DNA of 64,000 nt from a virus. Position 1 is the stretch's first letter; every line of letters starts with the position of its first letter. The notes under the pieces were generated by a model. It searched no databases, was not told the origin of the DNA, and saw nothing but the letters and a program-made list of their open reading frames with translations. The DNA lies in the IMG/VR virus record IMGVR_UViG_3300046373_000092, positions 18,066 through 82,065 of that record; one strand, written 5' to 3'. Position numbers and translations under genes: made by a program. This document shows positions 1 to 64,000 of the stretch, in pieces.

Positions 1-2617
1 AGAGTCTGGAGTATATGAAATTGGATATTCGGCTTATAGGGGAACTGCGGGAAGTGGATTAATTGGTATTTCTCTTAACTCCGCTCAGCTTACTACAAAC
101 ATTCAAAGTGCAACCGCTTCTACCGTATTAGCTATCGGCTCTACTGAAGGTAGTGCCGGCGGATTTGATAACATTAATTGGTCTGGTTATTTGACTGCCG
201 GTGACGTGATTAGACCTCACACGGACGGTTCTCAAGCTTCTGAATCTTACTCGTCATTCACAATGTCTAAAGCCGGATCGATGAAGCAGTTAAACCCTTC
301 TTCAGATCAAAAAATTGATATTCCAACTCACTCACTTAGGTTCGAAGGAGCTTCTACTAGAGGTTCTACCGATACTGCAATTGTTAAATTCGACACTCTT
401 TCTAACGTTAAAGGAGATGGATTTTCAGTGGCGAACACTGTCGCGAATGGAACCGTTGTAACGATGACTAAAGCCGGAAGATTAAGCATTTCCTCTAGCT
501 TAGTTCAAGCCGGTACTATAGCTATTTCTAAAAACCAAAGCGTTTTAACTGCACTACCTTCTGCATCTGAAGCTATTGCCTCAGATTCGGGGTCAACAGG
601 CTCGAGTAACGTTTCGGCAATAATTGATGTGGTGATTGGTGATAAAATAAGAATTGCATCGAACGTGGCAATTAGTGCCGGAAACTTAAATGTTTTCCAA
701 CTCTCTCTTTCTGAAAACTCAGTACAAGTTGCTCTTTCGAACGTGCTTCCACAGTTCACTACTGGAGATTCTTCGGTTTTAGTAAATACTGCAAACGGAT
801 CTGGCTCAACTAACACTAGAATTAGAAGATTTTCAAATATACAAACCAACTCGGGATCGGATGTAATTTATTCAGATTCTGCAACATTGGGCGCAAGTTT
901 TGTTGCCAATTCGGATGGTGAATATTTAATAACGTATACTGATGAATTTTCTGCCGCAGATTATTTGGGACTAAGTTTAAATACTTCGGCTCCTTCCACT
1001 TCAGTTCAATCCATTCCAACATCAGAAGTTTTGGCTATGTCAGTAACTCCTGCTGCTAACAATCCACAGACTATTTCTTGGTCTGGACCCCTTTTAAAAG
1101 GAGATGTGATAAGACCCCACACTTCAAGCTCGGGGACTGGAACGACTGCTGCAAGAACTAAATTTACAATGGTTAAGATTGGTAAGCCAAACATCACTTC
1201 AGTAGATGTGACTCCTTTTGTAAATATTAAATCTCCGGAAGACATTACATTTAGGGCAAGTGGCGCTCCACAAACTTCTTATACGGCAAATACTCCAATT
1301 GTATTTACTAGTGTAGTGGAAGATCCGGGAACTCTTTATAATACAACAACCGGTCAATACACATCTCCTATTACTGGAAATATGACAGTTTCGTATTATT
1401 TAAACACTAACGCGGCAATTAATACGATAACTAGTATCTACGTAAACGGAGTTTTAAGAGCACCTACTGGATATTCATACAGTGCAACTGGAAACATATT
1501 TGGATCTGGAACTGTAAAAGTATTAAAGGGCGATTTAGTAGACATTAGATCTGCAAACGCTTGGACTGCAACGGGTGGTGGTAACAGTTTAACCATATCT
1601 TACCAAAAACCGAATGATGCGGTTGCAACTCCAATACAGCAGATTTCATCGGACACAATTCCATTTGTATTCAAATCAACTGCAATAGTTGACGCCGATC
1701 CAGTTGGAACGTTCAACACGTACACGTATGCGATAAATACGAACACTGCTACGATCTCAGCTTCTGCTCCAACTCAAACAATTGCAAGCATGAACACCAA
1801 TGGGTTTCAGTTATTTTCAAGAGCATATAACACCGCTTCTACTACAGCGTCTCCTGCCAGAGTTGAAATTAAGATTGGAAAAGGACTAAAAACTTGCCAA
1901 GTAAATGCTTATATATCTGCAGCTAAGACGACTTCTTTTTCAACGGATTTTGTATCGTTCAACGCCAATGCTGGAGAATATGGAACTTTTATTCAATACA
2001 ATGAAATCACCGGAGTACTTGTATTAAACGGCGGTTTAACTTTAACCGCTTCTAATACAACTAAGGCTTTGGGAGTAGATTCAGTCGGAAACGCGGCTCC
2101 TACTTCAGGTTACTTTGTGTTCAACGCATCTATGGCTCCTACAATGGCAGCGTTGCCGACCCTTCAACCAAGAGTTGCTTATTTGAGTGATCAAAAAGCT
2201 TCTGGTACGGCAGGAGGTAGTGCAAGTGCGGGATTCCAAACTAGAACATTAAATACGATTGTAGATTCTACTGGAATTGTTACAAGCTTATCTTCAAATC
2301 AATTCACTCTACCGGCTGGAACTTACAGTATTGCTGCTTTTAGTACGATGTACACCACTACTTCAAACAGAATTAGAATCAGAAACATTACAGATTCTAC
2401 CAGTCCGATCCTAGGACTTAGTATGAGAAACAATACGACTAACGCAGATACAAGTTCGATAAGTACGGCTTCTGGAGAGATTACTATTTCTGCCCCTAAA
2501 GTTTTCGAACTACAGCATTACGCCGGTACTGCAAAGGCTACCGATGGGTTAGGTCAACCCGCTTCGTCAGGAGAGAACGAACTTTATTCTCAAGTAACAA
2601 TTACTAAAATCAGATAA
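1..2617 (+). CDS. Tail fibre / receptor-binding protein, 5'-truncated, with repeated C1q/TNF-like beta modules
   Basis: Frame is open from position 2, so the gene starts before the window. S/T/G-rich; repeat 'WSGxLxxGDVIRPHT' occurs twice; C1q-like segment 'PIVFTSVVEDPGTLYNTTTGQYTSPITG'; followed by a chaperone-like gene. Confidence 0.75.
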   Translation, partial: ESGVYEIGYSAYRGTAGSGLIGISLNSAQLTTNIQSATASTVLAIGSTEGSAGGFDNINWSGYLTAGDVIRPHTDGSQASESYSSFTMSKAGSMKQLNPSSDQKIDIPTHSLRFEGASTRGSTDTAIVKFDTLSNVKGDGFSVANTVANGTVVTMTKAGRLSISSSLVQAGTIAISKNQSVLTALPSASEAIASDSGSTGSSNVSAIIDVVIGDKIRIASNVAISAGNLNVFQLSLSENSVQVALSNVLPQFTTGDSSVLVNTANGSGSTNTRIRRFSNIQTNSGSDVIYSDSATLGASFVANSDGEYLITYTDEFSAADYLGLSLNTSAPSTSVQSIPTSEVLAMSVTPAANNPQTISWSGPLLKGDVIRPHTSSSGTGTTAARTKFTMVKIGKPNITSVDVTPFVNIKSPEDITFRASGAPQTSYTANTPIVFTSVVEDPGTLYNTTTGQYTSPITGNMTVSYYLNTNAAINTITSIYVNGVLRAPTGYSYSATGNIFGSGTVKVLKGDLVDIRSANAWTATGGGNSLTISYQKPNDAVATPIQQISSDTIPFVFKSTAIVDADPVGTFNTYTYAINTNTATISASAPTQTIASMNTNGFQLFSRAYNTASTTASPARVEIKIGKGLKTCQVNAYISAAKTTSFSTDFVSFNANAGEYGTFIQYNEITGVLVLNGGLTLTASNTTKALGVDSVGNAAPTSGYFVFNASMAPTMAALPTLQPRVAYLSDQKASGTAGGSASAGFQTRTLNTIVDSTGIVTSLSSNQFTLPAGTYSIAAFSTMYTTTSNRIRIRNITDSTSPILGLSMRNNTTNADTSSISTASGEITISAPKVFELQHYAGTAKATDGLGQPASSGENELYSQVTITKIR

Positions 2618-2625
2618 GGATAATT

Positions 2626-2940
2626 ATGAATATTACAGATTTAATCAATGAATATTTAAAAGATAAACAAAGAGATTTAGAAAACGACTGTTTCAACATA
2701 GTCGATAACAAAATCTTTTCATGGAACTTTACATATGTGCCCCAGCCTACGCAGGAAGAGCTAGAAGCACTAGCTTCTTCAGTAGAGGCAGATCATCTTC
2801 AAGAGGCAATTAATGCTGAATCGGAGGCTTATTTAGCTTCTACAGATTGGTTAATCGTTAGAGAAATGGAGACAGGAATCCAGTGTCCGATTGAAGTGAA
2901 AATTGCAAGATCACAGGCTCGATTACAAATAGTTAGATAG
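2626..2940 (+). CDS. Tail fibre assembly chaperone-like protein
   Basis: 'YLASTDWLIVREMETG...RSQAR' motif; lies directly after the fibre gene. Confidence 0.65.
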   Translation: MNITDLINEYLKDKQRDLENDCFNIVDNKIFSWNFTYVPQPTQEELEALASSVEADHLQEAINAESEAYLASTDWLIVREMETGIQCPIEVKIARSQARLQIVR

Positions 2941-2947
2941 GGGGCAT

Positions 2948-3796
2948 ATGGCAGATATTAAGTTTGGTGTAAATAAACAAGCTGTCGGACCGACTATACT
3001 CGGACCGTTGGAAGTTTCGGGAGAAACTAAAGTTAGGTTTATAATCGAGAACGCTACAATCAATAATACGATTGAAATAAGAGGAAGAATTAAAGGGCAA
3101 AACTCTTGGGACTTACTCACCACATTTACGGGCAACGCTGCTCAGAATGTGAATGTTAACGTTTATGACGAATTAGAAATAGAAATAACTACTTACGAAG
3201 CAACTGGAAACTACGTCCGGATACTTGCTTCAGGTTTTAATCCAGCCGAAGGGTCTGCTATCAATACGATAGGTGTTCCATTCGGCGAAAATGTAGAAGA
3301 GAATCCTAGAGTCAATTTCACTTCTAGTGATAACTCTGTTCACATCTCTGGTACTCAAGGGACCGGCACTATAGATTTTACAGTGTCAGCATCCTCTAAT
3401 CCAAACTCGTACTCTTCTTTCGTGCCAACTACAGGAAGCACTCCCACAGCTAACAGCTCCGGAGACAGTCTAACTATGTTGTCGGTAGATAACACAATTA
3501 TAATTACTGGAAACAATGTCGGAGAGTCTCTAGATTTTGGGGTTAGCTCTTTAGTTAAGAATAATTTAGTTAAGCAGGAAGCGAGAACTTTAACACTCTC
3601 AGAATACGACGGAAAGCAGTTGACTTTAGCAGCAGCTCCTTTAGTAGCCAGTAAAACAAGAATGGTTATTATCGGCGGTCCAGAACAAAAGTATTCTATA
3701 GATTTTCTAGTGTCGGGAACCACCCTTACATGGTCTAGCTTAGGAATAGATGGAATTATTGAAATAGGCGACACGTTACTAATAACATATCCATAG
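2948..3796 (+). CDS. Virion structural protein
   Basis: Beta-rich; C-terminal domain resembles that of 3803..4840. Confidence 0.6.
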   Translation: MADIKFGVNKQAVGPTILGPLEVSGETKVRFIIENATINNTIEIRGRIKGQNSWDLLTTFTGNAAQNVNVNVYDELEIEITTYEATGNYVRILASGFNPAEGSAINTIGVPFGENVEENPRVNFTSSDNSVHISGTQGTGTIDFTVSASSNPNSYSSFVPTTGSTPTANSSGDSLTMLSVDNTIIITGNNVGESLDFGVSSLVKNNLVKQEARTLTLSEYDGKQLTLAAAPLVASKTRMVIIGGPEQKYSIDFLVSGTTLTWSSLGIDGIIEIGDTLLITYP

Positions 3797-3802
3797 GAAT
3801 AT

Positions 3803-4840
3803 ATGACACAAATTAAAAAGAAGTTTATTGAGTCAAATGCAGTAGACGGAACTAAAATTAGGCTTAATAACGATCAGTTTTTGCGTGCAAGAAATGCTGC
3901 AAATAGTGCTGACGTAAACGTACTTAAAGTAGACGCTTCAGACACTATTCAGTTTCCTTCGGTTCCAGAAGTTTCCTCTGACCCCAGCTCGGCAAACGGG
4001 TTAGTAAGAAAATCATACGTAGACAACCTACTAAATGGCTTAAAGTGGAAGAATCCCGTTAGAGCTGCCTCTACTGGCAACCTGACATTATCCGGTGCCC
4101 AAACTGTCGATGGAGTGTCTCTAATTGCAGGAGATAGACTTTTAGCTAAAGACCAAACAGATCCGAAAGAGAACGGTATTTACGTTGTAGCCGCAGGGGC
4201 TTATACGAGAGCTATAGACGCCGATGCAGGCTCTGAATTAGTCAGTGCTGCAGTATTCGCTTCAGAGGGCACTGTGAATGCGGATAAGGGCTTCACATGC
4301 TCTACAGATGCCCCAATCACAATCGGTGTAACTAACATATCATTTATTCAATTTACGTCAGCAGGATCTTATACGGCTGGAAACGGGATTAACATTACCA
4401 GTTCTACTATCTCAGTAGCTCTAGATACTAACCCAGGACTTGAGTTTAACTCTGCAGCCCTTAGAGTAAAGATCAATGCCGCAGGAGCCCTAACTAGGGA
4501 TGCCAACGGCTTGGCAGTTAAGGTAGATTCAGCCACTACTAAAATAAATGCCTCTAATCAAATTGAAGGCTTGAAAAGAGCAGAATCAATTATAACGTTA
4601 AACAGCACAGATATAACAAATCAATATATAGACTTGTCTCGAGTTGCGGCTTCTGCGGAAGGAATTGTATTTTATTGTGTGGGAGGACCCATACAAACAA
4701 ATACTATTGACTACACGGTGTCTCTGACTGGAGGAGCTGGTAGCAACACAAGGATATCTTTCGCCGGAGATTTAGCTACGGCTGGAGCTGCTGCATTGGT
4801 TTCTGGAGACATATTAGTAGTAAAGTTTGAATACCTATAA
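3803..4840 (+). CDS. Virion fibre/decoration protein
   Basis: 'KSYVD...WKNPVRAASTGNLTLSGAQTVDGVSLIAGDRLLAKDQT..ENGIYVV' module common in phage fibre proteins. Confidence 0.7.
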   Translation: MTQIKKKFIESNAVDGTKIRLNNDQFLRARNAANSADVNVLKVDASDTIQFPSVPEVSSDPSSANGLVRKSYVDNLLNGLKWKNPVRAASTGNLTLSGAQTVDGVSLIAGDRLLAKDQTDPKENGIYVVAAGAYTRAIDADAGSELVSAAVFASEGTVNADKGFTCSTDAPITIGVTNISFIQFTSAGSYTAGNGINITSSTISVALDTNPGLEFNSAALRVKINAAGALTRDANGLAVKVDSATTKINASNQIEGLKRAESIITLNSTDITNQYIDLSRVAASAEGIVFYCVGGPIQTNTIDYTVSLTGGAGSNTRISFAGDLATAGAAALVSGDILVVKFEYL

Positions 4841-4853
4841 TTAGGAATTTTAA

Positions 4854-5366
4854 GTGAGCCGAATAAGCAAAAAATTTATAAAGTTTGGAACGGGTACAGA
4901 AGAGGTTAATTCCCAGTCTATACCCGCCAATTATACACCAACCAACTATACACCCAGTCAAGTGTCTTCAGAAGGTACAGATAAAATATCTGCCCATTTG
5001 AAAGGCATAAATGCGGCGTTAGCGGGCACCGCCACTATTTACGTGGATAGTATCGATAATAACCAATCGTCTCCACAGAGCATCACCAACGCTCTTTTTA
5101 ATCCAGTCTCAATAAGATCTGTTGAGATTACGTTTAGTATACGCAGAACAACAAATATAAGTGAGAAAGTATCAACAGGAACAATATACCTGTCATATTT
5201 GCCTATAGCGGCAACGTGGGACATCAGCTATGACAGCACGTCTTCAAATGCGGGAATTACTTTCGATATTACAGATGCAGGACAATTAAACTACACGAGT
5301 ACTAATATTTCCGGAACAGGATATGCTGGAAACATTAAATACACATTTATAACATTCCCTTCATAG
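4854..5366 (+). CDS. Virion structural protein
   Basis: GTG start after AGGA; N-terminal 'ISKKFI' resembles 'IKKKFI' of the previous gene. Confidence 0.6.
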   Translation: MSRISKKFIKFGTGTEEVNSQSIPANYTPTNYTPSQVSSEGTDKISAHLKGINAALAGTATIYVDSIDNNQSSPQSITNALFNPVSIRSVEITFSIRRTTNISEKVSTGTIYLSYLPIAATWDISYDSTSSNAGITFDITDAGQLNYTSTNISGTGYAGNIKYTFITFPS

Positions 5367-5376
5367 GATATGAAGT

Positions 5377-6363
5377 ATGAGCAAACAAAATGGATTGAGT
5401 ATGCTAGACTCTGGGCAAGTCATCCAAGAAGTCCACAACGAGTCAGAAAAAGCTTTAGACGTAATCTCAGCCAATAGCTTGGTCCCTAAGCGTTACGGAA
5501 AAGTAGAGTTAGAATATATACAATCTGCAGACGGAACTTGTAAAGCAGTTAGCACCGCTAAGTATTATTCAAATGGAGCCTACCAGTCACAGACTGCAAT
5601 AGTTCACGGAGACGTAATTGGAACTCCTCATAAAACCACTGTAAATTTCTTTAATCGAACTCCTTCAAATTTAGCAAACAATTACCTCAATATTTTTGAT
5701 AGTAACGGCTCTGTGTTGGTGTGGTTCAATTTAGATGGAACGGGAACTCCTCCCGACAGCGAAGACAGGTTAATAGAAGTTTCCATAGCTTCGTCAGATA
5801 CAGAACCCCAGCTTGCCCAAAAATTAAATGCGGCAATCAATACAGACATTAGCTTTTTCTCAGTAGTTCAAGATGTAATGGCTATGATCGTTAATTACGA
5901 ATCCGGTATTAGACAAAATAGCGTAGACATTAATTCTGGGCTAGTTTTAAAAAATATTCAAGGCGTAGATACGAATCGTTTAGATGGTAAATTTTTTTAC
6001 TTGAATAATGTGGGAATTTCCACACAATATTACGTCTGGTATAACGTAGATAATCTAAGCACTGATCCAATGGTTCCTGGAAGAACTGGAATCCAAGTAA
6101 ACATCCCCTATGGAGCCTCGGAAGAGCTAGTAAGTCTAAATACTGCATTCGCTATTGCTCAAACCACAGACTTCACAACAGAGAATTTCGACAATAAAAT
6201 CTGTATTAATAACAAATATATAGGTACGGCAGATATTATAAAGGATGTGAATTCTGCATTTTCTTTCAAGATAAATACGAAGGGAATGGACCGAGAATTG
6301 ATAGCGCAACTTGTAATGACGTATGACGTTAATAACGACTTAGTTTCCGTGGAAAGGTTATGA
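5377..6363 (+). CDS. Virion structural protein with duplicated 'VW[FY]NxD' domain
   Basis: Long ORF in the structural operon with an internal two-fold repeat. Confidence 0.6.
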   Translation: MSKQNGLSMLDSGQVIQEVHNESEKALDVISANSLVPKRYGKVELEYIQSADGTCKAVSTAKYYSNGAYQSQTAIVHGDVIGTPHKTTVNFFNRTPSNLANNYLNIFDSNGSVLVWFNLDGTGTPPDSEDRLIEVSIASSDTEPQLAQKLNAAINTDISFFSVVQDVMAMIVNYESGIRQNSVDINSGLVLKNIQGVDTNRLDGKFFYLNNVGISTQYYVWYNVDNLSTDPMVPGRTGIQVNIPYGASEELVSLNTAFAIAQTTDFTTENFDNKICINNKYIGTADIIKDVNSAFSFKINTKGMDRELIAQLVMTYDVNNDLVSVERL

Positions 6364-6731
6364 AGTTCAATTTTAATCCTTTGAGTGCACAGTTTGAGCT
6401 ACAAGCCGGCAACTGTAACACTTCATCGGGAGGGGCAGCGCAGACCTTTGCTAGCGTCCCAGTTATTCAAAACATTCCAATAGCGAATGCAGATGAAGAA
6501 GTGGTCATTACGCTACCAGTAGGTACCAGAAAGCTAATGTTGAAAGTTAGAAACTACTCTTCAACAGTAAAGTTTAGCTACTCTCAAGGAGATAGCGGCA
6601 CCAACTACATGACAATTACTAGAGGCTGTTCTTACAGTGAAGACAATATTCTCACAGTTACTGGAAATACAAAAATATACATTCAATCGACCAAACCAAA
6701 TGTCGTAATTGAATGCTTAACATGGGCTTAA
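6360..6731 (+). CDS. Small beta-sandwich virion protein
   Basis: ATGA overlap with the upstream gene; operon context. Confidence 0.55.
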   Translation: MKFNFNPLSAQFELQAGNCNTSSGGAAQTFASVPVIQNIPIANADEEVVITLPVGTRKLMLKVRNYSSTVKFSYSQGDSGTNYMTITRGCSYSEDNILTVTGNTKIYIQSTKPNVVIECLTWA

Positions 6732-6741
6732 TGGAGGTTTT

Positions 6742-7668
6742 ATGAGTGGTTTAAACAAAGACAGGATTATTTTTGATCCAACTGATCCGACAGTTTCGGA
6801 AGACATTGGAGCCTACATTCGCGCAAGCGACGGCACTCTAATTACACACACCAATGTTGGTGGAAAAGATGGGTTAGATGTTAACATCATAAATCCAATT
6901 ACTGTAAATTCTGCATCTGATCGTGCAGAGGATTCAGCACACACTTCAGGAGATGTAGGATCTTATATTCTAGCTGTAAGGCAGGATACGTTGACATCTT
7001 CTACATCGGCTGATGGAGATTATGCTTCATTTAAAGTGGATTCAGTAGGGTCCCTTTATACTCGCGACACTGGAGTAAAGGCAAGTTTAGATTCTGTAAT
7101 TAAAACAGATAATGGAGCTTTCACAGATGGAGCTTCGATGGGGCTAGCTATGTTTGGGGTAGACGCTGCAAACACATACCAGCCGTTTAAATTAAACGCA
7201 GCAGGTGAGCTATTAGTAGCTGCAGATGTTTCAGTTACTACAGGTTCGGATAAAGTAGAGGACTCTGCTCACGCAAATGCGGACGTTGGTACTTACATTC
7301 TTTCTGTAAGAGAAGACACTCTAACAAGTTCTACTTCAGCTTCTGGAGATTATCAATCAATAAAAACAGACGCCCTAGGACGTATGTACACTAACGATGC
7401 TCACCAATCAATGTTAGTCACTCCTAAGTCTGTAACAACTACAGCCTCTGCTTTAGTAGCTTCAAGTTTAGCAAATAGAAAACAAATTCTTGTTCAGAAT
7501 ATTTCAAGTAAGAACGTTTATCTTGGAACTTCAGCGGCTGTAACAGATGTTAACGGATTTAAGCTTGGAGCTGGTATGTCAATAGAATTAGATTTGGCAG
7601 CAGCGGTAGCATTGTTCGCTATTTCCGTAGGTGCTGCAGCAGACGTAAGAATAATTGAATTAGCATAA
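6742..7668 (+). CDS. Virion protein with about 50-aa internal repeat and C-terminal decoration-like domain
   Basis: GGAGG SD; two copies of 'EDSAH..DVG.YIL.VR.DTLTSSTSA.GDY.S.K.D..G..YT.D'. Confidence 0.65.
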   Translation: MSGLNKDRIIFDPTDPTVSEDIGAYIRASDGTLITHTNVGGKDGLDVNIINPITVNSASDRAEDSAHTSGDVGSYILAVRQDTLTSSTSADGDYASFKVDSVGSLYTRDTGVKASLDSVIKTDNGAFTDGASMGLAMFGVDAANTYQPFKLNAAGELLVAADVSVTTGSDKVEDSAHANADVGTYILSVREDTLTSSTSASGDYQSIKTDALGRMYTNDAHQSMLVTPKSVTTTASALVASSLANRKQILVQNISSKNVYLGTSAAVTDVNGFKLGAGMSIELDLAAAVALFAISVGAAADVRIIELA

Positions 7669-7675
7669 GGATTAT

Positions 7676-7873
7676 ATGGATAAAAAACAAGAAGCCGCAT
7701 TAATTGATTCTACTTTAAAACTTCTTCGCAGAGGTAAATTCGAGTTGTCGGGAGATGAGGCTCTTGTTTTCCATTCCTGCTTTCAATATCTAGTTAAGAA
7801 ACTAAATGATCTTAATAAACCAGAAGTAGTAATATCTCCAGTTGTTGAACCAGTTAAGGGTAAGAAAAAATGA
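7676..7873 (+). CDS. Hypothetical protein
   Basis: AAGGA SD; overlaps the next gene. Confidence 0.55.
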   Translation: MDKKQEAALIDSTLKLLRRGKFELSGDEALVFHSCFQYLVKKLNDLNKPEVVISPVVEPVKGKKK

Positions 7874-8181
7874 GCGGGTTAAACGGTGGAGCAGAATATG
7901 CAGATGTCTTTACTGACGGATACGTAGCTGGACCAATTTCAGTTTCTACTACTCAAGTAGAGGCTAAAGTTGGAGCTACTCGATTTGCATTAAGAGAAAA
8001 TCTTCGTATATTTAATAACAGCACTACTACTATTTACTTTGGTCCGTCAGGAGTATCCTCTACAACAGGGGAGCCTCTTTTAAAAAATCAATGGGTAAAT
8101 ATTCCCATTGGAGATATTGCAGTATTCCTAATTACAGCTTCTGGAACAGCGGCTGATGTTCGCATACAAGAGATGGGATAA
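7870..8181 (+). CDS. Small decoration-like virion protein, paralogous to the C-terminal domain of 6742..7668
   Basis: 'ISVSTT...RENLRIFNNSTTTIYFG...G.PL...ADVRIQE' versus 'SVTTT...RKQILVQNISSKNVYLG...GFKL...ADVRIIE'. Confidence 0.6.
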   Translation: MSGLNGGAEYADVFTDGYVAGPISVSTTQVEAKVGATRFALRENLRIFNNSTTTIYFGPSGVSSTTGEPLLKNQWVNIPIGDIAVFLITASGTAADVRIQEMG

Positions 8182-8642
8182 TGAGTAGAGTAGAAAAATC
8201 TGCAGTAGCTGGAAGCGTGCCTTTTGACAATTCGACTAATGGGTTCACCTCTACTGATGTACAAGGAGCTATAGAAGAAATAGGAGCATCCGCTTCCCCC
8301 GGCTTTTCTTTCTCTAGATCGGGAACTTCTAATGCAGGGACATATCTGCAAGTAGACGCCGTTCCCTCAAATCAAGCAGGAAGAATTGTTCCACTAAATA
8401 CAGGATTTGTTACTGATGTATTTATATCTTGTCAGACAGCTTCTACGTTTACTGTAGAGTTTCAAAAAAGAGTAGGAACTACTTTCACCACATTTCTAAC
8501 TGTAACAGTAACTTCAGCAAGAAAATTAACTCAAAGTTTAACAGCTACTCCAGTTGCTCTGAACGATGAAATATGCGCAAGAATAGGCACAGGAAGTGTC
8601 TCCAACATTGTAGTTGGATTAATCATTCGCGGAGGAACGTAA
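8181..8642 (+). CDS. Virion structural protein
   Basis: 'FDNSTNGFTSTDVQGAIEE' anchoring-type motif; TAATG coupling. Confidence 0.6.
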   Translation: MSRVEKSAVAGSVPFDNSTNGFTSTDVQGAIEEIGASASPGFSFSRSGTSNAGTYLQVDAVPSNQAGRIVPLNTGFVTDVFISCQTASTFTVEFQKRVGTTFTTFLTVTVTSARKLTQSLTATPVALNDEICARIGTGSVSNIVVGLIIRGGT

Positions 8643-9679
8643 TGGCTAAAATAGTAAAAAACACAACAGCATCAGCAATATTAGTTTCAGACACTGGAGT
8701 TAGTATTCCGGCAACCTCGTCTTACACGATACCGGGAGTGGATTACCCACTTTGGTCATACTCCTCTGATATAGTTACTCACATCGGATCAGGAGCCATA
8801 GTAATCAATGATGGATCTTTTGATTTATCTAAGGCAGATGGAATTAGTTTATTACAAGGTAATTTTAAGCAGTCTGATTTTATTCCCTCTTTAAAAACTA
8901 ACGATAGATTGCGCGTAGATGTTAGCGGACTATCAACTGATAATTTAGTAGAAGGTACAAACCAATTCTTCACAAATGAAAGAGCGCAGGATGCTGTGGG
9001 CAATAGTCTCTTAGATACGGCTTCAGTGGATTTTACTTACGACGATGCAGGAAATAGTATTTCTGCGGCGGTCTTGCCGGCAGGAGTAAATCACAATGCA
9101 CTATCAAACTACGTAGCTAATCAGCACATCGACCACTCTGCTGTCAACGTCACCGCAGGCACTGGACTTACTGGAGGAGGAACCATAGCCGCCTCTAGAA
9201 CTTTATCAATCTCCAATACTACGGTTACGGCAGCAGCTTATGGATCTTCATCTCAAGTACCGACCTACACAGTAAATGCCCAAGGACAATTGACAGCAGC
9301 GGCTAACGTCACAGTTGATAAATTATACGATCATTGGAACGGAACTACTCAATACAACGCCTCTCAGCTTCGTAAATATACAAATGTGGGAACAACCGAT
9401 GCGAATGGAAGAGTTACTGTAAACTTAACTCAAAACGGGCTAGTCGGAGGCACAGCACTCTTCTCTACTGTGTTTAGTGCTCAGGCAATTGGGGTAGATG
9501 GATCTGGGGTAGCAATCCAAGCAATCAACATGTTCGTAGAATCAATATCTGCCACACAAGTAGTTTTTAGAGCCACTAGAGGAACTTCAGTCGGAGTTCT
9601 GGTAGGTGGGACGATAATATCAATTCAATTCGCAGGAGCTGGCTATACAGTTTATGTGATAGTAGAAGGAGCAAAATAA
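8642..9679 (+). CDS. Fibre-like virion protein (start revised to 8642)
   Basis: GGAGG SD and TAATG coupling at 8642; 'TDNLVEGTNQFFTNERAQDAV' and 'VTAGTGLTGGG...YGSSSQVPTYTVNAQGQLT' fibre motifs. Confidence 0.65.
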   Translation: MAKIVKNTTASAILVSDTGVSIPATSSYTIPGVDYPLWSYSSDIVTHIGSGAIVINDGSFDLSKADGISLLQGNFKQSDFIPSLKTNDRLRVDVSGLSTDNLVEGTNQFFTNERAQDAVGNSLLDTASVDFTYDDAGNSISAAVLPAGVNHNALSNYVANQHIDHSAVNVTAGTGLTGGGTIAASRTLSISNTTVTAAAYGSSSQVPTYTVNAQGQLTAAANVTVDKLYDHWNGTTQYNASQLRKYTNVGTTDANGRVTVNLTQNGLVGGTALFSTVFSAQAIGVDGSGVAIQAINMFVESISATQVVFRATRGTSVGVLVGGTIISIQFAGAGYTVYVIVEGAK

Positions 9680-9834
9680 TGACTAAACAAGAAAAACTAG
9701 ACCAACTTTCAACACTTTTAGAAATACCCGGCAACACTACAAGAGTTATACGACACTTTTTACTTGCTGCATTGGGAAATATTGAAGATGACACCAAGTT
9801 AGATGCAATAATCGCTCTCCTATCTGTTGAATAA
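9679..9834 (+). CDS. Small hypothetical protein (51 aa, MTKQEKLDQL...), not in the ORF track
   Basis: AAGGAG SD and TAATG coupling; translated by hand. Confidence 0.5.
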   Translation: MTKQEKLDQLSTLLEIPGNTTRVIRHFLLAALGNIEDDTKLDAIIALLSVE

Positions 9835-9874
9835 TCAATAACATACATATTATTTTATGAGTAATATCCAGTAA

Positions 9875-9887
9875 TTAACAAATATAT
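9875..9887 (+). promoter_or_regulatory. TTAACAAATATAT motif, candidate late promoter (copy 1 of 4)
   Basis: Exact 13-mer also at 17970 (+), 62798 (+) and 61351-61363 (-), all intergenic. Confidence 0.6.
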
Positions 9888-9919
9888 ATGTAACAGCCCC
9901 ACTAAAGGAGAGGAGCCGA

Positions 9920-10288
9920 ATGGAAAAAGAATTCAAAGAAATGTTGATGAAGCGCATGCAGGAACAAGGAAAAGTTGATCCTAAAAAGCTTGAAGCAAAA
10001 GCTTCTATGATGAAAGAACTTTCTGACATGTTAGGAACTGACATGAAAGATAGCATCTCAAAAGGCATGAACAAAGTTACTGTAGCCTCGGATAGTCCAG
10101 AAGGCTTAGAAACTGGTTTAGATTTGGCTAAAAAAAAATTAAATGCTGAAGAGAACTCTGAAGACATGCCAGAAATGGAAGAGTCTGACGAAGAAAACTA
10201 TTCAGATGATATGCCAGAATCAGATGATGCAGAACTTGCTGAACTTGAAAAAAAGATTGCAGAATTAAAAGCTAAAAAATTAAAATAA
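9920..10288 (+). CDS. Acidic helical hypothetical protein
   Basis: Strong GGAGAGGAG SD; follows the conserved motif. Confidence 0.7.
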   Translation: MEKEFKEMLMKRMQEQGKVDPKKLEAKASMMKELSDMLGTDMKDSISKGMNKVTVASDSPEGLETGLDLAKKKLNAEENSEDMPEMEESDEENYSDDMPESDDAELAELEKKIAELKAKKLK

Positions 10289-10304
10289 TATAAGGCGGTA
10301 CTCC

Positions 10305-11270
10305 ATGGCTACAAGCGGGGCGCTCACCACTAAAAAACTCATAGCGTCTATTAAACGTAGATGTATGATTCCTACATCTCAAGATACATTCACGGATGCT
10401 GATTTGATTGACTTCTTAAATGAAGAAATGATGATTGGCATTGTTCCTAAATTAATGCAGCTCAAAGAAGAATACTTAGTATTCGATGAGTACGTTAAAA
10501 TAGAATCTAACACTTCAGCCTATACTGTTCCAGAAAGAGCTTTGGGAAGTAAACTAAGAGAAGCCTCTTACGTTGACAGTCTAGATCAAGGAACTGCTAA
10601 TGCTAACGAATACGAGCTTACTCAGATCGGAGTAGACGAGCGTTATTCACTAGCAAACAACACAATTGAAACTAGTAATTGGAAAAGATTTTACATGGAA
10701 GGATCAGACCTAGTTCTATTTCCAGATGTAGGATCTAACCCCTCTGGTTATATAAGATTTTTCTACCACATCCGCCCAGGCACATTAGTTGCCGACACTG
10801 AAGTTGCAGTAATCTCAAACATAGACAGAACTACTGGAGTTATTCTACTGGCTAACGCGCCAACTAAATTTCAAACTGGAAAGCAGTATGATTTCGTAAG
10901 AGCACGTTCGCCTCATAACATTATATCAATAGATAAAATGGCTAGTAACTACAGCACGGGTACTAAGACTATTCAATTTGCAATAGACGACATTCCCGCC
11001 AATCTTCAAGTTGGAGATTATATTTCTGCAGCAGGAGAGAGCTGTATTCCAAGCGTTCCCACAGAGCTTCACTCTATTCTTGCGCAACGTGTTGCGCAAA
11101 GGGTGTTGGAGTCTATTGGAGATACTCAAGGCTTAACAAACGCTACCGCTAAGCTGGCAGAAATGGAATCTAACATGGCGATCATGCTCCAATCTCGCGT
11201 TGAAGGTGCTCCAAGAAAAGTAGTAAATAGAAACAATACCATGAGAAGAAACGGTAGAGGATATTTCTAA
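10305..11270 (+). CDS. Head-tail adaptor / tail tubular protein A-like
   Basis: 'LIASIKRR...FTDADLIDFLNEE...Y.VP' N-terminus and 'IPSVPTELHSILA' C-terminus; precedes a nozzle-sized gene. Confidence 0.55.
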   Translation: MATSGALTTKKLIASIKRRCMIPTSQDTFTDADLIDFLNEEMMIGIVPKLMQLKEEYLVFDEYVKIESNTSAYTVPERALGSKLREASYVDSLDQGTANANEYELTQIGVDERYSLANNTIETSNWKRFYMEGSDLVLFPDVGSNPSGYIRFFYHIRPGTLVADTEVAVISNIDRTTGVILLANAPTKFQTGKQYDFVRARSPHNIISIDKMASNYSTGTKTIQFAIDDIPANLQVGDYISAAGESCIPSVPTELHSILAQRVAQRVLESIGDTQGLTNATAKLAEMESNMAIMLQSRVEGAPRKVVNRNNTMRRNGRGYF

Positions 11271-14200
11271 TGTCTCAATACTTAAACTTAAACCCAAAAG
11301 GTTTATTTACATACTACAATAACCTATCGGAGGTTTCTCCGGGAGCCCTTCTGAAGGGAACTAATACCGTTTTAAATAGAAACGGAGTTATTAATCCTAG
11401 ACGTGGTATAAAGTATTACGGTCCTACTCTGCCGAATCTTGCTGATAGAGCAAAGCAATTAATGCAATATAAAGATACCCTCATCCGCCACGTTAATGAT
11501 AAATTAGCGTTTGAAGTCGGAGCTGGAGTATTTACTGATTTTGAAGGTGACTTTACAGAAGTAATTACTGGAGAAAGAACAAAGTATTTAGAAAATAAGG
11601 GTAACTTATATTTCACATCGTCAGAAGGAGTTCAAAAGATTTCTGTAAAGGACGCTAGTGAATTTGGAGATGCAGTAATTACACAAACAGGGGCTCCGGC
11701 TGCTTTGGGTGGATACGCTCTTCCAAACTATTCGACATTAGGATTTTTAAATCTTGGGTCACAAGTTCCATACCAAGTTACATGGTCTATAAAAGATGCA
11801 AATAATTTACTTATAGAAGGAGTTCCTTCGGAAATAATTGTTTGTAAAAATGAATCTCCAACCTCAGATGTTTCTGTAGACCTAACAGTTCAGATTCCTT
11901 CTGGAGTAAATGAAGATTATATTTTAAGAATATACAGAGCCGAGCAGTCTCTCTTAACAGATCCACTCAAAGTAACTTATAATTTAGTATTCGAAGGTAA
12001 TCCGGAGACAGTAGATATTATTTTAGGATATATCACATACACTGATTTTGTTAACGAATCTTTTAGAAATGCGGGGGAGCCTCTTTACACAAACGCTACT
12101 TCAGAGGGTATTTCTCAAGCTAACTATAGACCTCCAAGTGCTCGTGACATTGAACTATTCAATAACTCCGTATTCTATGCAAATACCAGAGAAGCTCACC
12201 AAAAAAACTTTTCAATGATTACGTCAGAAGATTTACTTGCAACTACTAAAATTACGATTGCGGATAATGATGGCACATACACTGTCCAATTTAGAGGACA
12301 AACGGAACAATCTACTATAGTTGTTCAACAGTCTAGTTTAATTACTGACCATTCCTTTTTCTTGGTAAACTCAGCAAATAATGAAAGAAGATATTTTGTA
12401 TGGTTCGATAAAAGTGGAGATAATATTACTCCAGAATATCCAGAACACGTAGGAAGATTCCCTCTTCGCATTGACGTATCTACTCCAATGACGGCAATTC
12501 AAGTTGGAACTGAAATCGAAAATACATTAGCCAATTTACTAGACTTTGCAGTAACTAGTTTGCTGGGAATTGTATCCTTTTTCAATCTTTATAATGGATA
12601 TGCCGATGCTACCGCAGACAGCGTAGGGCAGCCTACTAACTTTACATTCACGACTTTGCAACAAGGTTTAGGACAAGATGCAAGTTTAGGCTTCGCATTA
12701 CTAAGTAACAAAACTACAGACGCAGAAAGAATCGCAGAAATGACTAAAAGTTTAGTAGATACCTTTACTCAGATGCAGAATAAATATATCGTAAAATATA
12801 CGAGTACTTTTGATAGCATTCCTGGTATATTCTCAGTCATGTCTTCAAGTTTAGTGGATATGCCGTTCTACATCACCACAAATGAATTCGACGCCTCAAC
12901 TTCGTTTAGTCCAGCCCTAAATGTTGCATTTACTAACACTACAGCTACGGTAAGTCCTTTGGCGTGTACTCTAACAACTTCAGCCCCGCATGGTTTAGTA
13001 GTTGGAGATAAAGTTTTCATCTATAACTTCAAAACTAATACTTCCACAGTTAGCGGTCAATACACAGTTACAGCGGTTCCGACTTCTACTACATATACAA
13101 TTAATTTGACTATACTAAGCTTACTTAGCGCGGGGTTTGTTACTAAAGCCGCTGGAGCTAGTGAGAACAACGCTACAATCAATAGCTTATATTTTTCTAA
13201 AGATAATCAGCCAGAGTCTGTTCCTTTAGTTAATCAAATTTTAGTGGGGTCTTCAGATGCTCCAATCTTAAGAATTAAGGCTCTCAGAGAATCCCTATTT
13301 ATTTTTAAGACCGACGGGCTATTCCGCCTAAGCGGGTTCAGTGCGAGTGATTTCGTAGTACAGTTATTCGACAACACAGTAATCTTAAAATGCCCGGACA
13401 GTGTAGCTAGTTTGAGCAACGAGATCTACTGCTTTGCTAATCAGGGAGTCGTAAAGATTTCTGAGGTTGGAAAAGACGTAATATCTAAGCCAATCTACGA
13501 CAAGTTAATCCCATTCATCACTACTAACACTAATCTAGCGAAGGCTACGTTTGGGGTGGCATATGAATCGGATAGATCGTACATTCTGTTTACGGTTAAG
13601 TCTAAATTAGATACTACTTCTACAGTGGCGTATCGCTACAATGTGGACACAGATTCTTGGACTGACTGGGATGTACACAAGACTTGTGGGATCTTAAAAC
13701 AACTAGACGATAAACTTTATTTTGGTTCAGCCATTGCCAATACACTTGAGCAGGAAAGAAAGGACTTTAACAGGTTCGACTATGCTGACAGAGAAATTAT
13801 TCTAAGCTTAGCAGCCTCTTCATTAACTGGCAACATAATCAAGCCTTCTAATTTTGAAACAGTTGCTGTTAACGATGTTATTACTCAAACTCAGTATGTA
13901 ACACTTTACCAATTTAACCAATTGTTAAAAAAATTAGATCTAGACAATGGAATAAACAGCTACAGCTTTTTTGCAAACTTAGCAGCAGCCCCAGGAGGAA
14001 ACCTTTCTTCTTATTTTACTTCTTTAGTAACTAGATTGAATATTCAAGACACGAATCCGTTTGTAGATACTCATGGAAATACTTCGTATGTGTTCAATGG
14101 ATCGAGTGATTTTGCATCTATCCAAACTCAATACAATGCAGTTATAGATAGATTAAATGAATCTCCAACGTTGTTTCTGAGCAACTACGCTAAGTCGCTA

Positions 14201-14692
14201 ACTACGACATTACAAGAAGCTATTGTCTTAGAAAAAGACACAACCCTAAAGCAATTTACATTAGAGAAAAGTCCTTCGTTCATTCAAGGTCCAATCTTAA
14301 TTTATAAGGGAATTAATACAGAGATTGAATTTGTTCCTCAACATGGAGGAGATCCTTCAACTTTAAAACAATTTAGCAGCGGTACGATCCTTCTTGAAAA
14401 TAGAAGCTTTTATTCTGCTTACGTAGGGTTTAACAGTGACCTAAGTGTGAACTACGACAACGTACTCATTTCTCCAGTATCATACGGTAATTGGGGAGAT
14501 TTTACTTGGGGAACTGGCGCTATCTGGGGCGGTCAAGGAGATCGTGCTCCACTAAGAACTTATATCCCTGCTAAGAAGCAAAGATGTAGATTTATTGGAG
14601 CTAGATTCTCTCACGGGATTGCATTGCAGTCATTTTCACTATATGGACTTAGCTTGACGTTTACCGTTAGTAGCGAAAGAGCGTATAAATAA
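11270..14692 (+). CDS. Tail nozzle / tubular protein B / stabilisation protein-like
   Basis: 1140 aa with beta-propeller-like motifs; 'TTSAPHGLVVGDKV..SGQYTVTAV' insert; 'WGDFTWG..WGG' C-terminus. Confidence 0.6.
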   Translation: MSQYLNLNPKGLFTYYNNLSEVSPGALLKGTNTVLNRNGVINPRRGIKYYGPTLPNLADRAKQLMQYKDTLIRHVNDKLAFEVGAGVFTDFEGDFTEVITGERTKYLENKGNLYFTSSEGVQKISVKDASEFGDAVITQTGAPAALGGYALPNYSTLGFLNLGSQVPYQVTWSIKDANNLLIEGVPSEIIVCKNESPTSDVSVDLTVQIPSGVNEDYILRIYRAEQSLLTDPLKVTYNLVFEGNPETVDIILGYITYTDFVNESFRNAGEPLYTNATSEGISQANYRPPSARDIELFNNSVFYANTREAHQKNFSMITSEDLLATTKITIADNDGTYTVQFRGQTEQSTIVVQQSSLITDHSFFLVNSANNERRYFVWFDKSGDNITPEYPEHVGRFPLRIDVSTPMTAIQVGTEIENTLANLLDFAVTSLLGIVSFFNLYNGYADATADSVGQPTNFTFTTLQQGLGQDASLGFALLSNKTTDAERIAEMTKSLVDTFTQMQNKYIVKYTSTFDSIPGIFSVMSSSLVDMPFYITTNEFDASTSFSPALNVAFTNTTATVSPLACTLTTSAPHGLVVGDKVFIYNFKTNTSTVSGQYTVTAVPTSTTYTINLTILSLLSAGFVTKAAGASENNATINSLYFSKDNQPESVPLVNQILVGSSDAPILRIKALRESLFIFKTDGLFRLSGFSASDFVVQLFDNTVILKCPDSVASLSNEIYCFANQGVVKISEVGKDVISKPIYDKLIPFITTNTNLAKATFGVAYESDRSYILFTVKSKLDTTSTVAYRYNVDTDSWTDWDVHKTCGILKQLDDKLYFGSAIANTLEQERKDFNRFDYADREIILSLAASSLTGNIIKPSNFETVAVNDVITQTQYVTLYQFNQLLKKLDLDNGINSYSFFANLAAAPGGNLSSYFTSLVTRLNIQDTNPFVDTHGNTSYVFNGSSDFASIQTQYNAVIDRLNESPTLFLSNYAKSLTTTLQEAIVLEKDTTLKQFTLEKSPSFIQGPILIYKGINTEIEFVPQHGGDPSTLKQFSSGTILLENRSFYSAYVGFNSDLSVNYDNVLISPVSYGNWGDFTWGTGAIWGGQGDRAPLRTYIPAKKQRCRFIGARFSHGIALQSFSLYGLSLTFTVSSERAYK

Positions 14693-15096
14693 TGGCTAAA
14701 CTACAGACTAAAAAAATTAATGTAAACGACTTTTCTCCAGATGCTCGTCAGGATATAGCGAAGATTGCAAGGTCTTTAAACCCTTTTTTTGACGACGTGG
14801 AGAGAGCTTTTAGGAAGGGCTTGTCTGTGGAAGACAACCTACCATTTCAATACATTACAGTAACTCTAGAAGTTGATGCAAACGGCAAGCCAAAACAGCA
14901 GGTAAGCACATCTTTTAACTTGACAAATTTGAAAGGCTGCGTTATAATTAATGCTAAAGCTGCCGATACTACTGTGTTCCCCACAGCCACGCCTTTTGCA
15001 AGTTTCAATACTTCAGGCTCTGTATTTACAGTAACGAATGTTGCCGGTTTACCCGCAGATAAATCATTCACACTAACCCTTTTATTGATGGCGTAA
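14692..15096 (+). CDS. Hypothetical virion protein
   Basis: TAATG coupling to the nozzle gene. Confidence 0.6.
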   Translation: MAKLQTKKINVNDFSPDARQDIAKIARSLNPFFDDVERAFRKGLSVEDNLPFQYITVTLEVDANGKPKQQVSTSFNLTNLKGCVIINAKAADTTVFPTATPFASFNTSGSVFTVTNVAGLPADKSFTLTLLLMA

Positions 15097-15097
15097 T

Positions 15098-17548
15098 ATG
15101 ACACAAGAAGAACAAGACGTAGTAAATTTAGCCACTCCTGAAAACTTCCTGGGTTTTGACGATAAGGGCAGCGCTATTATCAGAAATGCCAGTGGACAGT
15201 TACAAGCTTACGGAGGCTCCGACTGGACCGCAGTTACCGATGCTTTAAAAGCTAAGCACGGAGAAAAATCATTTAACGACTATATTGGTAATGAACAATT
15301 AAAAGCTTTGGGTGGAGAATTCCAAGGTATTGATGAAGAGTCTGGAGCTGCTGTCTTTACAAAAGACGGAGAGACTTTCGGTATTGCAAAAGATGACCCT
15401 GACTACAAAAATCTATTTAATGTAGCTAAGAATTCTGCTCCGGCTAAAACTTGGTTTAACCCAAATTACGAAAAACAATTTAATCAAATTCAAGAAAAGG
15501 GAACTCAGTTTTCTGGATTCGATGATCAGGGAAATGCTCTATTTAAAAACAAAGTAGGACAATACGAAACAGTAACTAATAAAGATGCTGGATTTTACAA
15601 GTATGCTCAGAAGTTTAAATCTGATCAAAAATTCCAAGGTGTTCAAGGTGTATCTAATGCAGTAAAGGGAGAGAACGTTGCTCCTATTGGAAACATGAAT
15701 TCTAATGTAGCCTCTACTTCTGCCGACGCCAATAGAAAAGCATTAGGTGCTCAAGGTGGAGGATTTAGTCGATTTTCTGCAAGCTCAACCACCCCAGGTA
15801 AATTACAAAACAATGCTCCCAGTGCTAATCAACCGACTACTGTGGGAGGAGCTAAGCCGCCAGTCAATATCGCTCCACCTACTACAGCTTCAGCAGCTCA
15901 ACAGCAGCCAGTTGGATCGTACAATGCTCAAGCCCTAAATACAGGAGCTAAAGTTAAAAAAGCTAAAGCTCAGCCAGTACAAGCTCCTCCTTCGATGAGT
16001 GTTTCTGACATTGCTGTAAAGATGGGTAAAGAATACGCTACGAACTTTGCTAATCAAAAATTAGCTGAAGTAAAAACTGCTGCTAAAGAAGGAGCTACAA
16101 ACTTCGTCAAAACAGCAACACAGCCATACAGAGATTTAGCTAGTGGACAAATAAAAGAAGCCACTGGATTTGACCCTTCAAAGTCTTTATCTGAACAAGC
16201 GGCAGAACAGGCAGGAAAGGCAACTGGAGTAGATTCACAATATTTCGTTGATCCAAAAAATGCAGCAATAAACCAAGCTAGTAGTGCTATAAATGATAAA
16301 CTAGGATTCGATGCAGTAGCTGCAGCCCGAGATCCTAAAGCATATTTAAAGCAACAAGCTGAAGAGCAGTTATCAAAACAACTGGGCTTCAACGTTGCTG
16401 AGTTAGCCAAAGATCCAAAGCAGTTTGCAATCAACCAAGGTGTAAACATGCTCGCCAATTATACGGGTGCCGACGCTGGGACTTTAGCCGGAGCTGCCGG
16501 AGCCTTATTTAAAGGCGGAAACATGGTTGAGAACGCTAAGGAATATGCAAAAGAAGAAGCTAAAAGACAAGCTAAGCAAGCTGCTCTAAATCAAATCGCA
16601 AGTTATTACGGAGTAGATGCCAACGCAGTAGGTGGAGCTTACGACGTAGGTAAAGACGTATTGAAGGGCGGAGTAAGCGAAGACACGGCTAGAAAGGCTG
16701 GAGAGACTGCGGCTAGAGCTGCCGTAATGTACTACACGGGAGGAACAGTAACCCCAGAAAATTTAGAGTTGGCATCTAACGTATTACTAAAAGGATATGA
16801 AGGAGCTTCTAATAAGTTTGGAACGGTTGGAACACTAGCTGCCCACCCTTTAAAAACTTATGGTGAGATGTATGGAGCAGCCGGAGATATCCTAGATTAC
16901 GGAATTAAAGATGTCGGACAAATGGGAGCTGACATGTATAGCAACGGTAAGAATGATATTGGTGGTCTTAAAATGATTGCTAAAGGTAACATTGGCGATG
17001 GTATTTCTCAAATAGCCAAAGGCTCTTTAGACATGGTTACAAAAAATATCGCAGCATCCCCCGTAGCTGCTGTTAAAAAGATTGTATCTTCAGTAGGTAG
17101 CGCAGTTAAAAACATTTTCTGTTTTGACGGTAACACTGAAATTTTAATGGAAGATGGCAGCTATAAAAAAATTAAGCTAATTAAACTAGGGGATAAAATT
17201 GCTCTAGGTGGATTAGTAACGGCTATCGGACAATCAGCCTCTACTGAAATCTACAACTACAACGGAGTAAAGGTAGCTGGCGGACATGCGGTTTTTGAAG
17301 ATGGAAAATGGGTACGAGTCTTCGATAGTAAGAAAGGTGAGTTACTGGAAGGGGAAGAGCTTATAGTTTATCCAATGTCGACAGAACACCACTTAATCGT
17401 AACTAAAGACCAGATCTGGGCTGACTTACTGGAAGTAGACGACAAGCAAAACAAAACTGAAGCTGAGTCTTTAAAAGAACTCAACAAGCAGACAGTAAAA
17501 AATAAAATGTTGAAATCTTACCTGAAGGTTAAATTTGGAATTAGTTAA
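15098..17548 (+). CDS. Internal virion (ejection) protein with C-terminal Hint autoprocessing domain
   Basis: A/Q/G/K-rich helical body; 'F|CFDGNTEILMEDGSYKKIKLIKLGDKI' (Cys675, nt 17120), 'VAGGHAV', 'VYPMSTEHHLIV..IWAD'. Confidence 0.7.
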   Translation: MTQEEQDVVNLATPENFLGFDDKGSAIIRNASGQLQAYGGSDWTAVTDALKAKHGEKSFNDYIGNEQLKALGGEFQGIDEESGAAVFTKDGETFGIAKDDPDYKNLFNVAKNSAPAKTWFNPNYEKQFNQIQEKGTQFSGFDDQGNALFKNKVGQYETVTNKDAGFYKYAQKFKSDQKFQGVQGVSNAVKGENVAPIGNMNSNVASTSADANRKALGAQGGGFSRFSASSTTPGKLQNNAPSANQPTTVGGAKPPVNIAPPTTASAAQQQPVGSYNAQALNTGAKVKKAKAQPVQAPPSMSVSDIAVKMGKEYATNFANQKLAEVKTAAKEGATNFVKTATQPYRDLASGQIKEATGFDPSKSLSEQAAEQAGKATGVDSQYFVDPKNAAINQASSAINDKLGFDAVAAARDPKAYLKQQAEEQLSKQLGFNVAELAKDPKQFAINQGVNMLANYTGADAGTLAGAAGALFKGGNMVENAKEYAKEEAKRQAKQAALNQIASYYGVDANAVGGAYDVGKDVLKGGVSEDTARKAGETAARAAVMYYTGGTVTPENLELASNVLLKGYEGASNKFGTVGTLAAHPLKTYGEMYGAAGDILDYGIKDVGQMGADMYSNGKNDIGGLKMIAKGNIGDGISQIAKGSLDMVTKNIAASPVAAVKKIVSSVGSAVKNIFCFDGNTEILMEDGSYKKIKLIKLGDKIALGGLVTAIGQSASTEIYNYNGVKVAGGHAVFEDGKWVRVFDSKKGELLEGEELIVYPMSTEHHLIVTKDQIWADLLEVDDKQNKTEAESLKELNKQTVKNKMLKSYLKVKFGIS

Positions 17549-17963
17549 ATACGAAAATGAGGATTATCCACTAATTTTAGAATGGTTTGCCAAGTACAAC
17601 TGGGCTCCTTGCGATGCTGACTGCTTCCCAGTGAACACTTACTTCGCTGTTAAAGACGGACGTAAGCTAGCACTATCTTGCTTCATGGCTACAGATTCTA
17701 CCATAGCCTTTATGGGAATTACCCTCACCAATAGAGATGAAGGTTCTCCCGCAGAGCAATCAGAAGCTGTTGATTTTTTGTTGAAGGAAATTGCCCAAAA
17801 AGCCAAAGAACAAGGTTACAACTACTTATACAATTTCACTGAAAGTAGAGCTATGGTCTATAGATTTAGAAAACAGGGATTCAGAGTGGCTAACCGAGGA
17901 ATATCTTACAGTATCGTGGGGGATTTAACAAATACCGGACGTACTAAATTTTTCGAAGAATAA
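17535..17963 (+). CDS. GNAT acetyltransferase-like protein
   Basis: 'LLKEIAQKAKEQGYNYLY...RFRKQGF' pattern; such genes occur among podovirus internal-protein genes. Confidence 0.5.
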   Translation: MELVKYENEDYPLILEWFAKYNWAPCDADCFPVNTYFAVKDGRKLALSCFMATDSTIAFMGITLTNRDEGSPAEQSEAVDFLLKEIAQKAKEQGYNYLYNFTESRAMVYRFRKQGFRVANRGISYSIVGDLTNTGRTKFFEE

Positions 17964-17969
17964 GCTAAG

Positions 17970-17982
17970 TTAACAAATATAT
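17970..17982 (+). promoter_or_regulatory. TTAACAAATATAT motif, candidate late promoter (copy 2)
   Basis: Exact repeat ending 14 nt upstream of the ATG at 17997. Confidence 0.6.
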
Positions 17983-17996
17983 GTAGAGGTTCACAC

Positions 17997-19307
17997 ATGG
18001 GATTATTCGATTCACTATTAAAATCAGTATCTAACTATATACCTGACGAATACGAAGACGATGTTGCGGCTGCCGCACAAGAATATGCTCCTCAAGCCAA
18101 AGAGCTTGGATCTAGTGCTTTGTCGAGTATTGGCAGTTCTTTAAGTGGATTATTCAACTCAAACCCTACCAACGGCAGAATGTCTGACGAAGACTACGCT
18201 AAGTGGAAAGCGGCTGGGAATGACGACTCAAAACCTGGCTTTTGGGAAAACCTATTTACGGACGATCCAAACTCTGGATGGTACGATACAATGAACCAAG
18301 TTCCAGACAATGAAAAATACACTACTCGTGCTGAGCTAGAGGCTGCTAAACTTGCTAATGCAAATAAAGCTAAGTCTCCCGGAATAATGGATAGTATTAA
18401 GAATTATTTCACCGACGATCCTAATTCTGGATGGTATGATGAAATGACGAACAACAATGCACTAAGAAGCGGAGAAGCTGATTACGATGCATATCTAAAA
18501 AATCTTAGAAGTGGGGAAGCAGCATACGCATCTAACCCTACAAACAGTAACATGCTTGAAAGCGCCTATAAAACAGCTCTATCTGGAATTGGAAAGGCAG
18601 CCCCTACGTTAGGTGCCCTTGCCCCAGTGCTAGGCTCAGGACTTGGATATTTAGCCTCTAGTGGCTTAAGAGATCAATCTCAGTCCGCTTACAACAACTC
18701 ATTAAATTCCGCAGGAACTCAAGTTTCTATGGGACCATCAGCTTCTGAAAATCTTCAAGACAGTCAACAGGATTTAGCAAACAGAGCTACAGCTACTCAA
18801 ATGATTGCACAACGTGCGAATATGGGATTAACTGACGAAGATAAGGCTATGTTCGAAAAGGCTAGGCAACAAGCTGACGAAGGATTCCAAGCTAATCAAT
18901 CTAAAATTACTACAGACCTAAACAGACGCGGCATGGGACTATCTCCAGCTTTAGTAATGGCTCAACAACAACAAGCTGCTCAAGACAACGCAAAACGTCA
19001 GAATGACGCTCAACTAGCTCAGACTGCAGAATCATTTAAAGCTAAACAAGCGGCTGCTACAGCACTCGGTACAATGGCTAACGCAAACCTACAAGGTGAC
19101 TTTAGCAGAGGTTTAGCTAAGGCTAACAATCAAGATGCTATCTCTAGATTCAATGCTGAACAAGAACGTGCTCGCGCAAATGCCCTTACTCAAGCTCAAC
19201 AGACTCAAGGAAATCAACTTGGAAATGCTGCAGCAGATAAGGCAGGAGCTATCACTAATATTGGAAGCGGGATTGGAACGGCTATCGGCGCTCTACTAAA
19301 AAAATAA
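17997..19307 (+). CDS. Internal virion / DNA ejection protein
   Basis: A/Q/N-rich helical protein with glycine-zipper ends; 'FTDDPNSGWYD' repeated twice. Confidence 0.6.
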   Translation: MGLFDSLLKSVSNYIPDEYEDDVAAAAQEYAPQAKELGSSALSSIGSSLSGLFNSNPTNGRMSDEDYAKWKAAGNDDSKPGFWENLFTDDPNSGWYDTMNQVPDNEKYTTRAELEAAKLANANKAKSPGIMDSIKNYFTDDPNSGWYDEMTNNNALRSGEADYDAYLKNLRSGEAAYASNPTNSNMLESAYKTALSGIGKAAPTLGALAPVLGSGLGYLASSGLRDQSQSAYNNSLNSAGTQVSMGPSASENLQDSQQDLANRATATQMIAQRANMGLTDEDKAMFEKARQQADEGFQANQSKITTDLNRRGMGLSPALVMAQQQQAAQDNAKRQNDAQLAQTAESFKAKQAAATALGTMANANLQGDFSRGLAKANNQDAISRFNAEQERARANALTQAQQTQGNQLGNAAADKAGAITNIGSGIGTAIGALLKK

Positions 19308-19316
19308 GGAATTAAT

Positions 19317-20645
19317 ATGGCATCATTTGACGACTTTTTAAAAATGTTTAAAGACTCCCAAGGAATAGATCAGCCTGCTGTAACCATTCCATACAGACCT
19401 GATGAATCTGCTGTTATGCCTCCTCTAGGATTGGCTATTGGCGGACAACAAGAAATAGTAGGTATGCCTAGTGGATCAACTCCAGATGAGTCTATGCCTG
19501 CAGAAATGCCAGCAGCTCCCCCACAAATTACTCCAGATGTAATCAATAAGCTCAAGGCAATGTCAGCTTCTCGCGCTCCCACAGCAGTTCCGCAAGCTAT
19601 GCCAATTCCCGCTAAGCCTCCAGTAGATTTAGAAGATAAGCAATACCTAGGTGCTCAGGACGAAGCTCGTAAAAATAGAAAGTATGCAGAGTTACTTGCA
19701 GCTTCTAACCAAATGGCTCAAGGTGTGGCATCTTTAGGTGCGGGTAAAAAAGTAGACGTTAACAATGCCGGCGCGGAAATGTTAATGAAGTCTGCCGATG
19801 CTCCAGTAAAGGATTTAACTGAGCAAAGAAAACAAGAGAAAGAATTCTTAGATTTAATGGATGACAAGAAAAAGAACGATCCAACATCTGAAGTTTCTCA
19901 ACTATACAGAAAAGCATTTAAAGATTTGGGAGTGCAGTTAGGTGACGGAGCTACGGCTTCTGAACTTGAAAAAGCATCTCCAGTAATCGCGCAAGCTATC
20001 AACACTCAGCTAAACAGAGAAGCTCAAAAACTCCGTTACGCAGAACTAGCGGACAACAAAGCCGAAAGAAATAACGATAAGAAGCGTGAACTTGACGATA
20101 AGTATATGTCAAAGTTTAACGACACTATCAACAAGTTTGAAAAAGAAAAAGTAGAAGGGGACAAGTACTTCGACACAGCATTAACTCTTGCTGACGACGC
20201 TACTAAGTCACCTACAGCCGCAGTAAACTTAGCCCGATCTTTGATTAAGTCAATTGAAGGTGCTGGAGCCAGAGTTTCTGATAAGGATATTGAAACTACT
20301 CTAAGAGCCGGAGGTGTTAGTGACAACGCCATCGCTCAACTACAGACAGCGGAAAGCGGAACTATCCCTCCATTTCAAGCTGAAGACGTAAAAAAACTAA
20401 TGAGAGCAATGAAGGCTATTTCAGATACTAAATTTAATGAAAGAAAAGAGCAGATGGTTTACCGCCAAGCTCAGTTGTTAAAAACTACTCCGGAAAGAAT
20501 TAAAGAAGCTACGTTTATGCCAGAAGCTAAGAAAGAGTCTACTGAATCAAACACAGTAAGAGTTATTTCTCCGGCAGGAAAAACGGGAACAATTCCAAGA
20601 TCAAACTTAGAAGCGGCTAAAAAACAAGGCTTCAAGGAAATATAA
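19317..20645 (+). CDS. Internal virion / DNA ejection protein
   Basis: Pro-rich N-terminus, helical body, C-terminal 'VRVISPAGKTGTIP..LEAAKKQG'. Confidence 0.6.
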   Translation: MASFDDFLKMFKDSQGIDQPAVTIPYRPDESAVMPPLGLAIGGQQEIVGMPSGSTPDESMPAEMPAAPPQITPDVINKLKAMSASRAPTAVPQAMPIPAKPPVDLEDKQYLGAQDEARKNRKYAELLAASNQMAQGVASLGAGKKVDVNNAGAEMLMKSADAPVKDLTEQRKQEKEFLDLMDDKKKNDPTSEVSQLYRKAFKDLGVQLGDGATASELEKASPVIAQAINTQLNREAQKLRYAELADNKAERNNDKKRELDDKYMSKFNDTINKFEKEKVEGDKYFDTALTLADDATKSPTAAVNLARSLIKSIEGAGARVSDKDIETTLRAGGVSDNAIAQLQTAESGTIPPFQAEDVKKLMRAMKAISDTKFNERKEQMVYRQAQLLKTTPERIKEATFMPEAKKESTESNTVRVISPAGKTGTIPRSNLEAAKKQGFKEI

Positions 20646-22426
20646 TGAAAGACTTTAAAGATTTAGGATTTCAGGAAGACGATCACTCAGATTTGGGATT
20701 CCAAGCTGATGATCACGCACAATCTTCTCCGGCGAGTGAAGCTCCAGGATATTTAGAATCTTTTGGCAGAGGTGCAGCTCAGGGAGCTAGCATGGGATTT
20801 GCAGACGAAGCAACTGCAGGAATTGAGTCACTACTTACTAATAAAAAATATGAAGATGCTTTAGCAGAGTCTAGAGCTAATTATAAGGCAGCAGAAGAGA
20901 CCAATCCTAAAATGTCACTAGCGGGTAACTTGACTGGTGGTGTGGCAGGTGGAGCAGCTCTATCAGCCGCAGCAGCCCCATTAGCAGGTGTTGCCGGAAT
21001 TAGCAAGGCAGCTCAAGCTATTAGCACTTTAGACAAGCTTAAAAAGGCTGCAGCACTAGGTGCAGGTATGGGAGCTATTACTTCTGCAGGAACTTCAGAA
21101 GAGCCTCTAATGACTCGTCCAGTAGAGTTGGCTAAAGACGTAGCAACGGGAGCCGCTCTAGGTGGAGTCGGTGGAGCAGTGTTTAGTAAGGCTGGGGATT
21201 TGGCTGGTAAAGCCGCTTCAAAGGCACGCGAAATAGGAGCTATCGATGATATGTTTAGGGCTTTTAACGTGGGCGAAAGAGGTTATAACTATTTTAAGCC
21301 TGGAGATATGGAAAAACTCGAAGGAGAAGCTACAGAAGCTGCAGCTAAAACTAGAGACACTGTTCAACAAAAACTAGCTAACTTTGCAAATGCAAAAAAG
21401 CAGATACTAAATACAGCAGAACAACAAGGAAAGACGATTGATATTCTTCCTATGTTTAACAAAGCTAAAGTTGAAATAGAAAACTTAACATTAGATGAAA
21501 TTGGTGCCGCCGACAAAAGGAAGTTACAAAGTGTTTTAAACGGTCTTCCTCAACAGTTGGATTACCAAAATATTTCTCCATCTCAAGCAGACAGAATTAA
21601 GCAGATGTTTTCAAACTACACGTCTTTTGGGGACGAGTCTTTAAAAACTAAAGAAGCTAAAAAGATCGCTATGGACATGGTTAAAGCCCTGGACGCACAA
21701 GTATTAAATTCAGTAGACGACGTAACTACTACTGCCGCCATCTCAGGAATGCAGCAAGAATTGGGTAACGAAGTAACAGATTACCTAGCTCGTGCTCAGG
21801 CTCCTGGACAATCTAGTATGAAGACTGTGAATAAAGGCTTGAGTGATCTAATGACTACTCAAGAAATACTAGGTCAAGACAGCGGTAATGCTGCTGATAG
21901 AATTAAACAAATTCAAAAGCTACGCACCATGCTCGGACGTACAGCTTCTGAGGGTGACGGCGGTATTACTGCCCGCGAAACAATAAAAGAAACTAAGAAA
22001 GTACTCCAGAATATTGCCCCGGAAATTGCTGAGCAAACAATCGGGAAAGCGGAAGATCTGGCAGACGATCTATATTTAAAGAAGCTTGCCAAAGGACAGA
22101 TTCAGTCTGGGGTTGGTAGCTTGTGGGGTATTGGTAACATTGCTTCAGTGGGTGGATCAAACATCGCAGGGAGCGTTTATGGAGCTTCTAAGGGACTTGC
22201 CACTCCAGACAGTACAGGCTTTAGAATGATGGCTAAATATGCTAGCAAAGGCGGAGACAACGCTCTAAGTTCAGCATTAGATAAGATTGCAAATACAGTA
22301 GATGATAGTAGACGTAAGGCTATGGTAAACACATTAATGCAAACTCCGTATTACAGAAAGAAAATTGAAGAAATACAAAACAAACTTGAAGGGATGATGG
22401 GCGACGACGATGGATCAAAGAATTAA
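20645..22426 (+). CDS. Internal virion / DNA ejection protein
   Basis: 'ESFGRGAAQGASMGFADE' and G/A-rich membrane-inserting segments. Confidence 0.6.
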   Translation: MKDFKDLGFQEDDHSDLGFQADDHAQSSPASEAPGYLESFGRGAAQGASMGFADEATAGIESLLTNKKYEDALAESRANYKAAEETNPKMSLAGNLTGGVAGGAALSAAAAPLAGVAGISKAAQAISTLDKLKKAAALGAGMGAITSAGTSEEPLMTRPVELAKDVATGAALGGVGGAVFSKAGDLAGKAASKAREIGAIDDMFRAFNVGERGYNYFKPGDMEKLEGEATEAAAKTRDTVQQKLANFANAKKQILNTAEQQGKTIDILPMFNKAKVEIENLTLDEIGAADKRKLQSVLNGLPQQLDYQNISPSQADRIKQMFSNYTSFGDESLKTKEAKKIAMDMVKALDAQVLNSVDDVTTTAAISGMQQELGNEVTDYLARAQAPGQSSMKTVNKGLSDLMTTQEILGQDSGNAADRIKQIQKLRTMLGRTASEGDGGITARETIKETKKVLQNIAPEIAEQTIGKAEDLADDLYLKKLAKGQIQSGVGSLWGIGNIASVGGSNIAGSVYGASKGLATPDSTGFRMMAKYASKGGDNALSSALDKIANTVDDSRRKAMVNTLMQTPYYRKKIEEIQNKLEGMMGDDDGSKN

Positions 22427-22712
22427 TCGACTTGAAGAGAAGTTAGACACTAAGTTAGATTCTATCGTGGAAAAGCTCCATGATATTAACATAACTTTAA
22501 TTAGAAACACTGACTCTCTGGAAGTGCACGAAATGCGCACAGACATCGCCGAAAAGAAGCTTTCTCTTTACGAAGATCGATTAGACCAGCTAGAAGCAAA
22601 AGATAAATTGATCACATCAATAGTTACAAAAATTATTCCCGGAGTGGCGGCATGTGTAATGTTCGTTTACAAAATGGGGTGGTTTGAAAAATTAATTAAA
22701 CTTTTTTCTTAA
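22410..22712 (+). CDS. Coiled-coil plus C-terminal TM protein (holin / XhlA-like)
   Basis: Coiled coil followed by a hydrophobic helix; last gene of the late operon. Confidence 0.45.
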   Translation: MDQRINRLEEKLDTKLDSIVEKLHDINITLIRNTDSLEVHEMRTDIAEKKLSLYEDRLDQLEAKDKLITSIVTKIIPGVAACVMFVYKMGWFEKLIKLFS

Positions 22713-23130
22713 CGTCATCCAGCACGGCAATCATAAGAGTTTCGAAGTCATTTAACTCAGCATAAGTTGATTCATCTACTGCTTCAATTAAATCAGTTGG
22801 ATATAACATCTCACCCTTAGCCTTAGCCACCGACAAGTAGTCCATGTTATTATGATTGTTTCTGTCATAACACTCCTTACGTGTTGCAGCATCTGTGGGA
22901 TGAATACAGCTCTTCAGGTACTTACCATCTCCTCTAACGCTGCCTTCTTCCTTTTTGAAGTCCCCAGAATAATATTCTCCGCTAAATCTATTCAGCCAGT
23001 CCATTTCGTCCGGCGTCAATTTATCAAGGTAATCGTAATCAATTTTATCGAATTTAGTTCGAGAATTAACTCTTGGATTTAAAGCTGGGTATTTTGTTGA
23101 AGCGCGTTTCTTTTTTTTGTCGGAAGACAT
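22696..23130 (-). CDS. Hypothetical protein
   Basis: 144-aa ORF, last of the leftward block. Confidence 0.6.
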   Translation of the reverse strand: MSSDKKKKRASTKYPALNPRVNSRTKFDKIDYDYLDKLTPDEMDWLNRFSGEYYSGDFKKEEGSVRGDGKYLKSCIHPTDAATRKECYDRNNHNNMDYLSVAKAKGEMLYPTDLIEAVDESTYAELNDFETLMIAVLDDVKKKV

Positions 23131-23395
23131 AGGCTAGGTTTCTCTCTCTGAAGAAGGACGGATTGTTGCAATTAAAAACAACAACAGTTCTTCTGTGATT
23201 GGTAGTACCTACAATTATAGCACAAAACGTGCCAAAGTCAAGCAAATTATCTGACTGTTCGCAATATATTTCATAAAGGCAACGTAAATCAATACTTACC
23301 TCTTGTTTTTTAGTTAGGTCGATTCCATGATAGGCGATGAACTCGTCTAAAGACTGGAATACTGTTTTGGCTAAATCAACTAAAGAGTGTGTCAA
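23066..23395 (-). CDS. Hypothetical protein (start revised)
   Basis: GGGAGG SD before the TTG at 23395. Confidence 0.45.
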   Translation of the reverse strand: MTHSLVDLAKTVFQSLDEFIAYHGIDLTKKQEVSIDLRCLYEIYCEQSDNLLDFGTFCAIIVGTTNHRRTVVVFNCNNPSFFRERNLAYVFRQKKETRFNKIPSFKSKS

Positions 23396-23573
23396 TAATA
23401 CCTCCCGGAGAAACTTCGACGAAATACACGTTTCTCGTTCCATTTTCAGCCCTGGACCACTCCACAAATTCCTCATTGTACCGCACCGAATAGTATATAA
23501 TACTATATTTTCTATTTACACAGATGTATACTTTTGGAATTGGTTTTTCAAATAATCTAGTGAAGAAGCTCAT
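23376..23573 (-). CDS. Hypothetical protein (start revised to MSFF)
   Basis: GGAGG SD. Confidence 0.45.
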   Translation of the reverse strand: MSFFTRLFEKPIPKVYICVNRKYSIIYYSVRYNEEFVEWSRAENGTRNVYFVEVSPGGIIDTLFS

Positions 23574-23748
23574 ATAGAAGTCCTCCAAATGCAAACAATT
23601 CTGCGCGAACAAGGTACATGCCGTCCCGCCTAAAATCTTCAGCGTTCCTTTCATTATGGGTGGAGTAGTTCTGCCAGCAATCAGAATACTTATTTTTATG
23701 TGCGTATAGAAAGTGGGAGCGGGACATAAAAATCTTATAACATTTCAT
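23557..23748 (-). CDS. SxxxxEL small-protein family member (divergent)
   Basis: MKCYK...LVRAELFAFGGLLYELLH; ATGA overlap. Confidence 0.5.
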   Translation of the reverse strand: MKCYKIFMSRSHFLYAHKNKYSDCWQNYSTHNERNAEDFRRDGMYLVRAELFAFGGLLYELLH

Positions 23749-23927
23749 TTGCAAAGTTCCCTAATAAGTTCCGATTTTAGAGTAGCTTCTTTTATAACGA
23801 GCCAAGATCCTCTATCTACTATTTTTCTATGTGAATAGTTTAACACCAACATGTTATTCCAATTTCTTAAACTGTCCATTAAATTGTTTTTAGTAATTAG
23901 TCTATATCTTAATTTATCCTTCGACAT
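23745..23927 (-). CDS. SxxxxEL small-protein family member
   Basis: MSKDK...VIKEATLKSELIRELCK. Confidence 0.65.
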   Translation of the reverse strand: MSKDKLRYRLITKNNLMDSLRNWNNMLVLNYSHRKIVDRGSWLVIKEATLKSELIRELCK

Positions 23928-24166
23928 TTTAGATCCAGGTAAAGTTTGAAAGCCTCTAAGGGGCAATCAGTGCTATATACCAAATCTCCATTCTGCCAGA
24001 TTTCAGCTTCTTCCGACTCTGAGCAATAGGAAAATACATAGCGCTTATCCTGAGAATAGAACTCGATGGCTCCAATGTCAAGCTTTTTCACTGAACGAGG
24101 GGAAAATGATGCTATTAGTTTTTCTCCCGGAGTTCGGAAGAATCGGTAGTAAAGTTTTTTAAACAT
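23909..24166 (-). CDS. Hypothetical protein
   Basis: AAGGA SD. Confidence 0.5.
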   Translation of the reverse strand: MFKKLYYRFFRTPGEKLIASFSPRSVKKLDIGAIEFYSQDKRYVFSYCSESEEAEIWQNGDLVYSTDCPLEAFKLYLDLKCRRIN

Positions 24167-24189
24167 AGCAAATCCTTTGCAGTGTTAAT

Positions 24190-24444
24190 TTAGTAGCGTG
24201 ACTTTATTTCTTTTTTAAGTTGCCCTAATTTTAAGTCTAATTCTTTTAGCGAAAATTCTTTGTCAGCTTCGAAAGAATAGTAGTCCAGAATTGCGTCTTC
24301 CGCATCATACCCAATACTGCGGCAAGTCATCGAAGATATTTCTGAGATTCTTTTATTTAGAAAAGTAATACTATTTATTAAGTGCATATTGGACATTTCA
24401 GATATATTTAAAACTTCTCCACTTTTAGTTTTCCAAGTACTCAT
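24190..24444 (-). CDS. Conserved phage hypothetical protein ('WKTKSG..LNISEMSNMHLIN')
   Basis: Motif recurrent in phage small proteins. Confidence 0.55.
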   Translation of the reverse strand: MSTWKTKSGEVLNISEMSNMHLINSITFLNKRISEISSMTCRSIGYDAEDAILDYYSFEADKEFSLKELDLKLGQLKKEIKSRY

Positions 24445-24671
24445 CTTCTCTTTCCTTTTAGTATAACTTTAGATCCAGATTTTTTTAATAGAGGCTTGAA
24501 ATTCAATATTAAGTAGATTATAAACGAAAGCAACAAGGCTCCCCAAGACATGGCAGAAATAACCAGTATAGAAGCTAAAGATGCTCCGTCGATGTCGTTG
24601 CCCAAAACCCTACTCACGTAAAATGTAAGTATGATAAAAGTAAGTATGAACCCAGATAAGTAAATAATCAT
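24441..24671 (-). CDS. Small two-TM membrane protein
   Basis: Two hydrophobic helices; resembles 25089..25295. Confidence 0.55.
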   Translation of the reverse strand: MIIYLSGFILTFIILTFYVSRVLGNDIDGASLASILVISAMSWGALLLSFIIYLILNFKPLLKKSGSKVILKGKRR

Positions 24672-24919
24672 TCTTCCTCTTCCTCAAATTCCTCGTCAAT
24701 AATTCCAGAAATGACCGCAGGACTAATACCATTAGTCGGACAGTCTACGGAGCAGCTCCACTCCAGTCTCCCGGTAGGGGCTCCCAAGCTAATGCCCTTT
24801 ATAAAGTATTCTTTGCAATTGTTAGAATGTACAGGTTTAAAAACTTCAAATTTACTTACACTAGTCTGATCAAAAGCATATTCTAAAAAATCAATGTAAA
24901 GCTTTGTTTTTAGATTCAT
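24668..24919 (-). CDS. Hypothetical protein
   Basis: Coupled ORF with an acidic tail. Confidence 0.5.
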   Translation of the reverse strand: MNLKTKLYIDFLEYAFDQTSVSKFEVFKPVHSNNCKEYFIKGISLGAPTGRLEWSCSVDCPTNGISPAVISGIIDEEFEEEEE

Positions 24920-25089
24920 TAAAGGTATCCTATTAGTTCGTAGTGATTTTTAACTAACTTTTCTACAGTAACTTTATCATCAAGTATCCACTCGTCTGGA
25001 GCGCACCATCTATCTTGAGATTCTATGCCGTTTTCAGTAATTCTAAATATTAGTAAATAATCTGTTACTTCGCTGTAATAAATAGCCAT
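24919..25089 (-). CDS. Small hypothetical protein (56 aa, MAIYYSEV...YELIGYL), not in the track
   Basis: TAATG coupling on both sides. Confidence 0.5.
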   Translation of the reverse strand: MAIYYSEVTDYLLIFRITENGIESQDRWCAPDEWILDDKVTVEKLVKNHYELIGYL

Positions 25090-25295
25090 TATTTTTTAGC
25101 CTTGATAAGTACGATTTTAGAAAGTGCTGATATATAATACAATGCAAATACAACCGTTACCCAAGAAAATATCCCTATAAGTATACAAAAAATTAAATTT
25201 TTAATAGTTAGATCTTCTTTATCTTCAACTACAGAGCAAAAAATTGCACTAATTATTGCTAATACAAATCCTATTAAGTAAATAGTTAGTCCCAT
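25089..25295 (-). CDS. Small two-TM membrane protein
   Basis: 'IYLIGF...SW...IVLIK' resembles 24441..24671. Confidence 0.55.
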   Translation of the reverse strand: MGLTIYLIGFVLAIISAIFCSVVEDKEDLTIKNLIFCILIGIFSWVTVVFALYYISALSKIVLIKAKK

Positions 25296-25715
25296 CTAAA
25301 ACTCCAGTCCTAAGGTTAAGCCGATCTTCTTATCTGTCGTCGCCATTGCCCCGACCACAACATTACTGAAAACTCTCTTAGAAACTATAACACCGTAGTC
25401 ACGCTGTGTCAAGTCATTAATTGGAACGTAAGCTAAAGCCTGTAGCGTCAATCCGACTCTGTTCTCCACCACTTTAGAAGACTCTTGTTTAGCCTCTACC
25501 ACAGTGCGCGTGTCTTCTCTTTCGTGCTCAGTCTCAGTAATGGTGCCATCTGGTTTAGTGATCTTCTCTCTATAGACGACCTTAGTCTTAGCCTCTTCCT
25601 TTACATACTCTTTTTTGACTACTTCAACAGTCTTAGTTGGCTTTGTGAAATATCCAGCTCCAAAAGCTAAGCCTAGGGCTAATACAGAAAAGATAATTTT
25701 ATTAGTTGTTGTCAT
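25296..25715 (-). CDS. N-anchored envelope protein with beta-rich C-terminus
   Basis: N-terminal TM; ends 'IGLTLGLEF', an outer-membrane-strand-like terminus. Confidence 0.55.
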   Translation of the reverse strand: MTTTNKIIFSVLALGLAFGAGYFTKPTKTVEVVKKEYVKEEAKTKVVYREKITKPDGTITETEHEREDTRTVVEAKQESSKVVENRVGLTLQALAYVPINDLTQRDYGVIVSKRVFSNVVVGAMATTDKKIGLTLGLEF

Positions 25716-25921
25716 GAGAATAATTCCTTAATTAAATTGGAGTGTAGAACTTTGATATTCGCTACAAATATTCCATCGGAGGTAGAGTAATTATCGCTGT
25801 AATTTTTAGATTCGCTGTACGCCCTACCCGTGGGTGCTCCCACGTCTCTGCCCGTGTGATAGACTTGGAAATGCTCTAAGTAGAACCAGTTGAATTGTTT
25901 TTTATTCTTATTACTAATCAT
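25712..25921 (-). CDS. SxxxxEL family member (ISNK subgroup)
   Basis: MISNKNK...NIKVLHSNLIKELFS. Confidence 0.7.
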   Translation of the reverse strand: MISNKNKKQFNWFYLEHFQVYHTGRDVGAPTGRAYSESKNYSDNYSTSDGIFVANIKVLHSNLIKELFS

Positions 25922-25938
25922 AAGATTCCAAAGAGAAA

Positions 25939-25956
25939 AGGAGCCTTTCGGCTCCT
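25939..25956 (-). terminator. Intrinsic terminator
   Basis: AGGAGCC-GAAA-GGCTCCT followed by TTTCTCTTT on the minus strand. Confidence 0.7.
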
Positions 25957-25963
25957 AGAAGGT

Positions 25964-26896
25964 TTAGTATTTGGGAGTAGAGATTGTCTTAGGACCCCTG
26001 AATTCTCTGTTAACGTAGAACATTAATGTTTTGTAAGCATTGTTTTTCTGAGCAGCAGAAATGATATCGCCAGTTATAGACTTGCCACTAAGGGAATTAC
26101 TGCCGTCTGATTTTTGAGCAGGAAGATCGTAACCTACGCTAGTTAAAATATAAACATCACCAGTAACTACGTTGACGAATCTAATTTGGTATCTCAATAC
26201 TGAGGTACTTAGTGGACAACTTGACATATCATACTTTATCTCTAAAGAAATAGGTCCTTCTAAATAATATCTAGATTGTGTAGACTTGATAGAACTTGAT
26301 AGGTTTGAAGCACAAGACAAGTCCACCACTTTATCAGCGTATCCGCCCGAGACAGCATAATCCCCAGTAGTCCATAGCTCATTATCATACTGTTTTCTGT
26401 AGCTCTCCAGAGTTTGTTTGCCGTTAGTTCTAGCTACGACTCCAGAATCCATAGTAGTGATGATTTGTTTTAGATAAGCAATTCTATTATCAATAGACAT
26501 GCCCTCTCCAAATTCTCCGCCCTCCATTCCAGAAACTGGGTGAGACATTAGAACTCCAGTATTAGTGATAAGTCTTTCTCCTGGATTAGCCTGAGCAATT
26601 TGAAATCCCATTGAGGCTGAAAAAATGTTTACAGTCTTAACTGGTTTTTTGTATCCCTTTAGGTACTGAATAAGATCTAATCCGTCGAATACACTTCCGC
26701 CGGGAGTGTTTAAAACAAGATAAATAACAGGCTCTTGATTTGATTCTAGTTTAGCCAGACTTAAGATAGTCTCCGTCACAGAGTTAGCAGAAACTGCATC
26801 GTTTAAAGTAACAGTGTTGTTTAAATTTAGGTCAATGACCTCAGCACTTAAAGCTGTTACACTAAACAGCAATAGCATTCCCAGGATAAATTTCAT
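25964..26896 (-). CDS. ClpP/S14-like serine protease with N-terminal signal peptide
   Basis: 'LNTPGGSVFDG', 'SASMG' (catalytic Ser), 'LMSHP' (His); 'MKFILGMLLLFSVTALSA' signal peptide. Confidence 0.75.
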   Translation of the reverse strand: MKFILGMLLLFSVTALSAEVIDLNLNNTVTLNDAVSANSVTETILSLAKLESNQEPVIYLVLNTPGGSVFDGLDLIQYLKGYKKPVKTVNIFSASMGFQIAQANPGERLITNTGVLMSHPVSGMEGGEFGEGMSIDNRIAYLKQIITTMDSGVVARTNGKQTLESYRKQYDNELWTTGDYAVSGGYADKVVDLSCASNLSSSIKSTQSRYYLEGPISLEIKYDMSSCPLSTSVLRYQIRFVNVVTGDVYILTSVGYDLPAQKSDGSNSLSGKSITGDIISAAQKNNAYKTLMFYVNREFRGPKTISTPKY

Positions 26897-27162
26897 TAAG
26901 ACTCCTTGTCTATTTTCTTAGCTCGTCGTGAGCCAACTTGCAGGTTTTTTGTGCGAAAAGCAAAGCGCCTTCCAAAATAAAGGAAACAGCTCGAATAAAA
27001 TACATCAGTAAGCATAGAGGAAGTTTTAACTTCTCTATCCAAGTAGAGCGCTCTGCCGTTTAAGAAGAGGATAAAGTAGAATGACACCATTACTAAAAAC
27101 TTAGAGGTGCTGAATTTATCAGTAGCTTCGTCGTGAGATAAGTATACTAGTAATCTTCTCAT
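26896..27162 (-). CDS. Small membrane protein (holin-like)
   Basis: 'DKFSTSKFLVMVSF' with two hydrophobic segments and a basic tail. Confidence 0.4.
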   Translation of the reverse strand: MRRLLVYLSHDEATDKFSTSKFLVMVSFYFILFLNGRALYLDREVKTSSMLTDVFYSSCFLYFGRRFAFRTKNLQVGSRRAKKIDKES

Positions 27163-27304
27163 ACGTGTGCCGCCATATAAAGCCCGATGCCGATAAACAT
27201 CCAAATGCATCCGTAAGTAGAGTTAAGAGACTCATCTTTATTTTTATTCCATTGGTCCAAAAATGCTACGTGTGCAATGTATAGTGCCATAAAAATTATA
27301 ATGC

Positions 27305-27700
27305 TCATTTCTTTTTCCCTTTTTTAACCTTCTTTAGTATACTCTTTTTGTTGGGTCGCGTCAAGACCTTTTTTCGACTTCTTGCTAATTCTCTTTCTTC
27401 TCGCGTCTTTGCGTCGTGATGCGTTTTGCAGATTACTTGGAGCCCAAACACGTCACAAAACAATCTGAGGATAAAGCTGTCGAATCCCTGCCACCCCACG
27501 TTAGGATCTACCGCTGGCTCTATATGATCTACTTGCACGTCCTTGGCACGATGTAACACGTCAGGACCGCAAATGGCACAATGATACAGTCCGCGCTCTA
27601 CACGAGCAGCTCGCAATGCGTCACCTCGTGCGGGAGAACGCAGCCAAGCGCGGCGGAGAGTTGAGACGCAGTAGGATTTTAGTTTAGAATCGATAGCCAT
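27305..27700 (-). CDS. HNH endonuclease
   Basis: CxxC...'VQVDHIEP'...'LQVICKTHHDAKT'. Confidence 0.8.
   Translation of the reverse strand: MAIDSKLKSYCVSTLRRAWLRSPARGDALRAARVERGLYHCAICGPDVLHRAKDVQVDHIEPAVDPNVGWQGFDSFILRLFCDVFGLQVICKTHHDAKTREERELARSRKKVLTRPNKKSILKKVKKGKKK
27336..27364 (-). promoter_or_regulatory. Sigma70-type promoter
   Basis: TTGACG-17-TATACT. Confidence 0.5.
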
Positions 27701-27888
27701 TATTTTTTCCTAGTTAGTTCTTTAATTAATTTTGAGTTTATAGCCCCTTTACAGATATACCATTGATTGGAAGATATATGAAATGACCCATATTTTCCAA
27801 ACTTCAAAGGACCGAGGCGGGTTAATTCTAGAAGATAGTACATGTTTAACCACGTGAAAGAGGGCTTATCTTTATTGCTAATAGCCAT
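27700..27888 (-). CDS. SxxxxEL family member (MAISNK)
   Basis: ...ICKGAINSKLIKELTRKK. Confidence 0.7.
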   Translation of the reverse strand: MAISNKDKPSFTWLNMYYLLELTRLGPLKFGKYGSFHISSNQWYICKGAINSKLIKELTRKK

Positions 27889-28063
27889 ATAACTCTCTTA
27901 GTAGCTCTGATTTATAGACAGATTCGGAGATAACAAAACAGTCTTCAAGACACTCATATTTTGAAGATTTATAATTATTAATAAAGCTGTGAGATATTCC
28001 TTCCGATAATATTTCCTGATTAGTCCAGTCAAATTTAAAGTCCTTTTTATTGCTAATTGCCAC
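27878..28063 (-). CDS. SxxxxEL family member (MAISNK)
   Basis: ...VISESVYKSELLRELYGY. Confidence 0.7.
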   Translation of the reverse strand: MAISNKKDFKFDWTNQEILSEGISHSFINNYKSSKYECLEDCFVISESVYKSELLRELYGY

Positions 28064-28211
28064 GGAACAACTCCTGAAAAATGTCAGTGCCTAATAGCTG
28101 TATTTTGTGGGTTCCTCTACTGTGAGACAGATAGGCTATCTCATCACCTCCGTATCTAGAGTGAAGTGCTATGTTGAATTGCATAAATTTAGGAGAATAA
28201 ATAAATTTCAC
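28053..28211 (-). CDS. SxxxxEL family member
   Basis: GTGA overlap; MKFIY...LLGTDIFQELFRGN. Confidence 0.6.
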   Translation of the reverse strand: MKFIYSPKFMQFNIALHSRYGGDEIAYLSHSRGTHKIQLLGTDIFQELFRGN

Positions 28212-28384
28212 GATAATAGTTCCTTGTAAACGGCAGATCTGAACACATCTAAGTGGAGCACATAGCGAGTTCTCCAAGGACGAGTCCTAGCATAGTCGTA
28301 AGTTCCAGACTGGATTAGACCACTGTTAAAAGCTTGAATTGAATGAACAGGAAAAAACCAAGCATCAGTCTTGTTTATCGCCAT
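28208..28384 (-). CDS. SxxxxEL family member (MAINK)
   Basis: ...LHLDVFRSAVYKELLS. Confidence 0.7.
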   Translation of the reverse strand: MAINKTDAWFFPVHSIQAFNSGLIQSGTYDYARTRPWRTRYVLHLDVFRSAVYKELLS

Positions 28385-28512
28385 TTTCGTTTTCCTTAAA
28401 AAAGTCAATCATTTCTTTAGAAAAGTAATCGAGGAAGATTTCTGTTTCTAAGTCCAGCTCGTCGTCCTGAGGGATCTTGTGGATCATTTTAATTTTAGCG
28501 ATTAGTTTTTTC

Positions 28513-28710
28513 TTAAGCTCTTCCATATAGCTCCTCTAGTAGTGTAGAATATATTACTCGGTGATTTAAAATTATGAATTCATTTTTATACCAGAAAAGC
28601 TCGGAAACCGCCTCTTCAAATGTGTAAGATCCGACCTTGTAATCTAAATCCAGCAGCCACTCTGCATACATCCAATCAAAAGTATCTGTGTCTTTATTAC
28701 TTATCGCCAT
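28513..28710 (-). CDS. SxxxxEL family member (MAISNK)
   Basis: ...LNHRVIYSTLLEELYGRA. Confidence 0.7.
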   Translation of the reverse strand: MAISNKDTDTFDWMYAEWLLDLDYKVGSYTFEEAVSELFWYKNEFIILNHRVIYSTLLEELYGRA

Positions 28711-28891
28711 ACAATTCCTTAAAAATTGGAGTCCTCAATGTTGCGTAGCGAACTATGAATGTCGGAGGAGTGTGGTGAGTTCCAATTCTATAATGATCCT
28801 TTATCTCCTCAAAACTGCCCCGAGCTGGGTGAAGGGTCCATCCGCCATACCCTTTGTAAAAAAATCTATGTTGAAGCTCCGGTCTTTTCAC
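28697..28891 (-). CDS. SxxxxEL family member
   Basis: MKRPELQHRFFY...IVRYATLRTPIFKELYGDK; close paralog of 29067..29252. Confidence 0.7.
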   Translation of the reverse strand: MKRPELQHRFFYKGYGGWTLHPARGSFEEIKDHYRIGTHHTPPTFIVRYATLRTPIFKELYGDK

Positions 28892-29070
28892 AACCACAAT
28901 TCCTTAAATAAATCACTGTGAACAGACTTTAGTCTGTAGATGTAAACGGGATATACCCAAGGAGTGTATTTATTAATTTTGTAGTATTGTAACCTAGCAT
29001 GAGATCCATCTATCAATTTATGAAAAGCTTGTTTGCCAAAATGTCCCAAGACAAATCTATGCCTTTTCAT
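28888..29070 (-). CDS. SxxxxEL family member
   Basis: MKRH...YRLKSVHSDLFKELWL. Confidence 0.7.
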   Translation of the reverse strand: MKRHRFVLGHFGKQAFHKLIDGSHARLQYYKINKYTPWVYPVYIYRLKSVHSDLFKELWL

Positions 29071-29252
29071 TTAAATAACTCCGCAAATATTTCAGCTCTA
29101 CAGACGCCGGCTCTAACAATGAATGCTGAAACAAATGTTGAATAATGAGGATATAATTCTTTAATTTCTTGGTATTTTCCGGAATGAGGATGAAGTCGCC
29201 ACTTGTTGTAATTATAAAAATAAAGTTTATGAATTAAGTTAGGTTTTTTCAT
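29067..29252 (-). CDS. SxxxxEL family member
   Basis: MKKPNLIHKLYF...IVRAGVCRAEIFAELFK. Confidence 0.7.
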   Translation of the reverse strand: MKKPNLIHKLYFYNYNKWRLHPHSGKYQEIKELYPHYSTFVSAFIVRAGVCRAEIFAELFK

Positions 29253-29538
29253 TACTAATAGTCTCTCTGTGGTTACAAACTTTGCAAACTCTAAGCTCTC
29301 TGTTTCCAGGAATAGGTATCTTTAGGTAAGGTCCTCTTGCACAGTTAGGGCAAGTTAACTCCTGACGTCGTTCGGACTTCTCTTCCGAAAAGTCGGCAAA
29401 AGCTTCTTGCATTTCCTCCAGATTTCTCTGAATATTTTGAAGCTGTTTCAGCTCGCGTTTTAAGCGACGATTCTCGCTCTCCAGTTTACGGATTTCTCCA
29501 CGATAATGTTCAGACTCAGAGCGATCTTTATTTCTCAA
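29239..29538 (-). CDS. Coiled-coil plus zinc-ribbon protein
   Basis: CPNC...CKVC. Confidence 0.6.
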   Translation of the reverse strand: MRNKDRSESEHYRGEIRKLESENRRLKRELKQLQNIQRNLEEMQEAFADFSEEKSERRQELTCPNCARGPYLKIPIPGNRELRVCKVCNHRETISNEKT

Positions 29539-29728
29539 AAAATTTTACCTCTAAAAAAAGAGATGAAACTATAGAAGATTCGGGAACATCAAGTCTTAGA
29601 AAAATAGCACCAGTAAATGTGCCTTTAAATTTCACTCCTTGGTAGGAGGGATCTAAATTCCAAGCTCCAACCATAAGTCCCTTGGAATTAATCCAACAAA
29701 TTCTAAAATCACGAGTAATTGGTATCAT
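29528..29728 (-). CDS. SxxxxEL family member (divergent)
   Basis: ...SSIVSSLFLEVKF. Confidence 0.45.
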   Translation of the reverse strand: MIPITRDFRICWINSKGLMVGAWNLDPSYQGVKFKGTFTGAIFLRLDVPESSIVSSLFLEVKFFEK

Positions 29729-30117
29729 TTCTTAGCCTTAACCTTAATACAGTAGCCATCCTGAAATATTACAGGTAAATCTCTATCTATCATTATGTCA
29801 TAAAAGCGTTTGTGCGTCAAGTTATCTTTTAATAATTGCACTCTATGCTCGTTACTGCCGCAAAGTATTAGGCTATGTCTAACGGGGCAAATTAAGCCGC
29901 TGGGAGACAGAAGTAGGGTGTTGGTAGCTAAGGTTAGGTTCGGGCTGCCAGATAGGCTAATGGTGAAATTACTGGAATATAGGGGGATGATGGATTTTAC
30001 TGTCGCCTCAGTAATTGTATTGTCTTCGTCCAAAACATTAATTTTGTCGCCAATGCTTATTTTAGTAATAGAGGTAGCCACTTTGTTTTTCCAAACTACA
30101 TAATTACTTAATATCAT
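29725..30117 (-). CDS. Degenerate stand-alone Hint-fold-like protein
   Basis: 'ITKISIGDKI...ATVKSI...FTISLSG..LTLATNTLLL...FYDIMID..VIFQDG'; catalytic Cys1 and His absent. Confidence 0.4.
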   Translation of the reverse strand: MILSNYVVWKNKVATSITKISIGDKINVLDEDNTITEATVKSIIPLYSSNFTISLSGSPNLTLATNTLLLSPSGLICPVRHSLILCGSNEHRVQLLKDNLTHKRFYDIMIDRDLPVIFQDGYCIKVKAKK

Positions 30118-30289
30118 AAAGTGCCTGGATTATTTTAGACTTTACAGACTTTTCGTTTACAAACTTAGGATTAGCCATAAATCCATTTTGCCAGTAATCT
30201 GCAGAGTAGTCTAAGCTGAAGTTTAGAAATATATGCATGCGCACAGTTTCGAGGCTATCAAAAAATATCCCACGAGTTGAGCGTTTCAT
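30104..30289 (-). CDS. SxxxxEL family member
   Basis: MKRST...VNEKSVKSKIIQALYDIK. Confidence 0.65.
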   Translation of the reverse strand: MKRSTRGIFFDSLETVRMHIFLNFSLDYSADYWQNGFMANPKFVNEKSVKSKIIQALYDIK

Positions 30290-30492
30290 TTTAGCAGACC
30301 CTCAATAACAGAACTCCGGAAAACTCTAACATCTATTGCGGTATCATGGGTGGAATAGGGATCGTAAACTTCACGAAGAGGCACGAATTCAGATATCTCG
30401 TGTTCTAAATAATCTCTATCCTTTAAATATCTATAAATAAAACTTTCCTCGTTATCTACCCAAAAATATTTATTATCGAGAATACGTTTCAT
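30286..30492 (-). CDS. SxxxxEL family member
   Basis: MKRILDNKYF...IDVRVFRSSVIEGLLK. Confidence 0.65.
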   Translation of the reverse strand: MKRILDNKYFWVDNEESFIYRYLKDRDYLEHEISEFVPLREVYDPYSTHDTAIDVRVFRSSVIEGLLK

Positions 30493-30668
30493 TTTACAAT
30501 TCCTATAGTAGGAAACAGTTCTTGTATCAGGGCAGAATTAATAGTGTTTTGACAAGCTAAAAATATATCTTCGGGATAGAGAGGTAAACTGAAATCATAC
30601 CTAGGATGCCCGCCAGTAATGAGTACTTCATCTGAAAAAAATGTTTTGTATACTAGATAATATTTCAT
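30489..30668 (-). CDS. SxxxxEL family member (59 aa, not in the track)
   Basis: MKYYLVYK...ACQNTINSALIQELFPTIGIVK; ATGA overlaps at both ends. Confidence 0.65.
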   Translation of the reverse strand: MKYYLVYKTFFSDEVLITGGHPRYDFSLPLYPEDIFLACQNTINSALIQELFPTIGIVK

Positions 30669-31297
30669 GATCTTTTGAATCTCTCAGAATGCCAAAGTTT
30701 AACGTCTAACTCCAGTCTAGTTAAAGTATCGTCATTGTTAATAATAACGTCATAGTCTTTATCTTCCCCTATAGACAGTTCAGAGACGTGTCCCGACCCT
30801 TCGTATCCTGCACGCTTAATTCTGATCAGAGTAGCCCCTAGAGACTTTAGCGCGGCTCTTTCGTTGGGAAATCTAGCGTCAGTAATTACAATGTGCCCTT
30901 CCGTTTTTTTAACAACGTCTAGCGCCAAGTTAACAAGAAAGTCTTCGGCGATACAGTTACGTAACAGCTCTGTTCCGATAAACTGCAGTATCTCTCGGGG
31001 GGTGTTAAAAAACTTGTCTCTGCCATGCTGCATTAGTAGCTGGGTCTGCATTTCGTCAGCATTAACTAACTTAGCCAAAATCTCCACATTTTCAATTCTC
31101 ATAATTACTGGAGAATTAAAGCTAAGGTCTTTAAGCGCATCATCTGTAAAATGGATTAGGGGGAGCTGCATACACTCGGCAGAAAGCTTACGCAGAGGAT
31201 CTGCAAAGGCTACTCTTTGATAATTGAAGTGACGTTTTAATATATCAGCGACGACATCTTTACCTGAGCGTTTAGGAGCAGAGAGTACGATAATCAT
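30665..31297 (-). CDS. Deoxynucleoside monophosphate kinase (T4 gp1-like)
   Basis: P-loop 'APKRSGKD', 'AFADPLR', 'PREILQFIGTE', 'ITDARFPNE'. Confidence 0.85.
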   Translation of the reverse strand: MIIVLSAPKRSGKDVVADILKRHFNYQRVAFADPLRKLSAECMQLPLIHFTDDALKDLSFNSPVIMRIENVEILAKLVNADEMQTQLLMQHGRDKFFNTPREILQFIGTELLRNCIAEDFLVNLALDVVKKTEGHIVITDARFPNERAALKSLGATLIRIKRAGYEGSGHVSELSIGEDKDYDVIINNDDTLTRLELDVKLWHSERFKRS

Positions 31298-31476
31298 AAG
31301 TATAATTCCTTTAGTAGTTGTGATTTGAAGATTTTATTATTAAGAATAACCGACCCGTGAAACGGGTTTTTGCAGAAAGAGTAGGGCATATTCCTATAGA
31401 TAGATGATGCAATTGCATCACTTAAATAGAGGAATGCGTAGTAGTCGAACTGGGATTTGTTTTTTCCGCTAATCAT
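31294..31476 (-). CDS. SxxxxEL family member
   Basis: MISGKNK...LNNKIFKSQLLKELYL. Confidence 0.7.
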   Translation of the reverse strand: MISGKNKSQFDYYAFLYLSDAIASSIYRNMPYSFCKNPFHGSVILNNKIFKSQLLKELYL

Positions 31477-31658
31477 GACAATAGCTCCTTCATAATTGAG
31501 GATTGGAATACGTCAATTAGAGTTATTCTCCAATTTCTAGCCTTAGCAATATCCGGAGTGTGTATGCACAAATCTAAATTTCTAGTTGCAGCTTTTAAGT
31601 CTGAGTACGTTAGGGGGCTATCGGAGCTATACCCCCTCTTAGTATTATCTATCGCCAC
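31473..31658 (-). CDS. SxxxxEL family member (MAIDN)
   Basis: GTG start; ...TLIDVFQSSIMKELLS. Confidence 0.7.
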   Translation of the reverse strand: MAIDNTKRGYSSDSPLTYSDLKAATRNLDLCIHTPDIAKARNWRITLIDVFQSSIMKELLS

Positions 31659-31851
31659 GAAATAGCTCCTGGATAATCTTAGATTCAAGCATGTCGTATA
31701 GCCAAATACTGAATCCGTATTCTTCTGCCATTAAAGAGTCGTGTCTTTGATGTATCCCATACCTCGAACTGTCCAAAGCTCTTTTAAAAACATCCATTGA
31801 ACCGCGCTTAAATCTATAGGTGTAGCCTAGTTTGTTTTTATTTATTGCCAT
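31645..31851 (-). CDS. SxxxxEL family member (MAINK)
   Basis: ...WLYDMLESKIIQELFRGDR. Confidence 0.7.
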   Translation of the reverse strand: MAINKNKLGYTYRFKRGSMDVFKRALDSSRYGIHQRHDSLMAEEYGFSIWLYDMLESKIIQELFRGDR

Positions 31852-32050
31852 TAGATGCCTCAAATAATTCTAAAAATATCTCAGATTGAAAGTATTCATT
31901 GCGAACAAAATATCCATATTGCCCTCCCGTATTCGGAGTGTGACACCCATCAAATGGATTATCGGAATACTCGAGATAATCAGAGTAGAAATCTTTAGTC
32001 TCAGAGAAATTATAAAATCTACAGCCCAGCAAGTCTTTTCTTGTCGCCAT
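31838..32050 (-). CDS. SxxxxEL family member
   Basis: ...VRNEYFQSEIFLELFE. Confidence 0.7.
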   Translation of the reverse strand: MATRKDLLGCRFYNFSETKDFYSDYLEYSDNPFDGCHTPNTGGQYGYFVRNEYFQSEIFLELFEASNGNK

Positions 32051-32051
32051 A

Positions 32052-32228
32052 CTAGTCCTTAAATAAAGCTATGAATAATTCTGAGTTGAGTGTTTCATTG
32101 CAAAAAAATCGGTCTTTGTTTATAATCCCAGGGTCACTCGACAGCCATCGACCGTAAGAGCTTCCGACATAATTCTTTAGACAGTACGGCAGTACCGCAA
32201 ACTTACTAAATACAAATCCTTGCTTCAT
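32052..32228 (-). CDS. SxxxxEL family member (58 aa, not in the track)
   Basis: MKQGFVF...FCNETLNSELFIALFKD. Confidence 0.65.
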   Translation of the reverse strand: MKQGFVFSKFAVLPYCLKNYVGSSYGRWLSSDPGIINKDRFFCNETLNSELFIALFKD

Positions 32229-32569
32229 TTTTTACTCGATACAGTGGCGACGTAATCTAAAACATTGCGGGTCCAATTTCCAATTTCGAAGTAATGTTCC
32301 TCTAGCAGTTCAAAGATTAATTCTTCCATCTGTGCAGCAGTAATGTTGGCAGAGGTTGTTCCAGAAGATTCCACCATAGCGTGTCCAATTTCATGCATTA
32401 CCAATCCGAACTTAACTCTATCCGTGCAAAAGTAAATTTCACGTTCCTCGGGATACGTTATTGCCGCACTGTCTGAGCCATGTTTACGCTTATACAAAGC
32501 AGGAGACTGGACAAATATCTTCCAGTCAAGTCCTTTAATGTTAATTGTCATATATTGTTTTTTAGTCAT
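32225..32569 (-). CDS. HExxH zinc metallopeptidase-like protein
   Basis: 'VMHEIGHAM...MEE'. Confidence 0.6.
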   Translation of the reverse strand: MTKKQYMTINIKGLDWKIFVQSPALYKRKHGSDSAAITYPEEREIYFCTDRVKFGLVMHEIGHAMVESSGTTSANITAAQMEELIFELLEEHYFEIGNWTRNVLDYVATVSSKK

Positions 32570-32582
32570 AACGTCCTCAGTA

Positions 32583-32612
32583 ATTGTAGCACAGTGTCAT
32601 TGCTAATTGCAA
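32583..32612 (-). promoter_or_regulatory. Sigma70-type promoter
   Basis: TTGCAA-18-TACAAT with extended TG. Confidence 0.5.
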
Positions 32613-32776
32613 CAAAGTTCTTGAATAAGTTCTGATTTAATACAAGACTCAGATAGTGCATATTTCCAATGATGCTTCACAAAGTGGAAGTCATATTGGT
32701 ATTCCAACCCATTAATGAGGGGTAGTTCATATAAAATATCGTCCACTCCAATATACAATCTCTTTTTGTCTATCAC
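32603..32776 (-). CDS. SxxxxEL family member (57 aa, not in the track)
   Basis: MIDKKRLY...LSESCIKSELIQELCCN; GTGA overlap with the exonuclease gene. Confidence 0.65.
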   Translation of the reverse strand: MIDKKRLYIGVDDILYELPLINGLEYQYDFHFVKHHWKYALSESCIKSELIQELCCN

Positions 32777-33708
32777 TTTAGCAATGCCTTACGTTTTGAT
32801 TTCGCTAATAGGTTAACATTATCCTTAAACTCTTTCTGACAGTTAGTGCAAACATAACGCTGGAACTTCCCAGAGTTGCTGTAGATAAAGCCCTTCGACT
32901 TGAACTCTTCATTGCCGCAAGTACAACGTTCTTTCGCATCATCTGAAGAAAAGATGTTAAACTGGATAGTCTTGTCCCATGGGGCTAGTACAAAGTAGAG
33001 TTCTTCCAAAGATAGGATATCAAACTTGTTGTATCTCTCCATTGATTTCCAAGCCTTCAGATTACCCTTCAAACACTCTCTCCAAAGTGAGAATCCCGGG
33101 AAGTCACTATGATCTTGCTTCTTGTATTTGGTGCAAAGTTTATCGGTCATATAGGCTAGTTTATTACTAGTGAAGCCGAAATGTTTTTTTGCAATGCGAA
33201 GTGTATCAATATTTCTAAAACTAGTTACAGGAGGCATGCCGTTAAGAATAAAACGAGCGTTGAGTTTCTTAATGTCAAACTTGATACCATTTTGAGTAAG
33301 CAGGATATCCGCCTCGTCCATTAAACTGTGGATAGTTTTTAGTAGCTTGAGGTCATTTCTGGGATCTTTCTCATCCCTGTTATCAGCATAGAATATCTCA
33401 TTTTCGGGAGAGCCTAGCCACTTTGCTGAGAAGCTGGCAATCGACCAATCCACTTTAACCATCTCCAATCCAATGTTCTGGTCAAATAACCCCCAAGTGT
33501 AGCACTCAAGAGGAAAAGTCTCAATGTCCACTACAAGTACCTTAGCGCCCTGTGTAACGCTATTAGCCGTCTCTAAATGTCTATAGTAGGTCTTGCGTAA
33601 TGCATTAGCAGAATATCCCGAAAAATGATCGGTGAGCTGCTTCCACGTCAATTTATCGTTATCCCTTAAATTGATTAGTTCCATTACTTTGTCTAGTGAT
33701 AAGCTCAT
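32773..33708 (-). CDS. RNase H-like (DEDD, YprB/RNase_H_2-type) 3'-5' exonuclease with C-terminal Zn ribbon
   Basis: 'VDIET', 'QNGIKFDIK', 'IDTL', 'YNKFDI'; CxC...CxxC. Confidence 0.8.
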   Translation of the reverse strand: MSLSLDKVMELINLRDNDKLTWKQLTDHFSGYSANALRKTYYRHLETANSVTQGAKVLVVDIETFPLECYTWGLFDQNIGLEMVKVDWSIASFSAKWLGSPENEIFYADNRDEKDPRNDLKLLKTIHSLMDEADILLTQNGIKFDIKKLNARFILNGMPPVTSFRNIDTLRIAKKHFGFTSNKLAYMTDKLCTKYKKQDHSDFPGFSLWRECLKGNLKAWKSMERYNKFDILSLEELYFVLAPWDKTIQFNIFSSDDAKERCTCGNEEFKSKGFIYSNSGKFQRYVCTNCQKEFKDNVNLLAKSKRKALLK

Positions 33709-33711
33709 TAA

Positions 33712-34056
33712 TTACTCCTGTAATTCCCATTCGTTATGGATTGTGCATATTTCTTTGGGAACATATTCCATTTTTCCCATATATCTAAATTTGTTAAATA
33801 CTCTTTTCGGATTAGTATCATATTCGCCAATTATTAAATAACAATCGCTGTCAGCAGCAGAATCTACTAAATAAGTTTTGCCGAACATTTCATTTTTAAC
33901 ACGGTCATAGCGGAGGGCGACAAGCGCCTCCGGTTTAATTTTATCGTAGACATCTTGACTGATTACCAACTCTCCGCTATCTCCGATATAACTGTTTGGA
34001 AAAAGATTCAATGCGTCACGAAGGGTGGCAACTGTTATTTTTCTTAGCTTAGGCAT
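33712..34056 (-). CDS. Hypothetical protein
   Basis: SD supplied by the upstream family member. Confidence 0.55.
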   Translation of the reverse strand: MPKLRKITVATLRDALNLFPNSYIGDSGELVISQDVYDKIKPEALVALRYDRVKNEMFGKTYLVDSAADSDCYLIIGEYDTNPKRVFNKFRYMGKMEYVPKEICTIHNEWELQE

Positions 34057-34232
34057 AATTCCCTCACAATTTCAGAATAGAAAACATCTACGTCTATATA
34101 AATACCAACAATTCTCTTATAAGAATAAGAATTACCCCAAGTACACTGCTTTACAGGCTTGTAGCTAGCTATACTGATTATAGAAGCGCCAGTAGAAACG
34201 GCAACGTAATATTTATCGTCAAATCTCTTCAT
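34044..34232 (-). CDS. SxxxxEL family member
   Basis: MKRFDDKYY...IDVDVFYSEIVRELCLS. Confidence 0.7.
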   Translation of the reverse strand: MKRFDDKYYVAVSTGASIISIASYKPVKQCTWGNSYSYKRIVGIYIDVDVFYSEIVRELCLS

Positions 34233-34411
34233 TGAACCATTCCACTATCTGTTGATTCAGTAATCATTTTAAAATATAATGCTACAGACAGAGCTACTAT
34301 ATCCGTAAGTACTTCGCGCTGCTCTAAGTCCATACTAACTACTTCTAATTTATCGGCTACGATAGTAACAATTTCTGCAACAATGTCTGAGTTAAGTGAG
34401 TATGTTTTCAT
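34229..34411 (-). CDS. Hypothetical protein
   Basis: AAGGA SD; coupled. Confidence 0.55.
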   Translation of the reverse strand: MKTYSLNSDIVAEIVTIVADKLEVVSMDLEQREVLTDIVALSVALYFKMITESTDSGMVQ

Positions 34412-34813
34412 TTATTCCTTAATTTTACGAGTATGGATTTCTCTGCAAACTTCTATAGTGGCTGAGTGAGTTCTGACATAATCAATTTTACTGATTTCGT
34501 TACAGTTTAAAGTTCCTGATCCATTTGGAAATTGAAATGATAATAATCTACTATATCTCAACTCCTCAACATAATTTCTAACTGTATAATGATCGTAGTC
34601 GTATATATTCTTATCCTCATAAGAAATATTAGGAAGTAATTGTTTAGTAAGTCTCTCTGAAAATGGAACCGTGATTACATCCCCATTTTTAGTAGTAATG
34701 GTTACAACATACTCTCCAATAGTAACGTCACGTTTATTAGTCTGTTCGATTTCCCAAACATATTCAGCAGGAGTTTTTTTGAATCCAAAGAATGCTAAAA
34801 TTTTATCTTTCAT
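34412..34813 (-). CDS. Hypothetical protein (start revised to MKDK)
   Basis: GAGG SD and TAATG coupling. Confidence 0.55.
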   Translation of the reverse strand: MKDKILAFFGFKKTPAEYVWEIEQTNKRDVTIGEYVVTITTKNGDVITVPFSERLTKQLLPNISYEDKNIYDYDHYTVRNYVEELRYSRLLSFQFPNGSGTLNCNEISKIDYVRTHSATIEVCREIHTRKIKE

Positions 34814-35004
34814 TATTTCCTCATGTCTAAAGTTACGCGACAAGCTAGTAGCAAATCTGCCATATGAGAGGCGTCGTCCACAGCCTTGGCGGAGTATCGG
34901 TTCATTACTACAAGTCTTTCGCTGTAATATTTCGTAGCAAGGGTTCCTCCGCAGACCACTCCAGTAAACAATACTAGTGTGTATACAATAATTTTTATGA
35001 GCAT
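34813..35004 (-). CDS. Small membrane-anchored protein
   Basis: GGAGG SD; N-terminal TM. Confidence 0.55.
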   Translation of the reverse strand: MLIKIIVYTLVLFTGVVCGGTLATKYYSERLVVMNRYSAKAVDDASHMADLLLACRVTLDMRK

Positions 35005-35029
35005 GATTCCTCCAAGAAAGCTTAGTATA

Positions 35030-35269
35030 TTATAACACAGTTAGTCGTGTTTTGCAATGGAATTTTAAAATGTCAACATTTATTTTATCAATTCTTACTT
35101 CATAAAGTCCGGAGTATAAATGCCACTTAGTAGAGCCATCCAACTTAAATGTGAATGGTATATTTAATTCATTTAGTCTATTTTCACCAATCACTATATA
35201 CTCTATAGTAGTTCCGGGATGAAATAGTGCGTCCACTTCCAACATTGCAAGTCTAATCCACGGCGACAT
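35030..35269 (-). CDS. Hypothetical protein
   Basis: Starts immediately after the polymerase stop. Confidence 0.45.
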   Translation of the reverse strand: MSPWIRLAMLEVDALFHPGTTIEYIVIGENRLNELNIPFTFKLDGSTKWHLYSGLYEVRIDKINVDILKFHCKTRLTVL

Positions 35270-35270
35270 A

Positions 35271-37568
35271 TTATTTTCCCTCTCTTAAATTATAAGCTAC
35301 TGTCGGCTCCGCAATTAACGGCATCAGTAGTGTGTTTGTATTCTCCATACAGTCTTTAACAATTTCGCAAGATCTATCTAATTCTTGTTTATTAGCAGTA
35401 GCTACCCATTCGTCGTGAACCTGCAAACTTAACCAAGCGTCCGTCCCCTCTTCCAGAAACTTCTTAGCCATAGCTATTCCGGCTCTGTTTACTAAACTGG
35501 CAGCGGCAGATTGAATCGGGAAGTTAAGGGCGTTATTTAATAGACCGTTGTAAGTCTTGCTAATGTCTTTAGCTTCTTGATATGTTATGCCGTGACGTTT
35601 TGCGATTAGCCCAAGTTTTTTGTAGTCGAGGATGCCGTCGCCGTAAGTGTCGTATATTTCTTTCACTCTCGGTAAATGGCGGACACGTCCAAACTTACTA
35701 GTTACTTTCCCAGTGGTCTTGGCTTCACGTAAATACTGGTCCATCTTCTTCTTCAGTCCGGGGAAAGCTTTAAAATAGTTATCAATAATGACCTGAGCCT
35801 CCTCCATACTGATGTTGAGAGTCTTGGATAGTTTCCCAGCCTTCATTCCATAGCGAATTCCCAAAGCATAAGCCTTGGCATCTTGACGCTTTTTTGGAAA
35901 CAACTTCTTCAAAAAGTTAGCAGCCTTTTTATCAGCAGAGACCCCTTGAATATTTTCAGCATTAATCGCCACTACTGAGTACATGTCTAAGCTGTCTGTG
36001 AAGATTTTAATTAAAGCTTCGTCTCCAGCATCGTCAGCAAAGACTCTCGGCTCCAAAGATTCATAATCGTCATCAATGTAAGCGTAGCCCGGTTTAGGAA
36101 TTAGCAGTTCCCTAATAATATCGTTAAACTTCGCGATAGTTGGATGCTCTTCTTCCTCGTCTTCTTTCGGCTTCGGAAATTGTTGAGCATCCGATCCGTA
36201 GCGCCCAGAGGTAGTTCCGTGCTGTTTAAAGCTTGGATACCAGATGCCATCTTCTTGTTGATCAATCAGACGTTGGTAATAACTACTTTGTATTTTTGTA
36301 AGTTTATTAAATATTCTAAGTTGAGTTGCCCAGTCAAAGCCATATTTTTCGGCGATATGTTCAACCACTTTTTCGTCAAATTGATCTCCGCCGGTCTTTG
36401 TTTTCGAAAGAGAAGCAATTCCCATGTAATCAAAAACAATCCTTTTAAGATGATGTTTGGAGCTAATGTTGATGAAGTTTTCGGAGTCATCAGATTCTTT
36501 TAGTAGCTGTAGTTGTATTTCTCTTGTGACATACTCTGGAAGATCTTCTAGTCCCAATAGAAATTTAAGACCCGCACCTCCCCTCGGAAGTATATCAGAG
36601 TTAAGGCTTTCTAAATTTTTTTTAGTGATGCTAAATTTACCGGCAGCAGTTCGAGGTAGTGGCAAATCATAATATGTTGCAACTTTCTGAGCAAAACCTC
36701 CACTATTTTTGGGAGCAAATTCTTGTTCAAGTCGTTCCTGAACAAATCTCTGCCCTGCCGGAGTAGCCATCAAAGCATCAATTACTATTTTTTCGTAGTT
36801 TGCCAATTCAATAGTTATTTCTGCATTTGCCTTTAGTAGTTTTGGCATGTCGAGGTATACCCCTCGGTGCTCCATCTTCACCGTGCAATATTTATATAGC
36901 GGCATAACCTCATCTTCGTAAAAAAAGCCGTGTAAACTTTCAACGTGCAGTCTAACTTCTAAAAACTTGAACAATCGAATAGTCATATCTACATCGGCAC
37001 AGCAGTAGTAGCCTATAAGCTCCATATCGCCTTTGTAGATGTCTTTCTGAGTCTTCAGCCATTTACCTCCGTTGCGTTTAACAGACTCCGCCAGTTCTAA
37101 TTGCTCCTGGTTAGAAGCGTCCTGTTCGTCGAGTCCAATCTCAACTTTGTATTTTTCTGCAAGGAACTTCAAACCAACGTTAGATTCCTCGTCTAGTGTG
37201 TGCTCCATTAGCTGAGTATCGGCGTGTAACGATCCGAGATAATTTACCTTTAAGTCATTCATGGTAATGCGAATATCGTAACTAGCGTTGTGCATTACAA
37301 GCTTTTTCGACTTCATAGCATCAAGCAGTAGTTTGTGATTAAAGGGCAGGGCGAAATCGACAAGAGTGTCAGTCTCGACATCAAATTTGAAGAGAGGATA
37401 GTAGTAACCCATGCCCTCTTGCCCAGTGAAGCCATACCCAATTACTGTGTCTTTGCGAACGTTTAGTCCAGTAGTCTCTGTATCATAGGCAATGAATTCA
37501 TGCGACTTAATGTGGTCCAAGGCTTCTTGAAAAAGTTCTGGAGTGTTAATAATCAAATAATTCTTCAT
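35271..37568 (-). CDS. polA: Family A DNA polymerase with 3'-5' exonuclease
   Basis: 'DTETTG', 'HNASYD', 'TTSGRYGS', motif A 'DYESLEPRV', motif B 'RQDAKAYALGIRYG', 'NFPIQS', motif C 'QVHDE'. Confidence 0.95.
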   Translation of the reverse strand: MKNYLIINTPELFQEALDHIKSHEFIAYDTETTGLNVRKDTVIGYGFTGQEGMGYYYPLFKFDVETDTLVDFALPFNHKLLLDAMKSKKLVMHNASYDIRITMNDLKVNYLGSLHADTQLMEHTLDEESNVGLKFLAEKYKVEIGLDEQDASNQEQLELAESVKRNGGKWLKTQKDIYKGDMELIGYYCCADVDMTIRLFKFLEVRLHVESLHGFFYEDEVMPLYKYCTVKMEHRGVYLDMPKLLKANAEITIELANYEKIVIDALMATPAGQRFVQERLEQEFAPKNSGGFAQKVATYYDLPLPRTAAGKFSITKKNLESLNSDILPRGGAGLKFLLGLEDLPEYVTREIQLQLLKESDDSENFINISSKHHLKRIVFDYMGIASLSKTKTGGDQFDEKVVEHIAEKYGFDWATQLRIFNKLTKIQSSYYQRLIDQQEDGIWYPSFKQHGTTSGRYGSDAQQFPKPKEDEEEEHPTIAKFNDIIRELLIPKPGYAYIDDDYESLEPRVFADDAGDEALIKIFTDSLDMYSVVAINAENIQGVSADKKAANFLKKLFPKKRQDAKAYALGIRYGMKAGKLSKTLNISMEEAQVIIDNYFKAFPGLKKKMDQYLREAKTTGKVTSKFGRVRHLPRVKEIYDTYGDGILDYKKLGLIAKRHGITYQEAKDISKTYNGLLNNALNFPIQSAAASLVNRAGIAMAKKFLEEGTDAWLSLQVHDEWVATANKQELDRSCEIVKDCMENTNTLLMPLIAEPTVAYNLREGK

Positions 37569-37743
37569 CTATTAATTCCTTAAAAACTTCAGACGTTATT
37601 GCTAAATATTTCACATAGTCATTATTTAAGAGGGTGTATGCAAAATTAGCGGAATCGCCTATGAACCAAGTTCCGGTTTCATCGCGATACCCAACTAGCT
37701 CTGAGCCGTCCTTATTTATCTTATATCCTTTCACAGTGCTCAT
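37546..37743 (-). CDS. SxxxxEL family member directly upstream of the polymerase
   Basis: ...YVKYLAITSEVFKELIDE; its AAGGAA is the polymerase SD. Confidence 0.65.
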   Translation of the reverse strand: MSTVKGYKINKDGSELVGYRDETGTWFIGDSANFAYTLLNNDYVKYLAITSEVFKELIDEELFDY

Positions 37744-38000
37744 GATGGACCCAAAGGCAAATCCTTTCTTCGAGGACGAGATTCAGCGTCCTGCGCTCTA
37801 GGGGCGGCAGACACTAGATAGCCGCTCTGAACTAACTCTTGTTCAAGTTCCTCGTGTAATAATGTGCGTTTATGAGGATTTTTTTCATACGCTACAAATT
37901 CTTTAACCTCACATACGAATTCAATAAACTCCACCCCAGCCATCATAGCCATAAAAAAAAGAACCGCGTATCCAACCCATTGAGCTATTTCATTTAACAT
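37740..38000 (-). CDS. Membrane-anchored hypothetical protein
   Basis: AGGAG SD; N-terminal TM. Confidence 0.55.
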   Translation of the reverse strand: MLNEIAQWVGYAVLFFMAMMAGVEFIEFVCEVKEFVAYEKNPHKRTLLHEELEQELVQSGYLVSAAPRAQDAESRPRRKDLPLGPS

Positions 38001-38155
38001 AAAATCTCCTGTAAGATTCTAGAATTATATGCTGAAGGTTTCAGGAATAGGGATTTGGGGCATTCGTAATCCCAATGCACCCCTAAAGCCCAATACTTAA
38101 TCCTACCTCGAAGAGACCAATAGTTTTCTGCCCAGCCAGACGTATCAATTTTCAT
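37994..38155 (-). CDS. SxxxxEL family member (53 aa, not in the track)
   Basis: MKIDTSGW...FLKPSAYNSRILQEILC. Confidence 0.65.
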   Translation of the reverse strand: MKIDTSGWAENYWSLRGRIKYWALGVHWDYECPKSLFLKPSAYNSRILQEILC

Positions 38156-38634
38156 TGTGCCAAATCCCCCTGCACTGAGAATAGTTCCTTCCAGTAATGT
38201 TTCACGTTACGCTGGTAATCAGAATCCTGCATTAAATTAGGATTCATAATACTGAACGGTGACTTATCCAAAAATTTCTCTTCTGTGTGCTTTCTGTGCA
38301 AAACAGCATGTCCCAATTCGTGCGCAATAGTATTCTCTCTTTGCGAAGCAGAAGACTTACTCCAAAGGAACTTGTTTATAAAAATAAATTTTTGATGTGT
38401 ACTGTAAGAGTCTGGAGCGCGTCCTTGCACATCTATAGGTAGTTTATCAGAAAAACGAATATATAGCAAGTAAAAAGGTTCAAACTTAACGTTTTGCGAT
38501 TTTGCCTCTTGCATAAATTTATCAACATATGGACGGAATTCATCTGAACAGATTACTCGGTTATGCATGTAAGCATAGGCTGCCACTAAAAAGAGGAGGT
38601 GTAGCGTGATGCTTGCGCAGGCTGTTCTAAACAT
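38152..38634 (-). CDS. Membrane-anchored metzincin-like metalloprotease
   Basis: 'HELGHAVLHRKH' with Met-turn 'SIMNP'; N-terminal TM. Confidence 0.75.
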   Translation of the reverse strand: MFRTACASITLHLLFLVAAYAYMHNRVICSDEFRPYVDKFMQEAKSQNVKFEPFYLLYIRFSDKLPIDVQGRAPDSYSTHQKFIFINKFLWSKSSASQRENTIAHELGHAVLHRKHTEEKFLDKSPFSIMNPNLMQDSDYQRNVKHYWKELFSVQGDLAQ

Positions 38635-38819
38635 AATAATTCCTTTATTACGGCAGTATATTTAAGGCGCTCAATCAGTGAAAGCTGTGTTAAAGTGATG
38701 GTATCTGAACCTTTACTTCCTGAAAATTGAAGGCAATGATAATTATTTCTGCAGTGTCTAGCGACTTCTCTGAAATCAAAATTGTATCTAAAAATTTCAA
38801 CTAAGTTTTTAAAGTTCAT
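38586..38819 (-). CDS. SxxxxEL family member (read-through tail)
   Basis: MNFKN...ERLKYTAVIKELLC; ATGA overlap with the HNH gene. Confidence 0.55.
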   Translation of the reverse strand: MNFKNLVEIFRYNFDFREVARHCRNNYHCLQFSGSKGSDTITLTQLSLIERLKYTAVIKELLCLEQPAQASRYTSSF

Positions 38820-39328
38820 ATATGTCTCCAAATCTCTCTTCTAACTAATTTTCCAACGTGCTTATATTGAAGATTCATTTTGGTAGCGATGTCTCTCTTG
38901 GACATTCCCTCTTCGTGGAGTTTTCTAACCTCCAAAACAATCTCATTAGTAACTATAGAATCTGGGTGCTGTTCTCCTTGGACGTGTGGTATAAACATCC
39001 TTCCTTGTTTAAGGCAGTGATCCATGTTCATTTTTCTAGTACACCACTGAAGATTATCAAATCTATTGTTTAAAGGATTATTATCGATATGATTAATCTC
39101 TTTATAATTATTCATATTAGAAATAAAATGCTTAGCTACTAATTGATGCACTCTCCATTCAACAGCCTTCCCATCTTTTCTAAGAGCCACCTGCTCATAG
39201 CCTTTTTTAGTAATTCTCGCTTTTAAAAATTTATTACTTTTCAAGCTAAACAGTCTTCCTAGATTTGAAATTTCATACCCAGAAAAACCATTTACAGCCT
39301 TAAATATTTCCCCACTAAAACAAGTCAT
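38816..39328 (-). CDS. NUMOD4-HNH homing endonuclease
   Basis: 'GYEISNLGRL', 'VHQLVAKHF', 'INHIDNNPLNNRFDNLQWCT..NMDH'. Confidence 0.9.
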   Translation of the reverse strand: MTCFSGEIFKAVNGFSGYEISNLGRLFSLKSNKFLKARITKKGYEQVALRKDGKAVEWRVHQLVAKHFISNMNNYKEINHIDNNPLNNRFDNLQWCTRKMNMDHCLKQGRMFIPHVQGEQHPDSIVTNEIVLEVRKLHEEGMSKRDIATKMNLQYKHVGKLVRREIWRHI

Positions 39329-41267
39329 TATCTGCCTTTTTCTTATTTGCCTTCTGTACTCTCAATTCCTCTAAATTAATCTTCTCTATAGCCTCTAACT
39401 CTCGGATACTTCCAGTTACTCCATCCCAGGCAAAATCGAGAGAAAACATAGCTCCATGTCGATTTTTTAGACAATCGAGGGAATAGTACTTATCATTTTC
39501 GAATGTTCTAGGGCTGGCTCCAGGTCTTGAAACCCAGAGCATAGCATTCGATAGCTCAGCAAGTGCTCCAGACCCCTTAAAAGCAGCGTATGTTTCCGCA
39601 GGTTCATCCATTCTTTGGTTAGCTTTGTTTGGCTGTCCAAGAAATACAACACACTTACGAAGTGCTGAAGCTATCTCTTTTAGCCCCTGAACAGAGTACA
39701 TTGAGCGTTGAGTAGGGTCGCTGTAGTCGGACCTAATCAAGTCTAAGTAGTCTACTAAAATAAATTTAATGTCTGTGCCAAGAGCTTGTTCTGTTCTGAT
39801 AATTCTATCTTTCATCTCTTCGATGGACATTCCGGCGGAACGAACAAAATTAACGTTGCTGTAATTTTCCGCAAGACAGAGTCTGAATTTCTCTCTCCAA
39901 GACGGATCTTCCATTCTAGTATAAACTTCCTTAGCAGAAATTTTATAATGCTTTTGAATTAGCTTTTGATAAACATCTTCTAAAGACATGTCGAAAGAAA
40001 AGAACATACTGTTAACAGCTTGCTTAGAAGTATTGTTTAGTAGCTGAAGAGATAGCGAGGTCTTCCCAGAACCAGGGCTACCTCCAATTGCATACACTCT
40101 TCCTACTTGCGCTTCCAGAGCTGCATCCAAAGATTTAATCCCGAATTCCAATCTGTTTTTGCCGATATTAGCAGCGTAGTCCTCAAAAATGTTTCCAACT
40201 TGTTCTACTGAAATAACATCTTCTTTTGACTTCACAATGTGTTTAGCTGGGATGCTTGCCGCTAACGACATCAGTAGTTCGTCTGACTTCTCAGAGTAAG
40301 TGCCGCCGTTCCAGCTCGGACTGTAAACTTGACGAATAATGTTACTCCAAATCTCAGACTTTGGAAATTTATCACACCCCATTAGTAAGGATTGTTTTTC
40401 CATTGCTGATTTAATTAAGTAATACGCCTTATTCTCGTCATATCCAAGGTTACGATAAGTAGAGGCTAAGATCATTCCTGCGTGAGAACGAGATCCAGCC
40501 GGGAAGAAACCCAACTCTACTAGCCATTTAGCTGGAGATAAGTCTGTGGGCTTTTTAGTCCAATCAACGTCATTGATGTTAATTACTGTAACTTCTTTTA
40601 GGGGCTTCACAGAGGGAGTTTTTGCCTTTAAATCCTTCATTAGCGTAGTAAGCTTAACTGGAGCCCATGCGTCTTTAATAGCTGAATACTCCAGCTCTTG
40701 CTTTGCTACTTCCGCAATTTCAGTTGCCGATAGTGTGCGAAGATCCTCAACTCCCAACGGATATTTAAATAATCCGGATTTCTGGTGTTTTGTGAGGGGC
40801 AATCTAAAAATGCGAGTGGCGTTGTATATTTTAGAATCTACAGTGGTCAGTCCTTCTGCAATGTTCATGCAAATATTTTTTGTTTCGGATGGCGTTAAAC
40901 GTTCTCCGTCAAGTTGCACAGACACTTCAAATCCTTTATTTCCGCTAAAGAAAATACGAATGTTCTCTTCTGTGTAGCCCTGAGACTGAAGCCTCTTAAC
41001 AAGCTCTACCGCGTCGATACGAGCCTCTTCAACGTGCTTCTCACTGTCGAAGTCCCATGTTAACTTGTCAGTCGTTACGTCGGTCATCCCAGCTACAGAT
41101 CCAGTAGTTTGGAATGTTTTGAATTGGGCATCGTTAAAATAGAATAAGGAAGTGTAGGCATCCTTGTTTTTGTTTAGTGATTTATACACGCCAGTAAGGT
41201 CGTTGCCAATTACTGGAATTAAAGTACCTTTATCTGCTAAGTCTTTGCAAAGTCTGATGTAATCCAT
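39315..41267 (-). CDS. Fused AEP-type primase and DnaB/RecA-fold helicase
   Basis: 'WDFD', 'SGNKGF', 'RIFRLP'; Walker A 'GSPGSGKT', 'LVDYLD', 'KNRHG'. Confidence 0.9.
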   Translation of the reverse strand: MDYIRLCKDLADKGTLIPVIGNDLTGVYKSLNKNKDAYTSLFYFNDAQFKTFQTTGSVAGMTDVTTDKLTWDFDSEKHVEEARIDAVELVKRLQSQGYTEENIRIFFSGNKGFEVSVQLDGERLTPSETKNICMNIAEGLTTVDSKIYNATRIFRLPLTKHQKSGLFKYPLGVEDLRTLSATEIAEVAKQELEYSAIKDAWAPVKLTTLMKDLKAKTPSVKPLKEVTVININDVDWTKKPTDLSPAKWLVELGFFPAGSRSHAGMILASTYRNLGYDENKAYYLIKSAMEKQSLLMGCDKFPKSEIWSNIIRQVYSPSWNGGTYSEKSDELLMSLAASIPAKHIVKSKEDVISVEQVGNIFEDYAANIGKNRLEFGIKSLDAALEAQVGRVYAIGGSPGSGKTSLSLQLLNNTSKQAVNSMFFSFDMSLEDVYQKLIQKHYKISAKEVYTRMEDPSWREKFRLCLAENYSNVNFVRSAGMSIEEMKDRIIRTEQALGTDIKFILVDYLDLIRSDYSDPTQRSMYSVQGLKEIASALRKCVVFLGQPNKANQRMDEPAETYAAFKGSGALAELSNAMLWVSRPGASPRTFENDKYYSLDCLKNRHGAMFSLDFAWDGVTGSIRELEAIEKINLEELRVQKANKKKADNDLF

Positions 41268-41455
41268 TTTATTTTATCCTCTAGTAATGTTTGAAATATG
41301 TCTGATTGAAAAATTCTCTTAGTAATAACTGTATAATTTGTTCTGTCTCCGAACCATCGGTGAGCTTTGGTAAACTGGATGCCCTCTCGGTGCCCAATCT
41401 CCAGCAAAGTTTCTAAAAAATTAGGATAGATCAGCTCATGTGGATTTCTTTTCAT
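41237..41455 (-). CDS. SxxxxEL family member
   Basis: MKRNP...ITKRIFQSDIFQTLLED. Confidence 0.6.
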   Translation of the reverse strand: MKRNPHELIYPNFLETLLEIGHREGIQFTKAHRWFGDRTNYTVITKRIFQSDIFQTLLEDKIKWITSDFAKT

Positions 41456-41645
41456 TTAGTAATTCCTGAAAAATTTCAGTAAAGAATACTCTTTTGCAAA
41501 TAGCGGCTCTGTCCCAAACGCGATAATTATGAGTCGAGAATGTCCACCCACTCCACCAAGTAGTTTTTTTAACTAAAACTCTGTCCAAGAAGTCGGAATT
41601 AACTTTATCCCCGTCTTTTAATTTATAACCGGTGTATTTCAGCAC
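41436..41645 (-). CDS. SxxxxEL family member
   Basis: ...KLKDGDKV...ICKRVFFTEIFQELLNE. Confidence 0.65.
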   Translation of the reverse strand: MLKYTGYKLKDGDKVNSDFLDRVLVKKTTWWSGWTFSTHNYRVWDRAAICKRVFFTEIFQELLNEKKST

Positions 41646-41938
41646 AACAATTCTCCAATTAAATCAGAAGTAGTAACTGTTAATTTTACGTTCACTGGAG
41701 TAAACTTTCCGATCCAAATGTTAGTAATAATCTTGCCAATATAAGATCCAATAAAATTGGCATCACTACAAGCTTGATACGGGATACTTTGCGTTTGCAT
41801 TTTTCTAGTAGTCATGTTTTGTATTGTTAACTGTATGTAATAACTCTCTTGCCGATCTGTAAGATGTATTCGATACAAATCCCCCCTAAAGTATATGGGA
41901 TCTTGGAATTCACGAAGCGCATTGATAATGACACCCAT
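41639..41938 (-). CDS. 99-aa protein ending in the family motif
   Basis: ...VKLTVTTSDLIGELLC. Confidence 0.55.
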   Translation of the reverse strand: MGVIINALREFQDPIYFRGDLYRIHLTDRQESYYIQLTIQNMTTRKMQTQSIPYQACSDANFIGSYIGKIITNIWIGKFTPVNVKLTVTTSDLIGELLC

Positions 41939-41940
41939 TA

Positions 41941-43113
41941 CTAAGTTCCATACTCGTTAATGAAGATCTTTCTTCCCCAAGGAATTCCGTCCCAAGTGTG
42001 CTTTCCGATAATTGTCCAAAGAGTGGGCAGATTGCTTTTGGGAACTTCCTCGTAGAAGTCTCCGTCGGTAAAACAGACAATAACATCAGCTCCCAATTCT
42101 TCGGCTTTCTTAAATCCCGGAGACATTACTGTCCCTCCACGACCCTGAATTTCAGGCTTCATTCTAGGATTAAACTCTCTCACGTTCTGAACATCACTGT
42201 CACACTCAATAAGAGTAATTTGCATGTTGGGGTAGAACTGTTGAAGTTTAGCCATTTCGCTCCAGCCCTGGGCTAGATATTCATCTGACATAGACCCTGA
42301 AGTATCGAGTAGGAAAGCTAAGTGCATCTCCCATTCTTTCTTTTTACCGGCAAACATCGTCCCGTAACGTCTGTTACGCTTCTTGCGAGAGCCTGTTCTA
42401 GTAAAGTTAACTGCATTGTTTACAAATTTTCTCAGCTCAGACTTCCAATTGATTTTAGAAGCAAAGAGCTGGTCCAAGATTACTGAAAGACCGTTAGACA
42501 TGTTCCCAGCTCCTCCAGCAGCATCCGAAGCCTTTTTAGCGGCTTTCTTTACGAGGTGCTCTTTGTAGGCTTGAGAGATATCTTTTCCATCTGATTCTTC
42601 CCAAACGTCGTGATCATCAAATTGATCTCCAGCTCCAGACTCATCAAACTTGTCCTGACATTTTTCGATGATGCGAGCATAGTAGTCGAATGACTGTAGA
42701 GCTTGGATAGAAGACGGTTCCACGAACTCAGAACAAGCCTCGCGGAACCTAGCAAGAGTGACGCCGCCGATTTCATCAACCGACTCCTCAATTCCTTCCA
42801 TTTGATTAATAGTACAATCCATCGCAATGTTTTTTTGCTTGTGAGTAAGCTTGTCGAAATCCATGCGATCTTTAGAGAGGGTGCAATGATTTAGAATCAA
42901 GTGAAGACACTCATGTTTTAAAATGTCTTCTTGCTGCTTATTAGTCTTAGAATCGAACCATTCGCTGTTAACATACAGATTGATTTGATCTGTTACACTT
43001 ACTCCCAGAGTAGGGCATTTAGTAGTGTAAACACGACGACAACTTTGCAAAATTGAAGCGTAGAAAATATTTTGAGACATAATAAGTCTTGAGATAGCTG
43101 ATTCTAATGACAT
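41941..43113 (-). CDS. HExxH metallopeptidase-like plus vWA domain protein (DUF2201-type; start revised to MSLES)
   Basis: 'KHECLH', 'NIAMDCTINQ', MIDAS 'DTSGSM', 'GRGGT', 'FTDG'; GAGG SD. Confidence 0.85.
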   Translation of the reverse strand: MSLESAISRLIMSQNIFYASILQSCRRVYTTKCPTLGVSVTDQINLYVNSEWFDSKTNKQQEDILKHECLHLILNHCTLSKDRMDFDKLTHKQKNIAMDCTINQMEGIEESVDEIGGVTLARFREACSEFVEPSSIQALQSFDYYARIIEKCQDKFDESGAGDQFDDHDVWEESDGKDISQAYKEHLVKKAAKKASDAAGGAGNMSNGLSVILDQLFASKINWKSELRKFVNNAVNFTRTGSRKKRNRRYGTMFAGKKKEWEMHLAFLLDTSGSMSDEYLAQGWSEMAKLQQFYPNMQITLIECDSDVQNVREFNPRMKPEIQGRGGTVMSPGFKKAEELGADVIVCFTDGDFYEEVPKSNLPTLWTIIGKHTWDGIPWGRKIFINEYGT

Positions 43114-43248
43114 AAACACCCTCATGTTATTTATAGAGACAGTTGCAGTGCTTGCAATTTTTAAGATCCTTGAACCAACGAAATTTACCGTCGTGCGAAT
43201 GGAGCCCAAAAAAGCAAGCTATTAATTGAATCAATTTATCCTGATCCA

Positions 43249-44358
43249 CTACTTGCTTTCTTCAGTAAGCGAAGATTGAACTTTCTCAACAACTCCAGCA
43301 GCCTTTTGTTGCTTCACAAGGTTTAGCAATCTGTCGTTCTTATTTAAGAATCCTTCGATAACGATGTCGTCATTAATAAAGTTTTCAACTTTGATTAAGT
43401 TAAACAAATTCGCAATAGCCAAGTCACCTGGAATAGCTAGTAGGAATTCATTTACCTGGGCAACGTTGTGTTCAGTGATGATTGTTGTTTCCAACGCTAG
43501 AAGCGCCATAAGCTCTTCTGAAGCAAGAGAAAGCATCGGCATGTTGTGCTGAGCTACTAGATCCTTAACATTGTTAAAGTCGCGCAACATAGCTTCAACG
43601 TCAATTTTCTTAGGCTTTTCACGAACGTATGACTCGAAAGCTGCCGCAGCTTCAGATCCTACCATTCCTTGCCCAATTTCGAATCTAATAGACTCCGGCA
43701 ATCCTAAATTGATTAGGGATTGAAATCTAATTGCAGAACGTCTAGACGGCTTGATGTCTGCGTAGCTTAGAGGTGCTAAGTCCTGCTCGATCATGTTCTT
43801 GTGTTCTTGTAGGAACGAAATGAAGTCTCCGTTAGTTGTAGACTTTGCGTACGAGATGAACTCTTCTTTAGAAGGTTCGAAGTTGATGTGGCAAAATCTG
43901 TCTGAGAAAGCTGGGTCAGTGAGGTCTAGTACCGAGTAGTCCCCGTTTGGTGGGTTCATCGCTGCGATGACCTTAGTATTTACAAGCTTGTGCGGTCCAA
44001 GTTGAGAGCCCGTCTCTACTGCCTGGAAAATAGCTTGGATCAAATCTTTATGTGATCTATTTACTTCGTCGAAAAATAGGATGGTTTCTTGTTCCTCAGA
44101 ACCATTTAAAAACTCAGGAGCAGCAAAAACAGTGTTGATAGCTCTGCCCGCGTCATTTCTAACGAAGTCAGCTAGACCAATTAAGTCACCTGCGTCAGAA
44201 AGTTGCCCAAGACGGATAACTACTAGACGAGATCCCCTAGCCTGCGCAATTTGCTCTACTACAGTAGTCTTTCCTACGCCGTGGTACCCGCGAAGTAATG
44301 GTGTGATTTTTGCTTTGAAAAGAAAGTCTACTGCTGTTGTAATGTCTGAAATCTTCAT
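43249..44358 (-). CDS. MoxR-type AAA+ ATPase
   Basis: 'GYHGVGKT', 'DLIGL', 'FFDEVNRS', 'AAMNP', 'DPAFSDRF'. Confidence 0.9.
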   Translation of the reverse strand: MKISDITTAVDFLFKAKITPLLRGYHGVGKTTVVEQIAQARGSRLVVIRLGQLSDAGDLIGLADFVRNDAGRAINTVFAAPEFLNGSEEQETILFFDEVNRSHKDLIQAIFQAVETGSQLGPHKLVNTKVIAAMNPPNGDYSVLDLTDPAFSDRFCHINFEPSKEEFISYAKSTTNGDFISFLQEHKNMIEQDLAPLSYADIKPSRRSAIRFQSLINLGLPESIRFEIGQGMVGSEAAAAFESYVREKPKKIDVEAMLRDFNNVKDLVAQHNMPMLSLASEELMALLALETTIITEHNVAQVNEFLLAIPGDLAIANLFNLIKVENFINDDIVIEGFLNKNDRLLNLVKQQKAAGVVEKVQSSLTEESK

Positions 44359-44405
44359 TATCCCTCCTGGAATATTTTATTGTAGGAAACCTTGTCCTGG
44401 TTAAA

Positions 44406-44434
44406 TTTATAGCACAGCGTTAATTATTTGTCAA
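44406..44434 (-). promoter_or_regulatory. Sigma70-type promoter for the AAA/vWA genes
   Basis: TTGACA-17-TATAAA with extended TG. Confidence 0.75.
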
Positions 44435-44600
44435 GCGAAAATAATTCTTTTATTAAAGCAGAATTTCTTGTGTCATATTTAATTAAATATGCTCCCGGAT
44501 CGGAGCCAACGTTGGCTATTCCATTTTCATCCACTAGAAATGAACCATCATATTCTAAATGATCAATCCAAAAAACATAGTCTCCAATTTCAATTTTCAT
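44424..44600 (-). CDS. SxxxxEL family member (58 aa, not in the track)
   Basis: MKIEIGDYV...LIKYDTRNSALIKELFSLDK. Confidence 0.7.
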   Translation of the reverse strand: MKIEIGDYVFWIDHLEYDGSFLVDENGIANVGSDPGAYLIKYDTRNSALIKELFSLDK

Positions 44601-44786
44601 AAAAACAATCCCATTATTACTGCAGATTTCAATGCAACTACTCTAACGGGCTGTGTTTGTTCTATACCGTATAAGTCCGAGGCGCGCATCTGCCACCTCG
44701 ATCTACTGGTTTCATAGAAGTCTCGGAGTTCTTCCGCAGAATCATGATATAGCCCCCCAGCACCAGTCTCCAACTTTAATCTTCAT
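44597..44786 (-). pseudogene. Frameshifted family member (one extra base in a G6 run at 44753-44758)
   Basis: MKIKVGDWCW and ...VRVVALKSAVIMGLFL lie in different frames; the span is 190 nt. Confidence 0.65.
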
Positions 44787-44937
44787 CTAGCAACTCCTGA
44801 AAAATTACAGACTCGTAAACAGTAACTCTAATGTGAAAATAATCCTCGTGCTTTTGAAAATTAAATCCTCCGTGATGTTTCCAATAAAGATCAACAGGAG
44901 TCTTATAGTAGAATGGCTTGGATATATCAATTTTCAT
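44776..44937 (-). CDS. SxxxxEL family member (53 aa, not in the track)
   Basis: MKIDISKPFY...IRVTVYESVIFQELLDED. Confidence 0.7.
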   Translation of the reverse strand: MKIDISKPFYYKTPVDLYWKHHGGFNFQKHEDYFHIRVTVYESVIFQELLDED

Positions 44938-44941
44938 CTAG

Positions 44942-45103
44942 CTAACTCCTGTAGCAGCGAAGAGCAGAAATTTTTACCACCGGCAGGTGTTTTGAAAAAA
45001 CATTATTCATGGGAAGTATCCAGCCGGAGCTTTTAGCAACGCTAGCTCTTATATCAATTAAGTTTCGGTAATACCAACATGAGTCACCTGGTTTAGCTTT
45101 CAC
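44942..45103 (-). pseudogene. Family member with a 7-nt deletion in the conserved motif
   Basis: MKAKPGDSCWYY...VKISALR, then a shift; LQELAR continues in another frame; paralog of 45093..45269. Confidence 0.6.
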
Positions 45104-45269
45104 ACGCCAACTCCTGTAATAGTTCAGAACGCATAGCTATTATTTTTACAAAGGGGTAAGCAAGGGGTAACGGCTTTTTCAGTACCCATCCAGCTTTATT
45201 GTTAGTACTTTGCCTAATATCAAGAGTACTGGCGTAATACCAACACAAATCACCAGTTTTAGCTTTCAT
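45093..45269 (-). CDS. SxxxxEL family member
   Basis: GGAG SD; MKAKTGDLCWYY...VKIIAMRSELLQELACES. Confidence 0.7.
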   Translation of the reverse strand: MKAKTGDLCWYYASTLDIRQSTNNKAGWVLKKPLPLAYPFVKIIAMRSELLQELACES

Positions 45270-45385
45270 CTTTACTCCAATAAAACAGTTAGTAGCATAA
45301 TCCCAATCCATAGGAAAAATAACGTCATAAGCACCTCTTGTGTTTTTAGTAGTATAAACTAAAAACAATAGGATGCAAGTGGAAA

Positions 45386-45565
45386 TTACTTCGGAGACTG
45401 AGGAAGCAAAGCCTCTAATATATCTGACTCAACACTGTCTACTCTAATTCTAAATCTATTTGGTAAGAAGCTGGAACTCCCTTTAAATGTGCGCACCCAA
45501 TAAATAGGATGAAAGCAATCTTCCCACAGGCTGTAGTAGTGGAAGTGTCCCTGTTTAAGCTTCAT
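45386..45565 (-). CDS. SxxxxEL family member
   Basis: MKLKQGH...IRVDSVESDILEALL. Confidence 0.7.
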   Translation of the reverse strand: MKLKQGHFHYYSLWEDCFHPIYWVRTFKGSSSFLPNRFRIRVDSVESDILEALLPQSPK

Positions 45566-45765
45566 TTGAATGCTCTCCAAATTTCTGCGTTAACAGCATC
45601 TACTCTAATTACAAAGTTTCCTGCCGTGTACGAAAGAATCAGATCTTGAAAACGGACTCCATAGCGATAAGAGCCCCTATTTCTATAGCCCGCACTGTAA
45701 GATATCCAAGCACAACCTCTCTGAGAAGATAGAATTACGCACTTGTCTGTTGGTCTAATTTTCAT
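45562..45765 (-). CDS. SxxxxEL family member
   Basis: MKIRPTDKCV...IRVDAVNAEIWRAFK. Confidence 0.65.
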   Translation of the reverse strand: MKIRPTDKCVILSSQRGCAWISYSAGYRNRGSYRYGVRFQDLILSYTAGNFVIRVDAVNAEIWRAFK

Positions 45766-45842
45766 CCTACAAACTCACGCCTAATGAATAACTCTTCTGT
45801 ACAAAATATAATATAATATGGCTCCATACTCACCTCCAGCAC

Positions 45843-45870
45843 AGTATAGCACAATTATGCCGTATGTCAA
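45843..45870 (-). promoter_or_regulatory. Sigma70-type promoter upstream of a family cluster
   Basis: TTGACA-16-TATACT with extended TG. Confidence 0.65.
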
Positions 45871-45872
45871 TT

Positions 45873-45895
45873 AAAAAAGCCCTCTTTCGAGGGCT
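45873..45895 (-). terminator. Intrinsic terminator
   Basis: AGCCCTC-GAAA-GAGGGCT followed by a T-run. Confidence 0.8.
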
Positions 45896-45899
45896 ATGC

Positions 45900-46088
45900 T
45901 TAACGTGAAGTAGAAACTTTTTTCTTGACAGCCTCGACGTCTTCCATGGTGAAGACATACGACCCAGTTACAAGTTCAATCATAGTAGCGTATCTTCCAT
46001 ACTGAGTGTCTTTTCCGACTTTTACAACATGATTAACGTTTAGTGCAATGATTTGTTCGTCTTTGGTATCTTGTATTTCTATAAACAT
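45900..46088 (-). CDS. FlbD/SwrD-like small protein
   Basis: 'MFIEI...IALNVNHVVKV...TMIELVTGSYVFTMEDVEAV' pattern. Confidence 0.45.
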   Translation of the reverse strand: MFIEIQDTKDEQIIALNVNHVVKVGKDTQYGRYATMIELVTGSYVFTMEDVEAVKKKVSTSR

Positions 46089-46089
46089 A

Positions 46090-46314
46090 TTACCCGACCT
46101 CCTCTTGACCTGATGTTTGGGTTGAATAGAGAGCCGCCAGTTCCTTCAGTCTATTCGATTCCTTTTCATCTAGTTTTTCGACTAAAACCTCGGCTATCAT
46201 GATGGCGGACTCAATAGCTTCTCTAGTCGCAGCTACATCATATGAGTTTGGATATGTCTTAGATAAGAGAGCAGTTGCGATTTTTTCAATTCTTATTTTG
46301 TCATATGGTTTCAT
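46090..46314 (-). CDS. Hypothetical protein
   Basis: 'IATALLS...ESAIMIAEVLVEKL' recurrent phage motif. Confidence 0.55.
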   Translation of the reverse strand: MKPYDKIRIEKIATALLSKTYPNSYDVAATREAIESAIMIAEVLVEKLDEKESNRLKELAALYSTQTSGQEEVG

Positions 46315-46316
46315 AA

Positions 46317-46577
46317 TTACTTCCCCTGAACTAATGTAGCTCGTCTTTTAACGTAAGATGGGATGTTATCTCTCTCTTCGATAAGTTTATCCACATCATC
46401 TACTCTACCAGACTCGATCATTCTATCGTACTTTAACTTAGGGTCGTCTAGTCTAATTGTGTCGCCTGAATTAATAGTAACTGCAGATCCATTTTTCTTG
46501 TTGATGTAGACTTTAAGGTAAAGACTTCCATCTTCGTTTGCGCGTAGTTCGCCGATCTCTGTGTACGTTTTAGCCAT
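46317..46577 (-). CDS. Small protein next to ERF, possibly ssDNA-binding (start MAKTY)
   Basis: AAGGAG SD; position next to the annealing protein. Confidence 0.45.
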   Translation of the reverse strand: MAKTYTEIGELRANEDGSLYLKVYINKKNGSAVTINSGDTIRLDDPKLKYDRMIESGRVDDVDKLIEERDNIPSYVKRRATLVQGK

Positions 46578-46616
46578 TTCTCTCTCCTTGAGGTTACGTT
46601 CCCGTAGGAACGACAA

Positions 46617-47174
46617 TTATAATTCGATGTCAGTATTTGATTTTGCTGGAGTTGTTGCTTTCGGAGCAAACTTACCAGTCTTTTTTTCAGTAGGTGCTGC
46701 AGCCTGTGCTTCTTTAAATTGCTCAGTAATGGACTTAGGTTTAACCGGCTCTGCTTTAGGAGATTGCCCCACTACTCCTCTTCCTACGGCACTTTCCGCA
46801 TCGTCGTCCACAGAAGCCAGGTTAGCTAACGATTGTAGCCCATATCGTCTAGCATAACTTATTCCTGTTCCCTCCGCCTGCGGATTATTTTGTTTTTCAA
46901 CTTTAATCTCTGTAAGGGATGAGATAAACTCTCCCGATTCGTGAAGTAGAATTGTATTTACATAGTTTTTTCCGTCAACAACTACTGTAGGCTGTAGTAC
47001 TGAAATTCCAGCATCATTAAAAGCCGGAACGCAAGCCTCTCTGACAGAGTTTAAGTCTGAAAAGTTGCTCTTAAAATGAGGGTTGTACCCATTTTTCTCT
47101 ACTTTACCAGTCATAGCTCTTTGAGCTTTAAGTAGGGCTGGGGCAATTTTAGATATAGATTCGCTTGTTCTCAT
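46617..47174 (-). CDS. erf: ERF-family ssDNA annealing protein
   Basis: 'NPHFKSNFSDL', 'TILLHESGEF', 'PQAEGTGISYARRYGL', 'DDDAE'. Confidence 0.9.
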   Translation of the reverse strand: MRTSESISKIAPALLKAQRAMTGKVEKNGYNPHFKSNFSDLNSVREACVPAFNDAGISVLQPTVVVDGKNYVNTILLHESGEFISSLTEIKVEKQNNPQAEGTGISYARRYGLQSLANLASVDDDAESAVGRGVVGQSPKAEPVKPKSITEQFKEAQAAAPTEKKTGKFAPKATTPAKSNTDIEL

Positions 47175-47205
47175 ATTTTTCTCCGTTTGTTAATGACTTG
47201 TGTTA

Positions 47206-47234
47206 TTTATAGCAGGAACAACAAAGTACGTCAA
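47206..47234 (-). promoter_or_regulatory. Sigma70-type promoter
   Basis: TTGACG-17-TATAAA with extended TG. Confidence 0.65.
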
Positions 47235-47246
47235 TTAGTGTGTAAA

Positions 47247-47498
47247 TTATTCTCTAAAGTCTATAATGATAGTATCTTTGATTCTTATAAACCCCATTCT
47301 ATCGTATACGTTTAGAACAAGTTTGTTCAGGACCTCGTTAAAATTTCCCAGAAGTAGGATGTCTGTCGGCAAAACTATTTCGTCGACATTTAATCCGTAA
47401 ACTTTCCACTCATTAAAAGTAATGTCTTTAATTACTAACGTAGTATGTTCTCTTCTGTATAATTCATGTGTTATTTTATTTTTCATAATTATTGCCAC
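47247..47498 (-). CDS. Hypothetical protein
   Basis: AGGGGA SD before GTG. Confidence 0.5.
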   Translation of the reverse strand: MAIIMKNKITHELYRREHTTLVIKDITFNEWKVYGLNVDEIVLPTDILLLGNFNEVLNKLVLNVYDRMGFIRIKDTIIIDFRE

Positions 47499-47677
47499 TC
47501 CCCTAGTTTTGTCTTTAGACGTCTGTAAATAATAGCATCGAAAATAATTATTCCGCCAATAAAAATTCTATCTAGAGTCGTGAATTGAGAAACTCCAGAA
47601 GCTATTAATAGCCCTAGTAGTATTGCAGAATAAAAACTTGCTTTAACCATAAAAACTCCTGCTATTCTTTTTTTTAA

Positions 47678-48088
47678 TCATGTTCTCGAGCACCCATACT
47701 TATATTCAGCTCTATCCGATTCTAGAATAGCTTCGGCTTTACTTCTGCATACTGCAAAACGCTCAAGTTCTTTCAAAATAATGTTGCCATTTACTAAGCT
47801 AGTTTGCACCGCGCTAACGATATATTCCCTCTCTCCAACTGGCGTGATAACAATCGAAGCGCAGTGTGGGATAACGAAGTCTTCAGCCCTAGCTGGAGCC
47901 TCTGTAGCTTGTCCTGGGTTTAGTAGTGAGGCGATGGTGTTTAAATCCTCTGCCGTGAGCTTCTTAAGGTGCGCGGCGTTAGCGGGCAATTCAAAGCCTA
48001 CTTCGCGTAACTTAGCTACAAATTCTGCAGTAGGTTGTCCATTTTTCTTAGCAAGTTCGGATACAGTAGTTAGGTAGATCGACGACAT
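47678..48088 (-). CDS. Protein with IF2 N-terminal-like (IF2_N) domain
   Basis: 'TTVSELAKKNGQPTAEFVAKLREVGF..AAHLKKLTAEDLNTI'; has its own promoter and GGAG SD. Confidence 0.5.
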   Translation of the reverse strand: MSSIYLTTVSELAKKNGQPTAEFVAKLREVGFELPANAAHLKKLTAEDLNTIASLLNPGQATEAPARAEDFVIPHCASIVITPVGEREYIVSAVQTSLVNGNIILKELERFAVCRSKAEAILESDRAEYKYGCSRT

Positions 48089-48108
48089 AAGTTCTCCATG
48101 TTGATTTT

Positions 48109-48137
48109 ATCTTAGCACGTATTGCGTTATTTTGCAA
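48109..48137 (-). promoter_or_regulatory. Sigma70-type promoter
   Basis: TTGCAA-17-TAAGAT with extended TG. Confidence 0.55.
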
Positions 48138-48306
48138 ATAATTCTTTTATTAATTCAGAAAGCACCACTGAAGCCTTTGTGACGGGGAACGCGGCGTAGT
48201 TGTGTCTACGAGGAAGGTCCCATCCCAAGTTCCAAGTCCCTTTTCTCTTGGCTAAAGCAGATACATTTTCCGCATAAACTACTTTATCTCCGGGTTTTGA
48301 TTTCAT
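48127..48306 (-). CDS. SxxxxEL family member (59 aa, not in the track)
   Basis: MKSKPGDKVV...TKASVVLSELIKELFAK. Confidence 0.7.
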   Translation of the reverse strand: MKSKPGDKVVYAENVSALAKRKGTWNLGWDLPRRHNYAAFPVTKASVVLSELIKELFAK

Positions 48307-48478
48307 TAGCCAATCCTCTTAGTATTTCAGATTTAATTGCGTCCATTCTTAGAATCAGTTTGTCGCTACAATAATAGCTGCTGTCGTATGCGGCGCCGGT
48401 TGCATCTCGAGTAGTCCAATTCATCCAAAAACTTGGAGTAGTGTATCTTACGCAGAATTGCCCTTCTTTAATTTTCAT
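48284..48478 (-). CDS. SxxxxEL family member
   Basis: MKIKEGQFCV...LRMDAIKSEILRGLA. Confidence 0.7.
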   Translation of the reverse strand: MKIKEGQFCVRYTTPSFWMNWTTRDATGAAYDSSYYCSDKLILRMDAIKSEILRGLANEIKTRR

Positions 48479-48645
48479 TTTAGTAACTCTCTAATTATTG
48501 CGCTGGCAGCAGAGTCTATTCTTGTAATGTTTAGGAGGTCTTCCACAGATTGCAAATATGTGGGAGATCTTTTATCAAACACGCACAATTTAAAAAATTC
48601 TAAAGTTTTCCAATTTATAACACTGTCCGTTGGCTTAGCTTTCAC
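48475..48645 (-). CDS. SxxxxEL family member (56 aa, not in the track)
   Basis: MKAKPTDSVI...TRIDSAASAIIRELLK. Confidence 0.7.
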   Translation of the reverse strand: MKAKPTDSVINWKTLEFFKLCVFDKRSPTYLQSVEDLLNITRIDSAASAIIRELLK

Positions 48646-48823
48646 GATATAACTCCCATATTATTTCAGATCTGGCTGCACTAGTTTTTATGTAATGATA
48701 CGGAGGTATGGTATTCTCCTGCAGCCTTCTCCAGCCGTCGCAACCAATTTCAAAATCGCCAAATTTGAGGCTATGTTGGATGTCTACAATGTAAGTTACT
48801 GTGTCTTCTGGTTTAAGTTTCAC
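48635..48823 (-). CDS. SxxxxEL family member
   Basis: MKLKPEDTV...IKTSAARSEIIWELYRES. Confidence 0.7.
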   Translation of the reverse strand: MKLKPEDTVTYIVDIQHSLKFGDFEIGCDGWRRLQENTIPPYHYIKTSAARSEIIWELYRES

Positions 48824-49007
48824 GACATAACTCCTGAAGAATTTCTGATCTTAGAGCACTTATTTTTGTAGGATAATCAGTTTCGTCTCCATAGTATTCG
48901 TAGCTCGGCGCTTCTATGTTCACCTCGACGGCACATTGAACCCAGCCTATAATTCCGCGAAGTGAGTTAAACACATACAAACATTGATCGCCCTCTTTAA
49001 GCTTCAT
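48813..49007 (-). CDS. SxxxxEL family member
   Basis: MKLKEGDQCL...TKISALRSEILQELCRET. Confidence 0.7.
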   Translation of the reverse strand: MKLKEGDQCLYVFNSLRGIIGWVQCAVEVNIEAPSYEYYGDETDYPTKISALRSEILQELCRET

Positions 49008-49152
49008 ATAAAAGTTCTCGCAGTAATTCAGATTCCATTGCAATAAAAGAAACTCTATAAAAGTTATCCTTAGCCGATATATTTTTGTACTCTAAGCGAA
49101 ATAGAACTCGGTCTCTGATATCCCTTCGGTCTATTCTCCAATACATCTTCAT
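48997..49152 (-). CDS. SxxxxEL family member (51 aa, not in the track)
   Basis: MKMYWRID...VSFIAMESELLRELLYEA; ATGA overlap with the nuclease gene. Confidence 0.65.
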   Translation of the reverse strand: MKMYWRIDRRDIRDRVLFRLEYKNISAKDNFYRVSFIAMESELLRELLYEA

Positions 49153-50030
49153 CTTTGTCCTGGCTCCGCATCATAAATATCGTCATCAAATTTTCCTTTA
49201 TGACAATAGCTATAATAGCAGCATTTGCTGCCAAATGCAAAACATGATTTACGATTTTGAGGAAAATGTCCAGCGTTAATCTTGCCCAATACGTCAAGAA
49301 AATTCTGCATCGTCTGCTCTTTTAACTCTTCTGGAGGTTTGCCGATCAGTAGTTGGGTCCTGCCAAGCTGCTTTTTCATCATTACTGCGAACCCCACGTG
49401 ACTGTATTGTGGCTTTGCTACTGAGTATAGAGCGGTCTGCTCTTTCTTTTCAATAGAGTTTTTAGGATAGGGCTGAGAACTTGTCTTGTTATCTATAATG
49501 GCTTCTACGATTTCTCCGTCATCCATAACGACCTCAGCTACCAAGTCTATAATGCCCGTAATAGAGTCGGAAGTTTCTTGTCCATCGTCGTCATAGCCCA
49601 CTAAATTGATGGGCTCCTGAACAGAAATAACTTTAACAATGCGAGGCAGTATATCTCTGTAGTATGCATCTAACATAGCACGTCCTTTTTGGAACAGCGT
49701 GTACCATGCCAGTAAGTGTAACTTCTTCTCTTCATCCTGCTCAGCGTCAATGTCCTCTGCTTGCTGCAGAGTTAGTAGCGTGATGTCTGAATCTGACTTG
49801 TAAAAAACTATGTTGTAATTTTCTTTATACTGAAGCCAGTCCTCTGTGAATACAAGTTCAGCCCCTGCATAATTTCGTGTCAGCAGTAGCTCATTTAAGG
49901 CGTTATCTATACTATTTCCGAAGCAGAGCGCCGAGGAAGTTTTTAAAGAACGCTTACGGTCAATGTAATGGAGCTTATAGCTCATTGGACACGACAAATA
50001 TCTATCTTTGGCAGAGTGTGATAGTCTCAA
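49149..50030 (-). CDS. PD-(D/E)XK (RecB/Cas4-like) exonuclease
   Basis: 'LSHS...YLSCP', 'GIIDLV', 'IIDNKTS', 'QTALY', C-terminal Cys cluster. Confidence 0.85.
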   Translation of the reverse strand: MRLSHSAKDRYLSCPMSYKLHYIDRKRSLKTSSALCFGNSIDNALNELLLTRNYAGAELVFTEDWLQYKENYNIVFYKSDSDITLLTLQQAEDIDAEQDEEKKLHLLAWYTLFQKGRAMLDAYYRDILPRIVKVISVQEPINLVGYDDDGQETSDSITGIIDLVAEVVMDDGEIVEAIIDNKTSSQPYPKNSIEKKEQTALYSVAKPQYSHVGFAVMMKKQLGRTQLLIGKPPEELKEQTMQNFLDVLGKINAGHFPQNRKSCFAFGSKCCYYSYCHKGKFDDDIYDAEPGQR

Positions 50031-50218
50031 ATGAATAGCTCCTTTAATAGCTCAGAGTTTATTGCAGTAATTTTGTAAGGTAGGACCTTTCCACTTACTG
50101 CATATTTGGATTGGAAGTTAAACCCACATCGTTGACCGTCTGAATCACCGCTGTAGTAATGAGCAACTAGTCTTTTAATATCATTATACCAAATCTTATC
50201 GCCTAATTTAATCTTCAC
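50027..50218 (-). CDS. SxxxxEL family member
   Basis: MKIKLGDKIW...YKITAINSELLKELFI. Confidence 0.7.
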   Translation of the reverse strand: MKIKLGDKIWYNDIKRLVAHYYSGDSDGQRCGFNFQSKYAVSGKVLPYKITAINSELLKELFI

Positions 50219-50402
50219 TTAGTAATTCCTTAATTATGTCAGCTCGGAATACCGAGTGCTTCACGATTTCTCTTTCCGACAATATGAAATAACTGGGAAC
50301 CTTATAGTCCTTAGGATTTATAATAGACAAGAAGTGCAGATAGGATTTTTGAAGAGATTCGTGACCGAAGCAAAATCCCAAATCTCCAACTTTAATCTTC
50401 AT
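50208..50402 (-). CDS. SxxxxEL family member
   Basis: MKIKVGDLG...VKHSVFRADIIKELLSED. Confidence 0.7.
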   Translation of the reverse strand: MKIKVGDLGFCFGHESLQKSYLHFLSIINPKDYKVPSYFILSEREIVKHSVFRADIIKELLSED

Positions 50403-50586
50403 GCAGCTCTCCAAATATAATACTTTCCCAAACCTTTGCTTTAAGGACAGTCAAGTTGGAGGGTGCAAGAGAGCGATCTCCCCAACACCAGCCGTATATA
50501 GCTCTCGTTCTTCGGATTATAAGCTTAGCTTCGTCGACATTGTAATAAATAAGAACCATGTCCCCACTACTGATCTTTGTAGCCAT
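50392..50586 (-). CDS. SxxxxEL family member
   Basis: MATKISSGDMV...LKAKVWESIIFGELHED. Confidence 0.65.
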   Translation of the reverse strand: MATKISSGDMVLIYYNVDEAKLIIRRTRAIYGWCWGDRSLAPSNLTVLKAKVWESIIFGELHED

Positions 50587-50800
50587 CGGCTTTCCTTTTT
50601 GCAGCTTCAACAAAAGCCTCTGTGAGTTTTTTATCTTTAGCAATTATATTTACAGTGAGGTAATACGACAGAGAGTGTCTGAAAAACATCACGTAGCTGG
50701 CAATAAATAATCCCCAGCCAACTGTAGCTAAGACTCCCGGATTTTCAGTAGTGAAGGTGTAGATTACTGCTGTGATTAGTCCGATAATTAAATTAATCAT
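50567..50800 (-). CDS. Small two-TM membrane protein
   Basis: Hydrophobic helices. Confidence 0.55.
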   Translation of the reverse strand: MINLIIGLITAVIYTFTTENPGVLATVGWGLFIASYVMFFRHSLSYYLTVNIIAKDKKLTEAFVEAAKRKADGYKDQ

Positions 50801-51104
50801 TGATGTTTCCTAGGTATGAGAAGTGGTCTGTGTCTAAAAAATCTTCATCGTGAAGTATATTTATCCTACTAACTGCGGAGTATTCGGGAGTAGATACTAT
50901 GTAGCTCGACTCTAAGACTTGAAATACTACAGAAACTCTAGTTGAAGCAAAAAGATCTCCAACTCTAACTTCATCCTTTCTGGGAGGTTGTAAAATCTCT
51001 AATTTTTTTATTTTGCAAAGATCCCATACATTGCACCGAATACTTAGGAATATGATTGCTATGGTCATGACCGCTGCTATAAATGCCCAGTGATAAAGTT
51101 CCAT
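50793..51104 (-). CDS. Membrane-anchored hypothetical protein
   Basis: AAGGA SD; N-terminal TM. Confidence 0.5.
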   Translation of the reverse strand: MELYHWAFIAAVMTIAIIFLSIRCNVWDLCKIKKLEILQPPRKDEVRVGDLFASTRVSVVFQVLESSYIVSTPEYSAVSRINILHDEDFLDTDHFSYLGNIND

Positions 51105-51401
51105 TTAATCTTCCTTGATAATTTTTAAGGACACAACTAGCACTCCCGAGAATGCCAATCCAAATATAACGGGCTCTCCAGCATGGACTCCCAAAATACT
51201 CGCTAAAGTAAATGCTAGTAGTAGATACATCTATCGATGGTCCTTGGTAATGACGGCGCCAATAGCGCACGCAAATACTGAAATAATATTCATCGGCAGC
51301 ATTAAATAATTGCCGTAATAGTAATTTGTAACCGCGAAGGTTAAGCTGACTATTCCAAAGATAAAGTTAGTGTAAAACGCTATTCTGCCCATAAAACCTC
51401 C

Positions 51402-51791
51402 TCATCGAACAAATCTAAAAAGTAGTCCTAGATTGTCGATTTGTTTTTCCTGGACAGTATAAACTGAACTGGAGATTCCTTCCAGCTTAGTAAAAAATTC
51501 TTCTTGTAGAGTTCCGTCCGCTAAGATCATCTCGATGTTGTCTAAGTCAATATACACTTGATTGACCGTAGCCTCAGCTCTGACGGACACCACTACCGCG
51601 TTATCCAGCGGCATGACTCCATCATTACTGAGAGAAATCGTATTGCTAGGATTGCCCTTTAACTGAATACGAGACAGCTTTTGTCTCAGGTTACTTGGAT
51701 CTGTAGCCGCTCCTAATCTCGTAGCGACAAGCTCTGTCAATAGATTAAATTTCTTCTGGTAGTCAGCATCATAAACAACGTCATCAAACAT
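51402..51791 (-). CDS. Hypothetical protein
   Basis: AAGGAG SD supplied by the upstream family member. Confidence 0.6.
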   Translation of the reverse strand: MFDDVVYDADYQKKFNLLTELVATRLGAATDPSNLRQKLSRIQLKGNPSNTISLSNDGVMPLDNAVVVSVRAEATVNQVYIDLDNIEMILADGTLQEEFFTKLEGISSSVYTVQEKQIDNLGLLFRFVR

Positions 51792-51972
51792 ACAGTATCT
51801 CCTTAATTAATTTTGAATTTAACACTGCTATACGAAGTATAGTCTGCTTGTATTCAGTGTCGTACCAGCTCCAACCTTTTGCGTTGGTTTTATAGTATGC
51901 GTTTGAAATTCGTTTCCAATCGCCTACTACAGTTCCTAATTCCCAACACGAATCACCAACTTTAATTTTCAT
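51784..51972 (-). CDS. SxxxxEL family member
   Basis: MKIKVGDSCW...LRIAVLNSKLIKEILYV. Confidence 0.7.
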   Translation of the reverse strand: MKIKVGDSCWELGTVVGDWKRISNAYYKTNAKGWSWYDTEYKQTILRIAVLNSKLIKEILYV

Positions 51973-52141
51973 GGAATAATTCCTTTATTACTTCAGAACA
52001 TAGAGAATCTGCCCTTACCGGAGTGTTTAGAAGAAATTTATTCCCCGATCCCAACCTCCAGCCTCTACTGCCAGCAGAAAAGAAACTCTGGACACTGCTT
52101 CTGCCAACGTCCCAAACTAAGTGGTGACTCTGTACTTTCAC
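51962..52141 (-). CDS. SxxxxEL family member (59 aa, not in the track)
   Basis: MKVQSHHLVW...VRADSLCSEVIKELFHEN. Confidence 0.65.
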   Translation of the reverse strand: MKVQSHHLVWDVGRSSVQSFFSAGSRGWRLGSGNKFLLNTPVRADSLCSEVIKELFHEN

Positions 52142-52281
52142 TATCTGTCTTGTCCAATGCCTTGAGCCTGTCTTCTCTTAAGCAAAATCTCTTGCTTAAT
52201 TTCTTCTTGACGTTCTTTGCTAAGTGGCGCTGTAGAGCATGAAGATAGGGCTAGTAACGTGATTAGTAATAATGCTTTCAT
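52141..52281 (-). CDS. Small lipoprotein (46 aa, not in the track)
   Basis: AGGAGG SD; MKALLLITLLALSSC lipobox. Confidence 0.6.
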   Translation of the reverse strand: MKALLLITLLALSSCSTAPLSKERQEEIKQEILLKRRQAQGIGQDR

Positions 52282-52298
52282 TTGGACCTCCTGTCCTA

Positions 52299-52502
52299 TT
52301 ATTTATAGTCTCTCAAATCTCTAATTCCTGCCTCAAACTTGCCTTCTGCGGCAAGCAGAGTACGTGCTACGCTCTCCAAGTCTTTTACTTCCCTTTTTCC
52401 CAGGTCTGTAACATTTGCAGAGTATAGTTGTAATTGTCCCTCAACGATGTTAGCATCTACTGAGATGATTCCTTTTTTCTTTGTTTCGAATAAAAATAAC
52501 AT
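52299..52502 (-). CDS. Hypothetical protein
   Basis: GGAGG SD. Confidence 0.55.
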   Translation of the reverse strand: MLFLFETKKKGIISVDANIVEGQLQLYSANVTDLGKREVKDLESVARTLLAAEGKFEAGIRDLRDYK

Positions 52503-52517
52503 AGTGCCTCCCGTGGC

Positions 52518-52736
52518 TTAATGTAATAATACGTGAGTAGTGATCCTGCCTTTTACAGCGTTGGCTGCCAGGTAGCCCTTCTCTCTAAGCTCTTTTAACG
52601 CTCTGTGAACAGTTTTGTAGGACTGTTTAGAGATGAACATAAGCTCTTCAATTTTAAGAGTCTTATCACTTGATGCGTAAATTGCATCATAAAGTTTAAT
52701 GGACTTTTTAGTTAACTTTGCCGGAGATGTTTCCAT
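52518..52736 (-). CDS. Winged helix-turn-helix DNA-binding protein
   Basis: 'IEELMFISKQSYKTVHRALKELREKGYL'. Confidence 0.75.
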   Translation of the reverse strand: METSPAKLTKKSIKLYDAIYASSDKTLKIEELMFISKQSYKTVHRALKELREKGYLAANAVKGRITTHVLLH

Positions 52737-52738
52737 TA

Positions 52739-53029
52739 CTAAACCTCTTGTTTAGAGTAGCGTTGCGTTGTTCCGCCGCAAATAGCATATAGATGGCTGT
52801 GTAGAGCTTGGATTATGTCGTCTTCCGACGTAAATTCTAACTCTTCAATAGTATGCCACGAATTGTGCGCATTGTCAACCATTTCTAATGTAAATTTTTC
52901 ATTTTTTCTTTCTAGGACTAGCATTATGTCTTTTGCTATGGTAACTGTGGTGCGGAATGCGTGCTCTTGAATGCGTCTAACGTTATAGCTGCTAATACTT
53001 GCAGCAAAATTTTCTATTATCACAAACAC
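52739..53029 (-). CDS. Hypothetical protein
   Basis: AGGAG SD before GTG. Confidence 0.5.
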   Translation of the reverse strand: MFVIIENFAASISSYNVRRIQEHAFRTTVTIAKDIMLVLERKNEKFTLEMVDNAHNSWHTIEELEFTSEDDIIQALHSHLYAICGGTTQRYSKQEV

Positions 53030-53052
53030 CTCCTGTGTTCTTCTCGTGAAAT

Positions 53053-53286
53053 TTACTTCTTAAACCCTTCTAGTAATTTGTGAATAACTCCCGCCTTTTT
53101 GACTTTGTTTTCTTCTATTGGGACGCAGACTCCACATAAATGCACTGAAGAATGATATTTATTTTTATTAACATAACTGAAATGTAAAGTTGCCTCTGTC
53201 CAATTAGAGGGAATGCAGTTGAGCGATGTTTTTTTTGTATCGCAACACAGGTCGCAAGTCCAAGTATATTCTACCGCACTACTCAT
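53053..53286 (-). CDS. Small Zn-binding protein
   Basis: CDLC...HLCGVC; GAGGAGG SD. Confidence 0.55.
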   Translation of the reverse strand: MSSAVEYTWTCDLCCDTKKTSLNCIPSNWTEATLHFSYVNKNKYHSSVHLCGVCVPIEENKVKKAGVIHKLLEGFKK

Positions 53287-53455
53287 GCAACTTCCTCCTC
53301 GTAAAAATCAACCTCTAAATAATGCGGCAACGTCTCGACCAGCGCCAACATTACCTGCTCTGCGCTATCTGCGTCAGGAGCTGTGCAAATATCTGTTACG
53401 TTCTGAGTTACTAAGTCCTTGATTGTTATTGTGTACACTATAGATCTCCTTATAA

Positions 53456-53755
53456 TTATTTAGATAATAAATATCCAGCTCCAACTCCCAATGCTGCAGC
53501 CCCTAATGGGGAAATACCACCAGAAGACCTTTGCGAGGTACCTTGCATACATCTCGTATCATTCATGGCTCCAGAAACGTTGCCGCCCCACATACGAAGT
53601 TCGTCTTTAAAAGCCATACAACATAGCTCGTTGTAATTTTTAGCGCAAATTTCCAATGCTCGCGCAACTTTAGCCTGCTTTTCCTGAGATTCGGCTTCAG
53701 CCTCTTCTCTCTTTGCGCAGGATGCTAACACTACTAAAATAATTAAGAATTTCAT
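53456..53755 (-). CDS. Lipoprotein
   Basis: MKFLIILVVLASC lipobox; glycine-zipper C-terminus. Confidence 0.65.
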   Translation of the reverse strand: MKFLIILVVLASCAKREEAEAESQEKQAKVARALEICAKNYNELCCMAFKDELRMWGGNVSGAMNDTRCMQGTSQRSSGGISPLGAAALGVGAGYLLSK

Positions 53756-53757
53756 AT

Positions 53758-53982
53758 CTACTCCTTATCGTTTGTTTTTACATAGCCCTTGAACAGTAGC
53801 GGAGGTATTTTTTTTCTCTTCGGATCGGCGGGAACAAAGTGACTCACTGTAGCGTCTCCCAAACTCTTCACCCAGATAACGTGCGGGATAATGCTGCCAA
53901 ATCTACTGTGTCTAAATGCGATGTAACCGCCCTCTTTTCTGTACTTCTTCCATGCGTAAATAATACAATTACTGTAAAACAT
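53758..53982 (-). CDS. Conserved phage hypothetical protein ('SNCIIYAW...PH...LFKGYV')
   Basis: AGGAGG SD. Confidence 0.6.
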   Translation of the reverse strand: MFYSNCIIYAWKKYRKEGGYIAFRHSRFGSIIPHVIWVKSLGDATVSHFVPADPKRKKIPPLLFKGYVKTNDKE

Positions 53983-54232
53983 AAAGCCTCCTTGTTATGT
54001 ATAGTTTACATAACTCAGAGCAGTGTTCAACGCGGTAAATTATTCCTCTTCTGTAGAGTAGTTGCCAATATATACTGGATGTCCGTCGCACTCTCTGTTA
54101 TATTTTGATTTAAAAATCATTATGCCGTTTTTGTATTCTGTAAGAAGCACTTTATTACTCTGAGGACAGTACATAATTATTGTAATATCTCGCGGAGTGC
54201 ATACTTCACAGCCACAACCGCAGTATCTTTTT

Positions 54233-54556
54233 TTAAATCTCATAGTATTCTCCATAGAATTTGTAGGTGGACAAGACTTCTTGTTCGAAGCTATCTAGTA
54301 GTAGGTACCTCAAAAGCTCAATTTCCTCGGTAGTGTGCTGCCCCTTGTACGAAGTAAGATCGCGGGATGAACATTTACGTAGTTGTACCTTTATAAAATT
54401 TTTATATAAATCAAATACAGGGGATTCGTATCCTTGAAATCTCAATCCTATCAGAACACAGGTATAATTTGTCATACTGCGGTTCAGCAACGATTCTTTT
54501 GCCGATTTCATTCGCTTGCTAAACTCTTTTTTAGTCAAAAAACTTTTCATGTTCAT
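54233..54556 (-). CDS. Hypothetical protein
   Basis: AAGGA SD. Confidence 0.5.
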   Translation of the reverse strand: MNMKSFLTKKEFSKRMKSAKESLLNRSMTNYTCVLIGLRFQGYESPVFDLYKNFIKVQLRKCSSRDLTSYKGQHTTEEIELLRYLLLDSFEQEVLSTYKFYGEYYEI

Positions 54557-54669
54557 AACTCACTTCCTTTTAATATGTTCAGCTCGCGCTTTAGCAGTAA
54601 TTGGACCTACTTTTTCAATACATATTGCAATGACATAATAGAGTAACGTTGTCGAGAATACTAAGATTG

Positions 54670-54969
54670 TTAACATTGATCTTCCTTTTCTTTTAGTTTA
54701 CGTTGCAATTCTGTGACTAGATTAACGTAATATATTCTCATTCGCTGCTCGTTACCGTGCGCAGTGCTCATTAATTTATGCTTCTCGCGTAATTTATCCA
54801 GCTCGTCCTGCGTTTTATATTTCAAGACATTAGCATTATTTACTTGACTTTGGTGTAGTTTCACCCAGGAATGCATCAAGACTAATCTTTTTTTCAGGTG
54901 TTTGTTTTGTTGGCTATCAGTAGAGTATGCTGCGAGATAGCTTAAGCTCAGTTTAAAAAATTTGAACAT
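54670..54969 (-). CDS. Hypothetical protein (start revised to MFKFF)
   Basis: AGGAGG SD. Confidence 0.5.
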   Translation of the reverse strand: MFKFFKLSLSYLAAYSTDSQQNKHLKKRLVLMHSWVKLHQSQVNNANVLKYKTQDELDKLREKHKLMSTAHGNEQRMRIYYVNLVTELQRKLKEKEDQC

Positions 54970-54976
54970 AGAACCT

Positions 54977-55006
54977 CCTATACGCGCGGGCACACACCCT
55001 ATATAT
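54977..55006. repeat. 30-nt intergenic repeat, copy 1
   Basis: CCTATACGCGCGGGCACACACCCTATATAT; 27/30 identical to 57261..57290. Confidence 0.8.
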
Positions 55007-55054
55007 GCCATAATACAAAGGCTACCTTAGTAGCCTTTAATAATGTTTCTGCGT

Positions 55055-55282
55055 CTATTTTTGTTTTTGTAGCAGCTCTAGGATCTTACTAGACTTGCTA
55101 TACCCCTTCTTAATGATCTCTCCCAGGGCTTGATTGGTAACGTTAGCGCCGGTTGAATGCATATGCACCTCTACCTCGATATCGTTCTCCAATAGCTCGG
55201 CTACATCGTGCAAGTTCACATACTTTTTAATGTCATGACTGTACAATTTACGATTGTCATACTTTACTAAATCTACTCTCAT
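55055..55282 (-). CDS. PhaR N-terminal (PHB_acc_N)-like DNA-binding protein
   Basis: 'LVKYDNRKLYSHDIKKYVNLHDVAELL...VEV...TGANVTNQALGEII' matches the PhaR pattern KY.NR.LY....YI.L.D; GGAG SD. Confidence 0.75.
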   Translation of the reverse strand: MRVDLVKYDNRKLYSHDIKKYVNLHDVAELLENDIEVEVHMHSTGANVTNQALGEIIKKGYSKSSKILELLQKQK

Positions 55283-55362
55283 AAAATCTCCATTCCCACA
55301 AAAAACACATTCTATGTAATTTATAAGTAATTTAGTCTTTTGCATCTTGCAATTGACGCTTA

Positions 55363-55581
55363 TTATTTATTCAGCTCTTCAACTTCTTTCTCCGCTAACA
55401 TAACCAACTTATTAAAAAAATTAAGTGTTGTAGGAGTTCTATTTTCTGCCAAAATTATTTTCCTGCCCGAGTCGTCCCATCCCCAACTTTTCTGTCCATG
55501 TTTATTACTTTCCCGTACAGCAGACACTTCAAATCTATTTTTGTCCCCGTGAACTACCAATAGCCATTTGTCGGTAGACAT
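55363..55581 (-). CDS. Hypothetical protein
   Basis: GAGG SD. Confidence 0.55.
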   Translation of the reverse strand: MSTDKWLLVVHGDKNRFEVSAVRESNKHGQKSWGWDDSGRKIILAENRTPTTLNFFNKLVMLAEKEVEELNK

Positions 55582-55583
55582 AA

Positions 55584-55802
55584 TTACCTCTCAATTAATG
55601 TGTATTTCACCGAGGCAAATCCTTTGTCGATGCTATATTTATGTATAAATGCCATTGAATCGTCATGTGACAATAGCGGTTCTGTATTTAGTCGTTGCAT
55701 TAAGCCGTTCTCAATATCGTATGTGTTCTCTTTTTTATTTACAATTAGTCTAAACATAATCGACCCTTCTAGCACTGCAAAATTCTTTGTTGTATCTGTC
55801 AT
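55584..55802 (-). CDS. Hypothetical protein
   Basis: AAGGA SD. Confidence 0.5.
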   Translation of the reverse strand: MTDTTKNFAVLEGSIMFRLIVNKKENTYDIENGLMQRLNTEPLLSHDDSMAFIHKYSIDKGFASVKYTLIER

Positions 55803-55836
55803 AACAATTCCTTTGTTTAGTTTAACACGTCATGTA

Positions 55837-56046
55837 TTAAGATTTACGCTTCATATCGTCCCAATCCTCATTAAATTTAGCATAATCTATCCACTTGTCA
55901 AGCTTAATCTTGTTGTATAGTGAAATAATGCAATAAACAATCACTCTGGAAGTATAATCAATAACATTTAACGCTAAAAAGAATAATAGGCATCCGATAG
56001 CGATTATAAAAATTCCAAATGCTAAAGTTTCTATTAATGCGAGCAT
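55837..56046 (-). CDS. Small membrane protein
   Basis: GGAGG SD; hydrophobic. Confidence 0.55.
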   Translation of the reverse strand: MLALIETLAFGIFIIAIGCLLFFLALNVIDYTSRVIVYCIISLYNKIKLDKWIDYAKFNEDWDDMKRKS

Positions 56047-56148
56047 AGAGCCTCCAATTGTTTTTGTAAGTCAAGCAGTATTTCTTTTATTTCTGCAATC
56101 TTTTTGCCGTCTGCGTTATGTAATTGCGCAGAACAAAATTCTATTCTA

Positions 56149-63895: not shown

Positions 63896-64000
63896 ATGGA
63901 AAACTCAGGAACGATCGGTAACTTCGGAACTTACTCGCTAGTGGTAGCGCCGAACGGTATTGCAACAGCTACTATGAGCGGAAAGTACCCACAAGCCGGA
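63896..64000 (+). CDS. Hypothetical protein, 3'-truncated
   Basis: AGGAG SD and promoter TTGCAA-17-TACTAT (63805-63833). Confidence 0.55.
   Translation, partial: MENSGTIGNFGTYSLVVAPNGIATATMSGKYPQAG

Follow-up and report, generated by a model that had tools for sequence, protein, structure and literature searches.

Predicted Shine-Dalgarno sites within the conserved C-terminal motif of a phage gene family and their probable role in translational coupling

The codons used for the conserved C-terminal motif of a family of small phage genes depend on whether another gene starts directly behind the motif, and the first codons of that next gene supply the stop codon of the upstream member. This pattern of wobble bases and short tails is confirmed as real and lies far beyond chance. 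It probably represents translational coupling, a phenomenon already known, which is here fixed in the motif of one family and forms a very regular case.

The window, the whole stretch of 64,000 nucleotides, is part of a complete phage genome of 82,065 bp with direct terminal repeats. The early/replication arm is characterized by long minus-strand transcription units with overlapping genes. About 60 small minus-strand genes, encoding proteins of 50-75 aa with the C-terminus S-x-h-h-x-E-L-h, form one lineage-specific family; about 42 of them are located in 27700..52141, in blocks between core replication genes and all on the minus strand. The predicted fold consists of four strands and a C-terminal helix that terminates in the motif at the extreme protein end.

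A motif search over the whole genome recovered 56 members. With position 0 set at the first base of the E codon, a member was counted as coupled when a start codon opening an ORF of at least 45 aa lay at +5 to +11, which was the case in 43 of the 56. The registers among coupled members were +10 (15 members), +11 (13), +7 (9), +5 (3) and +8 (2). The earlier note had claimed a Shine-Dalgarno (SD) site 6-9 nt before the next start; the site is present, and the distance from the GGA(G/A) core is slightly shorter, 4-8 nt. Both of its quoted examples are found in the sequence (GTG 28063 after CAG GAG TTG TTC C and ATG 38000 after CAG GAG ATT TT). In eleven cases the start that lies 5-11 nt past a member's E codon belongs to a non-family gene, and these genes include those for DNA polymerase, dNMP kinase and the PD-(D/E)XK nuclease. 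Junctions, terminal members and variants are given below, with the register of the start in brackets.

51962..51985 (-), coupled junction AAG GAA; ATG 51972 (+10), stop TAA, overlap 11 nt
51784..51804 (-), coupled junction AAG GAG; ATG 51791 (+10), non-family 129-aa gene
50392..50412 (-), coupled junction GGA GAG; ATG 50402 (+7)
50208..50231 (-), coupled junction AAG GAA; GTG 50218 (+10)
50027..50044 (-), coupled junction AAG GAG; TTG 50030 (+11), PD-(D/E)XK nuclease gene
48997..49020 (-), coupled junction CGA GAA, weak site; ATG 49007 (+10)
48813..48836 (-), coupled junction CAG GAG; GTG 48823 (+10)
48635..48658 (-), coupled junction TGG GAG; GTG 48645 (+10)
48475..48492 (-), coupled junction AGA GAG; ATG 48478 (+11), ATGA overlap
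48284..48319 (-), coupled junction AGA GGA; ATG 48306 (+10), long tail NEIKTRR
48127..48147 (-), terminal member AAA GAA; no following start, next gene 38 nt away
45562..45579 (-), variant member AEIWRAFK; site TGG AGA one codon earlier, ATG 45565
45093..45116 (-), coupled junction CAG GAG; GTG 45103 (+10)
44935..44951 (-), frameshifted member 44942-45103; motif lost, CAGGAG before ATG 44937
44776..44799 (-), coupled junction CAG GAG; ATG 44786 (+10), opens a frameshift-broken member
44597..44614 (-), coupled junction ATG GGA; ATG 44600 (+11)
44424..44450 (-), terminal member AAA GAA; tail SLDK-stop has TTGACA, then TATAAA after 17 nt
41639..41656 (-), coupled junction GGA GAA; GTG 41645 (+8)
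41436..41468 (-), coupled junction CAG GAA; ATG 41455 (+10)
41237..41281 (-), SDIFQTLL member; substitute tail site GAGG for primase-helicase ATG 41267
38586..38645 (-), member 38586-38831, AAG GAA; ATG 38634 (+8), M78-like gene, 14-aa tail
37994..38011 (-), coupled junction CAG GAG; ATG 38000 (+8)
37546..37581 (-), coupled junction AAG GAA; ATG 37568 (+10), DNA polymerase gene
34044..34067 (-), coupled junction GTG AGG GAA (GAGGGA); ATG 34056 (+5)
32603..32623 (-), terminal member CAA GAA; then promoter-like TTGCAA-18-TACAAT
32050..32072 (-), motif ATA GCT, no ribosome-binding site; substitute tail AAGGAC for ATG 32050
31838..31873 (-), motif TTA GAA, no ribosome-binding site; tail GAGGCA for ATG 31851
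31645..31671 (-), coupled junction CAG GAG; GTG 31658 (+10)
31473..31490 (-), coupled junction AAG GAG; ATG 31476 (+11)
31294..31311 (-), coupled junction AAG GAA; ATG 31297 (+11), dNMP kinase gene
30489..30524 (-), CAA GAA unused as site; tail AGGA for ATG 30492 (+29)
30286..30303 (-), coupled junction GAG GGT; ATG 30289 (+11)
30104..30127 (-), coupled junction CAG GCA; ATG 30117 (+7), 130-aa gene
29528..29566 (-), degenerate motif; tail GAGG for TTG 29538
29067..29084 (-), coupled junction GCG GAG; ATG 29070 (+11)
28888..28905 (-), coupled junction AAG GAA; GTG 28891 (+11)
28697..28720 (-), coupled junction AAG GAA; ATG 28710 (+7)
28513..28536 (-), coupled junction GAG GAG; ATG 28526 (+7)
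28208..28225 (-), coupled junction AAG GAA; GTG 28211 (+11)
28053..28076 (-), coupled junction CAG GAG, first of the two quoted examples; GTG 28063 (+10)
27878..27898 (-), coupled junction AGA GAG; ATG 27888 (+7)
27698..27723 (-), member 27700-27888, AAA GAA unused; tail AGGAAA for ATG 27700, HNH-like gene
61714..62621 (-), beyond 27700-52141, six coupled junctions TGGGAG, AGGGAG, ACGGAG, GCTGAG, CAGGAG, AAGGCA
23745..25729 (-), beyond 27700-52141, two coupled junctions:
25712 (-), coupled junction AAG GAA; ATG 25715
23745 (-), coupled junction AGG GAA; ATG 23748

The wobble base of the codon before E clearly separates the coupled from the uncoupled members. For K or Q at this place, AAG or CAG is found in 24 of 24 coupled members and in none of nine uncoupled ones, which use AAA or CAA (Fisher p = 2.6e-8); the background of G-ending K/Q codons is 34% in the family bodies, and genome-wide it is 39% for AAG and 32% for CAG. 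Codon use in the motif therefore depends on coupling, and the terminal members singled out in the earlier note for CAA GAA or AAA GAA (32603, 44424 and 48127) are joined by six more (30489, 27700, 60324, 61365 and genome positions 2626 and 287). In the junction logo over all residues, the third base before E is G in 35/43 coupled vs 2/13 uncoupled members, with a background of 17% G at third positions of the family gene bodies (p = 2e-20). Since the x residue is varied (K, Q, R, E, W, G, T, A, M), the G-ending codons indicate selection at the nucleotide level. The E codon is GAG in 21 of 37 coupled members vs a 32% background (p = 0.002), an effect that is therefore weaker than that of the wobble base at x. 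The junctions belong to paralogs and are not fully independent observations; these paralogs are, however, without detectable nucleotide similarity, and it is therefore unlikely that the wobble states were inherited without selection.

The mean anti-SD duplex energy, computed with a generic anti-SD sequence that may differ from that of the host, was -5.95 kcal/mol at family-coupled starts and did not differ significantly from that at other starts (-6.39), whereas internal control positions gave -2.04 (p = 3e-17) and the corresponding position of uncoupled members -1.14. Together with the wobble split, this supports the proposal that the x-E codons form a predicted SD site. About half of the coupled junctions carry GAA, giving the weaker AAGGAA, and at a few the site is poor (CGA GAA at 48997, CAG GCA at 30104, AAG GCA at 61714). 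Where the motif itself is unable to act as the site, a substitute is located in the tail or further 5' within the motif (32052, 31838, 29528, 41237, 30489, 27700, 45562 and 23557). A separate observation concerns frameshifts: one at a run of six G breaks the member opened by ATG 44786, and member 44942-45103, also frameshifted, has lost the protein motif but retains CAGGAG 8 nt 5' of ATG 44937.

In every coupled member the stop codon falls within the opening codons of the next gene, with overlaps of 4-26 nt. The tails ED, ES, ET, EA, EN, GY and GN, each followed by the stop, arise when the codons for MK[ILA]K or MAISNK at the start of the next gene are read in the frame of the upstream member, as had been suggested. 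After the motif the tails measure 2.44 aa, compared with 5.5-5.7 +/- 0.8 expected from synonymous recoding of the next gene, and the difference holds even with an N-terminus-specific codon table (P < 0.001). Family genes overlap the next gene in 42 of 53 cases, other genes in 32 of 82.

It might be supposed that AT-rich, Lys-rich ends simply mimic ribosome-binding sites and stops, and in a genome with 39% G+C out-of-frame stops are indeed common in A/T-rich N-terminal codons. This explanation by base composition is refuted by all the matched-background tests, namely those of the wobble base (2.6e-8), G at x (2e-20), duplex energy (3e-17) and tail length (P < 0.001), and its probability is practically nil. 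It is also very improbable that the motif is a nucleotide signal only, a ribosome-binding site or other RNA element with protein conservation as a by-product. The most informative logo columns, the x-E hexamer and T at position +4, speak for such a signal, but of the eight motif positions just two coincide with the SD core, both codon families are in use for Ser (TCN 46, AGY 4) and for Leu (TTR 32, CTN 21), and this codon-family evidence contradicts a purely nucleotide origin. Moreover, the nine members without a start after the motif retain K/Q-E-L with A-ending codons, and the structure model places the motif within a confident C-terminal helix. The motif is selected as protein too, in agreement with the earlier note.

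Under translational coupling, the arrangement may be explained as follows. GA opens the E codon, and the exposed residue ahead of it tolerates any codon that ends in G; the pair therefore reads (A/C/G)(A/G)G-GA(G/A), which is an SD core. From this predicted core, placed 4-8 nt 5' of a start that overlaps the member by its final one to seven codons, the next gene may be initiated by ribosomes finishing the member or binding afresh. The predicted RNA accessibility of the start region equals that of controls and does not separate coupled from independent initiation. The wobble G would be maintained by selection only where a start follows, and the early codons of the next gene would be selected for a quick stop in the upstream frame. 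The family probably expanded in this lineage mostly via local duplication, with the same 3' end on every copy, so that the junction pattern recurs more than 40 times, also before essential non-family genes. The N-terminal classes are clustered (19 same-class neighbours vs 5.3 +/- 1.9 expected); however, members occur in at least 12 separate intervals of the conserved backbone, which local duplication alone does not explain.

The earlier note had gone further, proposing that any unit can be placed before any gene in a cassette-like system. The placement itself is in part borne out, as for 11 non-family genes a member's motif provides the predicted site, without spacers, and the blocks lie at gene boundaries; mobility derived from the junction is not supported as stated. 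Such a cassette would extend from one ribosome-binding site to the next, and the junction pattern would be the cause of the spread, by short-homology recombination between the 3' junction of a unit and the ribosome-binding site of any gene, which would copy units to new gene boundaries and be performed for instance by the ERF annealing protein together with the PD-(D/E)XK nuclease. The genome does encode an ERF protein, a PD-(D/E)XK nuclease and two HNH endonucleases. The family, also known from one relative, is absent from five syntenic relatives, vs 52 model matches here, and its blocks are spread over at least 12 intervals of a collinear backbone. Four of these intervals are direct gene junctions in G001, the closest relative compared, with at most 38 nt between the flanking genes; relative to G001 the blocks fall exactly at gene boundaries at the level of gene order, the end points not being nucleotide-precise at 35-60% protein identity. 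In 12 pairs the junction windows have exact strings of 13-20 nt in common, compared with a maximum of 11 nt in gene bodies, and the tails of P0012 and P0011, which are the closest outside homologues of 44424 and 50027, point to a downstream neighbour other than the one here.

Nevertheless, spread through the junction is unlikely. Viable insertions necessarily lie at gene boundaries under any mechanism, and in the relatives the same intervals are filled by other, unrelated small genes with the same overlaps; unrelated G001 genes even show the same layout of overlap plus internal site (tails LHKER, IKLKEAV and YKELNAV before the stop, for example). The clustering of subfamilies is expected from local duplication, recent copies of members were not found (the best pair is 40% identical, without nucleotide matches), and the 5' joins of the blocks are varied. 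The shared strings are accounted for by the double coding of two conserved protein ends, and a 20-nt match is, by our estimate, about what codon usage would give among roughly 100 pairs. Translational coupling with local duplication remains the preferred reading.

Integron cassettes resemble the present arrays in being promoterless units of one orientation that are expressed from upstream signals. Here, as had been noted earlier, attC sites and spacers are lacking: overlapping genes leave no room for an attC spacer, and the only repeats revealed by the genome self-comparison were the terminal repeat of 127 bp and a single pair of 43 nt. A tyrosine recombinase (IntI, PF00589) had no match in the complete genome, although all control genomes matched, no integrase was found in the genome, and the units are paralogs of one family rather than unrelated genes. 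PeSL regulatory cassettes, which serve the modular shuffling of small ORFs in T4-type phages (PMC2839356, PMC4122927), likewise involve many small, non-essential, lineage-specific genes among conserved core genes and a repeated regulatory sequence at ORF boundaries, proposed to permit gain and loss without breaking expression. They are, however, non-coding repeats made of a promoter and a stem-loop, and their recombination products have been demonstrated, whereas the present repeat is a degenerate coding sequence of about 25 nt carrying a translational signal, with no recombination product seen. Inside the arrays there is no intergenic DNA for PeSL-type repeats, and promoter-like and terminator-like sites are not above shuffled expectation; a few terminator-promoter pairs bound arrays (e.g. 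45895-45843).

Codon bias at gene ends caused by the ribosome-binding site of the next gene has been described (Eyre-Walker 1996 in PMC8410138; PMC2784483), and shows the same dependence of synonymous choice on the downstream SD, with TGA favoured via ATGA overlaps. As described there, the bias is statistical and whole-genome; here a single homologous codon shows it in all-or-none fashion throughout the paralogs of one genome, which provides built-in controls, the uncoupled paralogs. The closest parallel is translational coupling, for which intragenic SD sites in overlapping gene pairs have a role in reinitiation (PMC6728339; termination-reinitiation is reviewed in PMC12548453). As there, start and stop overlap (ATGA and longer) between co-directional genes in long operons, the overlap being co-directional at 42 of 53 family-to-next-gene junctions (4-26 nt), with the SD core inside the upstream coding region. 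The difference is that the site here belongs to a protein motif conserved within one family, is repeated over 40 times in three fixed registers, +7, +10 and +11, and is accompanied by overlaps of 11-14 nt as commonly as by the usual 4 nt.

About 60 small open reading frames (ORFs) of 50–75 aa, all related and on the minus strand, lie between the core genes; their products carry S-x-[ILV]-[ILVF]-x-E-L-[FLY] at the C-terminus, with 1–7 further residues behind it. With all members aligned so that their E codons begin at position 0, a start codon opening an ORF of at least 45 aa was found at +5 to +11 in 43 of 56 members, which are referred to as coupled; the registers were +10 (15 cases), +11 (13), +7 (9), +5 (3) and +8 (2). 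These starts are supported independently of the Shine–Dalgarno (SD) sequence, because they coincide with the N-termini conserved in the family, MK[ILA]K.GD and MAISNK. In the junction logo, the most constrained nucleotide outside the positions determined by amino acids was the third base of the codon preceding E. It is G in 35/43 coupled but in only 2/13 uncoupled members, against a background of 17% in family gene bodies. Since the residues before E are varied (K, Q, R, E, W, G, T, A, M), it is the G that is conserved and not the residue. Where K or Q precedes E, the codon is AAG or CAG in 24/24 coupled and 0/9 uncoupled members (Fisher p = 2.6e-8), the background of G-ending K/Q codons being 34% in family bodies and that of AAG and CAG genome-wide being 39% and 32%. 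The wobble base of K/Q thus splits completely between coupled and uncoupled members, while the E codon is only moderately affected (GAG in 21/37 versus a 32% background, p = 0.002). With a generic anti-SD tail, which may differ from that of the host, the predicted pairing at coupled starts (−5.95 kcal/mol) matched that at starts after non-family genes (−6.39) and clearly exceeded that at internal positions (−2.04) and at the same position in uncoupled members (−1.14). The observation of an earlier note that the motif codons read as an SD site ahead of the neighbouring gene is correct and statistically very strong. The three terminal members which that note had named as keeping the motif in non-SD codons were rightly singled out, and six others behave alike.

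The SD site is selected at the nucleotide level, as a substitute site is present wherever the motif cannot serve:

Substitute SD sites
32052: AAGGAC, in tail
31838: GAGGCA, in tail
29528: GAGG, in tail
41267: GAGG, in tail, ahead of the primase start
30489: AGGA, in tail
27700: AGGAAA, in tail
23557: GGAGGA, earlier in motif
45562: TGGAGA, earlier in motif
34044: GAGGGA, earlier in motif

The short tails behind the motif had been read as the next gene translated out of frame, and this reading holds, as every coupled junction has its upstream stop within the next gene. Starts at +11 provide this stop as TGA within ATGA or GTGA, and starts at +10 usually as a TAA that straddles codons 3 and 4 of MK[ILA]K, with one base from the former and two from the latter; for starts at +7 it is a TAG or TAA within MAISNK. 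The mean tail was 2.44 aa, compared with 5.5–5.7 ± 0.8 aa when the first 24 codons of the next gene were redrawn synonymously (P < 0.001), and the result was unchanged with a codon table drawn only from the N-termini of non-overlapped genes. Early upstream stops therefore reflect more than base composition. Longer tails do exist (7 aa at 48284, 37546 and 31838; 14 aa at 38586), which indicates that an early stop is favoured, not required. Overlap with the next gene occurs in 42/53 family genes and in 32/82 other genes.

The motif is also maintained at the protein level, as had been suspected: its Ser is encoded by TCN (46) and AGY (4), its Leu by TTR (32) and CTN (21), and uncoupled members retain K/Q-E-L. 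The AlphaFold model (pLDDT 77) comprises four strands and a C-terminal helix bearing the motif; fold searches gave only weak matches to small beta-barrels (Z 3.4 or less), and no match was found in Pfam or PHROGs. Two members are disrupted. In the member at 44597–44786 (−), the frame shifts at six consecutive G and the gene is split: the ATG at 44786 reads MKIKVGDWCWGAIS up to a stop, and the remainder continues in another frame from ~44760 and ends with the motif SAVIMGLFL. The split may stem from a sequencing error, or it may mark a pseudogene or a slippage site. The member at 44942–45103 (−) is a paralog of 45093–45269 (MKAKPGDSCWYY versus MKAKTGDLCWYY) in which a small indel puts the C-terminal motif out of frame, so that the protein ends ...ALRCYRS; LLQELA is readable in another frame, and CAGGAG is kept 8 nt upstream of the next ATG. 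In the terminal members at 44424–44450 (−) and at genome 2626–2640, to the left of the window, a −35 box lies within the last codons, with TTGACA in the tail or stop and TATAAA or TACAAT 17 nt later. Judged by these sequences, the tails thus embed candidate promoters as well as ribosome-binding sites. A general promoter scan gave nothing above chance.

The mechanism is most likely a known one, an intragenic SD site combined with start/stop overlap. Ribosomes of each gene would start at the SD site within the last helix of the preceding gene, and the stop–start distance at the junctions, 4–26 nt, would fit termination–reinitiation as in overlapping gene pairs, in which SD sites within the upstream gene are frequent and mostly promote reinitiation (PMC6728339). 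A codon bias at gene ends imposed by the ribosome-binding site of the next gene has likewise been described (PMC8410138, citing Eyre-Walker 1996; PMC2784483). The predicted RNA accessibility of the start region equalled that of controls and did not separate reinitiation from independent initiation. What is peculiar here is that a conserved motif of the family has the mechanism built in, that it recurs at more than 40 junctions, and that the complete switch of the wobble base provides an internal control. The junctions are an unusually clean natural case of double constraint by a protein motif and a translation signal. As paralogs with the motif but without a downstream start have all changed the wobble G to A, controls are built in and the system is suited to measuring the strength of selection on an internal ribosome-binding site. 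It is also relevant to the question of how many new small genes can enter a compact phage genome while essential genes stay undisturbed, since the starts of the DNA polymerase, the dNMP kinase and a nuclease are all served by a site within a family member.

The record is complete (82,065 bp, of which bases 18,066–82,065 form the window) and has direct terminal repeats, a 127-bp repeat being found by self-comparison once at each genome end. Between ~23.4 and 63.7 kb of the window every gene is on the minus strand, and this arm includes:

Features of the minus-strand arm
Family A DNA polymerase
Primase/DnaB-like helicase
RNase H-fold exonuclease
dNMP kinase
46617–47174 (−): ERF-family single-strand annealing protein
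49149–50030 (−): PD-(D/E)XK nuclease, TTG start served by AAGGAG of member 50027
AAA ATPase and its VWA/metallopeptidase partner
Two HNH endonucleases
45843–45895 (−): strong terminator-like hairpin with GAAA loop, followed directly by TTGACA-16-TATACT with upstream TG

Together, the annealing protein and the PD-(D/E)XK nuclease make up a recombination pair of the Red-like type. The hairpin and promoter-like sequence stand just ahead of a seven-member block beginning at 45765, and similar GAAA-loop hairpins occur at 25939–25956 and 57242–57263. The DNA polymerase of the nearest cultured phage, whose host is Flavobacterium, is 42% identical. Gene starts in the window carry strong SD sites (AGGAGG or AAGGAG, 4–8 nt upstream), whereas SD sites are reported to be almost unused in Bacteroidetes (PMC6728339); the host therefore probably lies outside this group.

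Megablast of the region found no match among GenBank phages. A DNA polymerase probe of IMG/VR, JGI/ENA metagenomes and GenBank phages returned relatives at 49% identity or less, none with the family and, among those checked for gene content, with almost no other shared genes. Polymerase peptide patterns missed the true relatives, which were found with a primase–helicase probe: five syntenic IMG/VR genomes of similar size (78–85 kb). The closest, G001, is complete (81,763 bp), with a primase 59% and a polymerase 54% identical. The family profile, built from 45 members, recovered 52 matches in its own genome as a positive control and none in any of the five relatives (completeness at least 91% for four of them). 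This genome and G001 have 37 ORFs in common, in the same order, and family blocks occupy at least 12 intervals between these anchors. In four of them the G001 anchors are 38 nt apart or less:

Content of these four intervals in this genome
Member 25712: between the 139-aa and 310-aa genes
Four members plus a 130-aa gene: between the 99-aa gene and the dNMP kinase
Five members: between the dNMP kinase and the 114-aa gene
Member 32603: between the 114-aa gene and the exonuclease

As a second relative, L087, likewise has the exonuclease, the 114-aa gene and the dNMP kinase side by side, this arrangement is probably ancestral. Elsewhere, the anchors at 55345 and 62744 are separated by 7.4 kb here and 13.7 kb in G001; with collinear genomes of 78–85 kb, accessory gene sets thus differ at constant genome size. 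The M78-like peptidase gene (38152–38634, −; compared with L082 21082–21621) sits between primase and polymerase, whereas in G001 and in L083 it adjoins the HNH-like gene and the 86-aa gene; it has thus changed place in an arm that is collinear apart from this.

Apart from the phage's own proteins, word-indexed profile searches yielded only P0011 and P0012, and a full HMM search of 1.8 billion representatives found three outside family proteins: P0011 and P0014, which share a Logan contig of 70,574 bp, and P0012, encoded by an ENA contig of 975 bp. P0011 and P0014 were not found in IMG/VR. The three are 39–45% identical to the nearest members here and show the same tail pattern (REN*, GY*, SHEN*), and in two of the three the tail implies a downstream neighbour other than that of the nearest homologue. 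P0012, the homologue of member 44424, has the tail SHEN*, from which a next gene beginning MKIK would be expected. The long repeat proteins P0004, P0007 and P0013 appear spurious. P0008, on an ENA contig of 2,214 bp, has 182 aa with three 67-aa repeats, each containing RIALHRSAILQELLH; despite E = 4e-5 to the profile, BLAST against members finds only the short motif, and it is probably unrelated. A scan of IMG/VR with a DNA pattern of the junction produced 46 single hits, all of them unrelated.

The earlier note went further and regarded the family as a cassette-like system. The junction would then be a cassette boundary without recombinase or spacer, the unit running from one ribosome-binding site to the next, and the phage ERF protein and exonuclease could paste it ahead of any gene with SD–start as microhomology. 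If true, this would account for ~60 copies at 12 or more sites of a conserved backbone and none in sister phages. Judged by the genome comparison, the blocks resemble insertions placed precisely between genes, and the motif of a member now serves the start of eleven non-family genes, which fits the idea but does not prove mobility via the junction. In its favour, exact strings of 13–20 nt are shared between junctions versus 11 nt at most in gene bodies, and the encoded ERF protein and nuclease make short-homology exchange possible. However, only insertions at boundaries could have survived, and unrelated G001 genes show the same layout, with overlaps of 1–23 nt and internal SD sites in tails such as LHKER*, IKLKEAV* and YKELNAV*. 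Moreover, N-terminal classes are clustered (19 same-class neighbours versus 5.3 ± 1.9), as from local duplication, the best paralog pair is 40% identical with no detectable nucleotide similarity, and the genome has neither attC-like repeats nor a tyrosine recombinase. No recent duplicates with edges marking unit boundaries were found. A 23/27-nt match between two distant junctions is real but was dismissed as a sign of exchange, since double coding of ELFRG(N/D) and VAI(N/D) suffices. Pasting of units through the junction is therefore considered unlikely. If the junction also drove the spread of the family, it would represent a new and very simple type of gene cassette. The closest published analogue for short-homology exchange is the PeSL cassettes of T4-type phages, which, unlike the family junctions, are non-coding and for which recombination products have been demonstrated (PMC2839356, PMC4122927).
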